Below, piece by piece: positions 1-64,000 of a DNA stretch of 64,000 bases; positions within the stretch are counted from its first letter, which is position 1, and every line of letters begins with the position of its first letter. The DNA is from an uncultured beta proteobacterium. Lineage in GTDB: Bacteria > Pseudomonadota > Gammaproteobacteria > Burkholderiales > SHXO01. Below the pieces are notes generated by a model, which had not been told where the DNA came from, did not search any database, and saw only the letters and a program-made list of their open reading frames with translations. The stretch is taken from contig CAVYZA010000028.1 of NCBI GenBank assembly GCA_963772865.1, positions 10,610 through 74,609 of the forward strand, given 5' to 3'. Made by a program: the position numbers and the translations under genes.

Positions 1-1230
1 GCCGCCTGGGCAGGGCACGCAGGCTCCAGAGCGTCTCCGAGGTCACGTAGCCGACTTCCTCGATGCCGGGAATCGGCGGCACGAACAGGCTGCCCACCCG
101 CTGCGATGACGATCGATCGCGTCGTCAGGGTGCGGGACTGCGCGCCGGTGCGCACCTCCACGGTCCAGGGCGATGTGATCTTCGCTTCGCCTTGGATCAC
201 CTCCACGCCGAGCCCGGTGTAGCGCTCCGCCGAATCGTGCGGTTCGATGGTGCGGATGACCTTGTGCACACGTTCCATGACCTCGGCAAAGTCGAACTCG
301 GCCTGTGCCGCACGAATGCCATAGTTGGCTGCGTGCCGGATGTGCGAAAGCAGCTTGGCCGAGCGGATCAGCGCCTTCGACGGCACGCAGCCGGTGTTCA
401 GGCACTCGCCACCCATCTTGTGCTTCTCGATGAGCGTCACCTTCGCCTTGACCGCCGCTGCGATGTAGGCGGCCACGAGCCCCGCAGAGCCCGCACCGAT
501 CACTACCAGGTTGCGGTCGAAGCGTGTCGGCTTCGTCCACTTCGCGTAGACCTTGCGCGCCTTGATCCAGTCGATGATCTTCTTGGCGATCAGCGGGAAG
601 ATGCCGAGGAGCGCAAAGGAGATCAGCAGGGACGGGGACAGGATGCCCTGGAGGGATTCGATCTGCGCAAGCTGGGTGCCCGCGTTCACGTACACGAGGG
701 TGCCCAGGAGCATGCCGATCTGGCTGACCCAATAGAAGGTGCGGGTCTTGATCGGCGTCAACCCCATCACGAGGTTGATCACGAAGAACGGAAACGCCGG
801 AACGAGCCGCAGCGTGAACAAGTAGAACGCGCCCTCGCGCTCCACCCCGGCGTTGATCGCGCGCAGCCGGTCGCCGAGCTTTCTGTGTACGGCATCTCGG
901 AACAGGAACCGGGAAGCCAGGAACGCAAGGGTTGCTCCGATGCTGGAGGCAAATGACACGATGAGCGTGCCCCAGAGCAGGCCGAAGATGGCCCCGGCCA
1001 CCAGGGTCATGATCGTCGCACCCGGCAGGGACAGCCCGGTCACCGCAACGTAGACCGCGAAGAAGCCGAGTGCCGTCTGCCACGGGTGCGTGTGATAGAA
1101 CGTGATGATCTCGGCTTGCTTCGACTTGAAATACCCCAGGCTGAGATACTGCCCCAGGTCGAAGGCGAAGAACGCCACGATCGCGGCGGCGATCGCGATC
1201 AGCAGGATTGCAGGATCTGGCTCGCGTCAT
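1..1230 (-). CDS. TVP38/DedA-family membrane domain fused to an FAD-dependent pyridine nucleotide-disulfide oxidoreductase (mercuric reductase / dihydrolipoamide dehydrogenase-like). The 3' end runs off the left edge. Frameshifted.
   Basis: Manual minus-strand translation; the ORF is absent from the track because it is open at the window edge. It reads ILLIAIAAAIVAFFAFDLGQYLSLGYFKSKQAEIITFYHTHPWQ...FLFRDAVHRKLGDRL...LVPAFPFFVINLVMG (DedA/TVP38 core). It continues NLVVIGAGSAGLVAAYIAAAVKAKVTLIEKHKMGGECLNTGCVPSKALI (FAD fold plus redox-active CxxxxC). The frame changes near nt ~95 (IVIAAGG then LFVPPIPGIEEVGYVTSETLW) and just downstream of the ATG at 1228-1230. Confidence 0.75.
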
Positions 1231-1701
1231 TCGCGTTGCAGGCATCCGCGCACGCCGCCGACCCTCGGGCCGGCGTAGAGCTTCGTGGCCGCGAATGAGC
1301 GTTCCGAGCAGGCGCTTCAATTGCTGGGCGCGGCGATCGCCGGTGTCGATCGCGTCGTGATACTCCGCGACCCGCTGGCGCAGGCGCACCGCGAGCTCCA
1401 GTCCGGCGTCGGTGATGAAGACGAGCACCTTGCGGCTGTCCGCGGCGTCGGCGGCGCGATGCACCCAGCCGCGGCTCACGATCCGGTCCATGAGCTTGGT
1501 CAGGGCGGGATGGTTCATGAGCACCAGCTGGGCCAGCTCGCCCATGGAACGGCCCTGCTCGTCGGACAGCACCTCGAGGACGCGCCACTGCTCGATGGTT
1601 GCACCTTCCTGGGCCAGCAGCCGCTCGAGTGTGGCGCTCACCACGCGGTTGGCCTGCGCCAGCAGATAGGTCAGTGAGGTCGTGATCGGTGGCTGGTCCA
1701 C
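1227..1701 (-). CDS. MarR-family transcriptional regulator (C-terminus unresolved, probable indel)
   Basis: The first ~140 aa of track ORF 43..1701 read LERLLAQEGATIEQWRVLEVLSDEQGRSMGELAQLVLMNHPALTKLMDRIVSRGWVHRAADAADSRKVLVFITDAGLEL, a winged-helix MarR fold. The remainder of that 552-aa ORF is stop-free GC-rich read-through. A TGA at 1227-1229 forms an ATGA overlap with the downstream ATG but lies one frame off. Confidence 0.8.
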
Positions 1702-1806
1702 TCGTCGCTATCGCCAGGATGAACTTGCCCTATTATAGGAGCCATTCCAATGCATCGAACCGGCCGGCGCCGCCCCTGCGCCGGCTGGGACGCCGAGCTC
1801 ACGTCC

Positions 1807-2972
1807 ATGATCGCACAGGTTGTACAGGGTTTCGAGGCTCCCGGGGGCAATCCCCTGACCGGCTTGTTTCGGGCGGTGGACCGGCGCCCGCGCCTGCCGC
1901 AGCACCGGCTGGCCCGAGCACGCGACCCGCTGCGGGTCGGCCTGTTCGTGCCGACCAGCGGCGCGGCCGGCATCTGGGGCCCTTCCACCATCGCCTGCGC
2001 ACGGTGGCGGCAGACGAGCTCAATCGAGCCGGCGGGGTCGAGGGACGGGAAGTGTCGCTGCTCGTGGTCGATGCCGCCAGCGAGAACGCGCGACCTGCTG
2101 CGCCTCGGCGGCCGGGCTGCTGGCCGATCGGGCCATCGACGCGGTCGTCGGCATGCACCTGAGCAGCGTGCGCAAGTCTCTGCTGCCCGTGCTCGGGGGC
2201 CGGCTCCCGTACATCTACACGCCGCTGTATGAAGGCGGAGAGCGGCATCCCGGGGTGTACACCATCGGCGAGACGCCGCTGCACCAGCTCGTTCCCGCGC
2301 TGGCGGCGCTCAGCGAGCAGCGCTCGCCGACCCGCTGGGCCTTGATCGGCAACGACTACGTCTGGCCGCGGGTGTCGCACCGCTATGCGCGCACTGCGCC
2401 TCGCGCGTCTCGGTTGCGAAGTGGTGCACGAGTCCTTCCTGCCCGCTGGGCTGCGACGACTACGAGCCGACGGTCGCACAGCTCGATCGCAGCGGCGCGC
2501 AGGCCGTGCTGCTGTCCCTGATCGGACAGGACGCCATCGACTTCAACCGTGCGTTCGCGGCAGCGCGCCTGGCGGGACGGATCCGCCGGCTGTCCTGCGC
2601 GATCGAGGAAAACGAGCTGCTCGCGATCGGCGCCGACCTCACCGAGGAGCTCTACGTCGCGGGGTCCTACTTCGCGAGCGCTCGCAGACCGACGCCAATC
2701 TGGCATTCCAGGAGCGCTACCGCAACAGCCTCGGTGCCCGCGCGCCGACGCTCAACGCGCTCGGCCAGTCCACCTATGAGGGCGTGCATTTTCTGCGTGC
2801 GCTGCTCGGCCGCGGCGACCGCCCCATCATCCCCGGCGAGCCGATCCCTTTCTGCAGCGCGCGCGGGGCGGTCTGGCGCGGCAACGACAGCCTGATCTAT
2901 CCGATCTACCTGGCCCGCGCAAACGGTCACGCGCTGCAGGTGACCCGCACGCTCAGTGCACCGGCTGGCTGA
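1807..2972 (+). CDS. AmiC/urea-type periplasmic-binding-fold protein without a signal peptide (AmiC-like amide sensor or binding protein); at least 5 apparent frameshifts
   Basis: Assembled from track ORFs 1750..2232 (LRVGLFVPTSGAAGIWGPSTIACA), 1689..2162 (ADELNRAGGVEGREVSLLVVDAAS) and 2153..2521 (MHLSSVRKSLLPVLGGRLPYIYTPLYEGGE...RWALIGNDYVWPRVSHRYAR). Also from 2385..2972 (GCEVVHESFLPAG; ANLAFQERYRNSLGARAPTLNALGQSTYEGVHFLRALL) and 2506..2895 (LLSLIGQDAIDFNRAFAAARLAGRIRRLSCAIEENELLAIGADLTEELYVAGSYFAS). Confidence 0.7.
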
Positions 2973-3078
2973 TCGCAGGCGGGCCGAGCACTGGAATGGT
3001 CAGCCCATTCGCGATGGAACCTGGCGTCAGCGGCGGCGAAGCAAGTGGCCAGCAGGTCAGGTAGCGGCCCGAAAGAAG

Positions 3079-3113
3079 CTCTCTCTCCTCCGCGGAGAGG
3101 GGTAGGGGGATCG
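3079..3113. repeat. REP-like GC-rich palindromic intergenic element (CTCTCC..GGAGAGGGG..GGGGGA family)
   Basis: The sequence ctctctcctccgcggagaggggtaggggga contains an inverted repeat CTCTCC/GGAGAG. The same motif family recurs at six other intergenic sites. Confidence 0.6.
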
Positions 3114-3275
3114 GGTTTCCTGACTAGTGACGAAGCTCAGCTCGTCATTCCGGGGCCGCGTAGCGGAACCCGGAATCCAGAAATGGCGGCCGGAGTCGCG
3201 CAGGTGGACCGCCGGATTTTCTCTGTGATCTCACGGACCGACTCCGCCGGCGCGCGGGCAAGCGGTTTGGAGAGA

Positions 3276-3316
3276 CCCCCTCTCCCCTCGCGGGAGAGGG
3301 CTGGGGTGAGGGGGAT
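3276..3316. repeat. REP-like GC-rich palindromic intergenic element
   Basis: The sequence is ccccctctcccctcgcgggagagggctggggtgagggggatt. The stem CCTCTCCCCTCGCGGGAGAGGG is followed by a GGGGTGAGGG tail. Confidence 0.7.
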
Positions 3317-3351
3317 TGCTCTTGAGAGGCCTGCTCTAGTCCAAATGAACA

Positions 3352-4866
3352 TTGCTTCGACTGCTGCATGCCGCCGCGGCACGCCACCCGGCGGCACTCG
3401 CCGTGACCCAGGGCGCGACCTCTTGGCGCTACGCTGAGCTCGCGCGCAGGGTGGCGGGGACGGCCGCCTTCCTGCGCCGCACCGGCGCATGCCCCGGCGA
3501 TCGCATCGGCATCGCGATGTACAACCATCCCGGCTTCCTGCAGCTGCTGTACGCCTGCTGGCACGCCGGCCTGTGCGCAGTGCCGATGAACGCCAAGCTG
3601 CATCCGCGCGAGTTCGCCTACATCCTCGACAACGCCGGCATGCGCCTGTGTTTCGCCTCGCCCAGCTTGTACCCGGGCATCCGCGCCGAACTGCTTGGTG
3701 ACGACATCGGCCTCCTGGCAGCCGACACCGCGCTGTTCGACGAGATGGCCGGCGAGCCGCCGATGCCGCCCCACCCCGGGGAACCCACGATCCGGCGTGG
3801 CTGTTCTACACCAGCGGCACCACCGGCAGGCCCAAGGGCGCGACGCTCACCCAGCGCAACCTGCTGTTCATGACTCACGCCTACTACGCGGACATCGACC
3901 CGCTCGACGAGCGCGATACCATCGTCCACGCCGCGCCGCTGTCGCACGGGTCGGGTCTGTACGCACTGGCGCACGTCGCCAAGGCATCGCACAACGTGAT
4001 CACCCCTGCGACCTCGTTCACGCCCGCGGACATGTTCGAGATGATCGAGCAGTACGCCAACGTGTCGTTCTTTGCGGCGCCGACCATGGTCACACGCATG
4101 CTCGATGACGGCAGCGCGCCGCGGGCGCAGCTGGCCAACCTCAAGACCATCATCTACGGCGGCGGGCCGATGTACCTGTCGGACCTGGAACGGGCGCTGC
4201 AGCTGTTCGGACCGCGCTTGTATCAGGTCTACGGCCAGGGCGAAAGCCCGATGACCATCACCGGGCTCGGCAAGCGCGAGCACGCGCAGGCCTTCACGGC
4301 CGGCGACTTCGAGATTCTGGCCAGCGCAGGCGGTCCACGCACGGGTGTGGAAGTACGGGTCGTCGATGCTGACGACCGCGAGGTCCCCGACGGCGAGATC
4401 GGCGAGATCGCCACCCGCAGCGACTGCGTGATGCAAGGCTACTGGATGGATCCCGCTGCCAGTCAGCGCCGCGCTGCGCGGGGGCTGGCTGCATACTGGC
4501 GACCTCGGCAGCCGGGAGGCGCGCGGGTTCGTCACACTCAAGGACCGCTCCAAGGACATGATCATCTCCGGTGGATCGAACATCTACCCGCGCGAGATCG
4601 AGGACGTGCTGCTGCGTCATCCGGGCGTGGCCCAGGCCAGCGTCGTCGGCGCACCGCACCCGGACTGGGGCGAGGAAGTCGTGGCCTTTGTAGTCTCTTC
4701 GCCCGGAGCATCGATCCATCCGGAGGAGCTCGATTCGCTCTGCCTCGACAACATCGCACGCTACAAGCGTCCGAAGCGATATGTCTTCGTGGAGGATTTG
4801 CCGAAGAACAACTACGGCAAGGTGCTCAAGACTGAGCTGCGGGCGCAGCTGGAACGCAAGGGCTAG
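3352..4866 (+). CDS. AMP-dependent synthetase/ligase (acyl-CoA synthetase); 2 compensating frameshifts (~3790, ~4470)
   Basis: Assembled from track ORFs 3352..3873, 3870..4835 and 4558..4866. The AMP-binding motif appears after frame correction (AWLFYTSGTTGRPKGATLTQRNLLF). Other motifs are IYGGGPMY, YQVYGQGESP and DMIISGGSNIYPREIEDVLLRHPGVAQASVVGAPHPDWGEEVVAFVV...ARYKRPKRYVFVEDLPKNNYGKVLK. Confidence 0.85.
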
Positions 4867-4914
4867 CCGGCACTGCCAGCGACCTGTAACGGCTACCGCA
4901 GCCTACCACCGAAT

Positions 4915-5012
4915 GCCCCCTCCCCCTTGCGGCAGAGGCAACAGAGGACAAGTCCCTCTCCCCTTGCGGGAGAGGGTAGGGTGCGGGCCAGGGTGAGGGC
5001 CGGGTGAGGGGA
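4915..5012. repeat. Cluster of REP-like palindromic elements
   Basis: The region holds ccccctcccccttgcggcagaggca followed by tccctctccccttgcgggagagggtagggtgcgggccagggtgagggccgggtgagggga. Confidence 0.7.
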
Positions 5013-5028
5013 CACGAGAAGCAACAAA

Positions 5029-5110
5029 GCCCCTTTCCTTGCAGGAGAAGTAACTGACGAAAGGCCTCTCTCCCCTCGTGGAAGCAGGCTCGGAGTGAGC
5101 GGTGGGCGAG
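5029..5110. repeat. Degenerate REP-like elements
   Basis: The region holds gcccctttccttgcaggagaag and cctctctcccctcgtggaagcaggctcggagtgagcggtgggcgag. These are imperfect copies of the same motif. Confidence 0.45.
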
Positions 5111-5144
5111 GCGCGCGATCGAATCAACCATCAATGGAGAAGCA

Positions 5145-5471
5145 ATGAAGGACGGCAGCCACCTCTACGAAGTCGAGCACCGGGCCGAGCATGCCGCGCG
5201 GCCCGGCTTCCGCATCACCGAGCTGCGCATTTCTCCCGCCCAGAAAGTACCCTGGCATCTGCACACCCATGTCCAGGACACCTTCTACGTCATCGACGGG
5301 CAGCTCCGGCTGTTTTTGCGCGAGCCAAAGGAAGAGGTGCGGCTTAGCCCCGGCGACACGTACTCGGTCAAGCCCCGGCGCCCCCACCTGGTCACCAATG
5401 GCGGCGAGCGCTCCGCCACATTCCTGGTGTTGCAAGGCATCGGCGAATACGACTTCATCCCGCTGGTGTAG
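5145..5471 (+). CDS. Cupin-domain protein
   Basis: Intact 108-aa ORF. The cupin motifs read WHLHTHVQDTFYVIDGQLRLFL and GDTYSVKPRRPHLVTNGG. Confidence 0.85.
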   Translation: MKDGSHLYEVEHRAEHAARPGFRITELRISPAQKVPWHLHTHVQDTFYVIDGQLRLFLREPKEEVRLSPGDTYSVKPRRPHLVTNGGERSATFLVLQGIGEYDFIPLV

Positions 5472-5504
5472 CCTGCGTTTCCCGACTCTGCGACGGCGAG
5501 ACTC

Positions 5505-7199
5505 ATGAACAGCGAATCGACCGGCATCTCCACCACCGTCGCGCTGACCGGGATGTGGCCCTTTCTGGTGCTGGTGGCGGCCGTGCTGTCGTTTCCGGTG
5601 TGCTTCATCTTGCTGCGGCTGTATCGCCGGTCGGTACTCGCAGGGATGGACGCCCTCTCGGGCGCTGCTGCGCCGACACCGGCCCCGGAGGCGCCGCGCC
5701 GCCCGCCTGCCGCTCCTCTCAAGTTCGAGAGCGTGGAGAGCAGCCGGCCGGCCATCGCCACCCCGGCGGATGCGTGCGTCTTGCAAGAGGCCGCCCTCGG
5801 GCCCTGGCGATCGGCTGCGCTATACGCGTGCGCGGGAATCGCATACTCCGCGGTAATGACCGCCGGGTGGATGCTTGCCACTCGGGACGCGACAGTGGTC
5901 TGGACCAAGCTCGCGATCCTGTCCTGGACCTACTTCTGGCCCGCGGTGCTCGCGGTGCTCTTGGTGGCCGCCTACGATCGCGCCAGGCGCTGGCAAGTTC
6001 TCGGCGTCTATTTCGGCGTGCTCGCCGCACTCACGGCGATAGCCGTCAAGCGCAACCCGGATCTGGGTCTGCTGCAGGTGCCTCTCTACTGGGTGCTGAC
6101 GAACGGTGCGGAGTCGATCCTGCTGATGACGTTCCTGCTGCGGCCGATCCGAGCAGTCGGTCCGTTGGTGCTGGCCTTCCTGTTGATGGTGGCGATAGGC
6201 TCACAGACGCTGTTGTCGCTCGCTTCTGCCAACGAAGCCCTGCTGCGTAGCCTTGTAGGGATCGGCTCTGGGCTCGGTCTGAGCGGTACCGGGGTGTTCT
6301 ACGGGGTGATCCTGCTCGGAATGGCCGCCTTCGCCGCGCTCGGCTGGCCGGTGCTGCGCTGGATCGGTCGGCGCTACGAGGCCAAGAAGTTCAGCGACCA
6401 GTCCATCACGATCGGCTCGATGTTCCTGCTGTTCGCAGTGGTGCAGTCGATTGGCCTCGCTTTCGAAGGCGCGCTGTGGATCCTCACCGGGCTGGTAGCG
6501 TTTGCAGCCTGGAAGGCAGTTGCACTCCTCGGGTTCCGCCTGACGCGGGGTCAAGCCAGCTCGCCCAGGACGCTGCTGCTTCTGCGGGTGTTCCGACTCG
6601 GCAAACGCAGCGAGCAGTTGTTCGACAAGCTGCGCAAGCACTGGCAGTCGGCGGGCAGCATCAGCATGATCGCCGGTCCTGACCTCGTCACTACCACGGT
6701 CGAGCCGCACGAGTTCCTCGAGTTTCTCAGCGGCAGGCTCGGGCGCCGGTTCGTCGCCGGGACGGCCGATCTCGACAGCAGGATTGCAGCGACGGACACC
6801 GCGGCCGACCCGGACGGGCGCTACCGCGTCAACGAGTTCTTCTGCCGTACCGATACCTGGCAGATGACCATGCAGCGCCTGGCCGCAGCGAGCGACGCGG
6901 TGCTGATGGACCTGCGCAGCTTCTCGCCGTCGAACCGAGGCTGCCTGTACGAGCTGGGGCAATTGCTCGACAGCGTGGATCTCAGGCGGGTCATATTCCT
7001 CGTGGACCAGACTACCAATCGCCCATTCCTGGAGGCGGAATTGATACGCCTGTGGGACCAGCTGAGCGCCGCCTCGCCCAACCGTCACGCCACGGCGCCC
7101 GCGGCGCGGTTGTTTCATATACGCCAGCAGTCCGAGAAGGCGGTGACGCTGCTGCTCGGACAGCTGCTGTTGAGCACGCCCCAAGCAGCAGGGATGTGA
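5505..7199 (+). CDS. Uncharacterised polytopic membrane protein with a ~210-aa soluble C-terminal domain
   Basis: Intact 564-aa ORF. The first ~350 aa contain many hydrophobic segments. The C-terminal region reads TLLLLRVFRLGKRSEQLFDKLRKHWQSAGSISMIAGPDL...SDAVLMDLRSFSPSNRGCLYELGQLLDSVDLRRVIFLVDQTT, an alternating strand/helix pattern. I did not recognise the family. Confidence 0.7.
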   Translation: MNSESTGISTTVALTGMWPFLVLVAAVLSFPVCFILLRLYRRSVLAGMDALSGAAAPTPAPEAPRRPPAAPLKFESVESSRPAIATPADACVLQEAALGPWRSAALYACAGIAYSAVMTAGWMLATRDATVVWTKLAILSWTYFWPAVLAVLLVAAYDRARRWQVLGVYFGVLAALTAIAVKRNPDLGLLQVPLYWVLTNGAESILLMTFLLRPIRAVGPLVLAFLLMVAIGSQTLLSLASANEALLRSLVGIGSGLGLSGTGVFYGVILLGMAAFAALGWPVLRWIGRRYEAKKFSDQSITIGSMFLLFAVVQSIGLAFEGALWILTGLVAFAAWKAVALLGFRLTRGQASSPRTLLLLRVFRLGKRSEQLFDKLRKHWQSAGSISMIAGPDLVTTTVEPHEFLEFLSGRLGRRFVAGTADLDSRIAATDTAADPDGRYRVNEFFCRTDTWQMTMQRLAAASDAVLMDLRSFSPSNRGCLYELGQLLDSVDLRRVIFLVDQTTNRPFLEAELIRLWDQLSAASPNRHATAPAARLFHIRQQSEKAVTLLLGQLLLSTPQAAGM

Positions 7200-7248
7200 C
7201 TGGCGGCGAAGAGACAGCGGCGCACATCCCTGGTGCGGCGCCCGGATG

Positions 7249-9000
7249 CTATCCGGACGCGTCGCTCCCAGCATCGTCGAAGCGCAGCGCGCTCGACCCC
7301 TCCCCGCGGCCCACCTGCTTGCGAAGCCCGATCCAAAGCAACGTGCTGCCGCCGAGCCAGCGCGTGTGCTCGAACTGGCGCGTGACCTTCACGCCCTCGC
7401 GCGGCACCTCCTCGTCGAACAACGCCAGCTTCGCCGCCGCATTCAGCAACTCGCCCTGCGCATGACGAACTACGTTCGATCCATCGGGCGCGAGCATCGC
7501 TGCACGCACGAGCCGCAGCGACGGCGGATCGGCCACCCGCTGCGGCAACAACGGCGTCCAATTCACAGGCACATCGGTCGCCAGGCGATACTGCGGCAGC
7601 CCGGTCGGCGTGGGCAAAGTCGTCTGCGGAGCATCCGGAGCAGCAGCGGGCTCGAGCCGGTTCTCGATCGCACCTTGAACGATGTGCTCCACTGCCCACG
7701 CCATGTTCGCCATCTCATCGCGCATGAACAGCACTTCCTCGAGCGGACGGCTGTCGATGGTCTTCAGCAGGCTCGGCGCAAGGAAGAACAGATTCGACCG
7801 AGGACGCAGTGCCGGTGTCTCCTTTCGGGCAATGCCGCTCAGCTCGAACATCGACCAGCCCGTTTGCGGTTTCGACGGATCGTTCATCGGAGAGATCAGA
7901 GTCTGCACGCCGAAGCTGTCGGTGATCACCAGCGAGCGAGTCTTGGTGAGCGTACCGATATCGAGATCAATCGGGATGACGTACCACTCGTTGCCAAAGC
8001 CGGTCGCGAACTCACTCAGCATCAGGTGAGGCAGGTCGCCAGGGCCTGCCGGCAGCAGGCCATAGTCGATCGCGGCATCCTCCATCTCCCAGAAGCGCTG
8101 CGCAGGCGCGCCGCGGAAAGTGACCGGCGCGGGCATCACTGCGCGCACGCAGCGACGTGCTTGCCTTGTCGGCCGCCGCGACCCAGATTGATCTCCGGAT
8201 CGTAGTCGACGCTGTGCCAATCGAGGTGACCTTCCGCGTACTGCGCCGCCGTCAGCGGAATCTCTTCGTTGCCGGGCGCACCAGCCGACCGAGAACGCAT
8301 ACTCCAGCCGCTCCGGATTCCACGCATCGGGCGCATTCGCCTGCGGCAGCGCGAACAGCGTATCGTGCTGCGCCAGCCACTCGTTGATTGCGCTATCGAC
8401 TTCCGCCTTGTCGCCGGCCGCGACGGGCAGGCTCGCGGGTATCGGAATGCGCTTGCCGGACGCATCGCGGAACGCCGCAACGAGTCGCACGGCCGTCCAG
8501 CGCGCGCGTCGCCATCAGCTTCCAATACGAAAGCGTCTCCGCGTCGACCGCTTGCACGCTCCGCATCGGTCGGCGGCTGCAGCGCAAAGCGCGCCAGGAA
8601 ATCCGGACGATAGCTGCGCGAGATCGGCTGCGCATCGAGCATGCGCAGGAAGTGCATGCCGCGACTCGACAGCCAACCGCAGCGAGCCTTCGCCCGTCGG
8701 ACCGCGCAGCGGCTGACGCTCCACCAGCGCTTCGAGCGGCATCGTCTTCGCGTCATAGCGCGGCGCACTGATGCTCGTGTCCTTCTTGATCGCACCCGCG
8801 TAGTAGCGCGTGATCGGTGCGCTGTCTGCGCGCCAGCGTGCGAGCACCGGCGAGCCGGTATCCTCGCCCTGAAACTCCGCCGCCTGCCACTGCCGCGCCA
8901 GCATCCACAACGGATCGTAGATGCGCGCGTGCACCGCTTCGTTCATTTCGTCGTCGCGACAGCGCGGCTCCAGCCGTACCCAGCTCGTGATCGATCCCAT
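7249..9000 (-). CDS. Operon gene 5: uncharacterised ~583-aa protein; at least 6 apparent frameshifts
   Basis: Assembled from track ORFs 8515..9000 (MGSITSWVRLEPR...IYDPLWMLARQWQAAEFQGEDTGSPVLARW), 8136..8795 (GMHFLRMLDAQPISRSYRPDFLARFALQPPTDAERAS; APGNEEIPLTAAQYAEGHLDWHSVDYDPEINLG) and 8393..8635 (VDAETLSYWKLMATRALDGR). Also from 7249..8490 (RFWEMEDAAIDYGLLPAGPGDLPHLMLSEFATGFGNEWYVIPIDL...GLRKQVGRGEGSSALRFDDA). An AGGGA Shine-Dalgarno sequence precedes the ATG at 9000. Confidence 0.6.
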
Positions 9001-9016
9001 GGGATTCCCTATTGCT

Positions 9017-12000
9017 CTACGTCGTGAGCGATTTGAAGTCGGGCGAGATCGCGTCGCCGTCGACGTTCACCGCGAAATGCAGCGCCGGAAGGAAGTGCGC
9101 GATCTCGCCCACCGCCTGCGCGCCCGGAATCGGATTCAGCACCGCGGTGTCCAATCCTTCAGCATCAATGGCACGCACCTGCGCCAGCCCAAGCGTATCG
9201 AGCAGCAGGCGATGCAATCCCCCGCCGGTCCACGGCTCGCCGGGCGACGAGGGCACAGCGAGCAGCATCACCTGGGGTGCACGCTGATCGGGCGCGTCGT
9301 GCTGGAACGCGATGGCGGTCGTTTCCCGTGAAGACGGTACGACTTCAACCCACTCGTCGACCAGCACGCCTGCGAGCGGCTGCGCCAGATTGAGCGCCGC
9401 ATCCGCATGCACCACGAGCGAGAGCTTGCCGGACGGCATCTCGCGCACGGGGTCGGCCGTCAAACCGATCCAGCGCTCACCATCGACGTGCGGGAGCTGG
9501 GCGACTGCGAGACGCAAAGTCGCGCCGGTGCGGGCAACCTCGGCTGCCTGCAAGCTCGCACTGAGACGCGACACCGGTTCGTGCACGCGCTGCACCCGCT
9601 GGAACCACGTATAGACGGCGAGCGGATCTCCGCCTTGCAGAGCCGTGCTGGCAGCGAGCGATTTGGTGAGCTCGGTCGCATCGGCCAGCGTGAAGCGTGG
9701 CAGTGCCAGAAAACCATCGCCGAACACGGCACGCAGCATGTCGAGCGGCGCCGCCGCGCTCTTCGAGCGTTCAACGCGAGCCTGCGCTTCCTTCGTTACC
9801 GCAGCGGCTTGGGCGAGCAACGCCTCGGCGGTCGCCGAAGGCAGCGGCGCCGACCCGGCTATACCGAAGCGGCCCAGCACCATGATCGCATTCCGTACCG
9901 GCGTCATGTCGGCCGTCTGTGGCGTTTTGAGCTTGGATGCGAGCGCAGCTGTTGCCGTGGTGAGCGCCTTCTGCGCGGCCTTGGCCCGCGTATCGAATTC
10001 GACGGCGTCGATGCGCGAGTCGAAGGATCCTTGCAGGCCCACCAGATCGCGCGCATCGAGTGATCGCATGCTCCCGAAGAGCTGCCGCGCACGCACTGCG
10101 AGCTCGGCCAGCTCCTCGAGACCCATCTCCGCGGGCAGCCAGGTCGCGTTGCGCTGACGATTGATGCGCAGCGTTTCGCCGGCCGCAAGCGGGCCGATCT
10201 TCGCCGCACCGGCTGCGAGCGCACGGGCGTCGATGTCGGGCGTCGGATCCCCCGCACGTGTGGGCGCTAGATACACAGCGTCGATCGGCTGAATGGCAAG
10301 CTCCGGTGAGGCGCAGATCGAGTGACTTGATCATGGCGCCTTGGGCGTCGAGCCGCTCCACCGCGAAGCGGATGTTCTTGAAGCTGCCCAACAGGCGTCC
10401 GGCCCAAGCGTTGAGCGTCGGCTCGGCGAGCGCGCGCGGAGAAGGCGGTGAAGCCGGTGCCGCCACGACGTTGAAAAGCGCCACGACACGATGCGTCACC
10501 GCGACACCGGTGCGCGGCGTGCGCACGACGTCGAGCTCGGGCGGCGGCGCGTCGCCGCTCGCAATGGCCTGCAACGTGGTCGCGGCGCGCAGAATGTTAC
10601 CGCGTACCGCTTGATGGGCGCATTCGGCGACCGCGGCATCGCTCAAGGCGTCGATTGCGTCATCCAGCAACGCAAGCTCCTTTTCACACCGCAACATGCG
10701 CGCGAGCTGGTCCGGTGTCGGGAAGCCGAAGCCGAGCCGCGATAATCTTTGCAGTGCCTTCGGCAGCTCGAGACCGTCCACGACATTGTTCGCGGCGATC
10801 GACTCGGCCGGCTGCGTTCCCGGCGCGTTGACCGGCCGTAGCGGAGCCATCGCCCGAAACTCGTCGATGTCCGCATCGTGCCCGAACTCGTGCAGCTTGC
10901 GTTCGAACAGGTAGCCCAGCACCGCGCCGAGCGGCTGGCCCTGGCGCACGCCGTCGAGCAGCGTCGTCGCGAGCCGCACGCGACGCGATGAGAGATCCAC
11001 CGCGAACAGATTCGGCGCATCCTCGCGCGAATGATTGATGTGCGCGTTTCGCAGAAGCGCCGCGGTCTGCGCCTGCATGATCGAAGGCGCGTGAACGAAG
11101 CCCGGATCGCCTGCCATCGCCAACACCTGACCGGTTTCGCCGGCCGGCGTCGCGACAGGCGCCTGCTTCTGTGTGGGTTTGAGATTGACCACCCAGCCGT
11201 AGCCGCCGATGCGCACGCCCGCCGGTTTTTGCGTGCGAAGGGTGGTCAGACGCCGCGACGCGAGCGACGTGATCCAAGCATCGATACGATGTGACGCAAC
11301 ATCGAGGGTGCCTTTGAGCAGCCGTTCGAGCCTGGTCGGCGTCAGACCCTGCAGGTGACTAAGTGCGGCACGCAGTTCCCCGAGCGGCTTCAACTCTGGC
11401 GTGTCGAACTTGGTGACCCCTTTCAGGAACGTGGCCGGCGGGGCGTTGTTGGTCTGACCGGTCGGACGCGTGAGGAACATGCGCCAGGTCATCGCGGCCG
11501 TCGCCGCATTCAGATTGACGAGCTCGCGTTCCCGCAGCAGCCGCGTGACCGGTGCCCCGCCAGGCTCCTTGCTCACATACCGCGCGGCCGCAGCGGCATA
11601 CTCGAGCTGCACGGAGTGACGCAGCAGCATGTGCAGGAGGGTCGCGGGCGCGCGGCATCGCGGGCGGCGGGGCGGTCTCCGTCGCCGGGAGCGGCGGATC
11701 TGTGAGGAGCGAGGTAATGTAGTTTGGTGAGAGCGTCGTCGCGCCATCGAGCTCCCCGGTCTGCACGAGGGGCGCGGAGATGGCCATCTGACCGTCGGAG
11801 TACGCCGCATCCTCCAACCGCGGATGCCACGCGAAGCCCAGCGCATTCAACACGGCCCGCGACACGGAATCCTGCGCCCCCAGCCAGCCGCTCGCGTTGA
11901 GGTCCTCGCCCATGAATCGGCGCAGATGCTCGATGCAGCGCGGCCCGAGTAGATAACGCAGCCGGTACGACGAGGCGACCGCATCGCTCTTCAATATCGC

Positions 12001-13427
12001 CGCGAGATCCTGTGCCGGATCGTCGCTGCGACCCACTCGCGGCACGTCGGGGACGCGCGGATGCCACAGCCGATCCGAGAGCGTCTTCAAGGTTGCGGCG
12101 AGCCAGCGTTCGCGCGCGTCCGCAATCTTCGCGGGGTCGCCGCCGAGCGGCGTCACCGGCAGCACGCCGTAGGGCTGACGGCCGACGCGCAACGTCGGCA
12201 GCGGACCGAACGCACGCACGTTCGCGATGAAGTGCTCGCGCGCCCACGCGATCGCCTCGAGCGTAAGCCCGGTGCCTTCGAGGCCGATCAGGTTCATCAA
12301 ATAGTAGCCCCACGTCGCCGGCCAGAGCGCGGTGGCCATCTGCTGCGCGTCGATCTGCTCGATGAGCGCAGCGTCCCAAAGCGTGCGTAGCGTCGCGTGC
12401 GTGACGGTTGCGTCGAAGCCGAATGCTCGGGCGAGTACATCGGCGTTGCTGCCGCTCGGTACGGCGGGCGCGCGACACTCGATCCCGAAGCTGCGCACGT
12501 GCATCGCATCCTGCGACGACCAACCGGACGGCGCTTCGGCGCTGTTGTTGGTCGGCGTGCCGACCCGCAGGAAGCCGAGACCATCGGTGTAGTGATGCGC
12601 GTCGAGCAACGAGGCGATTGCAGCCGACGCCGCGGCAGGATCGAGTGACGACACACCGAAGACAACGAGCGCATCGATGCCTTGCTGCGCAATCGCCGTC
12701 GGCACGCTTCAGCCGCAACGCCATGCCGTGCTTCTCGGCGTCCTCGAAGTCGACCATCCAGCGCATGCCTTCATCGAGTGCGAGGTTGGTCGTCCGTCGC
12801 CGCAGCAGTGTCGTTTGGATTCGGCCCGACCGCGGGTTCGCGATCGACCGGTGCGCCAAGTGCAGACGCAACCAGCGCGCCGCGCGCAGTCGCGACGGCG
12901 ATCCAGCGTTGCGGCATCGCTCGGGCAAGCGGCGCGCGCTGCCAGGTTCCGCCGGTCGGATCCTTGAGCATCGCGGCAGGGCTGAGCTTCGGCTCAACCG
13001 GCAAGGGCTGGTCGGCCGGGATCGGCGCGGATGGCCAGTCGCCGACATTGGTCGGACTCAACGCGCGCGCAATCCACGCCGCGCGCTGCGCATCGAACCG
13101 ATCGCACAGCTGCTGCCACGCAAGCCGTTCGCCGGCTTCATCGCGGCCTGCGCGCCAGATCTGCTGCCAGAAATGCTGGCCCCATAGAAACTCGTCCTGC
13201 GACAAGCCCGGTTCGTGCGAATCGACGTGCACCTGATCGGGATACACGCGCACGCGCAGCTCCTGCGACGCGGCGTCGGGCAGCGGAAAGAAGCGCGTCT
13301 CCAGCCGCACCGGCAGCATGAGCAGCGGCACGTCCGACGCGGCGAGGGTCGCGGCCAGCTCGGGTGGCAGTGCAGGCGCGGCGAACGAGAGCAGGTCACC
13401 GGGCGGAGGAAGCAGTCGTGCGGCCAT
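9017..13427 (-). CDS. Operon gene 4: uncharacterised giant protein (~1470 aa); at least 4 apparent frameshifts
   Basis: Assembled from track ORFs 12771..14753 (C-terminal part of that track ORF: MAARLLPPPGDLLSF...LPVRLETRFFPL...VRVYPDQVHVDSHEPGLSQDEFLWGQHFW), 11573..13048 (LALDEGMRWMVDFEDAEKHGMALRLK) and 11359..12705 (GIDALVVFGVSS...GLGFLRVGTPTNNSAEAPSGW...GRQPYGVLPVTPL). Also from 9771..11846 (LDVASHRIDAWITSLASRRLTTLR...GGYGWVVNL...GQPLGAVLGYLFERKLHE) and 9017..10276. The ATG at 13427 lies 2 nt after the stop of the upstream gene. Confidence 0.6.
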
Positions 13428-13429
13428 GG

Positions 13430-16400
13430 CTATTTGGTCTTCGGCTTGATAGTCGGCTGGGTAGCCGGCCTGATGCTCGGCCTGGTAATTCCCCCGCTCG
13501 GCGGCTTGGTAGCCGGTGCAGCCCGGATCAGCTCGGACGCGTGGATCGCCACGCGCACGGGTTGCTGGCGCGTGATCTGCGCCATGTGGGCGGAGTTGAA
13601 TGCCCACGTCGTTTTGGGGGGCAGCACGTGACCCGCCGGCGGCGCAGTGAGCGGGACGTGCGTGGCCGCACCGAAGTCGATCTCGACATCGAAACCGAAG
13701 CGCGGCTCGGTGGGCTGCTGCTGGATGACGAAGTACCAGCCGGGATTGCCGGTCGCGACCGCGGGGTCGAGATCGAAGCCGAAGAACGTGACGTCGGGCT
13801 GCAGCGAGCCGCGGAACAGCGGATGGATCTCGGTTCCGATGGGGCCGGGCTTGCGGCCATTGCCGACCGGTACTGCCGGCACCGCATACACGACGGCAGT
13901 CGGATAGCGGCGAAACAGGATGCTGCGTACGAGCAGCACGACTTGCTTGGCGGGGTTGCCGGCCGGCTCGGTTTTCGGTCAGCTTGTGTGTGCCCCACTC
14001 GGCGAGCGGCGCGATGTCGCCGTCGACGGGCGCATTGACCGTGCGCCAGAAACGGCGAAAGAACGTCGCGCGCGGATCGTCCACGATGAAGTCGCGCCAG
14101 AGCAGCTCGCGTCCCATCTCGACGTTCAGCCCCAGCATGAACGCTTCGATGAAGCGCTGGTTCGGCTCCAGCATCGCGACGCTGTCGATCGGCACGCGCT
14201 CGAGTCCAGGCAGCAGCCAATCCTGCGACAGCGCCGCGAGCGGTTCCGACATCGGCTGCGCGAAGACGGGCGCGCTGCCGACCGGGCCGATCGCAGGCGG
14301 CGCAGTGTCGCCCGCGAGGCGAATCGTGGCCTGCATGCGCAGCATCAGCGCCGGCGCGGGATCGAGCAGCGCCTGCACTTCGGTTCGCGCCGATGCTGCC
14401 TCGAGCACCACGTGCTTCGTGACAGGTGGGAAGAACCACGGCAGCTGGGGATTCACGAGCCCGAGATGCCGCACGGCTGCGGCGCGAAACGCCGCCGCGT
14501 CGGCGCTATCGAAGCGCGGCGGCGGTGGGGGTGGCGGCGGTGGGGGCGGCGGGGGCGGGGGCGGATCGACTGGATCGGGGAAGTCGCCCCCGTCACCGAT
14601 CGGCTGCAGACGCGTCCTGCGCACCGCCGTTCCCGCTCCACCGAGCAAGACTGTGCCGCTGATCACGCCGATCACCGGTGCCGGTTCACCCGTGACCACG
14701 AACGCCGGACGCGGCGGCATCGGAGCCGACGGTCGCGTCGTTGCCCCGCGCAAACGTCATGCTCTGAAACTGCGATGGCAGCCGGCTCGTCACCGCATCG
14801 AAGCTCACCATCCCGCGCGTGGGCGGCAGCGTGAAGATCATCACCCACGGCTGCGCCGTATACAGCCGGAACATGGACGAGATCGCCGTGCCGTCCGTGG
14901 CAGCCGGAGCCTGCATTCCCGCCAGGCGCACTGCGGTTGCCGCGCGGCGGCTGATGGCGCCCGCCGGACGTGCAAGCCGGCGCATCGCGGGCGACGTGAC
15001 GACAGTCGGCGTCGAAGACGCGACGAGCATCGAGCGCATCGTGACCGGGGCAGTGTTCGGCGGCGCGGCCATGACCAAACGCGACTGCGCGGGCGAAGCG
15101 AAGCGCCACAGCGTGTCGTCATCGTCCATGCGTTGGACGTGGCGCACGTGCAGCCGGCTCGTGATCGCGAGGCTGAGCTGCATCTGCCGCAGACGCTGAT
15201 TGACCTTCGCCATTTCGCCGGCCTGGTCCCAGGCGTCGGCCATCAGCTCTTCCTGATGCTCTTGAATCACGCGCGTGCCGAGCGCCGCGACGACGCGCTC
15301 GCGAGGATCGAGATTCAGCTCGTCGAGCCAGGTCGGCGGTTGCGCAGCGCCGACCTGATTGCGGCCCGCATAGTAGCGGCCATAGATGGGCGGTCCGAGC
15401 ACCGGTTCCGCGTTGACCTCCATTGCATTCGCGCCAGCAACATTCACGATCGATTGCAGCTTCTGCTGCCAGGTCTTCGTCGCGTCGTCTGGAAAGAGTG
15501 CACGCGGCGCTTTGACCGGCTGCAGCGCGCCTTCGAGCATGATCGGCGGGGATGACCGTCGGCGGTGTCGTCTGCGGCACGACGAAACCCGGTGCGCTGA
15601 TATCCATCGGACGCCGTCCGACGGTGTCGGCGAAATCGCGCGGCTCGAGACGAGCGACGATCGATTCGAAATCTTCGCGCGCGCCGGTGCGGAATTCCCA
15701 ATAGTAGTAAACCGGCAGCGTGACATTGCCCGGTGCATTCGGGCCGCTCTTCCATGCCGGTGTGAGCGTGGCGTCGACGTCCGGCGCCCCTCCCAATCCC
15801 GCGAGCCGTCCCGCTTCGAACGCCGGCACCACGCACGCGATGTATTCGGTGTTCTCTTTGAGCAGCCGCGGCGACAGCAGCCGCGAGACCGACAGTTGCG
15901 GATAGTTCACGAGCACGTCGCGCAGCTCGCCTTCAGTTGCGCCCACGTGCGCGCCGAGCTGCGCGTGCGCCCAGGCCCACGAGTCGACGAGAGCCGGCAG
16001 CTCCTCTGACGGCAGCGCCGGCGCTCCGATCTCGAGCACCGGCAAGAGCTCGGTGCGCGGCGGACGCAGCCGCACGCCGTCCTGCTTGCGCACGACCACG
16101 AGCACGATCCACGGACGCACGCGGCCTTGGCCATCGGCAGCGGCCGGCGTGAACAGCCACGGCAGATCGGGATTGTCGAACTCCACCGCGACGAGATCGT
16201 TCGACTCGTAGTTGTCGGTGCCGGCGGGCGGTTCCGTGCGCACGACCTGACGCGGATCGATGCCGATCACGTCGGCTGGGCCGAACAGCCGCACGCCGAC
16301 CGACGCGGCGTCGATGCTGTTCACGCCGAGCGTGACGCCGAGCGGGGCCTGCGCCGGCAGCGGCGTTTTCAGCGGATCGGGCGTCGTGATGCGCGCCGCG

Positions 16401-16447
16401 AGCCCTTGTCTCACCCACGGCAAGAACACCACGCTTGCGTCGGTCAT
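13430..16447 (-). CDS. Operon gene 3: uncharacterised ~1005-aa protein containing a 16-proline tract; at least 3 apparent frameshifts
   Basis: Assembled from track ORFs 15119..16447 (MTDASVVFLPWVRQGLAARI...FGPADVIGIDPRQVVRTEPPAGTDNYESNDLVAVEFDNPDLPWLFTPA...SWAWAHAQL) and 14686..15738 (WLDELNLDPRERVVAALGTRVIQEHQEELMADAWDQAGE). Also from 12771..14753 (N-terminal part: FVVTGEPAPVIGV...DPVDPPPPPPPPPPPPPPPPRFD...LEPNQRFIEAFMLGLNVEMGRELLWRDF) and 13430..13939 (YPTAVVYAVPAV...GWYFVIQQQPTEPRFGFD). The start ATG overlaps the upstream stop as ATGA at 16444-16447. Confidence 0.6.
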
Positions 16448-19400
16448 GCTGGCTCCTTGAGCCTAGCGAGCTCGAAGTCGTTCACGACCATGCTGCGACG
16501 CTTCAGCGCCGCACTGCTCAGCGCTTCCGAGAAGGTGACGTCGCGCTTCGCATTCGGCAGCAGCGCGAGAGCGTCGGTCACGGCCGCAAAGCGCAACGGC
16601 TCGACCTTCGCGAAAGGCTGGACAGTTACGCGCCGCTCCTCGCGACGCAGCGGACTGCGACCGGCTGCGCCGTACATCGCATGCATCTCGAGGAGCGCTC
16701 GGCTGAGCACATAGTCGACTTTCGGCGGAGGCGGCGGCACGGCAGCGTTGCGGTCGACGACGCGCGTCTCATAGTCGAGCGGCGAGGCGACACATTGATC
16801 GACGGCGAACGCAAACTGCGACGAGCCGATCCGCAGGCCTGCCTGCATCGGCTCGAACGACGGGCTCGCGATCTTCTCGTCGTCGCTCATCTCGAAGAAT
16901 TGCGCGGGCGCGAAATCGTCCTGCACGTCGCTGGTCGACTCGTTGCCGGTGCCGGTGCCGACCGCCACACGCGTGACCTGGAAGCGGCGCGCGCCGGCAA
17001 TTGGCGAATCGTTGAACTTGTCGATGTCGCGCGTGAGATTCAACGGCACGACACTCTGACGCACGGTGAGCGTGCCGAGCGGATGCACGCGCAACGTACC
17101 ATCGGCCGCGGATTCGCGCAGCGACACGATGCGCGTCTGGCCCTGCGGCAACTCCGTGGTCCAGCTCTTGGCGTCCCCAAGCGCGGCACGCAGTTGCGCG
17201 AAGGCGTCGATCGCGGCCGGCAGCGGCGGCGTCTGGCCGCTCACCAGCGTGAAGTTGACGCGGACCGTCACATCCCACCACAGGATCTCGAACGTGCACT
17301 TCGCGCGCACCGAGAGCGGCAGCGGACCTTCGAGCGCGCCCTCGACCTTCACCTTGAACAGATTGGTCGAGCCCTTCTTGAGCTGCATGCCCGCGAAGAA
17401 CTCGGCGAGGAAATGGAACGGCAGCAGCTGGATCAGCACGTCGAAGCCGACGTCGCCCGTGATGCTGAAGCCGGCCGCGGAGGCATACAGGTGCGCGTGC
17501 GCGCCGAACTGCACGGTGTTCGACGTCAGCGCAAAATACGCGTCGCACGTAAGCCGCGGGTTGTCGCCGGTCGTCAGGCTGACGGCGAGGCGCTCGACCG
17601 ATGGAAAGCCGGCCGGCGGCGTGAATCCGTGATGCATGCCGCCGACCGCGAGCGCGAAGCTGCGCGGCGAAGTCCAGCGCGCGCGCAGCGCGCCGCCGCC
17701 CGTGAGCGGGAAACGCCGCAGCAGACGCGAATCCACGAGCAGCGCATCGATCGCCGCCGTGCCTTGATCGAAATCGAAGATGCCGACCGCGTCGAGGTTC
17801 AGGCGCAGCAGATCGTTGTCCATGCGCGGCAGAATCGCGGTGATGCGGCCGAGCACGACGAAGCGGTTGCGCCCGCCAAGCTCGACGATCAGGCCGAGAT
17901 TCACCTCGATCAAGGTTGGCACGCCCCATTGGAGCTGCACCATCAGGCCGAAGAGATAGCTGCCGCGCTTCGCCGGGAACACGCGGTCGATTGCCGCGAG
18001 GATCGTCGGTGCATTCGCCACCGGATCCTTCGGGAACAGGATCGATTCGAGCGTGTGGTTCCTGAGACCTGCACGCACCGCGTCTTCGTCGACCGTGCGA
18101 TGGATCGCGATCAAGCCCCCGAGCCCGGTCAGGCGCCAGCCGAGCGGCAGCTCCCACAGCGACCCGCCCGGCTTGGCGCTTTGCGCCGTGACGAGGATGA
18201 TGAGCGAGTAGCCTTTACTGCCGTCGGGCAAGACGGGTCGCGAGCAGGCCGATCGCCTTCAGCGCGATGACGCCGGAGAGGACTGAGCTCCATCACGCCG
18301 GCGTACTGATGCTTGCCTTCGTCGTGGAATAGGAAGCCGCCGCCCTTGACGCTCTTCGCGTCGACCGCGAGGCCGATGCCTTTCGGCGGAATGAAGCCGA
18401 GATCGAGATTCGCGAAATGCAGATTCGCCTTCGAGCGGTCGTCTGGGAAATCCAGACCGAACTTCATCCCGATGCGATCGATCGTCGCGACCACGGGCCC
18501 GATCTGCGTGCTGAACGAGACGCGCGGCTTGAATCAAGCGTCTTCGGCTCGGCGCCGGCCGTGTCGCGGTCGAGATTGAGCAGCACCTTCAGCAGACGCA
18601 CCGGGCCGACGCTCTTGCCGATCGGAATCTCCAGCGGAATGCCGCTGCCTTGCAGGCCGGTTGCTACCACCGGCACATTGGGAAACTCGTTACCGGATTG
18701 CGCGCCGGTGCCGCTGCTGGCGATGTCGCGCGTGACCGCGCGCCTTTTCGCCGAGGTCTTCGGAGGATCGCCGCCGCGGGCCCCGACGAACGGCAGGTCG
18801 CCGGCGGTGAAGAATCCGTCGCGCGACGACGCGCCTACACCGAAGCTGAACTCGACGCTCGTCTGCTTCGTCGGCAGCATCGAGCCGATGAAATCGTCGA
18901 ACGACGTGCCGTCGAGCGCGAGCCGGCAATCGTAGAAAGTCAGCTGCGCGCGCGCATCGTCTGGATCGAGCGTGCCGGACAGCACGATGCGGCCGATGTC
19001 GAAGACCGTTATCACCGCCGAAGGAGAGGAAACGAAAGCGGCGCTCGCCAGGCGGCATCGGCTTCGAGGCAAGCGCAACGCCGACGTGCACTTGCGGATC
19101 GGCGTTCGGGCTGTCGATGCGGAAGTTGTCGTCCTTGCCGCCGAGCTGGATGCTGAACGGCGCGTCGAAGGTCGCGTCGGCCTGCGCGGCCCAGACACCG
19201 CCGCGATCGACGTTGAATCTGAAGGCGCTGCCGCCCAGCGAGATGAACAGCCCTTTGCCGCCGTGCTCTTCCGGCACCCACGCGAGCGAGAAGCGCAACG
19301 CGCCTTCGACCTGGATCGCGTTGCTTCTGAAACGAGTGGGGCAATGCGCGCACCTGCACTGACAGCATGCGCTGCGAGATCTCGTCCGCCGCGGGCGAGG

Positions 19401-20121
19401 CCAGCTGTTCGGGTGTGAGCGCTCCGGCCGGCTGATCGAAGCCGTAGAACATCTTGAAGTGGCCGTCGTCGAGCGGCTCGGTATCGAGCCCGATCTCGCG
19501 CTCGGAATGGCCGATGAACGCGAACACGCCCGCGAGCTGCTGGAAGGTCGAGTCCGACCACTTCCGCGCGTCGGCCTCGGTTTGCATCGCCGGACCTTTG
19601 AGCAGCGTGACCGGCGCGAGCGCAAACTTGATGAGCGCCTTCAGCGATCCGTAGAAGCGCTTGGCCGCCGTACCTTGCGGGCCGTACAGCGTCATCGGCT
19701 CGGTGCTGAAGCGCGCGAACTCCATCCACACGTACAGATGGAACCAGCGATCGCGCACGTAGTTGCTCGCGAGCAGATCGATCAGCGTCTGGAAGGTTTC
19801 TTCGGCGGTCGCTTCCGCGCCGAGATCGATGGCGTCGATCACCGAGCGAATCGACTCGTACAGCTTCCTGAGGTCCGCGATGACGCCGACCCACGCTTCC
19901 AGACCCGGATTGGGCTTGCTGACGTAGTCCTTGATGCCGCTCAACGTGAGCTTCGGAAACTCCGGGGTCTTCTTGACGTCGAGCCCCATGTCGTCGCAGA
20001 TCGCCTTGAACGCACGCTCCTCGCCGAGCTTGTCGCCCAGCCAGTCGGCGAAGTCGATGATGACGCCCCCGACTTTCTGCAGGAACGTCTTGGATTCCTT
20101 CTTTTGGGTGTCGTCGGCCAT
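16444..20121 (-). CDS. Operon gene 2: uncharacterised giant protein (~1225 aa), possibly DUF6603-like (from memory, unverified); at least 6 apparent frameshifts
   Basis: Assembled from track ORFs 19012..20121 (MADDTQKKESKTFLQKVGGVIIDFADWLGDKLGE...), 18690..19625 (IQVEGALRFSLAWVPEEHGGKGLFISLGGSAFRFNVDRGGVWAAQADATFDAPFSIQLGG) and 18464..19894 (VFDIGRIVLSGTLDPDDARAQLTFYDCRLALDG...). Also from 18129..18494 (IDRIGMKFGLDFPDD...GGGFLFHDEGKHQYAGVMEL) and 16444..18231 (GYSLIILVTAQ...LTGLGGLIAIHRTVDEDAVRAGL...SILFPKDPVANAP...TSNTVQFGAHAHLYASAAGFSITGDVGFDVLIQLLPFHF). Confidence 0.6.
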
Positions 20122-20134
20122 GAGCGGGTACGAA

Positions 20135-22986
20135 TCAGAACGCGGGCGGTTGCATCGGCGCCAGTTCGGGACGCACTTCCTCGGCGTGGCCGTCGAGCGA
20201 AGCGCGCTGCACGAGATACGGCAGCACCAGCGGCGGCGTACCCGGCGCGGCGTTGGGGTCGGGCAGCGCGGTGTAGACCTCGTGCACCGCGGTCAGATCC
20301 GGCGCGCGCTCGAAGCGCACGAGCGCGAAGTTCGAGCGGAACAGAATCTGGCGCGAGTGGCGCAGCTTGTCGAACTGGTCCATGTGACGCGCAGCGATCG
20401 TCGCATACGCCATCAGCTCCTTGCCCGGTTCGGCGTGATTCGCGAGGATCGACTGCACGCGCGTTTCGGGCGGGTCGAGCTGCCGCAGCTGCCCCGGCGG
20501 CGGACGCTCCGATTCCTTGCGCACGTCGAGCGTCGGTTTCAATCGCCACGACCAGTCCGGCAGCTTGGCCGGATCCACTGTCGTGCCCTCGGGCCAGCCG
20601 AACGTCGGCATCAGCATCGGCGATTGCCTGAGCTTGCGGCGCAGAACCGGCGGCGTGTCGGCCAGACTGTGACCGCCTTTGAAGACGAAGGCCTTGCCGT
20701 CGGCGCTGTTCCAGCCCATGCGCTCCGCGCCGATGTTCGAGCGGACCAGGCGCTGCGCGAACGACAGCACGCGATCGACCGCGCCGATGAACCACGGCAT
20801 CACGTTCTTGAAGCCGCTCCCGGTGAACTGCACGATGCGCGCAGGCACGGGATTGCCTTTGGTCCAGTAGCTGAGCTCGTTGGCGGACGAATAGTGCACG
20901 TCGCCCGACAGCAGCACCACGCGCTTGTGCGCGGACAGGCGCTTCAGCAACGCTTCGAGCGCGAGCGGGTCGAACGCCCAGGCTTCGATCGCGTCTGGAT
21001 CGGTGCCGATCATGCGGCGCGTGCCCGGGCCCTTCGCGCTCGACGTCCTTGTCTTCCTTGCTCGGTGTCGGATTGAGCTTGCTGTATTTCGCGCCGTCGA
21101 AGACGCGAAAGGCGGTCGGCGCAATCAGCTCGTCGAGCAGACCGGCGCCCAGCACCTGCAGCGGCGCGACGACGACGAGCACGTCGAGACCGGCCGGCAA
21201 CGTCTCGGGAATCTGGTCTTTTTGCGCGGAAATGGCGACGTTGCCGGGCGGTCCTTCGCGCGACACGAAGCTGCGGCGCGTGCGATTGTCGAGCGCGACC
21301 ATCAGATACTTCGGCCCCTTGTACGACCAGTGCCACTTGATCGGCGGCGTCACGGGGTCGTAGCCGCCGGTCAGCTGCGCCTTCGGCAGCTGGTCGAGAC
21401 CGTAGAACTTGTCGAGCGCGTCCATCACGCTTTTCGCCGGCACCTCGACGGTTGCAGGCTTGGCCGTGGCATTCGCTCGTGCCGGAAACATCTTGGCAAC
21501 CGTGTCGAGCATGCGCTTGGGATCGCCGGCCGCGGCGGTGTCCTCGTTGAGATAGCGCACCGGGTCGTTGCCCCAGTCCTGAAACACGGTGTACGACGCC
21601 AGCGCGTTGCGCAGGATCGCGCGGCCGAACGTCGTGTTGTTCACGCGCTCGACCCAGATCGGATTCAGATTCCAGTCGTCGGTCGCGTCGTGATCGTCCA
21701 TGATCATGTACGTCGGCACGTTGGCGAGCGTGCGGCGCACTTTCGGCAGCGCCTCGTAGAACTTGGTCATCTGCTCGACTCTTGATCGCTTGACGTTCTT
21801 CGAGTTTGTTCTGCCGCTGCAGCAGCACGCAGGCTTCGCAGCGCGGCGTCTTCCTTGCCAGCGCATTCCTTGTACTTGGTGCCGTCCTTTTCGCCGACGT
21901 CGTCCGCGGTCAGCGCATCCCAGTTCAGCGGGAGCTCGTATTCCGGCGCGGGCGTGACTTTGCCGGGCGGACCGGCCGGCGCGTATACGTCCTTCGCCTT
22001 CGGCCATTCCGCCGGCAGCCGCCAGCACGCGTTGCTCCACACCGTCAGATACAGCGCCGCGAATTCGCCGAACGAGTACAGATGGCTTTCGCCGTCCGTG
22101 GTCGTCATCTGCGCGACGCGCATGATCTGCGACTTGCGGCGGCCCGCCGGAAACGGAGCGAGGCCGCAGGGTATGTGTGTCGGGCCACCCGGCGCCCAGC
22201 CGTCCGGATGATTGATCGGATCTTCCTGGTGTTGCGGCGACGAGATTCTTGCGGTCGACCGGCATCGTTTCAAGCGGTATGAGCTCGTCTGGATGCGGCG
22301 ATTGCGGATCCTTGTACATGCCGATCAGCTCATTCGCCAGCGGATTGAGCATCAGCATATGTCCGGCCCACACATCGTCCGCATAGATCTGGTCGCCGCC
22401 GAGCACCAGCTGGTGCGGCCGCTTCAACGCATCTTCGTACAACGGCTTTTGCAGGTCGGCGGTGATGAGATCGTCGATCATCGCCATCGCGTCGGGATGC
22501 TCGTTCGCCGGACGGCGGCAGGAGCCGTAGACGATGCGCAGATCCTCGAGCTTCGTCCGGCGGCAGCGCAAAGCTGGGCAGGAAATCCTCCTTGTAGCCG
22601 AGCGCAAGATGCGGGCGCTCGCTGCCTGCCGGCCCGCCGTTCGCGGTCGGGATATTCTTCAGCAGCCCGAGCGAGGCGAGCGTATGCGTGTTCGCGCCCG
22701 CAACGATCGTCAGGTCGTAGCTGTAGATGACGCCGGGCTTGAACACCTTCTGCGAACCGGCGGGAATGCGCGCCAGCGCAACGGTGACGTGCAGGTTGTC
22801 GGCGATGCGCAGGGTGGGCGTGGGGGGATTGCTGCGGAAGAATTCACCGGCAGCGCCAGGCTTGATCCGCCCTTCCCACAACGTGATCGTCACGTTCGCC
22901 GAACGGCTGAGCGCGATCCAGACCGACACCAGATTCGATTCAACCCGACGCAGGATGGGACCTGCGAGGACGAGCGGCAGCGCCAA
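20135..22986 (-). CDS. Operon gene 1: large PhoD-like metallophosphoesterase (~950 aa); TTG start; at least 5 apparent frameshifts
   Basis: Assembled from track ORFs 22330..22986, 19941..22607, 21767..22273 and 20135..21124. The metallophosphatase motifs are IVYGSCRRPANEHPDAM, LVLGGDQIYADDV, TYMIMDDHDATDDWN and VVLLSGDVHYSSA. The N-terminus MALPLVLAGPILRRVESNLVSVWIAL resembles a PhoD N-domain. A GGGAGG Shine-Dalgarno sequence sits 4 nt upstream of the TTG at 22986. Confidence 0.65.
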
Positions 22987-23000
22987 TCGGCCTCCCGTTC

Positions 23001-23030
23001 AACGCCGCGCGAACCGACAAGCGCGGCGTT
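23001..23030 (-). promoter_or_regulatory. Perfect 10-bp-stem hairpin in the 5' leader of the giant operon
   Basis: aacgccgcgc (23001-23010) and gcgcggcgtt (23021-23030) are exact reverse complements separated by a 10-nt loop. On the minus-strand mRNA the hairpin ends 4 nt before the GGGAGG Shine-Dalgarno sequence. Confidence 0.5.
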
Positions 23031-23338
23031 CTAGTAGTCGCGAAGCGACGCAGCCGAATCCTGCGCCACCCGATACCAATCCCCTATGTCGCCAGGTTAG
23101 GACGTCGATGCTCTACCGTCAGCCCAGCGAACGATATATATAGAGTAGCAAGATAGTCGTAGCGGAGTCCAGGAGTCGGGATGGCACGAAGATCCGCAGA
23201 CGCTTCGAAGGATAGGAAATTCAACCGTATCACTTGTCGCGGAAGGGCTCAAGGCGGGTGATCTGCTTTGGAGAGCCAGGCGACGCATCCTCTGCGGTTG
23301 CACTAAGATAGATGTCTTGCTCACTCCAGGACAGTTGA

Positions 23339-24110
23339 ATGAATCAGCTCAAAGACAAGATTGTATGGGTGACCGGCGCCGGCTCCGGGATCGGCCGAGC
23401 GGCGGCGAGTTGCGCTCGCGCGCGAAGGAGCGAAGGTGGTACTGAGCGGGCGACGCGAGGCGCCCCTGCGGGAGACCGCCGCATCCATCGAAGCGCACGG
23501 GGCGACGGCAGTGGCAATGCCGGGCGACCTCACCGATGCGGCCGCGGCCGCACAAGTCGCCGAGGAGATCCGCAGCCGGTTCGGACGCCTGGACATTCTG
23601 GTCAACAATGCCGGCGTCAATATCCTGCGGCGCAGGTGGGCGGAGCTCGATGCCTCCGGTGCCGACCAGGTCCTGAACGGCAATCTGTCCAGCGCCTTCT
23701 ATTGCGTGCTGGCGGCGCTGCCGATCATGCGCGCCCAGAAGGACGGCGTGCTGATCCATACCGCGTCGATAGCAGGCCGCTCGATCGGCCCGCTGTCCGG
23801 CGCGGCGTATACCACCGCCAAACACGGCGTGGTGGCGATGAGCCACAGCATCAACTGCGAGGAGTTCGTCAACGGCATCCGCTCGACTGTGGTCTGCCCC
23901 GGCGAGGTCGCCACTCCGATACTCGATCAGCGCCCCGTCCCGGTGAGCGCGCAAGACCGCGCGCGCATGCTGCAATCCGAGGATGTCGCGGACTTGATCT
24001 TATATGTAGCGACCTTGCCCGCCCATGTGTGTCTCAACGAAGTCTGGATCACCCCGACGTGGAACCGCGGGTATGCGGCTGCGCTCAACCAGGCCCACGT
24101 CAGACCGTAG
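23339..24110 (+). CDS. Short-chain dehydrogenase/reductase (SDR); 1 frameshift near 23415
   Basis: Track ORF 23339..24676 contributes its N-terminal 25 aa (KIVWVTGAGSGIGRAAA), and ORF 23436..24110 supplies the rest. After frame correction the sequence reads ALAREGAKVVLSGRRE. Other motifs are NNAGV and the catalytic YTTAKHG (YxxxK). Confidence 0.85.
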
Positions 24111-24211
24111 AACAGGCGTCACCTCTGCGTTCGAGCGCTGATCGATCGGCGCACGCGATTACGGTGAGCGCGTACAGGCCGATGCGGTGGATCGCGGCGC
24201 AGTTGCGTGGG

Positions 24212-25972
24212 TCAAGCGGACCGAACCGCCTGCACACCCAGCTCCCGCATCATCGCTTCGCGCATCGCAAACTTCTGCGGCTTGCCCGTGGCCGTGACCG
24301 GGAAGTCCTGCACCAGGCGAATGTGCCGAGGCACCTTGTAGTGCGCGATCCGGCCCTGGCAGTAGGCGCGGATCTCCTCGGCGCTTATCGATGCACCGGG
24401 CTTGAGCACGATCCACGCGCAGACCTCCTCGCCGAGCCGCGGGTCGGGGACGCCGAATACCTGGGCCGACTGGATCTTGGGGTGGCGCAGCAGGAACTCC
24501 TCGATCTCGCGCGGGTAGACGTTCTCGCCGCCGCGGATCAGCATGTCTTTCAAGCGCCCGACGATGTTGCAGTAGCCGGCGGCGTCGAGGGTCGCCAGAT
24601 CGCCGCTGTGCATCCAGCCCGCCGGGTCGATGAACCTCGCGCGTGCGCTCGGGCTCGTCCCAGTAGCCGTGCATGACGAGGTAGCCGCGCGTGCACAGCT
24701 CGCCTTGCGTGCCGACGGGAACGATGCGGCCCTGGTCGTCCACGATCTTCACCTCGACGTGCGGCTGGACGCGGCCCACGGTGGTCACCCGGCGCTCCAG
24801 CGGATCGTCCACGCTCGACTGGAACGACACCGGGCTCGTCTCGGTCATGCCATAAGCGATGGTGACCTCGGCCATATGCAGCTCGGCGACCACGCGCCGC
24901 ATCGTCTCGATCGGGACACGGCGCGCCCGCCATGATGCCCGTGCGCAGCGTCGAGACGTCGAACGCGCGCAGGCGCGGGTGCTCGAGCAGGGCGATGAAC
25001 ATCGACGGCACGCCGTGCAGGGCCGTGCAGCCATGCGCCGAGACCGCGTGCAGAGTCTGCTCGGCGTCGAAGCTCGGGGCCGGGAATACCATGGTCGCGC
25101 CGGCGGCCACGCAGGCGAGCACGCCCAGCACCATCCCGAAGCAGTGGTACAGCGGCACCGGGATGCAGAGCCTGTCGCGCTCGCTCAGCCGCATCGCGCT
25201 GCGCCGCGTAGCGCGCGTTGTTGACGACGTTGAAGTGGCTCAGCGTGGCGCCCTTGGGCGCCCCGGTCGTGCCGCTGGTGAACTGGATGTTGATGGCGTC
25301 GTCGGGATCGAGTGCCGCCGACAACGAAGCGAGCCGCGACTTCTGCGCCGGTCCGGCCAGACGAAGGAACGCCTTGAAGCTCGTGACGCCGGCCGGCACG
25401 GCGCCATCGCCGATCAGCACGACGTGGCGCAAGCGCGGCAGGCGCTCGCACCGCAGCCTGCCGTCGGCAGGGGCCCGGTCGATCTCCGGCGCGAGCCCGC
25501 GCAGGATCGCGACGTAGTCGCTGGACTTGAGCGCCCGCGCCATCACCAGCACGCGGCACTGCACCTTGTTCAGCGCGTACTCCAGCTCGGATTCGCGGTA
25601 GGCCGGGTTGATGTTGACCAGGATCGCGCCGATGCGTGCCGTGCCGAACTGCAGCCCCAGCCACTCTTCGCAGTTCGGCGCCCAGATGCCCACGCGGTCG
25701 CCGCGCTTGATGCCCAGCGCCAGCAGCCCCGCCGCAACCTCGTCGGCCTTGCGCTGCAGGTCGTACCAGGACCAGCGCGTGCCGGTCGCAGCGAAGATCG
25801 CCGCGTCACGCGCCCCGTGCGCCGCGACCGCCTCGTCCAGCAGCGCGGAGATGGTGATGAAGCGCAGCGGGTCGTCCCTCGGCCCCGCGACGTACGACAG
25901 CCCGCGCTGCGGGCGCAGCCGCTCGTCGCTGTCGGCGCTCAGCCAGTCGGAGCTGAAGGGATTGCGGGTCAT
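24212..25972 (-). CDS. AMP-binding acyl-CoA synthetase (medium/long-chain type); 3 apparent frameshifts
   Basis: Assembled from track ORFs 24845..26176 (from M69: [11 protein letters not shown]...[25 protein letters not shown]), 24550..25194 ([30 protein letters not shown]), 24159..25034 ([14 protein letters not shown]...[19 protein letters not shown]) and 24212..24613 ([41 protein letters not shown]...HYKVPRHI). Confidence 0.85.
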
Positions 25973-25997
25973 GACGCTCAGCGAAAACCTGCATCTA

Positions 25998-26171
25998 CCG
26001 CAGAGGACGCGGAGGAATGCAGAGGAAAGCCAAGGGGGCTTTGCAATCACGGGCCGGGTGCGGTCATCGGCGCATCGCCGTTGCTCCACCCGCGCTAGGG
26101 GCGAGTGTCGCGCCGCGGACAAGCCTGTCGGCCCTTGGTCTTCCTCTGCGATTCCTCTGCGTCCTCTGCGG
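25998..26171. repeat. MITE-like inverted-repeat element (CCTCTGCG family), copy 1
   Basis: Arm 25998-26036 (ccgcagaggacgcggaggaatgcagaggaaagccaaggg) is the near-exact reverse complement of arm 26132-26171 (cccttggtcttcctctgcgattcctctgcgtcctctgcgg). About 36 of 40 positions match, and the arms are ~95 bp apart. Confidence 0.75.
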
Positions 26172-26197
26172 TTCATGCGTTGCGTTTCTGTATCGCC

Positions 26198-27716
26198 TTA
26201 CATATTCCGCCAATCGCCCAGCTGCTCGAACGCATGAGCAGCGCGATAGATCGTCGACTCGTTGTAGTGCCGCGCGACCAGCATCATGCCGATCGGCAGG
26301 CCCTGGCTCATGCCGCAGGGCACGCTCATCGCCGGGTGGCCCGACACGTCGAACGGGCAGGTGTTGCCGAGCATCTCGAAGGCGCGCTGGCACCACAGCG
26401 CGAGCGGCGCATTCTGCGGCGGAATCGGCGTGGCTTTCATCGGCAGCGTCGGCATGAGCAGCAGGTCGTAGCGCGACAGCGCGTCGTCGTAGCCCTGGCG
26501 CAGGACGCGCGCCAGGTTCTGCGCCTTGGCGTAGAAGTGGCCGCGGTAGTGCTTGATGAAGTAGGTTCCGACCAGCATGGAGATCTTGAGCGTGCGCGAC
26601 AGCTCGTTGGCGCGCGAGCGCCAGTTGGAATGCGCGTCGAGCAGGCTGGTGGTGTACAAACCCTCCCAGTTGAAGCCCATGCCGTTGCCGTACATCATCT
26701 GCGCCTGCAGGCCTTCGAGCGCGATCGGCGTCCAGATGGCCGGGCCGTCCAGGTGCATCGGGATGGAGACGTTCTCGACCGTCGCGCCCGAGCGCGCGCA
26801 GGCGATCGGCGGCCTCGCGCACCTTCTGGTCCACGTCCGCCTCGCTCTCGGGGCGGGCGAAGCCCTCGCTGACCACGCCGATGCGCAGGCCCGCGACACC
26901 GCGGCCGAGCGCGGTCGTGTACTTGTCCACGCGCACGTTGTACTGGCGCGGGTCGAGCCCATCCGCGCCCGCGATCACCTCCAGGAACAGCGCGTTGTCG
27001 GCGACCGTCTGCGTCATCGGGCCGGTGTGATCGATGGTGGCCTCGATCGGCATCACCCCGGTGTACGGCACCAGGCCGTGGGTGGGCTTCATGCCGTAGC
27101 AGCCGGACCAGCATGACGGCATGCGGATCGAGCCGCCCTGGTCTCCGCCGATGGCCATGTCCACTTCGCCCGAACCCACCAGCGCCCCCGAGCCGGAGGA
27201 CGATCCGCCCGCGGAGTAGCCGTACTTGTACGGGTTGTGGACCGGCCCCATCGCCGAGGTGTGGCTGCCGCCGGACAGGCAGAAATACTCGCAGTGGGCC
27301 TTGCCCACGATGGTGCCGCCGGCATCGAGAATGCGCGTCACGACCGTGGCGTCGACGTCGGGGACGTAGCCCTCGAGCGTCGAGGCGCCGTTCATCATCG
27401 GCACGCCGGCCAGGCACACGTTGTCTTTGAGGACGACGCGCTTGCCGCTCAACGGGCCGTAGGGCGCACCGCGCACCTCGCTCTTCACCGCCCAGGCGTT
27501 GAGCGGATTCTCGGAGGCACCCGGACGATAGCCGGGCGTGCGCGGATAGCGCACCGGCGGCAGATTGTCGGGCAGCTGGGTCAGGCGATCGTAGGCCTGC
27601 AGCGTCCCTTCCATGACCTCCATGTACTCGTAGATCTCGCGCTCCGACATGCTCATGTGCAGGGAGGCGACGATGTCCTTCATCTGATCGAGTGTCGGGC
27701 GCTTGACGGTTGCCAT
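26198..27716 (-). CDS. Amidase (amidase-signature family); 1 frameshift at the CCC run 26787-26789
   Basis: Track ORF 26064..27848 from M45 (MATVKRPTL...) joined to ORF 26198..26962. The amidase signature reads [32 protein letters not shown]. The junction RLRALG / [14 protein letters not shown] is restored by removing one G/C. Confidence 0.85.
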
Positions 27717-28612
27717 GGTGGTATCCGTGGAAGGTGGGTGCGCTTGGTGACGGCGAAGCTGCCGCCGGTTGCGAGGCGCGGTATTCGCTCGGCGCAGACC
27801 CCGCGCCAGGAGCGGCGCGCGCAACGGCGGGCGCCGCGTTGGGCGCAAGCTCGATTCGTGCGGGAGCGTGCGGTCGGGCTGCTCGCGGCGCCGCGCGTTG
27901 TGCGCGCCGCGCCCAGCCCCAGCACGTGCGCGAGCTGCCCGCCGCCCAGCTCCTGGGTCTGCAGCGTCTGCGCGATGCGCCCCTTCTCGAGCACGGCGAT
28001 GCGGGTGGTCACGTCGAGCACGAGGTCGAGGTTCTGCTCTACGACGATCATCGTCAGGCCGGCGTCCGCGCGCAGGTGCGCGAGGATCTGCCCGATCTCC
28101 TGCACGATGGAGGGCTGGATGCCCTCCGAGGGCTCGTCGAGCAGCAGCATCCAGGGGCTCGGCATGAGCGCGCGAGCCAGCGCCAGGAACTGCTGCTCGC
28201 CGCCCGACAGCGCGCCGCCGCGACGATCGAGCAGATGGGTCAGGCGAGGAAACAGCGCGAGCACGCGGTCGAGCGCCTCCTGCTCGGTCTCCTCGGTGTC
28301 GTGGTTCCAGGCGAGCCGGAGGTTGTCCAGCGCGCTGAGCGCGGGCAGGATGCCGCGCCCCTGCGGCACATAGGCGATCCCCAGGCGGTTGCGCGCATGC
28401 GCCGGCTCGCGCGTGATGTCCACGCCGTCCACCGAGACGCGCCCGGAGCTCACCGGCAGCAGGCCCATGAGCGCCTTGAGCAGCGTGGTCTTGCCCATGC
28501 CGTTGTGGCCGACGATGCCCAGCGCCTCGCCGGCCTCGAGCGCGAGCGACACACCGTGCAGCACCGGCACGGTGCCATAGCCGGCGCGCAGGTCGCTCAC
28601 CTCGAAGACCAC
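27680..28612 (-). CDS. ABC transporter ATP-binding protein, LivF/UrtE-like, with an anomalous Arg/Ala-rich C-terminal tail
   Basis: Track ORF 27680..28612. It has Walker A (GHNGMGKTT), the signature LSGGEQQ and Walker B (LLLDEPSEG). The ATPase domain ends near ~27900. After that no stop triplet exists in any minus-strand frame before the amidase ATG, so the ORF runs to 27680. An alternative upstream start (ATG 28689, ATGA-coupled) would need an indel. Confidence 0.75.
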
Positions 28613-28688
28613 GCCCGGCGCGGCGATCCTCCGCGCGGGTGCTTCGCGATGCCGGGCTGCTCGGGCAGATGCGGCAGCACGGCGCTCA

Positions 28689-29412
28689 TCACGCGCGGTT
28701 CCCGATGTAGACCTCGCGCACGCGCGCGTCGGTCAGCACCTGCTCGGCCGGTCCCTCGGTCAGCACCGCGCCCTGATAGAACACGGTGATGCTCGCGCCG
28801 AGCATGCGCACGAACTCCATGTCGTGGTCCACCACGATGACGGAGGCGTTCTGGTTGATCTGCCGGATCAGACGTCACCAGCTTCTCGACTTCCGCGCCG
28901 GTGATGCCCGCCGCAGGCTCGTCCAGCAGGATCAGCCAAGGATCCTGCGCGAGCACGATGCCGATCTCGACCATCTGCCGCTGGCCGTGGGCGAGCTCGC
29001 CCACGGTGCGGCGGGCGATATCGGCGAGGCCCACCTCGTCGATCACGCGCTGCACCTCCGCCGTGGCTCGGGTCCAGCCGTGCGCGCGGCGCGCGGCGAG
29101 CCACAGGTTCTCCATCACGGTGAGGCCGTTCATCACCGAGGGCACCTGCGTCTTGATGCCCACGCCCATGCGCACGATCTCGTGCGGACGCATCCCCACT
29201 ACGTCGGCGCCGCGGATGAACACGCGCCCGTTGGCGCTGTTGAGCCGATACTGCCCGGTCAGGCACTTGAAGAAGGTGCTCTTGCCGGCGCCGTTGGGAC
29301 CGATCAGGCAGCGCAGCTCGCGCTCCTTGAGCGCGAAGTTGACCCGATCCACGGCCGTCACGCCGCCGAAGCGCATGGTCAGATCGATCGTCTCGACGAC
29401 CGCGTCGCTCAT
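28689..29412 (-). CDS. ABC transporter ATP-binding protein, LivG/UrtD-like; 1 frameshift near 28870
   Basis: Track ORF 28597..29457 from M16 (MSDAVVETIDLTMRFGGVTAV). It has Walker A (GPNGAGKST) and LLDEPAAG. The C-terminus recovered in another frame ends ...VYIGNRA-TGA at 28689-28691. Confidence 0.8.
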
Positions 29413-30544
29413 GTGCGCCCCGTTTGCGGTGTCGGCGGCGTCTGCGCGCGGCGGCACGGCCGCAGCCTCGGCCGGCGGCGGCGACGTTCGGCGCGGCCGA
29501 ATCCGCGCTGCGGACGGCGCTTGCTCGCGGCCTCACGCGCCGGTGCCCGGCACGCTGCGCGCGGAAGCGCGTCCGCCCACGCCACCAGCCCTGCAGCGCC
29601 GGCACCACTCCGCGCGGGATCGCCAGCACGACGATCACCAGTATCAGGCCCAGCAGCAGCGAGTTGTCGATGATCGTCTGCTCGCCGAGCAGCAGCTTGA
29701 CCATGCCCAGCGCCATGGCGCCGAGAATCGGGCCGATCAGCGTGCCGGCCCCGCCGACGATCGTCCAGATGATCACCTCCGCCGCCGAGCGCAGGCTGAA
29801 CACGCCGGGCGTGACGATCTCGGTCCAGTTGGCGAACAGGCAGCCCGCCAGCCCGGCCATCCCGGCGCTGATGGTGAAGATGGCGGTCTTGTAGGCGGGC
29901 ACGTTGTAGCCCAGCAGCTCGCAGCGCGCCTCGTTCTCGCGGATGCCCACCAGCACCCGTCCGAAGGAGCGCGCCAGGATCCACCGGCTGATGAGATAGC
30001 AGCCCAGCAGCGAGACGACGGCGACGTAGTACATCGGCACGCCGAACAGCGAGATGTCGGGCATGCCCGGCACGTTCAGGACCGGGAATCCGGGAATGCC
30101 GTTGAATCCGCCCAGCCGGGCCGCGCCGATGGCGTACTGGTCGCCGGCGGTCGCGCTCATGAACTTGAACAGGATCAGCGTCACCACCAGCGTGATCACG
30201 CCCATGTACACGTCGCTGATGCGGCCGTAGAACATCATCGCGCCGATCACCGCGGCCACCACCGCGGGGACGACGATGGCCAGCAGCAGCGGCGCCGTGC
30301 TCTCGCCGATGTTGATCACCGCGATCGCATAGGTGTAGGCGCCCAGCCCGAAGTAGGCGCTGTGACCGAAGCTGAGCAGGCCGGCGTAACCCCACATCAA
30401 GCCAAGCGACAGCGCGAACAGCGCCCAGATCAGCAGCACGGTGGGCGTGTGCGTGTCGACGAACACCGGCCAGAGCAGGAGGACGGCGGCGCAGGCCAGG
30501 AACCAGCCCCAGCGCATCTGGCCGATGGAGGGCCAGGCTTTCAC
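29409..30544 (-). CDS. Branched-chain/amide ABC permease, LivM/UrtC-like; C-terminal frameshift
   Basis: The GTG at 30544 overlaps the LivH-like stop (GTGA). Track ORF 28868..30955 supplies VKAWPSIGQMRWGWFLACAAVLLLWPVF...LSLGLMWGYAGLLSFGHSAYFGLGAY...GIRENEARCELLGYNV...IVGGAGTLIGPILGA. The only stop that gives an ATGA junction with the next gene is at 29409, in the frame of ORF 29409..30623. Confidence 0.75.
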
Positions 30545-31410
30545 TGGCTGTTCCGGAAGAAGCGCCCGCTGATGCCTTGCGGCATGAGGCGCAGCAGAAT
30601 GATCGCGAGCGCCAGCAGGGCAATCTCGCCGATCACGGGCGAATAGGCGAAGGACACGATCTGGCTGACCACGCCGAACAGCGCCGTGCTGGCCAACGTA
30701 CCCGCGATCACCGCACCGGCGCCGCCCGTGATCACCGCGATGAACGCTTGCGCGACGTAGGCGCCGCCCGAGGCGGGCAGCAGTCCGGTCAGCGGCGCCA
30801 GCACCCCGCCGGCCAGGCCCGACAGAGCCGCGCCGATCGCGAAGGTCACCATGTAGACGGTGCGCGGGTTGTACCCAAGCGCCGAGGCGATCTCGGGGTT
30901 CTGCATTGCGCCGCGCGCGATCAGCCCCCAGCGCGTATAGCGCAGCACCACCCACATGGCCGCATAGAGCACCGCCGTCACGCCGATGATGAACAGGTTG
31001 TACCCGCCCATCTGGAACTCGCCGAGCTGATAGCCCGGCAGCGGCGTCGGCACGCTCACCGCCGAGCTGCCGAAGATCAACGTGACCAGCCCGATCAGCA
31101 GCAGGCTCAGGCCCCAGGTCGCGAGCATGGTGTCGATCATGCGGCCGTACAGGAAGCGGATCACCAGCCGCTCGACGATCAACCCCACCAGCCCCACCAC
31201 CAGCGGCGCGATCACCAGCATGGCGAACCAGATGTCGATGCCGGCGCGGTCGCAGGCAAGCGTGGTGTAGCCGCCGAGCATGACGAACTCGCCGTGCGCG
31301 AGGTTGATCACCCGCATCATGCCGAACACGATCGCGAGCCCCGCGCTGATCAGCGCGAGGAACGCGATCATGTACAGGATCTGGAGCAGGACGACGGCGA
31401 TGTAGTCCAT
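30541..31410 (-). CDS. Branched-chain/amide ABC permease, LivH/UrtB-like
   Basis: Intact 289-aa ORF reading LISAGLAIVFGMMRVINLAHGEFVMLGGY...GLIARGAMQNPEIASALGYN. Confidence 0.9.
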   Translation of the reverse strand: MDYIAVVLLQILYMIAFLALISAGLAIVFGMMRVINLAHGEFVMLGGYTTLACDRAGIDIWFAMLVIAPLVVGLVGLIVERLVIRFLYGRMIDTMLATWGLSLLLIGLVTLIFGSSAVSVPTPLPGYQLGEFQMGGYNLFIIGVTAVLYAAMWVVLRYTRWGLIARGAMQNPEIASALGYNPRTVYMVTFAIGAALSGLAGGVLAPLTGLLPASGGAYVAQAFIAVITGGAGAVIAGTLASTALFGVVSQIVSFAYSPVIGEIALLALAIILLRLMPQGISGRFFRNSQ

Positions 31411-31458
31411 CGGTCAGAGGGTCGGAGAGGAGGTGGCGTAGCGCGATTGGATGAGGAA

Positions 31459-31592
31459 CCCCTCTCAGCCTGAGGGGATGTCGTTACTCCTTCCCCCGCT
31501 TGCAGGGGAAGGTTGGGATGGGGGCATGCGAAGACTGGTGCCCGCCCCCTCCCCAGCCCTCCCCCGCGTCCTGCGGACGCAAGGGAGGGAGC
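31459..31592. repeat. Cluster of REP-like palindromic elements
   Basis: Three elements: cccctctcagcctgagggg, tccttcccccgcttgcaggggaaggttgggatggggg and cccgccccctccccagccctcccccgcgtcctgcggacgcaagggagggagc. The cluster lies between the binding-protein gene and the permease gene. Confidence 0.65.
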
Positions 31593-31655
31593 TTCCCGCT
31601 CTCGCCGCGCTCTCCTGTCTCAGGAGCGCCGCGGCGTCTGCCGTTCGAGCACGCC

Positions 31656-32882
31656 TCAGATCTTCACCTCGAACTGCTTGTTCTCGTTCGGATTCTTCAG
31701 CAGGTCGCAGTACTGCAGGGTGTCCGAAGGCTGGCGCTGCTTGACGGTGTTGAGGATGGTGAGCTTCTGGTTCTTCACCTCCATCAGGTGGATGTCGAGC
31801 GCGGCATGATGCGTCTTCGGCTCGATGGTCACCGTGCCGGCCGGCCCGACGATGGAGGGGCCCGACTCGATCGCATTGAGCATCGCCTTGCGGTCCAGCG
31901 AGCCCGCCTTCTTCACGCACTCGGCCCACACGTAGATGCCCTGGTACTGCGACACTGCGATCTCGTGCACGATCTTGGTGTCGCCGAAGCGCTTCTTCCA
32001 GCGCGCCAGGAACTCCTTGTTGGCGGGCGTATCGGCCTCCTGGCTGTAGTTGCCGGCGATGATGATGCCGTCGCCTTCCGCCGGGGACAGGGCCAGGTGC
32101 TCGTTGCCCACACCGAAGGTCGTGGACGCCAGCGGGATCTTCTTGTTCATGCCCTGGGCCGCCCACTGCCGGTAGAACGCCATGTGGGCGCCACCCACCA
32201 GCGCGGAGACCACCCAGTCCGGGTTGGCCTGCTGGATCTTGGCGATGGTCGAGCCGAAGTCGGCCACGTCGAGCGGGAAGAAGTCGGTCGAGGCGACCGA
32301 ACCGCCGCGCTGCGCGATGTAGTGCTGCAGCCACTTGGCCGTGATCTGGCCGTAGTTGTAGTCGGCCGCCAGGATGTAGACCTTCTTGCCCCACTTCTTC
32401 ATGGCGTAGTCGACGATCGGCTCGACCGCCTGCGCCGGCGTGGTGCCGGTGACGACGCAGTTGCGATCGCACACGCCGCCTTCATACAGCACGTTGTAGA
32501 AGTACAGCACGTTGGCGCGCCTGAAGGTCTGGCGGATCGCCTCGCGCGAGGCCGAGGTGATGCCGCCGTGCACGACATCCACCTTGTCGGTGCGCGCGAG
32601 CTGCTGCGCGAACTTGGTGTACAGCGCGATGTCGGACTGGGTGTCGTACTGGATGGCCTTGATCTGGCGCCCCAGCAGGCCGCCGGAGGCGTTGATCTCC
32701 TCGACCGCCATGGTGGTGGCCATCACCATCGGCTTGCCGTAGATGTCCAGGTTGCCGGAGTTGTCCAGCACCGAGCCGAGCAAGATCGGCTTGCTCTGGC
32801 CGAAAGCCGCCAGCGGCCCCAAGCCCCCCGCTACTGCCGCCGCACCGGTCGCGGCAAGAAAGTCGCGCCTAGAAATGCTCAT
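31656..32882 (-). CDS. TAT-signal periplasmic substrate-binding protein of the amide/urea (AmiC/FmdD-like) ABC transporter family
   Basis: Intact 408-aa ORF. The twin-arginine leader reads MSISRRDFLAATGAAAVAG. A type-I binding fold is indicated by ILLGSVLDNSGNLDIYGKPMVMATTMAVEEINASGGLLGRQIK...ADYNYGQ. Confidence 0.9.
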   Translation of the reverse strand: MSISRRDFLAATGAAAVAGGLGPLAAFGQSKPILLGSVLDNSGNLDIYGKPMVMATTMAVEEINASGGLLGRQIKAIQYDTQSDIALYTKFAQQLARTDKVDVVHGGITSASREAIRQTFRRANVLYFYNVLYEGGVCDRNCVVTGTTPAQAVEPIVDYAMKKWGKKVYILAADYNYGQITAKWLQHYIAQRGGSVASTDFFPLDVADFGSTIAKIQQANPDWVVSALVGGAHMAFYRQWAAQGMNKKIPLASTTFGVGNEHLALSPAEGDGIIIAGNYSQEADTPANKEFLARWKKRFGDTKIVHEIAVSQYQGIYVWAECVKKAGSLDRKAMLNAIESGPSIVGPAGTVTIEPKTHHAALDIHLMEVKNQKLTILNTVKQRQPSDTLQYCDLLKNPNENKQFEVKI

Positions 32883-32951
32883 GCCCCTCGTCTCCTTCTG
32901 CTTGGATGAAGTCCGCCGCGGCGCGCTGCGCCGCCGGCAGACGGGCCGGCG

Positions 32952-34550
32952 TTATTCCGCCGTCTTCTTGGTCCCCTCGTCCGGGCCGCCGCTCTTGGGC
33001 AGCGCCCCGGAAAAGTCGTAGCCGATGGACTCGCCGATGCTCTTGAGCGCCGGCAGCTGCAGCGCCATGCCGAGGATGCTGTCCAGCACCTGATTCACCG
33101 GCGGGCGCGAAGCGTTCTCGCTGCCGCCGACACCCGGCGCCCCGCCCAGTCCGCTCACCTGGTGGATGCGGATGCTGTCGATCTTCTCGACCGGCTTCAT
33201 CATCTGCGCGACGATCTCCGGCAGCTTGTCCAGGCGATAGCGCTCCAGCTCCAGGTGCATGAGGCTTTCGGTGCGCGAGTTCTCCGCCTTGATCCGCGCC
33301 GTCGAACCCTCCGATTCGGCGAGCAGGCGCGCGCGCTCGGCCTCCGCACGCGCACGGATGGCTTGCGCTTCGGCCTGGGCGCGCCGGATCAGGACTCCCG
33401 CCTCGGTGTCCGCGTTGGCGGAAGCCACCTCGCCTTCCTCCTGGACCCGCTTGCCTGCCATCTCGCGCGAGCGGTCCGCCACCGCGCGCTCGCGCTCGGT
33501 CTGCACGTGTTCCTGCGCCAGCACGACGTCGGTGCGGGCGAGCTCCGCCTGGGCCTGCGCCCGCGCTTCCTCGACGTGCTTGGAGGCGAGCTGGATGCTG
33601 CTGTCGACCTTGCGCATCTCGGAGCTCAGCTGCGCCTCGATCTCCAGCCGGCGCACTTCGCGCTGCTTGGTGATCTCCAGGGCGCGTGTCTCGCGCTCGC
33701 GCTCGATGCGCGCGTTCTCGGTGGCCACCATCGCCTGCTCGCGCGCCTTGGCGGTCTCGGCCTCGCTCGCCGCCTTGATCTTCTCGATCTCCAGGCGCTG
33801 GCCGATCTGCGCCTGCTCCTCCTCCTGCTGCAGCACCAGGCGGCGCTTGGTGGCTTCGAGCTGGGTCTGGCGCACGGCGATGTCGGCCTCGGCCTCGATC
33901 TGCGTGCGCTGCTTCCTGTTGCTGGCGATGACCTCGGCGAGCTTGCGCATCCCCACCGCGTTGAAGGCGTTGTCCTCGTCGAGCGCGGCGAAGGACGCCT
34001 GGTCCAGTCGGGTGAGGGAGACCGCGTCGAGCAGCACGCCGTTCACCGACAGGTTCTCGCGCAGCTGCTCGGCGACGTGACGGACGAACTCCCCGCGCTT
34101 CTCGTGCAGGGTGTCCATGGTCTCGGCGGCGGCCACCGACTGCAGAGCGTCGACGAAGCGGCCCTCGAGCAGGTTGCGGATGCCCTCCGGATTGAACGAG
34201 CGCGAGCCGATCGCCTGCGCGGCGGTGGCGATGCCTTCGACCGTAGGCTGCACGCGCACGTAGAACTCCAGCTCCACGTCGACGCGGATGCGGTCCACCG
34301 TGATCAGCGACTTGTCGCCGGCGCGCCGCACCTCCACGCGGATGGTCCGCATGTTGATCTCGTCGATCTTGTGCAGGAACGGCAGCGCCAGGCAGCCGCC
34401 GGAGATGACGATGCGCTGGCCGCCGAAGCCGGTGCGCACCAGCGCGACGTCGCGCGTGGACTTGCGATAGAAGCGGTTGAGAAAGACGACGACGATCGCG
34501 ACGACGACGATCGCGACGACGATGCCGAGAAGCCACCCGAGGAACACCAT
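32952..34550 (-). CDS. Flotillin / SPFH (band-7) family protein (YqiK-like)
   Basis: Intact 532-aa ORF. It has an N-terminal TM segment (LLGIVVAIVVVAIVVVF) and an SPFH core (ALVRTGFGGQRIVISGGCLALPFLHKIDEINMRTIRVEV), followed by a long E/A/R/Q-rich coiled coil. Confidence 0.9.
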   Translation of the reverse strand: MVFLGWLLGIVVAIVVVAIVVVFLNRFYRKSTRDVALVRTGFGGQRIVISGGCLALPFLHKIDEINMRTIRVEVRRAGDKSLITVDRIRVDVELEFYVRVQPTVEGIATAAQAIGSRSFNPEGIRNLLEGRFVDALQSVAAAETMDTLHEKRGEFVRHVAEQLRENLSVNGVLLDAVSLTRLDQASFAALDEDNAFNAVGMRKLAEVIASNRKQRTQIEAEADIAVRQTQLEATKRRLVLQQEEEQAQIGQRLEIEKIKAASEAETAKAREQAMVATENARIERERETRALEITKQREVRRLEIEAQLSSEMRKVDSSIQLASKHVEEARAQAQAELARTDVVLAQEHVQTERERAVADRSREMAGKRVQEEGEVASANADTEAGVLIRRAQAEAQAIRARAEAERARLLAESEGSTARIKAENSRTESLMHLELERYRLDKLPEIVAQMMKPVEKIDSIRIHQVSGLGGAPGVGGSENASRPPVNQVLDSILGMALQLPALKSIGESIGYDFSGALPKSGGPDEGTKKTAE

Positions 34551-34616
34551 GGCGCCGCTCCCTCCCGAGCTAGGACCGGCCCTGAGTATGGGGCTGCGAT
34601 ATTTTCCGTGTCAAGC

Positions 34617-34648
34617 ATCGGTGCCGTGGCTTGCGCCACGGCACCGAT
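34617..34648. other. Perfect 13-bp-stem hairpin upstream of the flotillin gene
   Basis: The sequence is atcggtgccgtgg cttgcg ccacggcaccgat. It lies 67 nt upstream of the flotillin ATG at 34550. Confidence 0.5.
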
Positions 34649-34776
34649 CATGGGAAAAGCGGATCGAGAGCGGCGGGGAGGACGCCGCGAGGTGTGTGCC
34701 GGGCTGCGGGTGGTTGGGCCCTGTACTGTCCACGGTCGGGTCATTCAGCCCGCGCTTCTGCCTTTCATTTAAAGGT

Positions 34777-34800
34777 AAAGCGCGCCAACAGGCGCGCTTT
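34777..34800 (-). terminator. Putative intrinsic, possibly bidirectional, terminator
   Basis: The sequence is aaagcgcgcc aaca ggcgcgcttt, a 10-bp stem flanked by A and T tracts. It starts 3 nt downstream of the stop at 34804-34806. Confidence 0.5.
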
Positions 34801-34803
34801 GCC

Positions 34804-35461
34804 TCAGTGCTGGTCCGGGTCCACCCGGCCCTTGATGCCGTCGAAGGCCTGCTCGCGCGCCTCGTCCTTGGCCTTCGCTTCGATGTTGCTGCAGTTGTCG
34901 CCGGTGAAGGCCACACGGCTGGGATGAGCCGATCACGCCCAGGTAGCGGTTCTGGACGGTATAGGCGTCCACCTCGCGGTGGAACCAGCGGTCACAGGCG
35001 CTCATGTTCGCGTACTCCCCGGAGCTGTCCTGGAAGTAGTGCACCATCTCGTGCAGGAGGATGGAGCGGTGGAACAGGTTGGTCTCGGGCTTCAGCGAGT
35101 CGTCGAGGAAGATGCCGTCGCCGGGCTTGTACCAGGCGCGGATGGCGCAGTGCGTGCCGCAGACATAGTTCTCGAGCTCGGCGTGCGGGATGCGGTAGAT
35201 CCGGGGCGGCTCCTTCGGCACGTGGTAGCGGGCGAGACGATCGATGGCGCGGGTCAGTGACTTGACCACCTCGCCCAGATTGTCGGCCGGGCTCGTGTCG
35301 AACGCGCGATCGCTGCCGATGCTGTCCGACTTCGCCGTATAGGTGCTGTACATGCCGCCGATGGCGGGCTCGTCACCCGCGAGGGCGACGCTCGCCGCCA
35401 GGGCGATCGGAAGGGCAACAACGAAACTCAGGCTACGCATGAGCCACCTCGCGTTCGTCAT
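34804..35461 (-). CDS. Secreted hypothetical protein with an HExxH motif (putative zinc-dependent peptidase-like); 1 frameshift near 34925
   Basis: Track ORF 34769..35461. The signal peptide reads MRSLSFVVALPIALAASVALAGD and the HExxH motif reads SILLHEMVHYFQD. The C-terminus recovered in another frame reads SRVAFTGDNCSNIEAKAKDEAREQAFDGIKGRVDPDQH-TGA (34804-34806). Confidence 0.6.
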
Positions 35462-35706
35462 CTCCCCCCGGCTGTGTTGAGAGCCTTATCGGGTTCTTGC
35501 ACAATTGCTCTGCATAACCCGTGCCCGCTCAAAACCGTCAATTCGCCCCTGTTTCGGGGCCGCCGGACCGTCTTGGCGCACCATCCCAGCGCTGGACAGT
35601 AGCACAGGGCCACAATTTGGTGCCACTCGGCCTGGCGATCTATGCCGAAAGGCTGACCCGGCCTTTGAATCAAGGACGGTGACCCTGGTCAGCGGCATGC
35701 TTCCGC

Positions 35707-36578
35707 TCAGGTCTCGCTCTCGCCGGGCCCGGCCTTGACCGGCTTGGCCTTGCGCCGCTCTTCGATCACCACTCGCCGGTTCTTGGCGATCTCCTGCGCG
35801 CGCGCGAGTTGCTGCGCGTCGAGGCGTGGGCGCGAGTGCGGCGAGATCCTTGGCATTCTCGGCCGCCTCGGTCTGGTCCTCGGGCGAGAAGTAGCTCGAG
35901 GCCAGCGTCAGCCAGGCATAGCCCTCGGCCGGATCGGCCGGGACACCCCTTCCCGCACCGATCATCTTGCCGAGGTTGGACATGGCCACGCCCACGCCCT
36001 TGTCTGCCGACAGCTGATACCAGGTGATCGCGCGCTGGGGATCGGGATCGACGCCGCGCCCGTTCTCGTACATCGAGGCCAGGTTGTACATGGCCAGGCC
36101 ATCGCCTCCCTGGGCAGCGCGCTCGTACCAATCGCGCGCCTGGCCGTAGTCGCGCTCCACCCCCAGGCCGTTCTCGTACAGGTCGCCGATGCTGTTCATG
36201 GCCCAGGCGTCGCCGTGCTCGGCGGACATCTCCCACCACTCCAAGGCCTTGGCGTAGTCCTGCTTCACGCCGTGGCCGTTGGCATAGAGCAGCCCGAGAT
36301 TGTTCATCGACAGGCTGTAGCCGCGCTTGGCGGCTTCCTTCCACCAGCGCATCGCCTCCTTGAAGTCGGGCGCCGGCACACCCACGCCGCGCGCCCACAG
36401 CAACCCCAGGTTGTTCAGCGCCCGGACATCTCCCATCTCGGCGCCGCGGATGAGATTGTCCGGGATCGGCCGAGATGTCGCCCGGCTTGATCTCGACGAA
36501 GGTCTCGTCCTCCTGGGCGGCGGCAGGCAGGGCCAACCCCATCAGCACAGCCAAGGCAACGACTTTGAGGTTCGGCAT
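35707..36578 (-). CDS. Sel1-repeat (TPR-like) secreted protein; 2 frameshifts
   Basis: The N-terminus comes from ORF 35766..36578 (MPNLKVVALAVLMGLALPAAAQ). The repeats come from ORF 35486..36436 (NNLGLLWARGVGVPAPDFKEAMRWWKEAAKRGYSLSMNNLGLLYANGHGVKQDYAKALEWWEMSAEHGDAWAMNSIGDLYENGLGVERDY...). The corrected tail reads ...RRKAKPVKAGPGESET-TGA (35707-35709). Confidence 0.8.
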
Positions 36579-36714
36579 GATTCTCCAATCCTCCGGAACG
36601 GGTCATTATCTACGAACAGAAGCCGGCCACGGAGTTCCTGGGACCTCGCGCAGGAGCAGACGCGTCCAGCGCTCGCTCCGTACATTCGCCATTCGCCCGG
36701 AGCTGCAAGACCAT

Positions 36715-37596
36715 TCACCCGCGCAAGAAAGCCCGCAGATCCGCCAGCAGCTCCTCGGGCGCCTCTTCGGGAATGAAATGGCCGCATGGGAGCGGATGGC
36801 CGGCGACGGCGTCCGCCTTTTCTTTCCACGTGGCGATCACGTCGAAGAGGGTATGCATCTTGCCGAACTCCCCCCAAATGGCAAGCAGCGGGCAGCGCAC
36901 GCGCTTGCCGAGGTCGCGCTCGTCGTCCTCGAAATCGCGGGTTGCCGCGGCACGGTAGTCCTCCAGTCCGGCGCGGATCGTTCCCGGCAGGGTGAAGGCG
37001 CGCAGGTACTCCTGGACCATCGGCTCCTCGATCGCGCCGGCGCGGAAGGTCAGCCCGCGGAACATGGTGCGCAGGAACGGTTCGGGCGTCGCCGAGATCA
37101 TCATCTCCGGCAGGTCGGGCGCCTGGAAGTAGAACCAGTGCCAGTAAGCGGCGGCCAGGTGCCGGTCGGTTCGTGCGAACACGGTGTGGGTCGGCACGAT
37201 GTCGAGGACGCACAGCCTGGTGACGGCCTCGGGATAGTCGAGCGCCAGCCGGTGCGCCACGCGCCCGCCGCGGTCATGACCGACCAGGGCATAGCGCGCG
37301 TGCCCCAGCGCCAGCATCACCTCGTGCATGTCGCGCGCCATGGTCTTCTTGTCGTAGCCGTCGCGCGGCTTGTCGGAGTCGCCGTAGCCGCGCAGGTCCG
37401 GGCAGACCACGGTGTACTGGTCGAGCAGCTTCGGCGCGACCTTGCGCCACATCTGGCCGGTCTGCGGGTAGCCGTGCAGGAGCAGGACGGGCGGCCCGTT
37501 GCCGCCGGCCCAGAGGTTGATCTTGATGCCGTTCGCGCGGACCGTGCGGTGGTCCATCCCGGTCATGAAGTGCACGCGTGGAGCCTCTCGCGTCAA
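36715..37596 (-). CDS. Alpha/beta hydrolase, haloacetate dehalogenase / epoxide hydrolase-like
   Basis: Intact 293-aa ORF. Motifs are PVLLLHGYPQTGQMW and the Asp nucleophile VGHDRGGRVAHR, followed by a C-terminal HF. The start could instead be the internal M at 37566. Confidence 0.85.
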   Translation of the reverse strand: MTREAPRVHFMTGMDHRTVRANGIKINLWAGGNGPPVLLLHGYPQTGQMWRKVAPKLLDQYTVVCPDLRGYGDSDKPRDGYDKKTMARDMHEVMLALGHARYALVGHDRGGRVAHRLALDYPEAVTRLCVLDIVPTHTVFARTDRHLAAAYWHWFYFQAPDLPEMMISATPEPFLRTMFRGLTFRAGAIEEPMVQEYLRAFTLPGTIRAGLEDYRAAATRDFEDDERDLGKRVRCPLLAIWGEFGKMHTLFDVIATWKEKADAVAGHPLPCGHFIPEEAPEELLADLRAFLRG

Positions 37597-37864
37597 TACA
37601 GTGGCCAGTGTGCCACAGGCAGCCTCCGGACCTTCTGCGCCGCGAGCCCGCCGCCTGCGCTACCAGGTTACGTCACCAAGAGGTCGTGCCCGCTCGCGCT
37701 GCGATGCCACACGTAGTGCGTCTTGGATTCCCCGAACCCGTAGACCGCACCATCCATGGTTTCTACAGTCACGACGCAAGCAAGTGAGGGCGAGCCGCTG
37801 TCAGCCAGGTCTTCCTCCCTGGTTGTTGTTGGAATCGAGTCTTTGCTGTCTTGCCGATCTTGGT

Positions 37865-38812
37865 TCAAGCGTGGATCTGCGTCCCCGTTTCTCCCTTCAA
37901 AGCCCGCCCGAGATTCGGCGGGTCGGTGATGATGGCGCGCCCGTGCGGACAGCTGCTCAGGTAGCGCCGAATGGCTTCGATCTTCGGCCCCATGCTGCCG
38001 GGCGGGAAGTGTCCTTGCCGCGCATAGCCCTCGAGCTCTGCAAGCGAGACCTCGCCGAGCCACTGCTGCCGCGGCGTATTGAAATGGATGGCGACGCGCT
38101 CGACGCCCGTGGACACGACGAACAGCTGCGCGCCGAGCTGCCGCGCCAGCAGGCTCGAGGCGAGGTCCTTGTCGATCACCGCCTCCAGGCCCTGCAGATC
38201 CCCGCGTTCATCGGTCATCACGGGAATGCCTCCGCCCCCGCAGGCGATGAGGATGAAGCCTTCGCTCACCAGCTGGCGGATCGCATGCAGCTCGACGATC
38301 TCCTGCGGATCGGGCGAAGCGATCACCCGCCGCCAGCCACGCCCGGCGTCCTCTGCGATGTTCCACCCAAGCTGCTGCGCCAGCGCCTTGGCGGTGTCTT
38401 CGTCCATGTGCGCGCCGATCGGCTTGGTGGGCCGCTGAAAGGCGCGATCGTCGGGCATCACCCGCACCTGCGTGACCAGCGCGACGACGTGGCGCGAGAC
38501 GCCGCGGCGCTTGAGCTCGTTGGACAAGCCGCGCTGGAACATGTAGCCGATCGCACCCTGGGTGTCGGCGTCAGCGTAGTCGACCGGCACCTCCGGAACG
38601 ACCCCTTTGGCGATGCCGGAGCGGCGCAGGATGAAGCCCACTTGCGGGCCGTTGCCGTGGGTCAGGACGACGGTCCAGCCCTGCTCGATGATGTCCGCGA
38701 CATAGCGACAGGTGAGCGTCGCGGCGGCGGCCTGGTCCCGGATCGACTCCTGGCCCGGGCCCAGGATCAGCGCGTTGCCGCCCACCGCGACTACTGCAAC
38801 TCGCGCGCTCAC
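37865..38812 (-). CDS. arcC: Carbamate kinase (paralog 1)
   Basis: Intact 315-aa ORF. Motifs are VVAVGGNAL, LTHGNGPQVG, TKPIG, EDAGRGWRRV, ACGGGGIPV, EAVIDKDLAS and GSMGPKIEA. Confidence 0.9.
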   Translation of the reverse strand: MSARVAVVAVGGNALILGPGQESIRDQAAAATLTCRYVADIIEQGWTVVLTHGNGPQVGFILRRSGIAKGVVPEVPVDYADADTQGAIGYMFQRGLSNELKRRGVSRHVVALVTQVRVMPDDRAFQRPTKPIGAHMDEDTAKALAQQLGWNIAEDAGRGWRRVIASPDPQEIVELHAIRQLVSEGFILIACGGGGIPVMTDERGDLQGLEAVIDKDLASSLLARQLGAQLFVVSTGVERVAIHFNTPRQQWLGEVSLAELEGYARQGHFPPGSMGPKIEAIRRYLSSCPHGRAIITDPPNLGRALKGETGTQIHA

Positions 38813-38824
38813 GTGCGCTCCGAG

Positions 38825-38910
38825 CCCCCACCCTATCCCTCCCCCGCGCGCGGGGGAGGGGGAAGGAAGGATCCCTCCCCCGCTACGCGGGGGAGGGCGA
38901 GGGAGGGGGC
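38825..38910. repeat. REP-like palindromic elements (two adjacent copies)
   Basis: The sequence is ccccaccctatccctcccccgcgcgcgggggagggggaaggaaggatccctcccccgctacgcgggggagggcgagggaggggg. It lies between the permease stop and the carbamate kinase start. Confidence 0.7.
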
Positions 38911-38953
38911 AATGCGTTGCCGAACTTGGAAGGTGAGCACTAAGTACGCTGCA

Positions 38954-40504
38954 TCACTTCGCGCCGCCCTTGGCCTGCGCCGCCACACCCAGGCAGATCA
39001 AGGCAAACAGCACGTAACCCAACGCGACCACGGGCGAGACGCCTAAGCCGAGATGCGTGCCGTGGATCAGGCCGATGTAGGACAGGGCCGCGCCGATGAA
39101 GGCTGTGAAGGCCGCGGTCTTGAGGCGCTTCTCGATGATGAACGCCGCCATCGCTCCCAGCACCATGCCGGCCAGCACGGAGCCGCCGCCGAGGAGCTCG
39201 AGACCGTGGTACAGGACACCGGTCCCGGCGAGCTTGTCCAGCCCGACCTGGGCGGCGGAGGTGCCCGCAGCACCCAGCGCTCCGTCGATCTGCGTCTTGG
39301 CCCACTCGGCCAGATTCGGGATGATCGCCAGCACCACCGCCGGGGCGTGGTTAGACGGCGTGGCCTGGAACGCCTGCGCCCCGATCACCAGGCCGATGTA
39401 GAGCAGGATCGGCAGGATGGCGACCAGCGGGATCACCGCCAGCAGCAGCGCGGTGAGGCCGAGGAAGCACACCAGCGCGATGACGATGCCGGTGGCGAGC
39501 GAATAGCCGACGCGGCCCCCCACTGCCTTCCACCCGGGGTGCCCGATGTAGACCGCCGGCGGGAAGGGGCTGCCCATCACGGCGCCGATGATGGCGCCGC
39601 TGCCGTCCGCGAGCAGGATCTTGCGCAGGTCGTAGCTGTCGCCCGCCGCCGATGCGCTCTCCACGTTGTTCATCGCTTCCACGAAGTTGTAGATGCCCAG
39701 CGGGATGGCGGTCGCGAGCAGCGGCGCCACCTGCTTCAAGCCGGTGAACACGTCGGCGGAGAACAGCGGAACATACAACCCGAAGCGATCGAATGACGCA
39801 CCCACTGCCGCCGGATCCATGTAGTTGCTCCAGCCCGCGAACGCGGCGATCCAGCCGATCAGGGTGCCGACCACGACTGCAGCCAGCCCGCCTGGCACGT
39901 TGCCCGGCAGGCGCATGCCGGCGGTCCACGCGATCAGCACGATGGCCAGCGAGGCGAATCCGATCCACGGCGCCTCCCAGATCTGGAAGGCGGGCCGCAT
40001 CGAGATGAACGTGATCGAGATGCCGGCCAGCGTGCCGAGCATCGCCGCACGCGGCGTCACCCTGCGGATGAACGGTCCGATGAACGCGCCGATCAGCACG
40101 ATCACGCCGATGATCAGGCACCAGGCCAGCCCGGCCTGCCACGCGAGGATCGGGTCCTTGGTCTGCAGGTACACCGGCAGCATCACCAGGAACACCACGA
40201 TGAACATGTGCGGCACACTGGGGCCGTAGGGCATCGCGGTGACGTCGCTGCGCCCTTCCTTCTTCCCCAGCTGGTAGGCCATCCAGGCGTAGAACAGGTT
40301 ACCCAGCGCGAGCGCGATGCCGAGCGCCGGCAGGATGCGCCCGAACACCATGTCGGCTGGCAGCTGCACCAGGCCGATGCACAGGCCGGTGAGCACGATC
40401 ACGTTGAGCAGAATGTTGGTGAACAGGCCAAAGAAGCCGTTCAGATCGCTCGCCACCCACCAACGCGGCGTGCCGGCCGCTTGCGTGCCTACAGCGTTTG
40501 CCAT
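38954..40504 (-). CDS. NCS2-family (AzgA/xanthine-uracil-type) nucleobase-like permease
   Basis: Intact 516-aa polytopic ORF. It reads DLNGFFGLFTNILLNVIVLTG...NVESASAAGDSYDLRKILLADGSGAIIGAVMGSPFPPAVYIGHPGWKAVGGRVGYSL, a pattern typical of AzgA-like permeases. Confidence 0.8.
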   Translation of the reverse strand: MANAVGTQAAGTPRWWVASDLNGFFGLFTNILLNVIVLTGLCIGLVQLPADMVFGRILPALGIALALGNLFYAWMAYQLGKKEGRSDVTAMPYGPSVPHMFIVVFLVMLPVYLQTKDPILAWQAGLAWCLIIGVIVLIGAFIGPFIRRVTPRAAMLGTLAGISITFISMRPAFQIWEAPWIGFASLAIVLIAWTAGMRLPGNVPGGLAAVVVGTLIGWIAAFAGWSNYMDPAAVGASFDRFGLYVPLFSADVFTGLKQVAPLLATAIPLGIYNFVEAMNNVESASAAGDSYDLRKILLADGSGAIIGAVMGSPFPPAVYIGHPGWKAVGGRVGYSLATGIVIALVCFLGLTALLLAVIPLVAILPILLYIGLVIGAQAFQATPSNHAPAVVLAIIPNLAEWAKTQIDGALGAAGTSAAQVGLDKLAGTGVLYHGLELLGGGSVLAGMVLGAMAAFIIEKRLKTAAFTAFIGAALSYIGLIHGTHLGLGVSPVVALGYVLFALICLGVAAQAKGGAK

Positions 40505-40597
40505 TTTTCTTCCTCCCCGGTTGTGGTCCTTGTGCTTAGGAGCTCGTCGTAGTTAGTGCTGCCGCCCGAAAGCGGCTCCTCCATCGATGCGGTTTCA

Positions 40598-41554
40598 TCA
40601 GCCCGGCACCACGTGCGTGCCGGTCGCGCCAGACAACGCGCGGCCGAGGTTGGGCGGATCGGTGATGATCGCGCGCCGCGCGCCGCCGGGCTCGAGGAAC
40701 GAGGCAATGGCCTCGATCTTCGGACCCATGCTGCCCTTGGGAAAGTGCCCCTCGGCCAGATAGCGCCTGGCCTCGCTGAGCGTCATCTGGTCGAGCCAGC
40801 GCTGGTTCGGCTGGTTGAAATGGATGGCGACCTTCTCGACACCGGTCGAGACCACGAACAGGTCGGCGTTCAGGTCGTGCGCCAGCAGCGCCGAGGCGAA
40901 GTCCTTGTCGATCACCGCCTCCAGGCCCTCGAGGCTGCCTTCCGCATCCTCCACCACGGGGATGCCGCCTCCGCCGCACGCGATGACGATGTGGCCCTGC
41001 TCCACCAGCGCGGCGATGATGTCCAGCTCGATGATGCGCTTCGGCTTCGGCGAGCCCACCACGCGCCGCCAGCCGCGGCCCGCGTCCTCCTTCACCACCC
41101 AGCCGAAGTTCGCGGCCAGGCTCTCCGCGACCTCGCGGTCCATGTGCGCGCCGATCGGCTTGGTCGGATTGGCCAGCGCCGGGTCGTCGCGATCCACCAG
41201 CACCTGCGTCACCACCGCCACGACCTTGCGCTTCAGGCCGCGGCGTCGGAACTCGTTGTACAGCGCGCGCTGGAACATGTAGCCGATGGCACCCTGCGTG
41301 TCCGCATCGGCATAGTCCACCGGCACTTCCGGGACCACGCCTTTCGCGATGCCGGAGCGGCGCAGGATGAATCCGACCTGCGGGCCGTTGCCATGGGTGA
41401 GGATCACGGTGACGCCGGCCTCCACCATGTCGGCGACATAGCGGGACGAGATGGCCGCGGCCGTGTACTGGTCCGGGATCGACTGGTGCTGGTCGTCGAT
41501 GATCAGGGCGTTGCCGCCCACCGCGACGATTGCGGTCTTGCCTCGTGCGCTCAT
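40598..41554 (-). CDS. arcC: Carbamate kinase (paralog 2)
   Basis: Intact 318-aa ORF with the same motif set as paralog 1 (AIVAVGGNAL, LTHGNGPQVG, EDAGRGWRRV, ACGGGGIPV, GSMGPKIEA). Confidence 0.9.
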   Translation of the reverse strand: MSARGKTAIVAVGGNALIIDDQHQSIPDQYTAAAISSRYVADMVEAGVTVILTHGNGPQVGFILRRSGIAKGVVPEVPVDYADADTQGAIGYMFQRALYNEFRRRGLKRKVVAVVTQVLVDRDDPALANPTKPIGAHMDREVAESLAANFGWVVKEDAGRGWRRVVGSPKPKRIIELDIIAALVEQGHIVIACGGGGIPVVEDAEGSLEGLEAVIDKDFASALLAHDLNADLFVVSTGVEKVAIHFNQPNQRWLDQMTLSEARRYLAEGHFPKGSMGPKIEAIASFLEPGGARRAIITDPPNLGRALSGATGTHVVPG

Positions 41555-41629
41555 GCCGGCGCTCCTTGTATTTTTGATTCCGGCGCTGTCTGCCAGGGCA
41601 GCGCCCGCAACATGCGAACTTCTGTCGAT

Positions 41630-42031
41630 TCAGCTCCTCACGTTCTCCGCGGCGATGTAGGCTCGCCAGCCGCCGTACGAGGTGATTTCCCGCTGCCCCT
41701 CCACCAGCGCAGGCTCGCCGAGCACACCCAGCACGGTGCTCCCGTCTTCGAGCTTGACCTTGCCGATGCTCAGGCCGGGCGGTTCGTTGAGCAGAATCCC
41801 CGCGAGCCCGGCTGCAGGCACCGACCAGACTTCGACTGCGACTTTGACGCCCTTGCCATCGGTCACGCGGACCATGGCAGGATGCTCGTCGTTGATGGTC
41901 CACAGCCGATACGCGCGCTCGGTCTTCGTCTCCCGAACGAACGTCGCCTTCGCGGCGATCATGTTGGGGTTGAGCTTGAGCCCGCGCATCAACGTGCCGT
42001 TGACCGCGAGCAGGACTTCGCCGGTGCTCAT
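41630..42031 (-). CDS. Stand-alone allophanate-hydrolase C-terminal-domain-like / gamma-glutamylcyclotransferase-fold protein
   Basis: This is the C-terminal 133 aa of track ORF 41630..43588. It reads MSTGEVLLAVNGTLMRGLKLNPNMIAAKATFVRETKTERAYRLW...VAVEVWSVPAAGLAGILLNEPPGLSIGKVKLEDGSTVLGVLGEPALVEGQREITSYGGWRAYI. The ATG at 42031 overlaps the upstream stop (ATGA). Confidence 0.6.
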   Translation of the reverse strand: MSTGEVLLAVNGTLMRGLKLNPNMIAAKATFVRETKTERAYRLWTINDEHPAMVRVTDGKGVKVAVEVWSVPAAGLAGILLNEPPGLSIGKVKLEDGSTVLGVLGEPALVEGQREITSYGGWRAYIAAENVRS

Positions 42032-43450
42032 CGAGCATCTCCTCGAGCGTCGAGTGTCTTGCCGAGTGCCGCGAGCGCCTGGTTGAAGCACTCCATCGGC
42101 GCGGTGGTGATACCGGCGCCGATCTGGCCGACACCCGCCTTCTTGTGGGCGATCCCCGTGTTGATGATCGGCAGGACACCGGAGTCGACCACCAGCCTCG
42201 CGTCGATGCCCGCGGGTGTGCCGCCGAAGTTGAGCGCGGGCAAGGTGAACGCCGGATTGCTGCCCAGCGTGATGGAGAGCATGCGCCGGCTGTTCGCCGT
42301 TGCGTCCGCCGGGTTGCCGCCGACGAACTGCACGATGGCGGGCGAGGCCGCCATCGCAAACCCGCCGAGTCCATTCGTCTCGGTGATGGCCGAATCGCCC
42401 AGGTCGGCGGCGGCATCCTCGATGGTGTAGCCGGGGAAGTACAGGCCGTTGACCGGATTGGCCGGGCGCCTGGAACCACTGATCGCCCGTCCCGCTCAGG
42501 CGAATGCCGAAGTTGACGCCATTGCGTGCCATCACGGTCACCATGCTGCTCCCCGGCACGCCGTGCGCCGCATCGGACATCGACTTGCACGCCGCCATCG
42601 AGAGGTTGAGGAAGAAGTGGTCGTTGCCCGCCACGAAGGTGAGCGCGCGCTTGACGACATCGCTGGAGAGCTTCGAGCCCAGCAATGCCAGCGTCAGCCG
42701 CTTGAACAGCAGCCCGGAGGCCGCGGCGTTGCGGTTGTGCACCTCGTCGCCCATGTGCAGCGCCTGGGCCATCAACGGCTTCAAATTGGCATCGGCCAGG
42801 CCGCGCACCGCAATCTGCATCGCGCTGAAGAACTCGGTGCCCAGCCAGCGCAGCCGGTCGATGACTTCGGGAGAATTCGCGCCGAAGCGCAGCACCTTGC
42901 CCAGCCCCTCGTTGACGTTGCAGAAGGCGCGGTTGCCGGCCGCGGTGTTCTCCACGACCCACACCGGCATCGACGGGCTGATGATGCCGGCCATCGGCCC
43001 CACGGCACCGTAGGTGTGGCACGGCTCCAGGGCCACCGCACCGCTCGCCGCGAGCTTTTCCGCAGCCTCGAGCGTGGCGGCCCAGCCCTCGTACAGGATC
43101 GCCCCGCAGATCGCGCCCTGTTGCGGCCCGCACATGTCGGCCCAGGCGATGGGCGGACCCGAGTGCAGGATGCGCCGCTCGTTGAGCGCGGGGATCGCCT
43201 CGCGCGCGAGGACGAAGTCCACCAGGCGCGGCTGGGCGGCCAGATAGCGCTCGTAGGCGACTCGGTTCGCTTCGTCGATGCGCGCATCACCGATCATGTT
43301 GGCCAGCGTCCAGCCCAGCGCAGCATCCGCCCCCGCAGGCGGCGACCAGCTCAGGTGGGAGACATTCCCGCGCGCCGCGCGGATGTTGTCGGCGAAGCCC
43401 TGCAGGCCGATGTTGATCACCTTGAGGTCCTGCTCGAACAGCGTCTTCAC
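42028..43450 (-). CDS. DUF1116-family protein (E. coli YlbE-like); 1 frameshift near 42470
   Basis: The GTG at 43450 overlaps the fdrA stop (GTGA). Track ORF 41630..43588 supplies VKTLFEQDLKVINIGLQGFADNI...ILHSGPPIAWADMCGPQQGAICGAILYEGWA...CHTYGAVGPMAGIISPSMPVWVVEN. Track ORF 42028..42354 supplies the C-terminus. Confidence 0.8.
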
Positions 43451-45009
43451 GACTTGGCTCCTCTCTCTGCGAGGATAACTGCCGACCAGCTCGCGGCCTC
43501 CGCGTTGGAGGGCGCTACCAGCACGCCGGCCGACTTGAGACCGGTGACGGCCTTGTCGCGGCTCTGCGGGTCGAGGTCGGTGCCGCACACGTAGCCGATG
43601 AACGCGACCGTGCGGCCCGCCGCCGTCGCCTTGGCCTTGGCCGCGCCGATGACGCCGAGGAGCCCCGCGGTCGGGTCCGCCGAGGCTCCGTAGCCGAGGA
43701 CGACGTCGAACAGCACCACCGCCGTAGCCGGGTCGTCCACTTCGTCGCGGATGCGCGCATCACGCAGTGAGGGATCGATCATCGGGTGCGGCCGGCCCTG
43801 GGTGAACTCGTCGTCACCCATGTCGATGATGGTGTTCTCCTGGCTCTTCCAGTTGCTCTCGAGCGGCCGGTTGCCGGCCGTCGGCGTGTTGGAGAAGGCG
43901 CGGATTGACGCCGCAGCGTGCACGAGCTGCGCCTCGAAGCAGAACGTTCCACCCGAGAAGATGCCGCGCACGTAACGCTGGCTCGGGGCCATCGCACGGG
44001 CGAGGCCGCTCAACATGCGGCGCATCTCGGTGGGCACCGCGATCGGTGCTGCGCGGGCCTCGCCGCCTTTCGAAAGCGCCACCGCCATGTCGGCGGCCTG
44101 GGCCAGATAGGCAGCTCCGTGCACCCCCTTGCGGGTAATGGTCGCAGGGTCGGCGCCGAGGAAGATCACCACCACCGGCTTCGCGCTCGCTTCGGCCGCG
44201 GCCAGAACGCGCGCGGCGATCTCCGGCGCCGGCGGCTTGGACACCAGCACGATCACCTTGGTGGCGGGGTCGGCGTCCAGCGCGCGCAGCCCGTAGAGCA
44301 TGGAGATCCCGCCGATCTGCTTGGACAGATCGTGGCCGCCGGTGCCCAGCGCCTGCGACACGCCGGAGCCGAGCTGATGGATCCTGACGGTGACCTCCTG
44401 CGTTCCGGTGCCGGAGGCGCCCACGACGCCGATGGGACCGCGCCGGACGACGTTGGCGAAGCCCAGCGGGACGCCGTTGACGATGGCGGTTCCGCAGTCC
44501 GGCCCCATCACCATCAAGTCGTGCTCGTTGGCGTAGGTCTTCAATGCCAGCTCGCGCTCGACCGGGACGTTGTCGCTGAACAGCATGACGTGCATGCCCA
44601 GCCGCAGCGCCTTCATCGCCTCGGCCGCCGCGTAGTCGCCGGGCACCGAGATCAGCGCGAAGTTGCAGGCCGGATCGCGCGCCACTGCCATCTGGATGCT
44701 GGTGACCGGCGCCTGCGCCGCGGAGTCCTCCTCGTTGCCGCCGCCGGCCTTGGCAGTGAGCAGCTCGTCGGCTTTCTGCAGCGCTTCGGCACAAGCCTCG
44801 TCGGCGCCCGACACCGCAACCACGAGGTCGTTGGGACGGACTTCGAACGTCCCCAACCCGGCGCGCGCGAGGTTCTCGACGTTGGTGGCCGAGGCCATCA
44901 CGACCGAGGCCGCTTCGATCCCCGGCACGGCCGTGATCTTCGCGGACACGGTCATGAGCGAAACCGAGTCCTTGTACAGATTCGGGTAATAGCGCGAGCG
45001 CGTACTCAT
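43447..45009 (-). CDS. fdrA: FdrA (acyl-CoA synthetase/succinyl-CoA-synthetase-alpha-like) protein
   Basis: Intact 520-aa ORF. Motifs are YKDSVSLM, ALISVPGDYAAAEA, MVMGPDCGTAIVNGVPLGFAN, GPIGVVGASGTGTQEV and LGTGGHDL. Confidence 0.9.
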   Translation of the reverse strand: MSTRSRYYPNLYKDSVSLMTVSAKITAVPGIEAASVVMASATNVENLARAGLGTFEVRPNDLVVAVSGADEACAEALQKADELLTAKAGGGNEEDSAAQAPVTSIQMAVARDPACNFALISVPGDYAAAEAMKALRLGMHVMLFSDNVPVERELALKTYANEHDLMVMGPDCGTAIVNGVPLGFANVVRRGPIGVVGASGTGTQEVTVRIHQLGSGVSQALGTGGHDLSKQIGGISMLYGLRALDADPATKVIVLVSKPPAPEIAARVLAAAEASAKPVVVIFLGADPATITRKGVHGAAYLAQAADMAVALSKGGEARAAPIAVPTEMRRMLSGLARAMAPSQRYVRGIFSGGTFCFEAQLVHAAASIRAFSNTPTAGNRPLESNWKSQENTIIDMGDDEFTQGRPHPMIDPSLRDARIRDEVDDPATAVVLFDVVLGYGASADPTAGLLGVIGAAKAKATAAGRTVAFIGYVCGTDLDPQSRDKAVTGLKSAGVLVAPSNAEAASWSAVILAERGAKS

Positions 45010-45838
45010 GCCGCCGCCCTTTCATCGTCAATCCGGAGAAATTCGGGCGCTGCAGCGAGCAGGCCCACACACATATCCGCGCCGGACGTAGCGCCCGTTT
45101 CGACCACGCGCTGAATCTTGTCCGTCAGCCGCTCCAGCGCGGCATTCTCGATCAACGCCGCCACGAGCTCGTGCACGGCCCGGCTGAATCGTCCGGCCAG
45201 CCGCCTGCCGCAGCAGATGCCCGCTGATGTCCGTGGTTCCAGGCAGCAGCGGGAGCAGCGCGCGCCGCAGCGAGTCGGCCGCGGCGACCCCCGCCGGACC
45301 CGAGTGCGCGGACCTGAGAACTGCGAGTATCCCGATCAGCACGTCGTCGCCGGCGGGTGTGGATCCCGGTCCGTGGCCTACCGCGCCTGGCAGGACAATG
45401 CCGAGGGCATCGCGGATCGCGCAACGCCGAGGTCACGTCGCCAGCCAGCCGCGGAGAGCCGGACCAGCATCGATGCCGGACCGCTCCTGCGACGACGGCG
45501 AGGCGCTGACTCAAGCCCGGAACGGGCTTGGCCGGGACCGCGGGCATCCAGCGCGGCGCCGCACGGCAGTCCACCACGAGGCGCCTGCTTCCGGGTCCGA
45601 TCCCCACGAACCCCGATCGGACATCCACTCGCTCGCCGCGGCACAGGCCGAAAGCGTCGAAGGTCCTCGCGCCGACACGAATCCCAAACGCAAGCTCGCC
45701 CTGATCTGCCCCCGTCAGCGTCCACAGGTCGCCCCGGATCTCGAGGTTGACCGCACGCGCGAATACGCTGTGAACAGCACCCGCACTCACTGCGTGCACG
45801 TCGAGCGCGGGGCCCACGGACAGTGCCTGGAGTACCAC
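45006..45838 (-). CDS. DUF2877-family protein (E. coli YlbF-like); at least 3 frameshifts
   Basis: Assembled from track ORFs 45152..45838 (N-terminus), 45028..45342 (LIGILAVLRSAHSG...) and a manually recovered tail. The tail reads KIQRVVETGATSGADMCVGLLAAAPEFLRIDDERAAA-TGA and forms an ATGA overlap with the fdrA ATG (45006-45009). Confidence 0.65.
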
Positions 45839-45844
45839 TTGGCT

Positions 45845-46504
45845 TCAGGAAATCGCCTGGATGAAGTTCTTGGCGTTCGACACCCACCCGAAGATGGCGC
45901 CTTGCGCCTTGATCATCTCGAGGCCGACGCGCTGGAACTCGGGGAAGTAGGACGCCACGCAATCGCTCAGCACCACACACTCGAAGCCGCGGTCGTTCGC
46001 CTCGCGTACCGTGGTGTGCACGCACACCTCGAGTGTGACCCCGCAGACCACGAGCGTCTTGATTCCGCGATCGAGAAGGATCTGCTGCAGATCGGTGGCG
46101 TGGAAGGAGCCCTTGCCGGGCTTGTCGATCACCGGCTCCCCCGCGATCGGATAGAGCTGGTGGATGATGTCGTGCCCCTGCTCCCCGCGCACCAGGATGC
46201 GGCCCATGGGTCCGGGGGTACCGATGAAGGTCTTGCCGCCGCGCGTCAGTTTCGCGGGCGGACAATCGGTCAGATCGGGGCGATGGCCCTCGCGCGTGTG
46301 GATGACCAGCAGCCCCTTCTTGCGTGCCGCAGCAAGCACCCGTTGCGTGGGCTCGACGGCGGCGAGCAGCAGCGAGGTGTCGTTGCCCAGCTTCTCGCCG
46401 AACCCGCCGGGCAGGACGAAGTCGCGTTGCATATCGATGATGACGAGCGCCGTGGAGGCCGCGTCGAACTCGAGCGGGAAAGGCTCGGCTTGAATTACGC
46501 TCAT
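45845..46504 (-). CDS. Isochorismatase-fold cysteine hydrolase (RutB / biuret-hydrolase-like amidohydrolase)
   Basis: Track ORF 45845..46537; the likely start is M12 at 46504. Motifs are ALVIIDMQRDF, HTREGHRPD, KPGKGSFHATDL and the catalytic Cys in LVVCGVTLEVCVHTTVREA. Confidence 0.85.
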   Translation of the reverse strand: MSVIQAEPFPLEFDAASTALVIIDMQRDFVLPGGFGEKLGNDTSLLLAAVEPTQRVLAAARKKGLLVIHTREGHRPDLTDCPPAKLTRGGKTFIGTPGPMGRILVRGEQGHDIIHQLYPIAGEPVIDKPGKGSFHATDLQQILLDRGIKTLVVCGVTLEVCVHTTVREANDRGFECVVLSDCVASYFPEFQRVGLEMIKAQGAIFGWVSNAKNFIQAIS

Positions 46505-46631
46505 GATGGCACCTTGCACCTTATGGCAGACAGTCAAGAACAGAACACGATTCCGACAGAAACATCGTCATGCTTGTGGTTCAGGTCGGTGCGTCCGGCC
46601 GCGCGCGCTCGCGCACGGCGTGCACACCCCG

Positions 46632-46988
46632 CTACTGCGCACGCTGCACTGTGCCGCTCTCGGAGATCGCGCTGCACACCGCGTTCGGCACGCACGCCAC
46701 CGAGTAGATCGTGCTCAGCTTGCACCCCGTAACTTCGATGCGGTAGACCACGCGGTGCAGGTTGTATTGATTGCCCAGGTCGCCATGCTCGCGGGACAGC
46801 ACCGCTGGCTTCACGGCTCCGCAGTTGAGATCGGTGCGGGCGCGGTCGATCGCGGCCTCGATGGCCTGCGGCTCCAGCTTGTCCACCATGCCCTGTTGGC
46901 GCTCCGGGCTGGCGCAGCCTCCAAGTTGCAGCACTACGATCGCAACTCCAAGCATCGCGTGAAACATGCCCGCCACCGTCGTGCGCAT
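46632..46988 (-). CDS. Small lipoprotein, unknown function
   Basis: This is the C-terminal 118 aa of track ORF 46632..47528. It begins MRTTVAGMFHAMLGVAIVVLQLGGCASPE, a lipobox L-G-G-C. Its start overlaps the upstream stop by 1 nt. Confidence 0.6.
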   Translation of the reverse strand: MRTTVAGMFHAMLGVAIVVLQLGGCASPERQQGMVDKLEPQAIEAAIDRARTDLNCGAVKPAVLSREHGDLGNQYNLHRVVYRIEVTGCKLSTIYSVACVPNAVCSAISESGTVQRAQ

Positions 46989-48191
46989 CAACTCTCCCTT
47001 GGATGGTTCGAAAGATAGTCTTGCAGGCGGCGCACCCCCTCGGCCAGCACCGGGATCGGCTTCGGATAAGAGAAGCGCACATGCGCCGCGGCCTGATGGT
47101 CGCCGAAGTCGATCCCCGGCGCGATGGCGACACCGGCGCGCTCCAGCAGATCGAGGCAGAACTGGAAGCTGTCGCGGGTCAGCCGGCCGCAGTTGGCGTA
47201 GATGTAGAAAGCGCCCTGCGGAACTACGGGAATGTCGAAACCCAGCTTGCGCAGCTCCGGGAGCAGATAGTCGCGCTGCGCCTGGAATGCCGCGCGGTTG
47301 CGCTCCAGCTCGTCGAGCACCGCCGGCTGGAACACGGCGAGCGCGGCCTGCATCGACACTTCCGGGTTCGAGATGTAGAGGTTCTGCGCCAGCTTCTCGA
47401 TGTCGGCCATGTATTCGGCCGGCGCGACCATCCAGCCGGCGCGCCAGCCGGTCATGCAGAAATACTTGGAGAAGCTGTTGATGACGAACACATCGTCGCC
47501 CAGCTCCAGCGCGCTGCGCGCGGAGCAATCGTAAGTCAGGCCGTGGTAGATCTCGTCGACGATCAGCACGCCGCCGCGGCGGCGCACCACCTCGTGGATG
47601 CGCCGCAGCTCGTCGAATGCGATGAGCGTGCCGGTCGGATTCGATGGCGAGGCCACCATCACGCCAGCCGTCCGTTCGGTCCAGTGACGATCCACCAGCT
47701 CGGCGGTGAGCTGATAGTCGGTGGAAGCGTCCACCGGGATGCCGACCGACTCACCCTCCATCGCGCGCACGAAGTGGCGGTTGGCCGGGTACGCGGGATC
47801 GGCGGTCAGCACCTGGTCGCCGGGCGAGAGCAGGACCCCCATCCCGAGCAGCAGCGCACCCGAAGAGCCGCTGGTCACGGCGATGCGCGCTGGCGGGATA
47901 TCCAGTCCATAGCGCGTGCGGTACCAGCCGGAGAGCGCCTCGCGCAGTGGCGGGTATCCCGAGGGAGGGGGTATAGCGCACCTGCCCGGCCTGCAGCGCG
48001 GCGATGCCGGCGCGGATCACCGGCTCCGGCGTGGGAAAGTCCGGCTCGCCGATGACCATGTTGATGATGCTGCGCCCCTGCGCCTCGAGGGCGCGGGCGC
48101 GCGTCACCAGCGCCACCACGTGGAACGGCTCGATGGCCGCCATGCGGGAAGCGAGACGATGCGACGGGACGAGGCGCTCGGGTCGATTCAT
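46988..48191 (-). CDS. Class I/II pyridoxal-phosphate-dependent aminotransferase; 1 frameshift near 47950
   Basis: Track ORF 47751..48251 from M21 (MNRPERL...IINMVIGEPDFPTPEPV) joined to ORF 46988..47878. Motifs are SPSNPTGT and the PLP lysine in NSFSKYFCMTGWRAGW. Confidence 0.85.
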
Positions 48192-48285
48192 GTGTCTGCC
48201 AGGGGTGGCGCCTGCAGTTTGCGTTAGGTTAGCACAGCCTGCACCCGGCACCGGGACGGGCTACTATTCGGGCGTTTCAAACAGA

Positions 48286-48434
48286 ACCGCATCGACCACA
48301 GAGAACACAGAGGATCACAGAGGAAGGCAAGAGTCATATCGGCTTTCGCCGGGATTTCTTGCGGCGTGCGCCGGATGCGCTTGCGCCTCTCGCCGTTCTC
48401 TGTGTTCCTCGGTGTCCTCTGTGGTTCATGCGGT
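48286..48434. repeat. MITE-like inverted-repeat element (CCTCTGTG variant), copy 2
   Basis: Arm 48286-48333 is accgcatcgaccacagagaacacagaggatcacagaggaaggcaagag. Arm 48387-48434 is ctctcgccgttctctgtgttcctcggtgtcctctgtggttcatgcggt. They are imperfect reverse complements separated by a 53-bp spacer. The core is related to the copy at 25998-26171. Confidence 0.7.
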
Positions 48435-48452
48435 CTCGCTCCAAGGGAACGG

Positions 48453-49398
48453 ATGAAGATAGCGATCGTAGGAGCCGGCGGCGTCGGCGGATATTTCGGC
48501 GCGCGCCTGGCCGCGGCAGGTGAGGACGTCTGGTTCATCGCGCGCGGTGCGCACCTGGACGCGATGCGGCAGAGCGGCCTGCAGGTCTACAGCGCCAACG
48601 GCGACGTGCTGATCAAGCCGTGCAAGGCCACCGACAAGCCCGCGGAGGTCGGCACGGCGGATCTTGTGATCGTCACGGTGAAGCTGTGGTCCACGCAGGC
48701 GGCCCTGGCGGACGCGAAGCCGATGGTGGGCCCGAAGACCGCGGTCGTCTCGTTCCAGAACGGCGTCGTGGCCGCGGACCAGATCGCGCAGGTCTACGGG
48801 CGCGAGCGCACCCTGGGCGGTGTCGCCAACATCGGGGCTGTGATCGAGAAGCCCGGCGTCATCCGCCACACCGGCACGATGGCGGGGCTCACCTTCGGCG
48901 AACTGGACGGGAAGATCTCGCCGCGCGTGCAGGCGCTGGCCGAGGCTTGCACCCGCGCCGGCATTCAGCACAAGGCGAGCGACGACATCACCAAGGCGAT
49001 CTGGGAGAAGTACGTGTTCCTGGTTGCCGCCAGCGCGATGACCTCGCTCACGCGCCTGCCGGTGGGTGCGGTTCGCGAGGATCCCGACACGCGCGCGCTC
49101 ACCGGGCAGATCATGGCCGAGGCCGCTGCGGTGGGTCGCGCCAAGGGCGTCGAACTCGACGCGGACCTGCCGGAGAAGCTGCTCGCCCGCATGGACACGC
49201 TGCCGCGCGCAGATGGTCGCCTCCATGCTGGGCGATCTGGAACGCGGCAACCGCCTGGAGCTGCCGTGGCTGTCCGGAGGTGTAGTCGAAATGGGCCGGG
49301 AGCTCCGCATCGCCACGCCGGCCAATGCTTTCATAAGTGCCGCGCTCAAACTCTACATCGACGGGCGGCCGGCGGACGCGCGGAACGTGCCGCACTAG
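48453..49398 (+). CDS. panE: 2-dehydropantoate 2-reductase (ApbA/PanE family); 1 frameshift near 49205
   Basis: Track ORF 48366..49421 from M30 (MKIAIVGAGGVGGYFGARLA...) joined to ORF 49066..49398 (MVASMLGDLERGNRLELPWLSGGVVEMGRELRIATP). Confidence 0.85.
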
Positions 49399-49417
49399 CC
49401 TTTGTTCAGAGGGGACC

Positions 49418-50512
49418 ATGACGACCAAGCTTGCCATCAGAAACATCCGCGCCCGCCCGGTGCTGGTGCCGTTCAAGCGGCCGCCGGTCTCGGCGAGCGG
49501 CGGCATCCCCGGCGCCGCGCTGGTGCTGATCGACCTCGAGACCGACGGCGGGCTCACCGGCCGGTCTTACGTGTTCGGGTTCACGCCGTGGGCGATCAAG
49601 CCCATCGCCGGCTGCGTCGAGGGTCTGGGGGGAGCAATCAAGGGCGACGCGTGTGCGCCGCTGGAGCTGGACGCGAAGCTGCGCAAGCAGGTGAAGCTGC
49701 TCGATACGCCAGGACTGGTCGGCATCGCGCTGGCCGGGATCGACATGGCGGCGTGGGATGCGCTGGCCCAGGCCGAGGGCGTCCCGCTGGTGCGGCTGCT
49801 CGGCGGCACGCCCCGCCCGGTGCGCGCTTACAACAGCTGCGGCCTGTGGATCCAGCCGGTCGAAAAGCTGGCTGACGAGGCCGAGCAACTCGCTGCGGAA
49901 GGCGGCTTCGCGGCGGTGAAGCTGCGCATCGGGCGTGACGATCCCGCCCAGGACCTGGCCGCCGTGCGCGCGGTGCAAAAACGCGTAGGCGGTCGGATCA
50001 CCCTGATGTCCGACTACAACCAGCGGCTCAGCGTGAACGAGGCGATCCTGCGCGGTCGCATGCTCGACGACGAAGGCCTGTACTGGATCGAGGAGCCGGT
50101 GCGGCACGACGATTACGCCGGCTATGCGCGCATCTGCGCGGAGCTGCAGACGCCGATCCAGACCGGTGAGAACCTGCTCAATACCTACGAGATGGCCCAG
50201 GCCATCGCGCTGGAATCGCTCGACTACGTCATGCCCGACGTGCAGCGCATCGGTGGGGTCACCGGCTGGCTGCGCGCTGCCGCCCTCGCCCATGCTCACG
50301 GCATCGAGATGTCCAGCCACCTCTTCCCCGAGGTGAGCTGCCATCTGCTCGGCGTCACGCCCACCTGCCACTGGCTGGAGTACATGGACTGGGCCGCGCC
50401 GGTTCTCAAACAGCCCTGCGAGCTCAAGGACGGCTGCGTCGTGATTCCCGACCGCCCGGGCACGGGGATCGAGTGGGACGAGGCAGCGGTCAAGCGCTAT
50501 CTTGTGAGCTGA
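49418..50512 (+). CDS. Enolase-superfamily enzyme (mandelate racemase / muconate lactonizing enzyme family)
   Basis: Track ORF 49337..50512 from M28. The reading frame is intact. Motifs are GIDMAAWDALAQAEGVPLVRLLGG, AVKLRIG, LMSDYNQ, YWIEEP and DYVMPDVQRIGGVTG. Confidence 0.9.
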   Translation: MTTKLAIRNIRARPVLVPFKRPPVSASGGIPGAALVLIDLETDGGLTGRSYVFGFTPWAIKPIAGCVEGLGGAIKGDACAPLELDAKLRKQVKLLDTPGLVGIALAGIDMAAWDALAQAEGVPLVRLLGGTPRPVRAYNSCGLWIQPVEKLADEAEQLAAEGGFAAVKLRIGRDDPAQDLAAVRAVQKRVGGRITLMSDYNQRLSVNEAILRGRMLDDEGLYWIEEPVRHDDYAGYARICAELQTPIQTGENLLNTYEMAQAIALESLDYVMPDVQRIGGVTGWLRAAALAHAHGIEMSSHLFPEVSCHLLGVTPTCHWLEYMDWAAPVLKQPCELKDGCVVIPDRPGTGIEWDEAAVKRYLVS

Positions 50513-50544
50513 AGGACTCAGTTTCGTACGTTCGTCAGCGTATC

Positions 50545-50597
50545 GCCCCTTCCCTTGCCTCCCCCGCGAGCGGGGGTCGGGGCGTGGGCAGTGAGCG
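50545..50597. repeat. REP-like palindromic element
   Basis: The sequence is gccccttcccttgcctcccccgcgagcgggggtcggggcgtgggcagtgagcg. Confidence 0.65.
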
Positions 50598-50632
50598 CCC
50601 GCTCCTATGGCGCACCGCAAAATCGAATCTCG

Positions 50633-50662
50633 TTGACGCCCGTTCTGGCACAAGGGTAGATT
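50633..50662 (+). promoter_or_regulatory. Putative sigma70-type promoter
   Basis: TTGACG (50633-50638), an 18-nt spacer and TAGATT (50657-50662). It lies in an otherwise gene-free interval. Confidence 0.4.
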
Positions 50663-50783
50663 GCGTCTCTCCGGAGGGACGGTGGGCAGCTTCAGCTGCC
50701 CTTCCCGCGCCCAACCGACAAGATGCCCCGCCGACGGGGCAAGCCAGCAACCCGCCGAGGTCGAAGCACCAGGGAGGAGGTTG

Positions 50784-50948
50784 ATGACGCGTCTTGCGCC
50801 GGGCCTTGCGGCCCCTGTCCTTACTTGCGCCTCGTTTCTGGCATCTTTTCCCAGCCATGCGACTGCCGCGCCCACAATTCGCGGGCCCGTCGCGCATGGT
50901 TCTCGCGGCAGCGATCGCTGTGGCAACGCTGCGAAGACGGCGGCCTGA
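50784..50948 (+). CDS. Possible 54-aa small ORF with a signal-peptide-like N-terminus
   Basis: The ATG at 50784 is preceded by AGGGAGGAGG. The product reads MTRLAPGLAAPVLTCASFLASFPSHATAAPTIRGPVAHGSRGSDRCGNAAKTAA (in frame within track ORF 50661..50948). I have no homology evidence for it. Confidence 0.3.
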   Translation: MTRLAPGLAAPVLTCASFLASFPSHATAAPTIRGPVAHGSRGSDRCGNAAKTAA

Positions 50949-50985
50949 CACCCCACAAAACCCACAACAGAGGGGGAGGAGCGGA

Positions 50986-51013
50986 CCGGGGCCTGCGGGC
51001 CCCGGTTTTTTTT
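50986..51013 (+). terminator. Rho-independent terminator
   Basis: The stem ccggggcc / ggccccgg has a 4-nt loop (tgcg) and is followed by T8 (51006-51013). Confidence 0.75.
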
Positions 51014-51410
51014 AGGCCGGACGGGTTGCGCCGGCCAGCGCGCGCAGGCGGTTCGCGTTCAGCATGATGTAGCCGAGCAGGAGCACGAACACCGCGAGCA
51101 CGAAGATCTTGTTGATGAACCAGTTGGTGCGCCATATCGTCCACTCGGGTGCGGACAGGAACAGCACGAACTTGGTCACGACGATGACGATCTCCGCCAC
51201 CGACACCGTCACCGCCAGCGGCAGTGTCCAGCGGTTCCAGTGCAGCAGCGACCATCCCACCAGGACGTGCACCACGGGCCAGAAGTCGAGCAGCACATAG
51301 GTGAACGGCGGGGACCCCTCGGCCAAGGCGTAGCCGACCGGGAAGAGATACTTGATCACGACCGTCCAGGCCGCGAGGATGAACAGGAAATGGGCGATGA
51401 AGCGAATCAT
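51012..51410 (-). CDS. Small 4-TM membrane protein, unknown function
   Basis: Track ORF 51012..51590 from M61. It reads MIRFIAHFLFILAAWTVVIKYLFPVGY...WTLPLAVTVSVAEIVIVVTKFVLFL...FINKIFVLAVFVLLLGYIML. Confidence 0.6.
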   Translation of the reverse strand: MIRFIAHFLFILAAWTVVIKYLFPVGYALAEGSPPFTYVLLDFWPVVHVLVGWSLLHWNRWTLPLAVTVSVAEIVIVVTKFVLFLSAPEWTIWRTNWFINKIFVLAVFVLLLGYIMLNANRLRALAGATRPA

Positions 51411-51540
51411 GGCGACCCTGTGCTTCGGGTGCTCGTCGCGCGCGGACCCGGCGGCAAGCGCAATGTCATAGCGTCGGCCTTGCGCCTCGCTCGAGCGAAC
51501 TCCGTATCCGTACAGATGTGATCCCTCTCGGGCGCGGCAG

Positions 51541-52737
51541 TCATGCCAGCCGCACCGCGGCATCCCGCGTGAGCTGCGCAATCGGGACACGCGCCGGGCA
51601 TGCCCCCAGGCAGGCCTGGTGCGTGCACGTCACGCAAGCGCTAGCAGCACCGCCCAGCGCGGCGTACTCGCTGCGAGCGAGGGCCTGGTCGCCGTAGTCG
51701 ACCGCGTACATGCGCGTGCGCAGCACTTCGCCGATGCGCACACCCTCGGGGCAGCTTTCGCGGCAGGCGCCGCAGCCGGGCACGCAGTAGTTGCCCACGC
51801 GCATGTCGGCGTAGCGCTCCAGCAACTCGAGATCGCTCCTGGTCGGCTTGGCATCGCCGGAGGCGGTCACGTACTCGTCGATCTGCTCCTTGCTGGTCAT
51901 CGAGACGATCAGCGCGTCGACGTTGGGGCTCGACAGCACCCAGCGGAACGCGGCCTGCGAATAGGTGCCGCCCGCGCGCTCGAACGGCCGCATGTCGTTC
52001 ATGCGCCCGCCCATCAGCGTCTTCATGGCGATCACGCCGATGTCTTTCTGCTTGGCCTTCGCCAGCACCGGCGGCAGATCGGGCTGGATGGCCGCCCAGT
52101 GAAAGGTGTGCCGCAGCTTGTCGGCGAAGCCCGGATCCTGCGCGAAGCTGTAGGACACCAGGATGACATCTACCAGGTCCTGTCCGATGGCGTAGTCCAG
52201 ACACTCCACCAAGTCGCTGCCGTGGCCGGACATGCCGCGGAAGCGGATCTTGCCCTGTTTCTTGGCCAGCGCGGTGAACTCCCACCACTCCTGGTTGCGC
52301 ATACGCGCGACGTCGTTGACGCCGTGATTGAAGTAGATGTCCACGTAGTCGGTACCGAGCCGCTTCAGGCTGCCGTTCAACGCCTTCATCATGTCCGCGC
52401 GCGTGTCGGAGGCGCCGGCCTTGGTCTTGGTGGACAGGATGACCTGCTTGCGCTTGCCCTCCAGGGCCTCGCCGATGGCGTCCTCGGCGTTGCCCCAGCC
52501 GTAGCTCTCCGCGGTATCGAAGTAGTTCACGCCGCGCGCCAGCGCGTGGCGCACCAGCGACGGGTCGAACGAGCTGGCCGAGCCGAACGAGATGTCGGAG
52601 ACCTTGAGCTCGGTTTTGCCAAGGCGCACGTAGCGTTGAATGCCGGGTGTCGCCGCCGCCAGAGGCGGTGTCTGCATCCCGGCGAGCGTGAGCGCCGCAC
52701 CGGCCCCGATGCGAAGGAACTTGCGTCGATCAACCAT
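51541..52737 (-). CDS. TAT-exported aldo/keto reductase with a C-terminal Cys-rich (Fe-S-type) domain
   Basis: Track ORF 51541..52833 from M33 (MVDRRKFLRIGAGAALTLAG). The AKR core reads GVNYFDTAESYGWGNAEDAIGEAL...GTDYVDIYFNHG. The two Cys clusters are CVPGCGACRESCP and CVTCTHQACLGACP. Confidence 0.85.
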   Translation of the reverse strand: MVDRRKFLRIGAGAALTLAGMQTPPLAAATPGIQRYVRLGKTELKVSDISFGSASSFDPSLVRHALARGVNYFDTAESYGWGNAEDAIGEALEGKRKQVILSTKTKAGASDTRADMMKALNGSLKRLGTDYVDIYFNHGVNDVARMRNQEWWEFTALAKKQGKIRFRGMSGHGSDLVECLDYAIGQDLVDVILVSYSFAQDPGFADKLRHTFHWAAIQPDLPPVLAKAKQKDIGVIAMKTLMGGRMNDMRPFERAGGTYSQAAFRWVLSSPNVDALIVSMTSKEQIDEYVTASGDAKPTRSDLELLERYADMRVGNYCVPGCGACRESCPEGVRIGEVLRTRMYAVDYGDQALARSEYAALGGAASACVTCTHQACLGACPARVPIAQLTRDAAVRLA

Positions 52738-52933
52738 ACTGTGCTCCTGCCGTAAGGACTGTCCTCGATAACACAGACCCCAGATTGAGCAAACGGTTCG
52801 CCTGCCGGCAACACCAGGCCGTGAGCAGCGCACCGATGCTTGACCAGCGATTGTCTAGCGCATCTTGGATCCCCCGCAAGATGATACGGCCGCTGCGCGC
52901 GATTGGTCTCCTGCCTTCTGCGCGCGCGTCCTC

Positions 52934-54106
52934 TCATGGTGGCGGAGGCCACGGCGTTCTGCGTTCCAGCTCGAGCCGGCGAAGCAACATTTCCGCTACC
53001 CGTTTGTGGCCTGTGGCATTGAAGTGCACATCCCCTTCGATGAAGTACTCCGGGATTACGATTGCAGGGTCGCGGCTGTCAATGAAGGCGCTGAACAGGT
53101 CGACGAAAGCCACACGATGGACTTCCGCCCACCGCCTCCAGTGTCGGACCTGGATCGAGTCCCGATCCAATACGGCGACTTGGTTGGGCCAGGGGTAGAC
53201 CACCAGAGTCAGCGGCTTGCCGTGCCGGCGCAGCAGCTCGTACAGGAGATCCATTGAAGCGGAGGCCCGCTCGAGTCCCTGCTTGCCGTACGCTTCGAAG
53301 GCCTTCGGGTCGTGGGTCCAGTTACCACGCTCGATCGCCAACGTCTCTGCCCAAGCGGCCAGAGGTCCCGCCTCGACCACCCGCGGTTCTGTCCGCTCCC
53401 TGTTGAGGACGGCGCGCAATCTGCTCTTCAGGCTGGCGACAACCTGAACGCTCAGCGAGTGCTGACGGATGAAACGCTTCCAGGTGTGACACGCGCTGCG
53501 TGGCCTCTCATGGACCCGCGCCCTCCCCTTCGGGTCCTGGTCCACGACATGCTCGTGCTCGTCCAGGGTGTAATGCCGCGCTTCGTCTTCGATGTCCGAG
53601 ATGTCCAGGAACACGATCACTTCGCCCACGTCGAGGCTCTGCTCCTCAATGAGGTACTTCAGCTTCCGATAGTAGATGACGGGTGAGTACGAGGTAACTC
53701 CGGCATTCAAGACCTCGATCTGACGGGGTTTCAGGCGAGCGCTGATGATCCCGGCAAACGTGTCCTCGAACCGGTAACCGACCCCTTCGGTGAATGAGTC
53801 GCCGATGAGCACGATTCGCCAAGCGTTGCTCCGCAGCGGTACCTCCCGGACGGCCTCGTCCTTGAAGCCGAGGGAGTTCGTGAAGATGCGGTGTCGCAGC
53901 GGCCCCCACTGAGCCCAAGCGGAAACATTTGGCTCCAGGTCGTGGTGATATAGAAGTGACTCGCACCGGTAGAGCGTGTCATCGATCCGATCCGGCACAT
54001 ATCGATAGGCGAGCGTGCCGAAACCGACGTCGAGGCACGTGAAAACACCCACGAATAGCAACACGTTGGCCCAAGCGGTCGATCGGCGGGGAGCGGGCTG
54101 CGCCAC
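52934..54106 (-). CDS. SGNH/GDSL-type hydrolase-like protein with an N-terminal membrane anchor; compositionally atypical
   Basis: Intact 390-aa ORF. The N-terminal TM segment is WANVLLFVGVFTCLDVGFG. Block I reads RIVLIGDSFTEGVG and the C-terminal block reads GDVHFNATGHKRVA. Spot GC counts are 50-60%, against about 70-75% elsewhere. Confidence 0.65.
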   Translation of the reverse strand: MAQPAPRRSTAWANVLLFVGVFTCLDVGFGTLAYRYVPDRIDDTLYRCESLLYHHDLEPNVSAWAQWGPLRHRIFTNSLGFKDEAVREVPLRSNAWRIVLIGDSFTEGVGYRFEDTFAGIISARLKPRQIEVLNAGVTSYSPVIYYRKLKYLIEEQSLDVGEVIVFLDISDIEDEARHYTLDEHEHVVDQDPKGRARVHERPRSACHTWKRFIRQHSLSVQVVASLKSRLRAVLNRERTEPRVVEAGPLAAWAETLAIERGNWTHDPKAFEAYGKQGLERASASMDLLYELLRRHGKPLTLVVYPWPNQVAVLDRDSIQVRHWRRWAEVHRVAFVDLFSAFIDSRDPAIVIPEYFIEGDVHFNATGHKRVAEMLLRRLELERRTPWPPPP

Positions 54107-54293
54107 TATCGCAGGTTCGCAGGACAGGCGGTTCGTCTCGCGTACACGAGCTCAGTCGGGGCGACCGAGCCGCTTCGGTAGCGCCCCGTCTGCGTCCAAG
54201 CGGCCTTGCCCGCGATCCGTGCAGCCAGTAGGATGGCTACCTCCCGTGGCGGCAGCGCCGCCCCACCATCTGTACTTCACCGAGCAGACGACC

Positions 54294-55679
54294 ATGAGCG
54301 TAGCACTAGCAAGCGTCCAGACCGCAATCGACGAACTGCGCGTCCTGCTGGGAGATCGACTGTCCACCAGCACCGGGGTGCGCGATCACCACAGCAAGGA
54401 CGAGTCCTGGCACATTCCGCATCGCCCCGATGCAGTTGCCTTCCCGGTCAGCACCGAGGAAGTCGCGCAGATCGTGCAGATCTGCGCCCGCCATCGCACG
54501 CCCGTCGTGGCCTACGGAACCGGCACCTCGCTGGAGGGCAACGTCATTCCCGAGAACGGCGGCGTGGTCGTCGACCTCATGCACATGGACAAGGTCCTCA
54601 AGGTCAACGCCGAGGACCTCGACGTGACCGTGCAGGCGCGCGTCACCCGCAAGCAGCTGAACGACTACATCCGCGACCAGGGCCTGTTCTTCCCGATCGA
54701 TCCCGGCGCCGATGCATCGCTGGGCGGCATGGCCGCCACCCGCGCCTCGGGCACCAACGCCGTGCGTTACGGCACGATGCGCGAGAACGTTCTCGCACTC
54801 ACGGTGGTGCTCGCCGACGGGCGCATCATCCGCACGTCGCGGCGCGCCCGCAAGTCCGCCGCCGGCTACGATCTCACGCGCCTGTTCGTCGGCAGCGAGG
54901 GAACACTCGGCATCATCACCGAAGTAACGCTGCGGCTGTACGGCATACCCGAGGCGATGGCGGCGGCGGTATGTTCGTTCGACACGCTGGAAGGCGCCGT
55001 CAACACCGTCATCCAGACCATCCAGCTCGGCATACCCGTCGCCCGCATCGAGCTGCTGGACAGCGTGCAGATGGACTCGGTGAACCGGTTTTCCAAGCTG
55101 AGCTACCCGGTCAAGGACACGCTGTTCATCGAGTTCCACGGCACCGACAAGGGCGTGAACGAGCAGGCGCAGACGGTACAGGCCATCGCCTCGGAGCACG
55201 GCGGCGGCGAGTTCAAGTGGGCGACCAGGCAAGAGGAGCGCTCGCACCTGTGGCAGGCGCGGCACGACGTCACCTACGCCAACAAGGCGCTGCGCGCCGG
55301 CTGCGAGATCTGGGCGACCGACGTGTGCGTGCCGATCTCGCGGCTGGCCGAGTGCATCCTCGAGACCAAGAAGGACCTGCAGGGCAGCTCCCTGATCGCG
55401 CCGCTGGTGGGGCATGTCGGCGACGGCAACTTCCACCTTGGCTTCCTGATCGACCGCAACAACCCCGCCGAGATCGAGGAGGTCGAGCGGCTCAACGAAC
55501 GGCTGGTGATGCGGGCGCTGGCGATGGACGGCACCTGCACCGGCGAGCACGGCATCGGGCTGGGCAAGATGAAGTTCCTCACCGCCGAGCACGGCGAGGG
55601 CGTGGCCGTGATGCGCGCGGTCAAGAAAGCCCTCGATCCGCTGAACATCCTCAATCCGGGGAAGATCTTCTCGCTGTGA
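54294..55679 (+). CDS. FAD-linked oxidase (D-lactate/glycolate dehydrogenase GlcD-like)
   Basis: Track ORF 54015..55679 from M94 (MSVALASVQ...). The reading frame is intact. Motifs are PDAVAFPVSTEEVAQIVQICARHRTPVVAYGTGTSLEGN, GYDLTRLFVGSEGTLGIITEVTLRL and GTCTGEHGIGLGK. Confidence 0.9.
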   Translation: MSVALASVQTAIDELRVLLGDRLSTSTGVRDHHSKDESWHIPHRPDAVAFPVSTEEVAQIVQICARHRTPVVAYGTGTSLEGNVIPENGGVVVDLMHMDKVLKVNAEDLDVTVQARVTRKQLNDYIRDQGLFFPIDPGADASLGGMAATRASGTNAVRYGTMRENVLALTVVLADGRIIRTSRRARKSAAGYDLTRLFVGSEGTLGIITEVTLRLYGIPEAMAAAVCSFDTLEGAVNTVIQTIQLGIPVARIELLDSVQMDSVNRFSKLSYPVKDTLFIEFHGTDKGVNEQAQTVQAIASEHGGGEFKWATRQEERSHLWQARHDVTYANKALRAGCEIWATDVCVPISRLAECILETKKDLQGSSLIAPLVGHVGDGNFHLGFLIDRNNPAEIEEVERLNERLVMRALAMDGTCTGEHGIGLGKMKFLTAEHGEGVAVMRAVKKALDPLNILNPGKIFSL

Positions 55680-56756
55680 GGCCGGCGCCGGCGCGCTGGC
55701 TGCGCCTCGCAGTGTTGGGCGCGCTGCTGACTGGCTGGCGCTGCTCGCGCAGCGCTGCGCCGCGAGCGCACACCGCTGACCCTGGTCCTCAACTGGGTGC
55801 CGGGCGCGGATCACGCGCCGTTCTTCTACGCCCTGCGCCAGGGCTGGTACGCAGCCGCGGGCATCGCGCTCAGCGTCGATTCGGTAGCTGGCTCGCCGGA
55901 GGCGATCAAGCGTGCCGTTCAGGCTCCCGGCACGCTGGCGGTGGCTGATTTCGTCTCCTATCTGCGCGCCCGCACCAGCTTCCCGGGTACGACCGCGGTG
56001 ATGGCCCTGCAGCCGCTTTCGCCCTACGCCGTCTACTTCTCCGCCGCCTCGGGGATCACGCGCGCACAGGACCTCGCCGGCAAACGCATCGCTGTCCAGC
56101 CGCAGGATCCGATGCGCCGCCTGTGGCGCCCGCTGGCGCAACGCAACGCGACCGCCACCGACGCCGTCACCTGGGTCGATCGCTCCAACGCGGAAAAGCC
56201 GGACACCCTCCTCGCCGGCGAGGCCGATGCCGCTTTCAACCCGTTCCTCCACAACCATCTCAACTACGCCGCGGTCCTGGGCCCTGACATGCGCGTGCTG
56301 TGGTGGCACGACCTCGGGTTCGCCGGCTACGGTCAAGTGCTGGTCGCAAGGGCTGAACTGATCGAGGGCAATCCGCACCTCGTACGTGAGTTCGTCGCCG
56401 TGACGCAGCGGGCGTGGGCGCAGTGCCTCGCGCACGCCGCCCCGTGCATCGATGCGCTGCTGGCGGAGCATCCGCAACTCGATCGGCAGCGCGAGCTAGC
56501 GGTATGGGAATTGCTGGCGAGTCTCTACCGCAGCTCGCCCGATCCTCTTGGTCCGCTCGGGGCCTTCGACCCGGCGAGAGTTGCGGCTACCTTGCGCGAC
56601 CTGGACGCGGCGTTCGCCACGCACTCGGTCGACCGCGGCGGGGCCGAAAACGCCTTTCTCGATCCCACGATCCGGCGCGCCGCGCTGAAAGTGCGCGTTC
56701 GCGTGTCAGCGCAGTGTCAAATTTTTCTTGCGCTGCGTCTCAGGTTCGCCCCGTAA
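55676..56756 (+). CDS. NMT1/THI5-like (nitrate/sulfonate/bicarbonate-type) ABC substrate-binding protein; frameshift in the signal peptide near 55728
   Basis: The GTG at 55676 overlaps the upstream stop (GTGA). The signal peptide VRPAPARWLRLAVLGALL is read in the frame of ORF 54206..55948. After that, track ORF 55797..56756 and its in-frame upstream extension give LTLVLNWVPGADHAPFFYALRQGWY. Confidence 0.7.
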
Positions 56757-56896
56757 CCGGCTGAGCCGGCACACTTCCCATCCAGCGACCGCGCCTGCCT
56801 ATGGCGTGTTGCTGGCGACGCCGCTATGCTCATCATGGCGGGCGCGAGTCTCCTGTCTGAGACGCACCCGCGGAACCATGTGGGAATAGCAGAGTC

Positions 56897-57623
56897 ATGA
56901 CGTTCAACATTGCGCGTTTTTGGATCGCCTCTCTGGGCGCCGGCCGCACGCGCGGCCGCATCGGCATGGCCGCCTGTCCGGGCTGGGCCTCGCGCCCGGC
57001 GCTGGAGGGCGGCGCGGCACGCGATTTCGAGCAGGACATGAGCGCAGTGCAGCGATGGGCGCCGCACCTTGTCCTCACCCTGCTGGAAGACGACGAGTTC
57101 TGGGAGTACCGCGTCGGCATGCTGCCACAGGCGTTGACGGCACGCGGGATCCCCTACCAGCATTTCCCGCTGCGATCCGACGGCCTTCCCGGCGAGCGCT
57201 TCGAGCAACGCTGGGCGCTCATTTCGCCCGCGTTGCGCGACATGCTGCGGGCAGGCGGGAAGCTTCTCATCCACTGCTCCGACGGCACGCTGCGTTCGGG
57301 CTTCCTGGCCGCTCTTCTGCTGATCGAACTCGGCTGCCGGCCCGAGGATGCGCTCAACCGCGTGCAGGCAGTGCGCGCGGGCGCGCTGACCATCCCCGAG
57401 CAGCGCGACTACCTGCTGCGACAGGAGCAGCTGCCCCGTGCCGAGACTGCCCTTGCCCGCGTTGCATCCGGAGATCGCGCACGTGCTCGGAGCCGCCCCG
57501 GCGTCGGCCGCCGCACAGGTGGTGCGTGCGCTCGCCGAGCACAGCAAGCCGGCTCAGGCGTGGCGCGGCCAGCACGAGTCCGGCGCGCTGGTCGACCTCG
57601 CCAAGTACCGGCAGAGCCGCTAG
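56897..57623 (+). CDS. Cys-based protein-tyrosine/dual-specificity phosphatase-like protein; probable frameshift near 57435
   Basis: Track ORF 56897..57634 carries the HCX5R active-site loop (LLIHCSDGTLRSGF). A compositionally better tail is read from ORF 57438..57623 (LPLPALHPEIAHVLGAAPASAAAQVVRALAEHSKPAQAWRGQHESGALVDLAKYRQSR). Confidence 0.65.
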
Positions 57624-57922
57624 GAGCGGCCTGACTCAGGCCCAGAACCAGCGTTCTCCTTGGCACTACCCTGGCTGCTGCCATCCGCGCCCGGGTCGAG
57701 GACCTGCAGATGACTACCTGTCCGTGGATCTTGCCGAAGCTCCCGCTCCCGCGGTGGGCTCGAGCGTGCCGCGGACGTCGCAACGACACGAGCCGTCCGG
57801 CGAGCGCCGCAGCACAAGCGGCCGTCGTTGCGGCCGGGTATGCGACTACCGTCCTCCAGCAGCACAGTCACGTGCGCGGAGGGCACCGGTAGATCGAGCA
57901 CGTTTGCAAGGGAGGAGGAACA

Positions 57923-58282
57923 ATGAACAACGACATTCTGCGATGCATCGGCCGAGCCGTATTCCTGGCTGCGGGGATGGCGGGTGGGCCGGCATGGACC
58001 GCGCCCGTCGACGTCTTCTGCACGCCGAACCAGATCGTGGTGCTCACCGAAGCACCGCGCCTGCAGGTGCGCTGCGACGAATCCTTCAGCGGCGTGGTGT
58101 ACTTTGCCGCGCCCACCGCCGATGCAGCGCAGGCGGGCCGCGTCCTGAGCGTGATTCAGACCGCCCTGGTGGCCGGCCGCACCCTCATCGTCAACTATGA
58201 GCCCGCCGACTTGAGCGGCGCGGGCATCGGCTGTCAGAGCAACGACTGCCGGCTGATACGGCGCATCGGCTTCGGCAAATGA
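57923..58282 (+). CDS. Small secreted Cys-containing protein, translationally coupled to the downstream metzincin
   Basis: Intact 119-aa ORF. A GGGAGGAGG Shine-Dalgarno sequence precedes it and the signal peptide reads RAVFLAAGMAGGPAWTAP. It has 4 Cys residues. Its stop overlaps the next ATG (ATGA at 58279-58282). Confidence 0.55.
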   Translation: MNNDILRCIGRAVFLAAGMAGGPAWTAPVDVFCTPNQIVVLTEAPRLQVRCDESFSGVVYFAAPTADAAQAGRVLSVIQTALVAGRTLIVNYEPADLSGAGIGCQSNDCRLIRRIGFGK

Positions 58283-59377
58283 GCGTAGTCCACAAGCTGG
58301 TGCCGGCGGCGCTTCTCGCGACCGTCGCTGGCCCGGCCCACGCCGCCGTGTACTGGTTCCACGGCGTGCGCGGCAATGCCGTCAGCGTGTGCTTCGTCGG
58401 GGACGCAGTGACGTCGCGACCGGATCGCGTAGAGCAGGTGTTGCGCTACTTGCGCGAGTTCGAATACAGCGTGAACGTGCGCTTCGACTATCTGGGGCGC
58501 TGCCCCGCTTCGGCGGTGACAGCCGACGGCAACGATTCCTTCGCGGGCGATATTCGCGTGGTGCTGCCGCATACCAGCGGCACGAAGATCCCGACCTGGG
58601 CCGGGCCGGAAGGCACCGGGCCGGTGCCGGGCAAAGGCTGTGCGGTGTTCCGCAGCAACGACGGGAAGTACTGCGACAGCACGTGCAACAAGGATTCCAA
58701 CAACGATCGCTGGATCAGCTGGTCCGACGCGCCCGACGATCTCGCCGCCAACCGCGCCTGCCTGTACAACCTCAAGCTTGGCGACGATCCGTGGAACGCC
58801 ACGCCATATCTCAACCACGCGTTGCACGAGTTCGGTCACGCGCTCGGGCTGGCGCACGAGCACACGCGCGACGACGTGGACAAGACCAGCTGCACCGGCG
58901 CCGACTATGGCGGCGGCGGAGCCGGCGGACACCTCACCCCGTACGATCGGCGCTCGGTCATGCACTACCGGATCCCGGCATGCGGCAGCAACGGCAACTA
59001 CGACTACACCGGTCTGTCGCAATCCGACCGCCTGGGTCTGCGCATTCTCTACCCGGAAGCGAACCGCCGCGCGGAGTACGTGGGCGCGACGCTGCGCCCC
59101 GCCGGCAACGCCGTGGTGCTGCAGTCCGGCTGGGCAGCGCGCGGCGCAAACCTGGCGTTCGTCGCCAGGAACTTCCGCTGGGTGGTGAACCAGGCCACTT
59201 ACTCCAGCCCGGATGTCTCGGTGCTGCTGGCGCCGGGCAGCTATCCGTTCCAGTACAGCTACACGGATTTTCTCGGCCGCAGCTACTCCACCGAAGGAAC
59301 CATCAGAGTACTGCCAGCCGGCGAGTACAAGCGGTCTGATCGCCGCCACGCGAGCGGCGCAGTTACCGCTGTATTGA
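58279..59377 (+). CDS. Secreted metzincin-type zinc metalloprotease; the C-terminus is probably frameshifted (the track ORF runs to 59664)
   Basis: Track ORF 58279..59664. The signal peptide reads LVPAALLATVAGPAHAAV. The zinc site is HEFGHALGLAHEH (HExxHxxGxxH) and the Met-turn candidate is RSVMHY. After ~59325 the track frame becomes Arg-rich. An alternative frame ends ...GLIAATRAAQLPLY-TGA at 59375-59377. Confidence 0.7.
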
Positions 59378-59976
59378 GCGTGGCGGAACTGCAGCTGCGA
59401 ACATCCCGACGCTGCACGCGCAGGCAGGCACGCCGGAGAGTCGTCGCTGGGAGACGCGCCTTCGCGAGGACCAATGCTACGCTCGCCCGTATCTCTCCAC
59501 GTGCGACGCCTGCACGGTTTCCCTGGGCGGCGGTTGCGTCGGCCAAGCGGGCTGCATACCTCCCGCGCGCCCGTAGCCGACACATACGACACCGGATTTG
59601 CCGTGCAGTCGGCGGCGACAGAGGCACGTTGGAGTTCCAGACGGTGACGCTGTCGCGCCCGTAGCGCGGCACGCTGTTGTTGTCGGCGGCGAAGTCCGGC
59701 CGCGGATGCGGTCGAGCCCGACGGTTGCCATGACCAAGGCGGTGTGTAGAAGCGACTCTTCATGATGTCCCCTTGAAAAGCGCGTGGCGCGTCGGCGGGG
59801 CGGGAGAGTGTCGCGGCCCTGGCAGGGCAGCAGAGCTGGGTGGGCGACGGTAGCTATGGATCGGCGGGCCGGAGCAACGGACACCACGCTCCAGGAAGCC
59901 GCACGCCGCCCGTCGACGCGGCGGACGGGGCGAGCCCGTTCCGCCGCGTGTGGTTTCCGAGTCAGGCTGTAGCGGT

Positions 59977-60307
59977 TACTTCTTGGTCGCTGCTTGCTGA
60001 GTCGGCGCCTGCGTCTGGGGCGTCGCCATGTTGGTCCGTTCCAGCACCGCCTGATCGCGCGCGATACCGACCGGCTTGGGCGGCTCTGCAGTCGCGCGGC
60101 ATGTTGGTCCGGTCCGCTGACCGCTTGGTCGTGAGTCACCGTCAGCTGACCTGGATCAGTCCCTTCGCGCGACGGCATATTGGTGCGTGCCGCCACGTCC
60201 TTGTCATAGCCGACTTTGACTTGCCCCAAGTCTTCCGCCAGGAGCCCGGCGGAAGCAACGCCAAGTGCTGCTGCAGTGACTGCTGCCAAGGTGAGCTTGA
60301 GCTTCAT
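59977..60307 (-). CDS. Small secreted protein with three tandem ~26-aa repeats (D-K/Q-x-V..RTNM-P/A); 2 frameshifts
   Basis: Track ORF 59477..60364 from M20 (MKLKLTLAAVTAAALGVASAGLLAEDLGQVKVGYDKDVAARTNMPSREG...). Manual reading of the other two frames gives DRTNMPRD and then AEPPKPVGIARDQAVLERTNMATPQTQAPTQQAATKK-TAA (59977-59979). Confidence 0.45.
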
Positions 60308-60812
60308 ACAAACCTCCGTTTGCCGATTTGCGGGCACGGATGCCCCCATGCGGCCGGCCCCCATAGGCCATCCGCTCCGATCGGTCGCGAGGAGTAGTAA
60401 TCGCTTCCCTCTCCATCCTTGACGCTTGCTCCGTTGTTCGTATTCGTAGCCAGGTGGGTGATTCTATGCACGGGTGCAGCTTTACCGCGCGACCCGCTTG
60501 CGGCGCACTGCCGATCCCTCTCGACGCAGCAGCCTCGATTGCCTGCGGCGCCGTGCGAGTGGTCAGTTGCTATCCATCAAGCACCCCCCAGGCACCTTTG
60601 CCGCAAGCGCTAAATGCGCACGGTCGCCGGCACCCACGTAGGACCATACACCTGAGCCACTTACATATGACTTACAGATTGGGATGTAAGGCTTACAAAC
60701 CGAGGGGTCACGACGTCAACAGGCGACGTCCTCGTTCTCGCCTGCCTCGCGCCACCCATTCGATGTCCGAAAACGGCGAGACACGCCCTGGGTGCAGCCG
60801 CATAATACCGGC

Positions 60813-62266
60813 ATGCTCCTCGACCCGGAAAGCTGCTACCGCGCATTTGCGACCCACGACGCGCGCTTCGACGGACGCATGTTCGTCGGTGTCGCGTCTA
60901 CCGGCGTCTACTGCCGGCCAGTGTGTCCAGCCCGGCGCCCGCGCCGGGAGAACTGCCGCTTCTACGTGAGCGCGGCGGCGGCGGAACGCGAAGGCTTTCG
61001 ACCGTGCCTGCGCTGCCGGCCAGAGCTCGCCCCCGGCAACGCCAGCGTCGACGCGCAAGCGCGGCTCGCGCAAGCGGCAGCCAGCCTCATCGAAGACGGG
61101 CTGGCGAGCGACGCCGGACTCGAGGCGATCGCGGCGCGCCTACGCGTGACCGACCGGCACCTGCGGCGGGTGTTCCAGGCTGAGTTCGGCGTCACGCCGG
61201 TCGAGTACTCGCAGACACATCGCCTGTTGCTGGCCAAGCGTCTCCTGACCGATTCGGCGCTTCCCGTCACGCAAGTGGCCTTCGCAGCCGGCTTCGGCAG
61301 CCTGCGGCGCTTCAATGCATTGTTCAACGCGCGTTACCGGGTCAGTCCGACGGGTCTGCGCAGGCACGTGAAAACCGGCACGACTCAAGACACGCTGCGC
61401 TTCGAGCTGGCCTATCGCCCGCCGCTCGATTGGGTCGCGCTGCTCGCTTTTCTTGCGGGGCGAGCCATCGCCGGGGTGGAATCAGTCGGCGCAACAACGT
61501 ATCGCCGCACGGTATCGATCGAGCATCGCGGCGCCGCGCATAGGGGCTGGATCGAAGTGCGGCAGGCACCTCGCCAGAAGGCAGCCTTGGCGGTTGCGCT
61601 GGCGCCTTCGTTGAGCGCAGTCATCCCGCAGGTGCTGGCGCGAGTGAAGCACCTGTTCGACCTGGCATGCGACCCGCTGGCCGTCGCCGAGCGGCTCGGT
61701 CCGCTCGCTGCGGCCCGGCCGGGCCTGCGCGTGCCGGGGGCGTTCAGTGGATTCGAGATCGCAGTGCGCGCCGTGCTCGGACAGCAGGTCACGGTGAAGG
61801 CGGCACGTACCCTGGCGGGGCGCTTCGCTGCCCGCTTCGGCACGCCGCTCACCACACCGTTCGCCGAGCTGCAACACGACGTTTCCCGACGAGCGCCGGA
61901 TCGCGTCGGCCGAAGCCTCGCAGATCGGTGAGCTCGGCATTCTGCGCGCCCGCACGCGCGCGATCCAGGCACTGGCGCAAGCGCTCGCCGCCGGCTCGAC
62001 TCAAGCTCGAGCCGATGGTCGCCGTGGAAGAGACAATCAGCGGACTGCGGGCGCTGCCGGGATTCGGCGAATGGACCGCGCAGTACATCGCCATGCGCGC
62101 ACTGGCGTGGCCCGATGCGTTTCCGAGCGCGGACTTCGGCGTGCTGAAGGCGCTCGACGAAACCGATCCGCGCCGGGCGCTGGCCCGCGCCGAAACCTGG
62201 CGGCCATGGCGCGCCTATGCCGTCATGCATCTATGGAGCCATTTGACGGAGAAAAAGCAGCCATGA
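60813..62266 (+). CDS. alkA: Ada-like Zn-finger/AraC regulatory domain fused to AlkA-type DNA-3-methyladenine glycosylase II; 2 frameshifts (~61880, ~62000)
   Basis: Track ORF 60792..61931 from M8. The Ada Zn-binding region reads CYRAFATHDARFDGRMFVGVASTGVYCRPVCPARRPRRENCRFY...GFRPCLRCRP and the AraC HTH reads VTDRHLRRVFQAEFGVTPVEYSQTHRLLLAKRLL. A manual frame gives FPDERRIASAEASQIGELGILRARTRAIQALAQALAAG. Track ORF 61667..62266 gives LRALPGFGEWTAQYIAMRALAWPDAFPSADFGV. Confidence 0.85.
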
Positions 62267-62853
62267 CTTACCACGCCACAAGTTACTACACGGAGGCAGG
62301 AAGCCCCCTGGGCGCCATGCTGATGACGGCCAGCACGACGGCGCTGACCGGTTTGTACTTCCAGGGCCAGCGCTATGCGCCGGAGCCCGTCCCCCAGTGG
62401 GTACTGCGCGACGATCTTCCCGTGTTCGTGCAGACGCGGGCCTGGCTCGCGGCGTATTTCTCCGGACAGCTGCCCGGCATCGACGTGCCGCTGGCACCGA
62501 ACGGCACGCCTTTTCAGCAAGCGGTGTGGCGGCAGATCGCCGGCATCCCGAGCGGAGCGACGATCACCTATGCTGAGCTGGCACGGCGTTCCGGCAACTC
62601 GGCCGCCGTGCGGGCGGCGGGCGCTGCGACCGGGCGCAACCCGATTTCACTGCTCGTCCCCTGCCATCGGGTGGTGGGCAGCAACGGCTCGCTGACCGGC
62701 TACGCCGGTGGTCTGGAGCGCAAGCGCAAGCTGCTCGCGTTGGAAGCGGTTCACGGCGGTCTGTTCGGACCAGGCCGTGCCGATTCATCGGCCGATCCGC
62801 CGGCCGGCGTCGGCCAGCGTTGCCCAGGGGCGATGCTCGGCTGGATCAGGTGA
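62263..62853 (+). CDS. ogt: Methylated-DNA--protein-cysteine methyltransferase
   Basis: Track ORF 62071..62853 from M65. Motifs are TPFQQAVWRQIAGIPSGATITYAELA and the active site LLVPCHRVVGSNGSLTGYAGGLERKRKLL. The ATG overlaps the alkA-like stop (ATGA). Confidence 0.9.
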   Translation: MTYHATSYYTEAGSPLGAMLMTASTTALTGLYFQGQRYAPEPVPQWVLRDDLPVFVQTRAWLAAYFSGQLPGIDVPLAPNGTPFQQAVWRQIAGIPSGATITYAELARRSGNSAAVRAAGAATGRNPISLLVPCHRVVGSNGSLTGYAGGLERKRKLLALEAVHGGLFGPGRADSSADPPAGVGQRCPGAMLGWIR

Positions 62854-62927
62854 GACGAAGCAAGACCGCTTCCGGGCGGCAAAGTGCGCCGCGCGTGCGG
62901 CGGCGAATGTTGCCGCCGCGCCTCGAT

Positions 62928-63288
62928 CTACGGCGCGGCTAGACAGTACTCGGCAAGGGCCTGCAGGACTTCGGCGTCCTCGCCCGCCGCCGCAACGACT
63001 GTCACTGACACCCCCGGCTCGACGCTCCGCGGTTGCGATCAGCGTCGGAACATCGTTGCGCAAATGCCCTCCTGTGCCGAGGAACAAGGGCACCACGACG
63101 ATCCGGCTGGCTCCCTCGTCCACGAGGGCCGCACATGCTGTCGGCAGGTCTGGTTGCATATGCTCGAGGAAAGCTTGAGACACCGGCCCCGCATGCCGGG
63201 GCTGCACCAGCGCGAACAGGCGGTCGAAGGGTTCGCGCCAGCGTGCATCGCGTGCACCGTGCGCAAAGAGAACAAGGCCAGTAGTCAT
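62928..63288 (-). CDS. cbiX: CbiX-type (sirohydrochlorin chelatase-like) small protein; 1 frameshift near 63010
   Basis: Track ORF 62785..63288 reads TGLVLFAHGARDARWREPF...ASRIVVVPLFLGTGGHLRNDVP. The corrected tail reads ...GEDAEVLQALAEYCLAAP-TAG (62928-62930). Confidence 0.7.
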
Positions 63289-63522
63289 CGAGACAAGATC
63301 GCGGTTGGCGTATGTTACCGAGACATCAACGTCTCGGGTTCGCGCGGGCGGTACGCACTATCTTGAGGCCACGCGGGGCTGTGTGATAGGGTTGCGCCCC
63401 TCTGTCCGCACGGCTGACTCGACGAGATCTTGCACAGCCGCGACCATCTGGCGCTGCGCTTGTCTCCGACGGGAACAGCCGAGCGGTTGGCGCATGTCAC
63501 CCGCCGATACAGGAACAACAAC

Positions 63523-64000
63523 ATGGTAGAGAACGCTGTGAATCTCGCTCGCGCGGCAGGGCTCGCTTTGGCACTCGTCGCTGCTTTGGCGGCGGGTTGC
63601 GCGCAGCAGCGCACGGCGCCAATGACGAGCCGGCCCCCGGTCGCGGCAGCCAATGGCAGCGGCGAGCGCAAGGTCGTGCTGTTCAGAGCTGTACTGGACG
63701 TCGACGGCACGCAGATGGATGAGCCGTGGTCGCTGCATCTCAGCGGCATGAGACTGTTCACGGTCGTCGGCCCGGCAGACGCGAGCCTCGCCTCGCAGGA
63801 CAGCTTCCTTCCAGGCCAGCTGGGCGCGACCGCCGCCGGCGCCGGGTGGGCGTTCGTCGCGCTGCCGGCGGGCGCTTATCAGCTGCAGCTCGAGGGCACG
63901 GCAATCCGGTTCGCGATGGCCGGCTCGCAGTACAACAGCACCGATGGCGTGGCGGTCGGCCGATCGCCTGCGTCGGTATTCGTTCTGCCTGCCGATGGAA
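63523..64000 (+). CDS. Putative lipoprotein, 5' part only (runs off the right edge)
   Basis: Manual translation gives MVENAVNLARAAGLALALVAALAAGCAQQRTAPM... (lipobox L-A-A-G-C). The frame stays open to the window end, so the ORF is not in the track. Confidence 0.5.
   Translation, partial: MVENAVNLARAAGLALALVAALAAGCAQQRTAPMTSRPPVAAANGSGERKVVLFRAVLDVDGTQMDEPWSLHLSGMRLFTVVGPADASLASQDSFLPGQLGATAAGAGWAFVALPAGAYQLQLEGTAIRFAMAGSQYNSTDGVAVGRSPASVFVLPADG

Follow-up and report, generated by a model that had tools for sequence, protein, structure and literature searches.

The window, by which we mean the whole 64-kb stretch of DNA analysed here, contains roughly 46–48 genes. Frame-breaking indels affect ~20 of them, and comparison with close relatives aligned at 85–96% nucleotide identity yields ~54–58 such events. 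This matches the 55–60 events estimated in a preliminary description of the DNA, whose figure of ~27 affected genes is higher than ours. A reference-free method, six-frame codon-usage Viterbi segmentation, detects 42 switches of frame that resemble frameshifts, which is a minimum, since pairs lying close together are merged; in short-read contigs the segmentation returns 0–1 switches per locus. Both of these independent methods show the frame breaks, which are physically present in the deposited sequence. The genes concerned at the left end are as follows.

1–1230, reverse strand: Pyr_redox/VTT-domain gene (5′ part in the window); +1 at 86, and 4 extra bases at 1210, right after the start codon
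1282–1701, reverse strand: MarR gene; frame intact, stop codon lost via a 2–3 base deletion near 1279–1281
1778–2952, forward strand: periplasmic-binding-protein gene; ~7 events, namely −1 at 2003 and +1 each at 2090, 2102, 2399, 2441, 2677 and 2686
3352–4863, forward strand: AMP-ligase gene; one base deleted at 3789, +1 at 4467

In tblastn, the L058 orthologue of the Pyr_redox/VTT gene changes frame at ~87–94 and its match begins only at residue 7, with which the pairwise indels agree. The MarR protein of L058 (140 aa) matches 1701–1282 at 96% identity, and where L058 ends in ...HE-TAG the window reads on. The junction at 1227, described earlier as one frame off, is indeed disturbed, and is better accounted for by this loss of the MarR stop near 1281 together with the 4-base insertion after the start codon of the next gene. 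The periplasmic-binding-protein gene shows four Viterbi frame switches, pairwise indels against L058 and a tblastn frame change. The AMP-ligase is matched by tblastn in frames +1/+3/+1, with the motif YTSGTTGRPKG and the part upstream of it in different frames; the motif had been noted as out of frame after ~3790, which the deletion at 3789 explains. The deletions at 2003 (GGG to GG) and 3789 (GG to G) look like ordinary homopolymer contractions.

Between 7.2 and 23.0 kb lies a five-gene giant operon with 24 coding events, every one a +1 insertion and none a deletion.

20138–22998, reverse strand: operon gene 1 (~950 aa); +1 at 22554, 22237, 21839, 21780 and 21026
16447–20135, reverse strand: operon gene 2 (DUF6603, ~1280 aa); +1 at 19326, 19004, 18538, 18521, 18281 and 18229
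13430–16573, reverse strand: operon gene 3 (~1010–1160 aa); +1 at 15551, 14725 and 13966
9020–13496, reverse strand: operon gene 4 (~1490 aa); +1 at 12783, 12706, 11652 and 10304
7267–9000, reverse strand: operon gene 5 (~580 aa); +1 at 8662, 8549, 8488, 8283, 8181 and 8150

The events in genes 1–4 were located by tblastn plus alignment to relatives. Those in gene 1 are private with respect to L001, L007 and L003–5 and coincide with tblastn frame changes; gene 2 is assigned by its Pfam match to DUF6603. A single tblastn HSP spans gene 5 because its six insertions sum to a multiple of three. With the insertions removed, the operon reads as ORFs of 952 aa (gene 1), 1280 aa (gene 2) and 1009+ aa, and genes 4 and 5 share one fused open frame. 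Internal stops are absent from the restored frames except for a single one in the overlap that precedes the gene 3 start, in keeping with the earlier remark that few in-frame stops accompany the shifts, and in these 16 kb with 24 frameshifts neither a nonsense mutation nor a larger deletion was found. Every informative relative lacks 22 of the 24 events; the recurrences are 19326 in L007 and 14725 in L001, and the clean references L001 and L002 are free of the whole set save for 14725 in L001. Differences between the operon and L001/L002 fall at codon position 3 in 60–70% of cases. In the living cell, all five genes most probably remain unbroken. The operon sits in a variable region that is missing from L058.

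From 24.2 to 36.6 kb, 12 coding events are spread over the following genes.

24225–25985, reverse strand: second AMP-ligase gene; +1 at 24631, 24912 and 25201, each the L053 allele beside the L054 allele
26199–28689, reverse strand: ABC-ATPase/amidase fusion gene; +1 at 26787–26793, 27738 and 28621
28690–30542, reverse strand: ABC ATPase and permease; +1 at 28874 in the ATPase, 1-base deletions at 29437 and 29449 in the permease
34809–36581, reverse strand: 212-aa gene and Sel1-repeat gene; +1 at 34927 in the former, +1 at 36461 and 35825 in the latter

The one extra base at 26787–26793 produces the split noticed earlier in the amidase, between RLRALG and the 11 protein letters (not shown) that follow it. 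The permease deletions lie just before the ATGA junction at 29412–29409; the stops at the junctions 29409 and 45006 had been seen to be off-frame, and are so because of indels just upstream. Eight of the 12 events at 24–36 kb are private to the window and the remaining four are common to L053 only, the nearest relative; the insertions at 34927, 36461 and 35825 occur in L053. Downstream of 26787, 17 of the 18 differences between the window and L053 are at codon position 3. Past the frameshifts common with L053, position 3 of the ancestral frame takes 17/18 and 12/17 of the differences (synonymous to non-synonymous 17:1 and 12:5), with 0 stops. Judged from these substitutions, purifying selection persists downstream of the shared frameshifts.

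The right half (42–64 kb) has fewer affected genes.

42035–43463, reverse strand: AllG gene; +1 insertion at 42466 (Viterbi; alignment to L055)
45009–45850, reverse strand: AllH gene; one or more frame changes near 45100–45200
46991–48144, reverse strand: aminotransferase gene; frame change near 47947
48460–49395, forward strand: ketopantoate reductase (ApbA/PanE) gene; frame switch near 49201
60790–62263, forward strand: Ada-AlkA gene; two frame switches, near 61870 and 61998

In AllH, positions 60–108 of the Pfam AllH profile are in one frame and a weak tblastn match to upstream residues is in another, with a Viterbi switch. Aminotran_1_2 positions 38–346 of 361 likewise occupy one frame and the aminotransferase N-terminus another, and the ApbA_C profile is divided into positions 1–79 in one frame and 74–123 in a second. 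Ada_Zn, HTH_18 and AlkA_N share one frame, the rest of that gene being spread over two other frames ahead of ogt.

Counted by region, coding events number ~12 at 1–4.9 kb (the positions listed above from 86 to 4467, with the MarR stop loss near 1281), 24 in the operon, 12 at 24.2–36.6 kb, one in AllG and 5–6 at the right end (AllH at ~45.15k, the aminotransferase, ApbA and the two in Ada-AlkA, possibly also 57445). The events are non-uniformly spread (chi-square p = 0.002–0.004; with 4-kb bins p = 0.002 and variance/mean ratio 2.6), and the rate is ~1.5 per coding kb left of 36.7 kb versus ~0.3 to its right (Fisher p = 1e-6). The uneven distribution reported at first sight is thereby borne out, as are the two clean zones named with it.

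36715–42031: frameshift-free stretch; no Viterbi switch, and coding indels against L055 are all L055 insertions
49418–55679: frameshift-free stretch; no convincing Viterbi switch, and Pfam matches are full-length

Alignment to short-read relatives across 54318–55670 shows 0 gaps. The clean zones of the window are not predicted by how far it diverges locally from the relatives available.

The indels have a distinctive spectrum. Resolved events comprise 45 insertions and 4 deletions (binomial p = 8e-10). Only 7 of 38 insertions are compatible with extension of a homopolymer, where a fraction of 0.52–0.60 is expected (p = 2e-7), and no insertion site lies at a homopolymer run of 4 or more; therefore, this is not the classical Nanopore homopolymer subtype. 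The question raised beforehand, whether the indels fall in homopolymers, is answered by depletion. For 16 of the 29 window insertions that could be tested, the inserted base and its neighbour are the two alleles found among close relatives at one variable site, the null being 0.11–0.22 from random sites and 0.28 from simulated random insertions realigned with MAFFT (p = 0.002). In other Flye-style contigs the same holds for 72 of 128 insertions (p = 1e-11). Four window insertions at 24.2–36 kb correspond precisely to the L053 allele joined to that of L054. About 45% of window insertions match no allele among the few relatives compared.

Frame breaks also follow assembly type. The closest relatives of the window are Microflora Danica long-read MAGs, produced with Flye 2.9.2 (--meta --nano-hq) and one round of Medaka 1.8.0 (PMC12313526). 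With platforms assigned from contig names and the Microflora Danica paper, frameshift-like switches per coding kb are 0–0.11 in short-read-style contigs (L002, L004, L006, L057, L060 and L061) and 0–1.82 in Flye-style contigs, the window standing at 0.75. Other Flye-style contigs of the clade have equally dense breaks at different sites, and L055 has insertions exactly where the window is clean. From these relatives and the error signature, we infer that the window is itself a long-read assembly product. Between 3 and 4 insertions are common to the window and L053, an apparently independent assembly at ~97% identity.

These observations point, with a probability we put at roughly 85%, to consensus errors of a long-read metagenome assembly (Nanopore, Flye plus Medaka type) that arose through strain mixture, rather than to mutations of the organism. 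The preference already voiced for an assembly artefact over old pseudogenes gains support from indels that are mostly private, ORFs that are restored, selection that is kept and breaks that depend on assembly type. Most likely, the mixed-strain consensus wrote both SNP alleles side by side, as the comparison with relatives suggests. The sampled population would have held at least two close strains that assembly merged into a single contig. Where these differ by a SNP, a consensus model that penalises mismatches heavily but deletions in reads only lightly would then favour writing the alleles one after the other (‘xy’ rather than ‘x’ or ‘y’), which adds one base. Insertion density would track locally collapsed strain variation, and probably depth too, and would therefore be uneven along the contig and differ between assemblies. 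The likelihood argument for tandem alleles is our own, and no published description of this error mode was found in the literature searched.

Two known kinds of artefact resemble what is seen here. In Nanopore-only assemblies, as exposed by IDEEL-type tests, one-base consensus indels split genes into adjacent ORFs at an assembly-dependent frequency, and assemblies of those loci from short reads lack such breaks (Sereika et al. 2022, PMC9262707). However, errors of the classical form concern homopolymer length and are often deletions, whereas the window has insertions that are depleted in homopolymers and lie at strain-variable sites. Collapsed-haplotype or strain-mixture artefacts, left by haploid polishers on mixed samples, share errors at polymorphic sites and a contig that is a consensus of several genotypes; SNP alleles written in tandem as +1 were not found described for them in the papers searched, and are proposed on the strength of sequence comparison.

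Random errors in a long-read consensus where coverage is low, the cause first suggested and one that involves no strain mixture, are an unlikely source of the breaks. Nanopore consensus indels are a known cause of frameshifts and consensus quality drops below about 40x (PMC9262707), and the Microflora Danica paper, which reports microdiversity as a limiting factor, ties low coverage to poor coding density (PMC12313526). Error density varies strongly among assemblies, and the insertions that match no known alternative allele would also suit this account. Yet random errors should not give a 45:4 excess of insertions, nor should a neighbouring-site allele be inserted in 16 of 29 cases where at most 28% is expected; the avoidance of homopolymers (7/38 vs ~55%) is the opposite of the homopolymer indels that make up the classical residual errors (PMC9262707).

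Genuine and very recent pseudogenisation, for instance in a mutator state or under relaxed selection on the operon and its neighbours, had been kept as a fallback and is now very unlikely. Taken at face value, the window would have ~40% of its genes as pseudogenes, including the conserved five-gene operon of giant proteins, and the evidence opposes this. The indels do stand in the deposited sequence, 3–4 of them are common to L053, and the operon belongs to a region that varies. Spontaneous indels in bacteria, however, are biased towards deletions and repeats, against the 45:4 insertions outside repeats and the tandem-allele pattern found here. Genomes in reductive evolution, such as Mycobacterium leprae and recently host-restricted bacteria, also have a large share of their genes frameshifted, but there the indels lean towards deletions, and nonsense mutations, larger deletions and relaxed selection occur as well; the window shows none of these. 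Codon position 3 dominates the differences throughout, even past the L053-common frameshifts, and the other assemblies of the clade are as densely broken elsewhere.

Systematic basecalling errors at methylation motifs or in another fixed sequence context are more improbable still. Methylation-linked Nanopore errors are known in general, and at some sites the window and L053 have the same insertion. However, the search for indels near methylation motifs revealed no shared motif: after multiple-test correction, none of the 4-, 5- or 6-mers lying 8 bases or less from the 44 insertion sites is over-represented (best six-mer p = 1.4e-3 among 375), and at 36461 L054 has identical flanks and no insertion. 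Biological recoding by programmed ribosomal frameshifting or transcriptional slippage, suggested only by frame changes inside otherwise conserved genes, is so improbable as to be negligible, given that a gene can have as many as 7 changes, at positions that are not conserved, that its orthologues in six or more relatives run through the sites uninterrupted, and that no homopolymer or slippery run is present there.

Under the mixed-strain consensus, the ~20 ‘broken’ genes are most probably intact in the cell. Since they would not be pseudogenes, annotation, pseudogene counts, arguments about operon function and protein-family harvests based on this contig need frame-corrected sequences, as do those based on sister contigs such as L007, L053 and L055, where the problem is equally severe or greater. 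The error signature also has practical use, since its type differs from the homopolymer kind that most correction tools and quality checks expect. Because the errors appear linked to strain variation that was collapsed, deeper sequencing may not by itself eliminate them.

The stronger proposition, that every insertion is a SNP of the co-assembled population written as two tandem alleles and hence a readable footprint of strain polymorphism, seems to us slightly favoured. If true and general, it would mean a systematic error class, so far undescribed, in many long-read MAGs that serve as species representatives. Such errors could be detected and corrected from the assembly alone, as +1 insertions outside homopolymers that can be taken out to regain the frame, and would serve as a read-free indicator of local strain heterogeneity. 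Among the insertions that match no known allele, some may be plain low-depth errors. The insertions common with L053 require either the same SNP segregating in both samples or a site-specific systematic error.

At ~67% G+C, codon usage readily reveals the coding frame of the 64-kb window, which has about 46–48 genes typical of Burkholderiales. A Viterbi segmentation with six frames and a non-coding state, trained on intact genes of relatives, shows that this frame switches on the same strand, far from the stop codon of the upstream frame, at many places. The segmentation finds 42 frameshift-like switches in the window, or 0.75 per coding kb, which is a lower bound because nearby events merge. 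Comparison with relatives brings the total to about 54–58 events in ~20 genes, in keeping with the preliminary description of pervasive frameshifts. The evidence supports reading the frame breaks as consensus errors introduced by long-read metagenome assembly. The feature is an artefact and of little biological interest; it does matter to annotators of this contig or of sister MAGs.

The nearest public relatives are metagenome-assembled contigs, and the best protein matches reach 99% identity. Two naming styles are found among them:

Flye-style names ("contig_NNNNN"; Microflora Danica (MFD) long-read MAGs or ENA assemblies): L001, L003, L005, L007, L053–L056, L058, L059
Short-read-style names (k141_, k127_, JGI Ga...): L002, L004, L006, L057, L060–L062

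The identical Viterbi procedure gives 0–1 switches per locus (0–0.11 per kb) where contig names are of the short-read style, and from 0 up to 1.82 per kb where they are Flye-style. We infer a long-read origin for the window as well.

The events fall as follows:

1–4.9 kb: ~12 events, by comparison with contig L058 and tblastn of its proteins
7.2–23.2 kb, operon stretch, aligned with six orthologous loci (73–93% identity): 24 frame-breaking events across five genes against the clean references L001 and L002, 24 of 24 being single-base insertions
24.2–37.6 kb: 12 coding events against five relatives (85–96% identity)
37.8–44.5 kb: a single window event, 42466; the remaining pairwise coding indels are insertions in L055
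44.5–64 kb: events called by codon-usage Viterbi and split Pfam domains, as the FAD-oxidase anchor led only to non-syntenic short-read contigs, covering 54.3–55.7 kb

Events at the right end are:

ApbA, break: ApbA_C positions 1–79 and 74–123 lie in two frames
Aminotransferase, break: Aminotran_1_2 positions 38–346 lie in a single frame
AllH, break, roughly placed: split Pfam domains
Ada-AlkA, two breaks: split Pfam domains
57445: uncertain

In the operon, the frame switches called by Viterbi lie no more than a few bases from the aligned insertions. Two candidates, 18769 (2 bases) and 14610 (5 bases), were withdrawn: they lie in variable columns and, compared with L001 and L002, are multiples of three. 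A third, 35628, was dropped from the coding events as intergenic. The amidase and AMP-ligase breaks are exactly as first described, and the gene junctions at 29409 and 45006 are put off frame by indels nearby. The junction at 1227 is indeed disturbed, though better described by the MarR gene losing its stop codon near 1281 and by four bases inserted past the next start codon. The 80-base intergenic 1205–1285 holds an unusual multi-base cluster relative to L058, with two 4-base insertions and a 2–3-base deletion that removes the MarR stop; these differences are unlike the single-base events elsewhere in the window.

The spectrum of these events is strongly biased. The alignment-resolved set (n = 49) comprises 45 insertions and 4 deletions (p = 8e-10), and only 7 of 38 insertions could extend a homopolymer, against 52–60% for a random inserted base. 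The inserted base and the base beside it resemble two alleles of one variable position. At 19004 the window reads GGT[CT]TCGAC where relatives carry either T or C. The L053 and L054 alleles stand adjacent in the window at 24631, 24912, 25201, and the intergenic 35628. Overall, the inserted base equals the relatives' allele at the adjacent column in 16 of 29 window insertions. Random sites give 11–22%, and a second null, with 150 random bases added to clean relatives before MAFFT realignment and the identical pipeline, gives 28% (p = 0.002 for 16/29). Private insertions in other Flye-style contigs behave alike (L007, 31/49; L053, 11/15; L055, 20/41), with 72 of 128 matching when pooled (p = 1e-11).

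Frame-breaking insertions even denser than those of the window occur in three public contigs of the same clade:

L007, CAVUHQ010000024.1: 68 private events in 16 kb
L055, ERZ25039490 contig_28181: 57 private events in 12 kb
L053, ERZ25039502 contig_49562: 20 private events in 13 kb

These insertions are likewise non-homopolymer and carry the tandem-allele signature, two alleles of a SNP written side by side. They are a database-quality problem that reaches past the window.

Three features point to strain variation that was collapsed: insertion bias, homopolymer avoidance, and the tandem alleles. The project behind the relatives used Flye (--meta --nano-hq) and one round of Medaka, and reported effects of low coverage and microdiversity (PMC12313526). 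Where reads carry two alleles, a consensus "xy" would charge every read a single deletion, a cheap event under a Nanopore error model, whereas a consensus "x" would cost half of the reads a mismatch; that "xy" is the cheaper is a step that we infer ourselves. Consensus indels in Nanopore assemblies are a known source of frameshifts, usually put down to homopolymers (PMC9262707; PMC13543314). No description of a tandem-allele artefact was found in the literature, only general remarks on coverage, microdiversity, and indels in homopolymers. Low depth may play a part as well. Low-coverage noise by itself leaves the insertion bias, the homopolymer depletion, and the allele matching unexplained.

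The uneven spread proposed in the preliminary description holds. Binned at 4 kb, the counts do not fit a uniform rate over coding sequence (chi-square 35.8, 15 degrees of freedom, p = 0.002; variance/mean ratio 2.6), and the three largest event-free gaps each exceed 98–99.8% of simulations; these bin and gap tests took an earlier 58-event list including 18769, 14610, and 35628, whose removal should leave the outcome unchanged. The main contrast lies at 36.7 kb, with ~1.5 events per coding kb to its left and ~0.3 to its right (p = 1e-6). Both zones first described as clean, 36715–42031 and 49418–55679, stand.

Real, recent pseudogenisation conflicts with the indel spectrum, the absence of stops, and persistent selection. 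Four frameshifts in 24–37 kb are common to the window and L053, its closest relative there (~97% identical in genes), at these sites:

34927
36461
35825
26787–26793 (amidase; the extra base lies at neighbouring, slightly different variable sites in the two)

If these were inherited inactivating mutations, window–L053 divergence downstream should look neutral. Downstream in the amidase, codon position 3 of the ancestral frame accounts for 17 of 18 differences (17:1 synonymous to non-synonymous), and downstream in the Sel1 gene for 12 of 17 (12:5), with no stops in either. Selection has therefore persisted downstream, the shared frameshifts are not old pseudogenes, and inheritance of pseudogenes is rejected. 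Random error would not be expected to hit identical or adjacent sites in two assemblies ~3% apart. A tentative reading is that one SNP segregates in both samples and gave rise to the artefact in each.

The operon genes are not decaying. Correcting only alignment-private indels left some ORFs broken, as this missed events common to one relative or in variable columns; the window was forced into the frame of L001/L002 instead. The corrected operon has open frames of 952, 1280, and 1009+ aa, plus one spanning genes 4 and 5, which look fused because this correction over-corrected their junction. The corrected frames have no internal stops except one in the overlap upstream of the gene 3 start. In every operon gene, differences from L001/L002 concentrate at codon position 3 (520 of 748 in gene 4). 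The giant operon is to be treated as intact. With frames restored without stops, selection persisting, and insertions outnumbering deletions 45 to 4, the initial preference for assembly artefact over old pseudogenes is upheld.

Homopolymers, raised at first as a possible cause, are rejected since the insertions avoid runs, and no event site has a run of ≥4. Methylation-context error, the other cause suggested, is rejected for want of motif support, no 4–6-mer being enriched around the sites. Programmed frameshifting is excluded, as the orthologues are uninterrupted.

Other features of the window, all but the fourth on the minus strand where a strand is given, are:

7267–22998 (−): operon of five very large proteins (about 950, 1280, 1010–1160, 1490, and 580 aa)
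26199–28689 (−): ABC-transporter ATPase and amidase
37900–45850 (−): AllF, AllG, AllH (oxamate carbamoyltransferase subunits) cluster
59396–60789 (1.4 kb): no convincing coding signal in six frames

Within the operon, gene 2 alone passes the curated Pfam cut-off (DUF6603), and gene 1 gives a PhoD-like match below threshold. Among L001–L052, the labels of contigs with gene 2 homologues include Burkholderiales, Acidobacteriota, Nitrospira, Myxococcaceae, and Bacteroidota; all five genes are retained at the closer loci. The operon and the gene at 23410–24093 are absent from the syntenic site of L058 (window 7200–24200 versus L058 11700–18600), which instead holds ~7 kb of ApbE, NosR-like, cupin, and cyclase genes; the operon therefore lies in a strain-variable region. 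The longer ORFs of 59396–60789 have no Pfam match, and the stretch has no Rfam or tRNA match, the scans of the whole 64 kb having given no relevant one; it may be non-coding DNA, coding sequence of an atypical kind, or a gene broken up by numerous indels. The AllF–AllG–AllH cluster also holds two amino-acid/carbamate-kinase-family genes and one isochorismatase-family gene, which suggests an allantoin/oxalurate-type nitrogen pathway. The ATPase and amidase form one 838-aa fusion in the cleanest relative (L054, 15864–18380), and the fusion gene lies downstream of branched-chain-type permease and binding-protein genes.

Follow-up and report, generated by a model that had tools for sequence, protein, structure and literature searches.

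The window, i.e., the whole stretch of 64,000 nucleotides analyzed here, harbors a gene cassette in which a TrtA-type cysteine hydrolase is combined with the three subunits of a Yah/All-type carbamoyltransferase, a free-standing AH_C protein, a carbamate kinase and a permease. The cassette could work as one catabolic unit that degrades a small, linear triuret/biuret-type ureide, yielding ammonia and ATP, a reading to which a probability of roughly 0.5 is assigned. If it holds, small compounds resembling urea would probably serve cells as a source of both ammonia and ATP, by means of a cassette shared among many phyla. This reading was reached because the hydrolase is nearest to TrtA and BiuH and carries TrtA-type residues, the AH_C domain is otherwise known from allophanate enzymes and fills the AtzF slot at four of six Nitrospira loci, the partner transporters include members of the urea-transporter family, the chemistry of AllFGH and AllK makes carbamoyl phosphate and then ATP, and purine or allantoin genes were not seen in those ORFs that were scanned.

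Genetic Organization and Conservation of the Cassette

All eight genes are placed on the minus strand (Table 1) within the limits given in the preliminary description, and the family assignments made there were borne out by Pfam and NCBIfam profiles. The three junction overlaps it had listed, read on the minus strand, were also found: the AllH stop overlaps the AllF start (ATGA, 45006–45009), the GTG start of AllG overlaps the AllF stop (GTGA, 43447–43450), and the TGA stop of AllG overlaps the AH_C start (ATGA, 42028–42031). The probable GTG start of AllH (45838) lies 6 nt past the hydrolase stop. A pair of REP-like hairpins in the 141-bp gap downstream of the permease separates carbamate kinase 2 from the seven-gene cassette.

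Table 1. Features of the locus (window coordinates).
Feature	Position	Strand	Basis or remark
Isochorismatase-fold cysteine hydrolase, TrtA/BiuH branch, 219 aa	45845..46504	-	PF00857; cassette gene 1
AllH/DUF2877 subunit, YahE-like	45006..45838	-	PF11392; three frames, two frameshifts
AllF/FdrA subunit, 520 aa, succinyl-CoA-synthetase-alpha-like, intact	43447..45009	-	NF004760
AllG/DUF1116 subunit, YahG-sized, ~474 aa	42028..43450	-	PF06545; one frameshift
Free-standing AH_C protein, 133 aa	41630..42031	-	PF21986
Carbamate kinase 1, 318 aa, the cassette's own kinase	40598..41554	-	NF009007, TIGR00746
Polytopic membrane permease, 516 aa, distantly AzgA/NCS2-like	38954..40504	-	
Two tandem 36-nt REP-like hairpin units (CCCTCCCCCGCG...CGCGGGGGAGGG)	38835..38906	.	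Repeat finder
Carbamate kinase 2, 315 aa, GTG start	37865..38812	-	NF009007

The comparative genomics proposed in the preliminary description recovered the cassette across phyla. Its seven genes were present in identical order in three metagenome contigs (L001–L003) with unrelated flanks. Species-representative genomes gave 48 loci in which AllG is flanked on either side by 5 kb or more. All 48 contain AllF and a carbamate kinase, 46 a TrtA/BiuH-family hydrolase and 44 an AH_C domain; hydrolase, AH_C and kinase occurred together, with AllF and AllG, in 43. The conserved core consists of the hydrolase, AllF, AllG, the carbamate kinase and the AH_C domain, and its carriers include Mycobacterium, Burkholderia, Serratia, Dyella, Vibrio, Nitrospira and Chloroflexota; actinobacterial versions lack AllH, as judged with a home-built HMM. 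Since the seven-gene order recurs in three contigs and the core in dozens of genomes, the arrangement is not a product of chance. The genes behave as one unit, and the possibility raised earlier that they are functionally unrelated is opposed by the cross-phylum synteny, the overlapping start and stop codons and the fusion of kinase to AH_C.

As had been pointed out, this gene set is unlike the textbook operons for allantoin, Rut and cyanuric acid/biuret. Allantoinase, ureidoglycolate and cyanuric-acid hydrolase families, and upstream purine or allantoin genes including allD, were not found among the scanned ORFs between ~5 and 62 kb of the window, which represent a subset of its ORFs and include several that matched nothing. 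As to an assignment elsewhere, a 2025 study described biuH adjoining allFGHK in comammox Nitrospira and ammonia-oxidizing archaea, but took the genes for two neighboring pathways (PMC12625717). In Nitrospira, the operon allH-allF-allG-CK-BmpABC-biuH-trtA is common to six loci and is followed there by a final slot, which is occupied by full-length AtzF in two and by a 131-aa stand-alone AH_C, 81% identical to the cassette type, in four; no AtzF amidase was seen at these four loci. The BiuH and TrtA orthologs of this operon show 76 and 67% identity, respectively. Full-length AtzF stands beside the hydrolase-AllFG-kinase set at nine proteobacterial and the two Nitrospira loci, and at most loci outside Nitrospira, there is just one hydrolase and AtzF is missing.

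The Hydrolase Carries a TrtA-Type Residue Signature

The hydrolase (PF00857, 145 bits) had been described as of the RutB/biuret-hydrolase type. The isochorismatase fold was upheld, whereas the score against NCBIfam RutB (111 bits, cut-off 378) led to rejection of a RutB-like enzyme, and that against the BiuH model (265 bits) also stayed below its cut-off of 370. Its best PDB match was TrtA (6XIX, 259 bits), followed by BiuH (6XJM/5BK6, ~230 bits) and RutB (98 bits). The catalytic residues D24, K129 and C162 are present, as are, at the positions that discriminate TrtA from BiuH (PMC7948467), the TrtA-type F35, N41, E160, Y187 and I205. The catalytic triad is kept in all 55 module hydrolases, and so are E160 and Y187; F35 and N41 occur in each of the 53 that have a residue at these sites, and I205 in 51, the other four having Leu. 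The BiuH set Y35/Y41/D160/T187/V205 was found in none of the 55. The enzyme is 91% identical to its L001 ortholog, and the cassette hydrolases form a clade of their own with 55–64% identity to characterized TrtA. The residue signature, which is that of one characterized enzyme and is accompanied in the window hydrolase by the BiuH-type Ser at position 134, predicts deamidation of a triuret-like substrate.

Carbamoyltransferase, Carbamate Kinases and AH_C

AllF matched NCBIfam NF004760 (FdrA; 472 bits, cut-off 433) and the Pfam families CoA_binding and Ligase_CoA; DUF1116 and DUF2877 are now named AllG and AllH in Pfam. The E. coli cluster fdrA-ylbE-ylbF-ybcF named in the preliminary description does exist. 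Its statement that these families are "linked to" oxamate carbamoyltransferase is right as to the activity and outdated in wording, as purified E. coli AllFGH catalyzes the reversible conversion of oxalurate and phosphate to carbamoyl phosphate and oxamate (2024; PMC11326118), and YbcF/AllK is a catabolic carbamate kinase (PMC9843812). The E. coli activity is described as needing all three genes (PMC11326118). In gene order and subunit sizes, the cassette resembles the uncharacterized paralogous module YahE-YahF-YahG-YahI, a second All-like module of E. coli with a different hydrolase, YahJ. AllF is 86% identical to its L001 ortholog, 43% to YahF and 39% to E. coli AllF, and carbamate kinase 1 is likewise nearer to YahI (51%) than to AllK (37%), whereas AllG, compared through the L001 ortholog, is equidistant (46% to both YahG and E. 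coli AllG).

Carbamate kinase 1 scored 388 bits against NF009007 (cut-off 266) and 358.8 against TIGR00746 arcC (cut-off 358.25), shares 90% identity with its L001 ortholog and is predicted to form ATP and carbamate from carbamoyl phosphate and ADP. Carbamate kinase 2 (NF009007, 359.5 bits against the same cut-off) is 65–70% identical to cassette-type kinases, is missing from the syntenic contigs L001–L003 and, judged by sequence, is a diverged extra copy outside the conserved cassette.

The AH_C protein (PF21986, 137 bits) is a homolog of the allophanate hydrolase C-terminal domain, and it matched the stand-alone 137-aa protein of PDB 5C5Z (156 bits) better than allophanate hydrolases (46–63 bits). 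In Pfam, NCBIfam and PDB matches, the domain was otherwise found only in allophanate hydrolase and urea amidolyase. Carbamate kinase and AH_C form one polypeptide at at least 13 loci, among them one in the completely sequenced Mycolicibacterium psychrotolerans P7 (454 aa), further genome loci and three contigs annotated with AA_kinase plus AH_C. Among 1.8 billion proteins, the cluster representative nearest to AH_C has 458 aa and bears AH_C at residues 328–456, the same length and domain position as in the kinase fusion. AH_C probably acts on an N-carboxy intermediate or on carbamate. It has an invariant NGTLMRG where AtzF C-domains have GAH(M/L)SG, placing Leu at the position of the usual His. 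If this His corresponds to the catalytic His reported for yeast allophanate hydrolase, AH_C may not be a decarboxylase here.

Permease and Partner Transporters

The permease has ~10 hydrophobic segments and matched none of the Pfam, NCBIfam or PDB entries. The earlier label of an AzgA-like NCS2 permease is a tentative one, favored by a distant likeness to E. coli GhxQ (hhalign, E = 0.002 over 80 columns; E = 0.2 for XanQ) and by homologs named "AGZA family ... permease" by JGI, but not by any profile or PDB match. The permease, which is presumed to import the substrate, adjoins the module at 15 of the 48 well-flanked loci. Partner transporters vary among genomes and comprise AzgA-like, NCS1, urea-transporter-family (PF03253) and Bmp ABC types. 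With such partners, a purine-like ring as the imported compound, for which the preliminary description had suggested a nitrogen-rich ring or an amide, is less likely than a linear oligo-urea.

Proposed Pathway and Alternatives

In the proposed pathway, the compound would be imported by the permease (elsewhere by a urea-transporter-family channel, an NCS1 permease or a Bmp-type ABC transporter), and the TrtA-type hydrolase would strip one terminal amide as ammonia, leaving an N-carboxylated ureide, i.e., carboxybiuret from triuret or allophanate from biuret. The AllH-AllF-AllG transferase would then split the H2N-CO-NH- bond with phosphate, in place of hydrolysis of the intermediate by an AtzF-type amidase, giving carbamoyl phosphate and a shortened N-carboxy compound (allophanate, then carbamate) in parallel to the action of E. 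coli AllFGH on oxalurate. By our own chemical inference, carboxybiuret and allophanate have the H2N-CO-NH-CO-...-COO- skeleton of oxalurate, and the transferase would act on these rather than on oxalurate itself. Carbamate kinase would supply the ATP, its carbamate decaying to CO2 and NH3, and the AH_C protein beside it would act on the carboxylated leaving group, either as a decarboxylase of N-carboxy intermediates or of carbamate, or in a binding or scaffolding role.

Several observations weigh against the ureide reading. The sole characterized transferase homolog acts on oxalurate, and at 39–46% identity, the substrate cannot be read from sequence. Where full-length AtzF is present, a phosphorolytic allophanate route would be redundant, or the substrate of the transferase differs. 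Carboxybiuret, with a half-life of ~20 min (PMC7948467), and allophanate both decarboxylate spontaneously; hence, the absence of AtzF is no proof of a replacement enzyme. The Leu of stand-alone AH_C, the separate clade of the cassette hydrolases, which are compared with a single TrtA, Ser134 of the window hydrolase, the actinobacterial versions without AllH and the frameshifts in AllG and AllH in the window also count against it.

An ordinary oxalurate pathway, in which oxalurate or a precursor such as parabanate is imported, AllHFG forms carbamoyl phosphate and oxamate, the kinase makes ATP and the hydrolase deamidates oxamate or another by-product, is considered unlikely. Pfam and NCBIfam place the subunits in the AllF, AllG and AllH families, the only experimental activity of which is oxamate carbamoyltransferase (PMC11326118), and the 2025 study of nitrifiers annotates the same genes as oxalurate degradation (PMC12625717). 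However, the complex is nearer to YahEFG-YahI in gene order, subunit sizes and the identity of AllF and the kinase (AllG being equidistant), allD and other allantoin genes were not found among the scanned ORFs nearby, and the near-universal AH_C, its fusion to the kinase, the TrtA signature and the urea-transporter-family partners would be left unexplained.

Somewhat less probable still is the use of another small carbamoyl compound (urea, a guanylurea-like compound, oxaluramide or a carbamoylated metabolite) by the same logic of deamidation, phosphorolysis and ATP formation. The separate hydrolase clade, the highly diverse transporter partners including urea-transporter-family channels, and the E. 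coli Yah module with YahJ, which suggests that different feeder enzymes can partner the transferase family, are in line with it. The active-site and second-shell residues, however, match TrtA at five of the six discriminating positions in every member having a residue at the site (save for Leu in place of I205 in 4/55), AH_C points to N-carboxy-urea chemistry, and the Nitrospira operon joins transferase, kinase and AH_C to bona fide BiuH and TrtA orthologs.

Two independent adjacent pathways, a biuret/triuret hydrolase and an oxalurate module, as in the published reading (PMC12625717), are improbable despite the complete BiuH/TrtA/AtzF set of some loci, as the single hydrolase without AtzF at most non-Nitrospira loci makes no complete second pathway, the hydrolase stop is within 6 nt of the next gene or directly abuts allF, the 43/48 loci with hydrolase, AH_C and kinase span phyla, and the "biuret-pathway" AH_C is fused to the "oxalurate-pathway" kinase.

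Frameshifts in AllG and AllH

Two of the eight genes carry a total of three frame breaks, which the preliminary description had overlooked. In AllG, one extra base near 42464 splits the gene over two frames; DNA alignment showed gcgcccGgcc in the window against gcg-cc(a/c/g/t)gc in six homologs, the site being a short G/C run. PF06545 matched at profile positions 1–200 in one frame (274 bits) and 190–215 in the next, and the pieces share 90.6 and 93.5% identity with the intact L001 ortholog. AllH is broken near 45405 and 45185 into three frames: PF11392 matched at positions 2–65 in one frame and 60–108 in another, a home-built AllH HMM matched both pieces, and tblastn with intact orthologs of 273–293 aa gave three collinear pieces.

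Elsewhere in the window, an unrelated aminotransferase is broken near 47990 and an unrelated amidase near 26790, the latter giving a full-length match of 821 bits when its two frames are joined; an AMP-binding enzyme and a UrtD-like ATPase are probably frame-broken as well. As unrelated genes are similarly broken and the AllG halves retain such identity, the breaks are most likely sequencing or assembly errors, although real recent mutations are possible. That the cluster is a decaying pseudogene in this genome, with all three frameshifts real and AllG and AllH not made, is thought doubtful. Three breaks fall within two genes, and no exact copies of AllF, the hydrolase or AH_C, the three intact proteins looked up, were found in public collections, leaving no independent assembly for comparison. 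The single frame changes in the other genes, certain for two and probable for two, however, fit indel-prone sequence, the AllG insertion lies in a G/C run between halves 91–93% identical to an intact gene, and a related nanopore-named contig shows fragmentation of the same type.

The REP-like motif of the hairpin pair occurs in seven copies in the window, whereas 1.6 would be expected by chance.

Gene organization of the cassette

The eight genes that the preliminary description had placed in one co-directional cassette were all recovered on the minus strand at the same positions, and the three 4-nt start/stop overlaps that it had reported were found exactly so (table). The probable GTG start of AllH (DUF2877) lies 6 nt past the hydrolase stop. 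On the 5′ side of the hydrolase gene there is a gap of 127 bp and then a small lipoprotein ORF (46632-46988, minus strand). This 118-aa ORF, positioned between the aminotransferase and the hydrolase, carries a signal peptide and a lipobox (…LQLGGC…) and has no counterpart in the metagenome contigs syntenic with the cassette. No regulator gene adjoins the cassette in the window. The Rfam scan of the whole window returned no riboswitch or other RNA family, with no guanidine or other leader 5′ of the cassette, and the promoter and terminator scan gave nothing exceeding the shuffled expectation.

Coordinates of the cassette genes, of neighboring features of the window and of kinase-AH_C fusions in related loci
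Feature	Sequence	Position	Strand	Remark
Isochorismatase-fold hydrolase	window	45845-46504	minus	
DUF2877/AllH	window	about 45006-45838	minus	
FdrA/AllF	window	43447-45009	minus	
DUF1116/AllG	window	42028-43450	minus	
AH_C protein	window	41630-42031	minus	133 aa
Carbamate kinase 1	window	40598-41554	minus	
Permease	window	38954-40504	minus	516 aa
Carbamate kinase 2	window	37865-38812	minus	
Two tandem 36-nt REP-like hairpin copies	window	38835-38906		between permease and carbamate kinase 2
PLP aminotransferase	window	47900-48250	minus	just upstream of cassette; frame change near 47990
PRK07235-type amidase	window	26198-27700	minus	frame change near 26790; 821 bits over the full length once the frames are joined
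AMP-binding enzyme	window	24845-26197	minus	matches first part of model only; probably frame-broken too
UrtD-like ATPase	window	28597-29532	minus	matches first part of model only; probably frame-broken too
Kinase-AH_C fusion	locus L015	11410-12774		
Kinase-AH_C fusion	locus L086	11431-12774		
Kinase-AH_C fusion	locus L088	11410-12789		
Kinase-AH_C fusion	locus L089	4724-6103		

The gene set itself proved real, but frameshifts in AllG (DUF1116) and AllH had been overlooked. The AllG Pfam model is spread over two frames and that of AllH over three, and tblastn with intact orthologues placed collinear pieces of both proteins in different frames. DNA alignment of the AllG gene with six homologues revealed one extra base, inside a G/C run, and the two halves of the protein are 90.6% and 93.5% identical to an intact orthologue. 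Single frame changes in unrelated genes suggest that the sequence is indel-prone across the whole window. Since unrelated genes are also broken and the AllG halves remain this close to the intact orthologue, the breaks in AllG and AllH are quite likely indel errors in the sequence and not decay of the operon. Exact copies of the window AllF, hydrolase and AH_C were not found in the public protein collection. In a related locus, L087 (contig name ending in _np1212), the ORF calls gave 146 aa for AllH, 350 aa for the kinase and 102 aa for AH_C; this fragmentation is of the same kind as that of the window and fits long-read indel errors in such data.

A hydrolase of the TrtA/BiuH branch

The isochorismatase-fold enzyme had been described as of the RutB/biuret-hydrolase type. 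Its best scores against PDB entries were 259 bits for triuret hydrolase (TrtA), about 230 bits for biuret hydrolase (BiuH) and 98 bits for RutB, which upholds the TrtA/BiuH branch. The RutB part did not stand, as TIGR03614 gave 111 bits against a cut-off of 378, and no other rut genes were seen; the enzyme also remained below the cut-off of the BiuH NCBIfam equivalog (265 bits, cut-off 370).

The window hydrolase carries the triad D24/K129/C162 and the substrate residues F29/K132/Q202. Among the cassette hydrolases, K129, K132 and C162 are found in 55/55, D24 and F29 in each of the 53 sequences that cover these positions, and Q202 in 54. TrtA is separated from BiuH by the positions F35, N41, A134, E160, Y187 and I205 (PMC7948467). 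The window protein is TrtA-type at five of these six; at position 134 it has Ser, its sole match to the BiuH set (Y35, Y41, S134, D160, T187, and V205). Across the cassette clade, E160 and Y187 occur in 55/55, F35 and N41 in every one of the 53 that cover these sites, and I205 in 51; position 134 is Ala in 35 of the proteins and Ser in the other 20. Together, these 55 hydrolases make up a clade of their own, 66-94% identical to the window protein, and share 55-64% identity with TrtA and 49-57% with BiuH. Loci from Nitrospira code for orthodox orthologues of BiuH (about 76%) and TrtA (about 67%).

Most related loci contain a single hydrolase, and neither a second hydrolase nor an AtzF (allophanate hydrolase) with its amidase domain is present within the window cassette. 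The one amidase-signature gene found in the window, ∼11 kb away, was considered as a detached AtzF amidase domain and rejected, as the repaired protein is a full-length general amidase of the PRK07235 type (821 bits) and scored only 140-150 bits against allophanate hydrolase models. The "467-aa protein" that some loci repeatedly show between the AtzF and hydrolase genes was likewise discarded, being an arginine-rich antisense shadow ORF.

Transferase subunits and the first carbamate kinase are mostly Yah-like

The preliminary family assignments of FdrA, DUF1116, and DUF2877 were borne out by Pfam and NCBIfam models, with 472 bits for FdrA model NF004760 (cut-off 433), 274 bits for PF06545 (AllG), and 41 and 31 bits for PF11392 (AllH) on two frame pieces. 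The three subunits are encoded together and belong to the AllFGH protein families. Both kinases exceeded the cut-off of 266 on NF009007 (388 bits for the first, 359.5 for the second), which corroborates their assignment as carbamate kinases; on TIGR00746 (cut-off 358.25), the first scored 358.8 bits and the second 344.5, under the cut-off. Oxamate carbamoyltransferase activity has been shown for purified AllFGH of E. coli (PMC11326118), whose catabolic carbamate kinase is YbcF (PMC9843812). The suggested link to oxamate carbamoyltransferase plus carbamate kinase thus held for the protein families, but not for orthology to the oxalurate enzyme, the gene order and subunit sizes of the cassette being Yah-like.

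The E. coli operon allFGH-allK (fdrA-ylbE-ylbF-ybcF) also combines the three transferase families with a carbamate kinase and has the same proposed logic, i.e., phosphorolysis of a ureide to carbamoyl phosphate and then ATP. It differs in gene order (F-G-H-K vs H-F-G-(AH_C)-K in the cassette) and in protein length (AllG of 419 aa vs about 474 aa, AllF of 555 aa vs 520 aa), adjoins allECD, and lacks a cysteine hydrolase, AH_C, and permease. None of allD, allC, and allE was among the scanned ORFs of the window, and no allantoin genes were among the recurrent neighbors in 80 related loci. In contrast, the E. coli paralogues in yahE-yahF-yahG-yahI-yahJ have the H-F-G-kinase order and the subunit sizes of the cassette (YahF 515 aa, YahG 472 aa). 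The cassette proteins are nearer to Yah for AllF (43% identity with YahF vs 39% with AllF) and the kinase (51% with YahI vs 37% with AllK), and the AllH of the syntenic contig L001 scored 64 bits against YahE and 35 bits against AllH. For AllG, the identity of the L001 orthologue is equal, 46% over 461 aa of YahG and over 415 aa of AllG. The data therefore did not favor orthology to AllF/AllG/AllH over YahF/YahG/YahE. Furthermore, the first ∼45 AllG residues (window 43300-43450, minus strand) align with profile positions 509-552 of the E. coli FdrA model, at its C-terminal end, so that a segment that is C-terminal in E. coli FdrA is N-terminal in cassette AllG, and the AllF/AllG gene boundary differs between the All type and the Yah/cassette type (locus L084 being the E. 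coli fdrA 3′ end). The Yah operon has a hydrolase gene too, but YahJ is a metal-dependent amidohydrolase and not of the isochorismatase fold; the cluster lacks AH_C and a permease and has the ankyrin protein YahD. Being itself uncharacterized, the Yah module gives no clue to the substrate.

The stand-alone AH_C protein and the permease

Apart from the cassette, the known occurrences of AH_C are confined to the C-terminal part of allophanate hydrolase and urea amidolyase. The free-standing AH_C-like domain of the preliminary description is indeed present: the 133-aa window protein consists of this domain alone and covers only positions 437-563 of the TIGR02713 profile. No N-terminal amidase-signature domain is joined to it, and it thus does not have the architecture of allophanate hydrolase. 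An invariant NGTLMRG motif, with Leu, was observed in 52/52 stand-alone or kinase-fused AH_C sequences. AtzF C-domains have GAH(M/L)SG in its place, with His in 67%, and the His of this G-A-H-(L/M)-x-G motif at the start of the C-domain, which we take to be catalytic, is absent from the cassette type. The closest solved relative is PDB 5C5Z, a stand-alone protein of 137 aa (156 bits, full-length alignment) that shares the NGTLMRG motif; it was deposited as 'glutamyl-tRNA amidotransferase', a name that looks like annotation carry-over. TrtB (carboxybiuret decarboxylase) was considered as an AH_C relative and set aside, since it is treated as a relative of AtzH/HpxZ (phylogeny in the supplement of PMC12625717).

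The permease matched nothing in Pfam (including PF00860), NCBIfam, or PDB. Comparison by hhalign gave E = 0.002 with E. coli GhxQ (80 columns at equivalent positions, probability 14%) and E = 0.2 with XanQ. Its AlphaFold model has a mean pLDDT of 46, from a shallow alignment of 31 sequences that are all at least 75% identical. The label 'AzgA-like' is weakly supported.

The gene set is conserved across phyla

Homologues of AllG are plentiful and highly conserved: about 8,000 were scored, and the best 120 of these are 82-90% identical over the query part. Three metagenome contigs show an identical seven-gene order with unrelated flanks, and in these AllH (273-293 aa) and AllG (471-474 aa) are intact. 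In a survey that represented each species by a single genome, 80 loci were recovered. They span Acidobacteria, Chloroflexota, Nitrospira, Alpha-, Beta-, and Gammaproteobacteria, and Actinomycetota, the last with several isolates of Mycobacterium and Mycolicibacterium. In 48 loci, AllG is flanked by 5 kb or more on either side; of these, AllF and carbamate kinase are present in all 48, a TrtA/BiuH-family hydrolase in 46, the AH_C domain in 44, and hydrolase, AH_C, and kinase together in 43. The gene order varies between loci, and the gene set stays. The transporter is the variable member. Of the 48 loci, 15 have an AzgA-like permease; Enterobacterales, Burkholderia, Dyella, and Vibrio carry one of the NCS1 type, several MAGs encode a urea-transporter-family protein, and Nitrospira has a Bmp-type ABC system. 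Regulators of the GntR/FCD or LysR type are frequent neighbors of cassette loci.

A single polypeptide of 447-459 aa combines carbamate kinase with AH_C in at least 13 loci, and its gene often precedes one of the urea-transporter family. Four such loci are given in the table, and 10 others also carry the fusion. The carriers include the complete genome of Mycolicibacterium psychrotolerans P7, Mycobacterium/Mycolicibacterium isolates, and many MAGs. The closest AH_C representative among 1.8 billion proteins (458 aa, AH_C at residues 328-456) matches such a fusion in length and domain position. That the genes are functionally unrelated, an outcome that the preliminary description had considered, is argued against by the conserved set and the fusions; owing to this co-occurrence, hydrolase, transferase, and AH_C are unlikely to be chance neighbors.

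AllH/DUF2877 was not detectable within 10 kb in L004-L012, L014, L015, L020, and L034, which are mostly actinobacterial; L034 is a Hyphomicrobiales MAG, and L011 is an Acidobacteria MAG whose contig begins at allG. Where examined, the hydrolase stop in these loci abuts the allF start. The oxamate carbamoyltransferase activity of E. coli has been described as needing all three genes (PMC11326118).

The L001 cassette is ∼90% identical to that of the window. Between L001 and loci of Actinomycetota, an Acidobacteria MAG, and several proteobacterial classes (L004-L020), identity is 81-87% for AllG, 81-85% for the hydrolase, and 77-83% for AH_C. This unusually high similarity across phyla suggests that the cassette may have spread horizontally in recent times. 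Among 72,556 plasmids, a megablast search with the 8.8-kb region detected a single match, of 612 bp with 76% identity in the hydrolase gene (Methylobacterium), and no annotated near relative.

Relation to known ureide pathways

In the TrtA-BiuH-AtzF pathway of Herbaspirillum sp. BH-1 and Rhizobium leguminosarum (PMC7948467), the hydrolases are of the same family as that of the cassette, which bears the TrtA signature, and the C-terminal domain of AtzF is homologous to cassette AH_C. Most cassette loci differ in lacking BiuH and the AtzF amidase domain and in having carbamoyltransferase and kinase in addition. The kcat/KM of TrtA for triuret is 6x10^5 M^-1 s^-1. In comammox Nitrospira and ammonia-oxidizing archaea, biuH has been found collocated with allFGHK and was read as representing separate biuret and oxalurate pathways (PMC12625717); the stand-alone AH_C and the kinase-AH_C fusion are absent from the discussion in that work. 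The Nitrospira loci of the survey (L052, L066, L069, L071, L073, and L079) have the same transferase, kinase, and AH_C families together with TrtA/BiuH-family hydrolases, but carry orthodox BiuH and TrtA orthologues and a Bmp ABC transporter in place of the single cassette-clade hydrolase.

Arginine and agmatine deiminase pathways proceed by deimination or deamidation, phosphorolysis of the ureido group to carbamoyl phosphate, and ATP formation by carbamate kinase. The energetic principle is the same as that proposed for the cassette, but their transcarbamylase has the ATCase/OTCase fold, unrelated to the FdrA/DUF1116/DUF2877 complex.

In the literature available as full text, a coverage outside which most subscription journals lie, PMC12625717 was the sole work found to combine these families. 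Descriptions of the cassette-specific hydrolase clade, of the transferase as Yah-type, of the kinase-AH_C fusion, of urea-transporter-family partners, or of a phosphorolytic allophanate or carboxybiuret route were not found within the same coverage. Judged from sequence comparison, the cassette appears to be a widespread and coherent combination of the AllFGH/carbamate-kinase module with TrtA/BiuH chemistry.

A possible energy-conserving route of triuret and biuret breakdown

The preliminary description had envisaged an uncharacterized route from an imported N-rich ring or amide compound to carbamoyl phosphate and ATP. This is partly supported and needs updating, as the activity of AllFGH has since become known and the hydrolase carries mostly TrtA-type residues. 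The TrtA signature together with the AH_C domain points to N-carboxy-urea chemistry (triuret to carboxybiuret, biuret to allophanate), and the transferase and kinase point to carbamoyl phosphate and ATP.

The six Nitrospira loci share the operon allH-allF-allG-CK-BmpABC-biuH-trtA and are collinear except for a last slot, located at about 18.4-20.4 kb in each. This slot holds full-length AtzF (616-636 aa) in L069 and L071, and a stand-alone 131-aa AH_C, 81% identical to the cassette type, in L052, L066, L073, and L079; the latter four showed no AtzF amidase for allophanate within the locus. Based on the hydrolase signature, AH_C, the transferase plus kinase, and these four loci, we propose as the likeliest mechanism that the Yah-type complex would cleave carboxybiuret and/or allophanate with phosphate, that the kinase would make ATP from the carbamoyl phosphate, and that AH_C would process the carboxylated leaving group beside the kinase. 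Such cleavage would parallel that of oxalurate since, by our chemical reasoning, oxalurate, carboxybiuret, and allophanate share the skeleton H2N-CO-NH-CO-...-COO-.

Several observations weigh against this mechanism. Among homologues of the transferase, the one that has been assayed uses oxalurate, and the actinobacterial cassettes have no detectable AllH. Eleven loci carry full-length AtzF in addition, and allophanate and carboxybiuret can decay spontaneously. The conserved AtzF-type His is missing from AH_C.

Phosphorolysis by the Yah-type complex is thus put forward tentatively, with a probability of about 35% for the following reading as a whole. Yah-type AllH-AllF-AllG would be an allophanate/carboxybiuret:phosphate carbamoyltransferase, which with the TrtA-like hydrolase, kinase, and AH_C would form an unrecognized route that replaces allophanate hydrolase and, through substrate-level phosphorylation, gains 1-2 ATP for each triuret or biuret. 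It would be widespread, its carriers ranging from Mycobacterium to comammox Nitrospira. The Yah module of E. coli, an orphan so far, would by the same reasoning join a ureide phosphorylase family with varied feeder hydrolases.

Triuret and biuret arise as fertilizer impurities and from urate oxidation. If the proposal is true, the terminal steps of their breakdown can yield ATP and are not purely hydrolytic, orphan Yah-type modules gain a substrate class, and the stand-alone AH_C, with a structure already solved, gains a role. The 'oxalurate genes' beside biuH in comammox Nitrospira and ammonia-oxidizing archaea would then need a new reading, which bears on the organic nitrogen compounds that can feed nitrification. 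The cassette is carried by cultured, genetically tractable Mycolicibacterium, Caballeronia, Serratia, Rahnella, Dyella, and Vibrio.

Other features of the window

The REP-like, G/C-rich hairpin units (CCCTCCCCCGCG / CGCGGGGGAGGG) also occur at 31557-31568, 3289-3300, and 50557-50568, with 7 occurrences of the motif in the window where 1.6 would be expected. A Urt-like ABC transporter followed by the general amidase and AMP-binding enzyme is encoded at 26198-32951 (minus strand), about 5 kb away from the cassette. Its UrtA/B/D/E-like proteins all scored under the equivalog cut-offs, and the group is possibly an operon for uptake of short-chain amides or urea. The region 5472-21124 is a run of large high-GC ORFs without Pfam match, except for a DUF6603 protein at 16444-18258.
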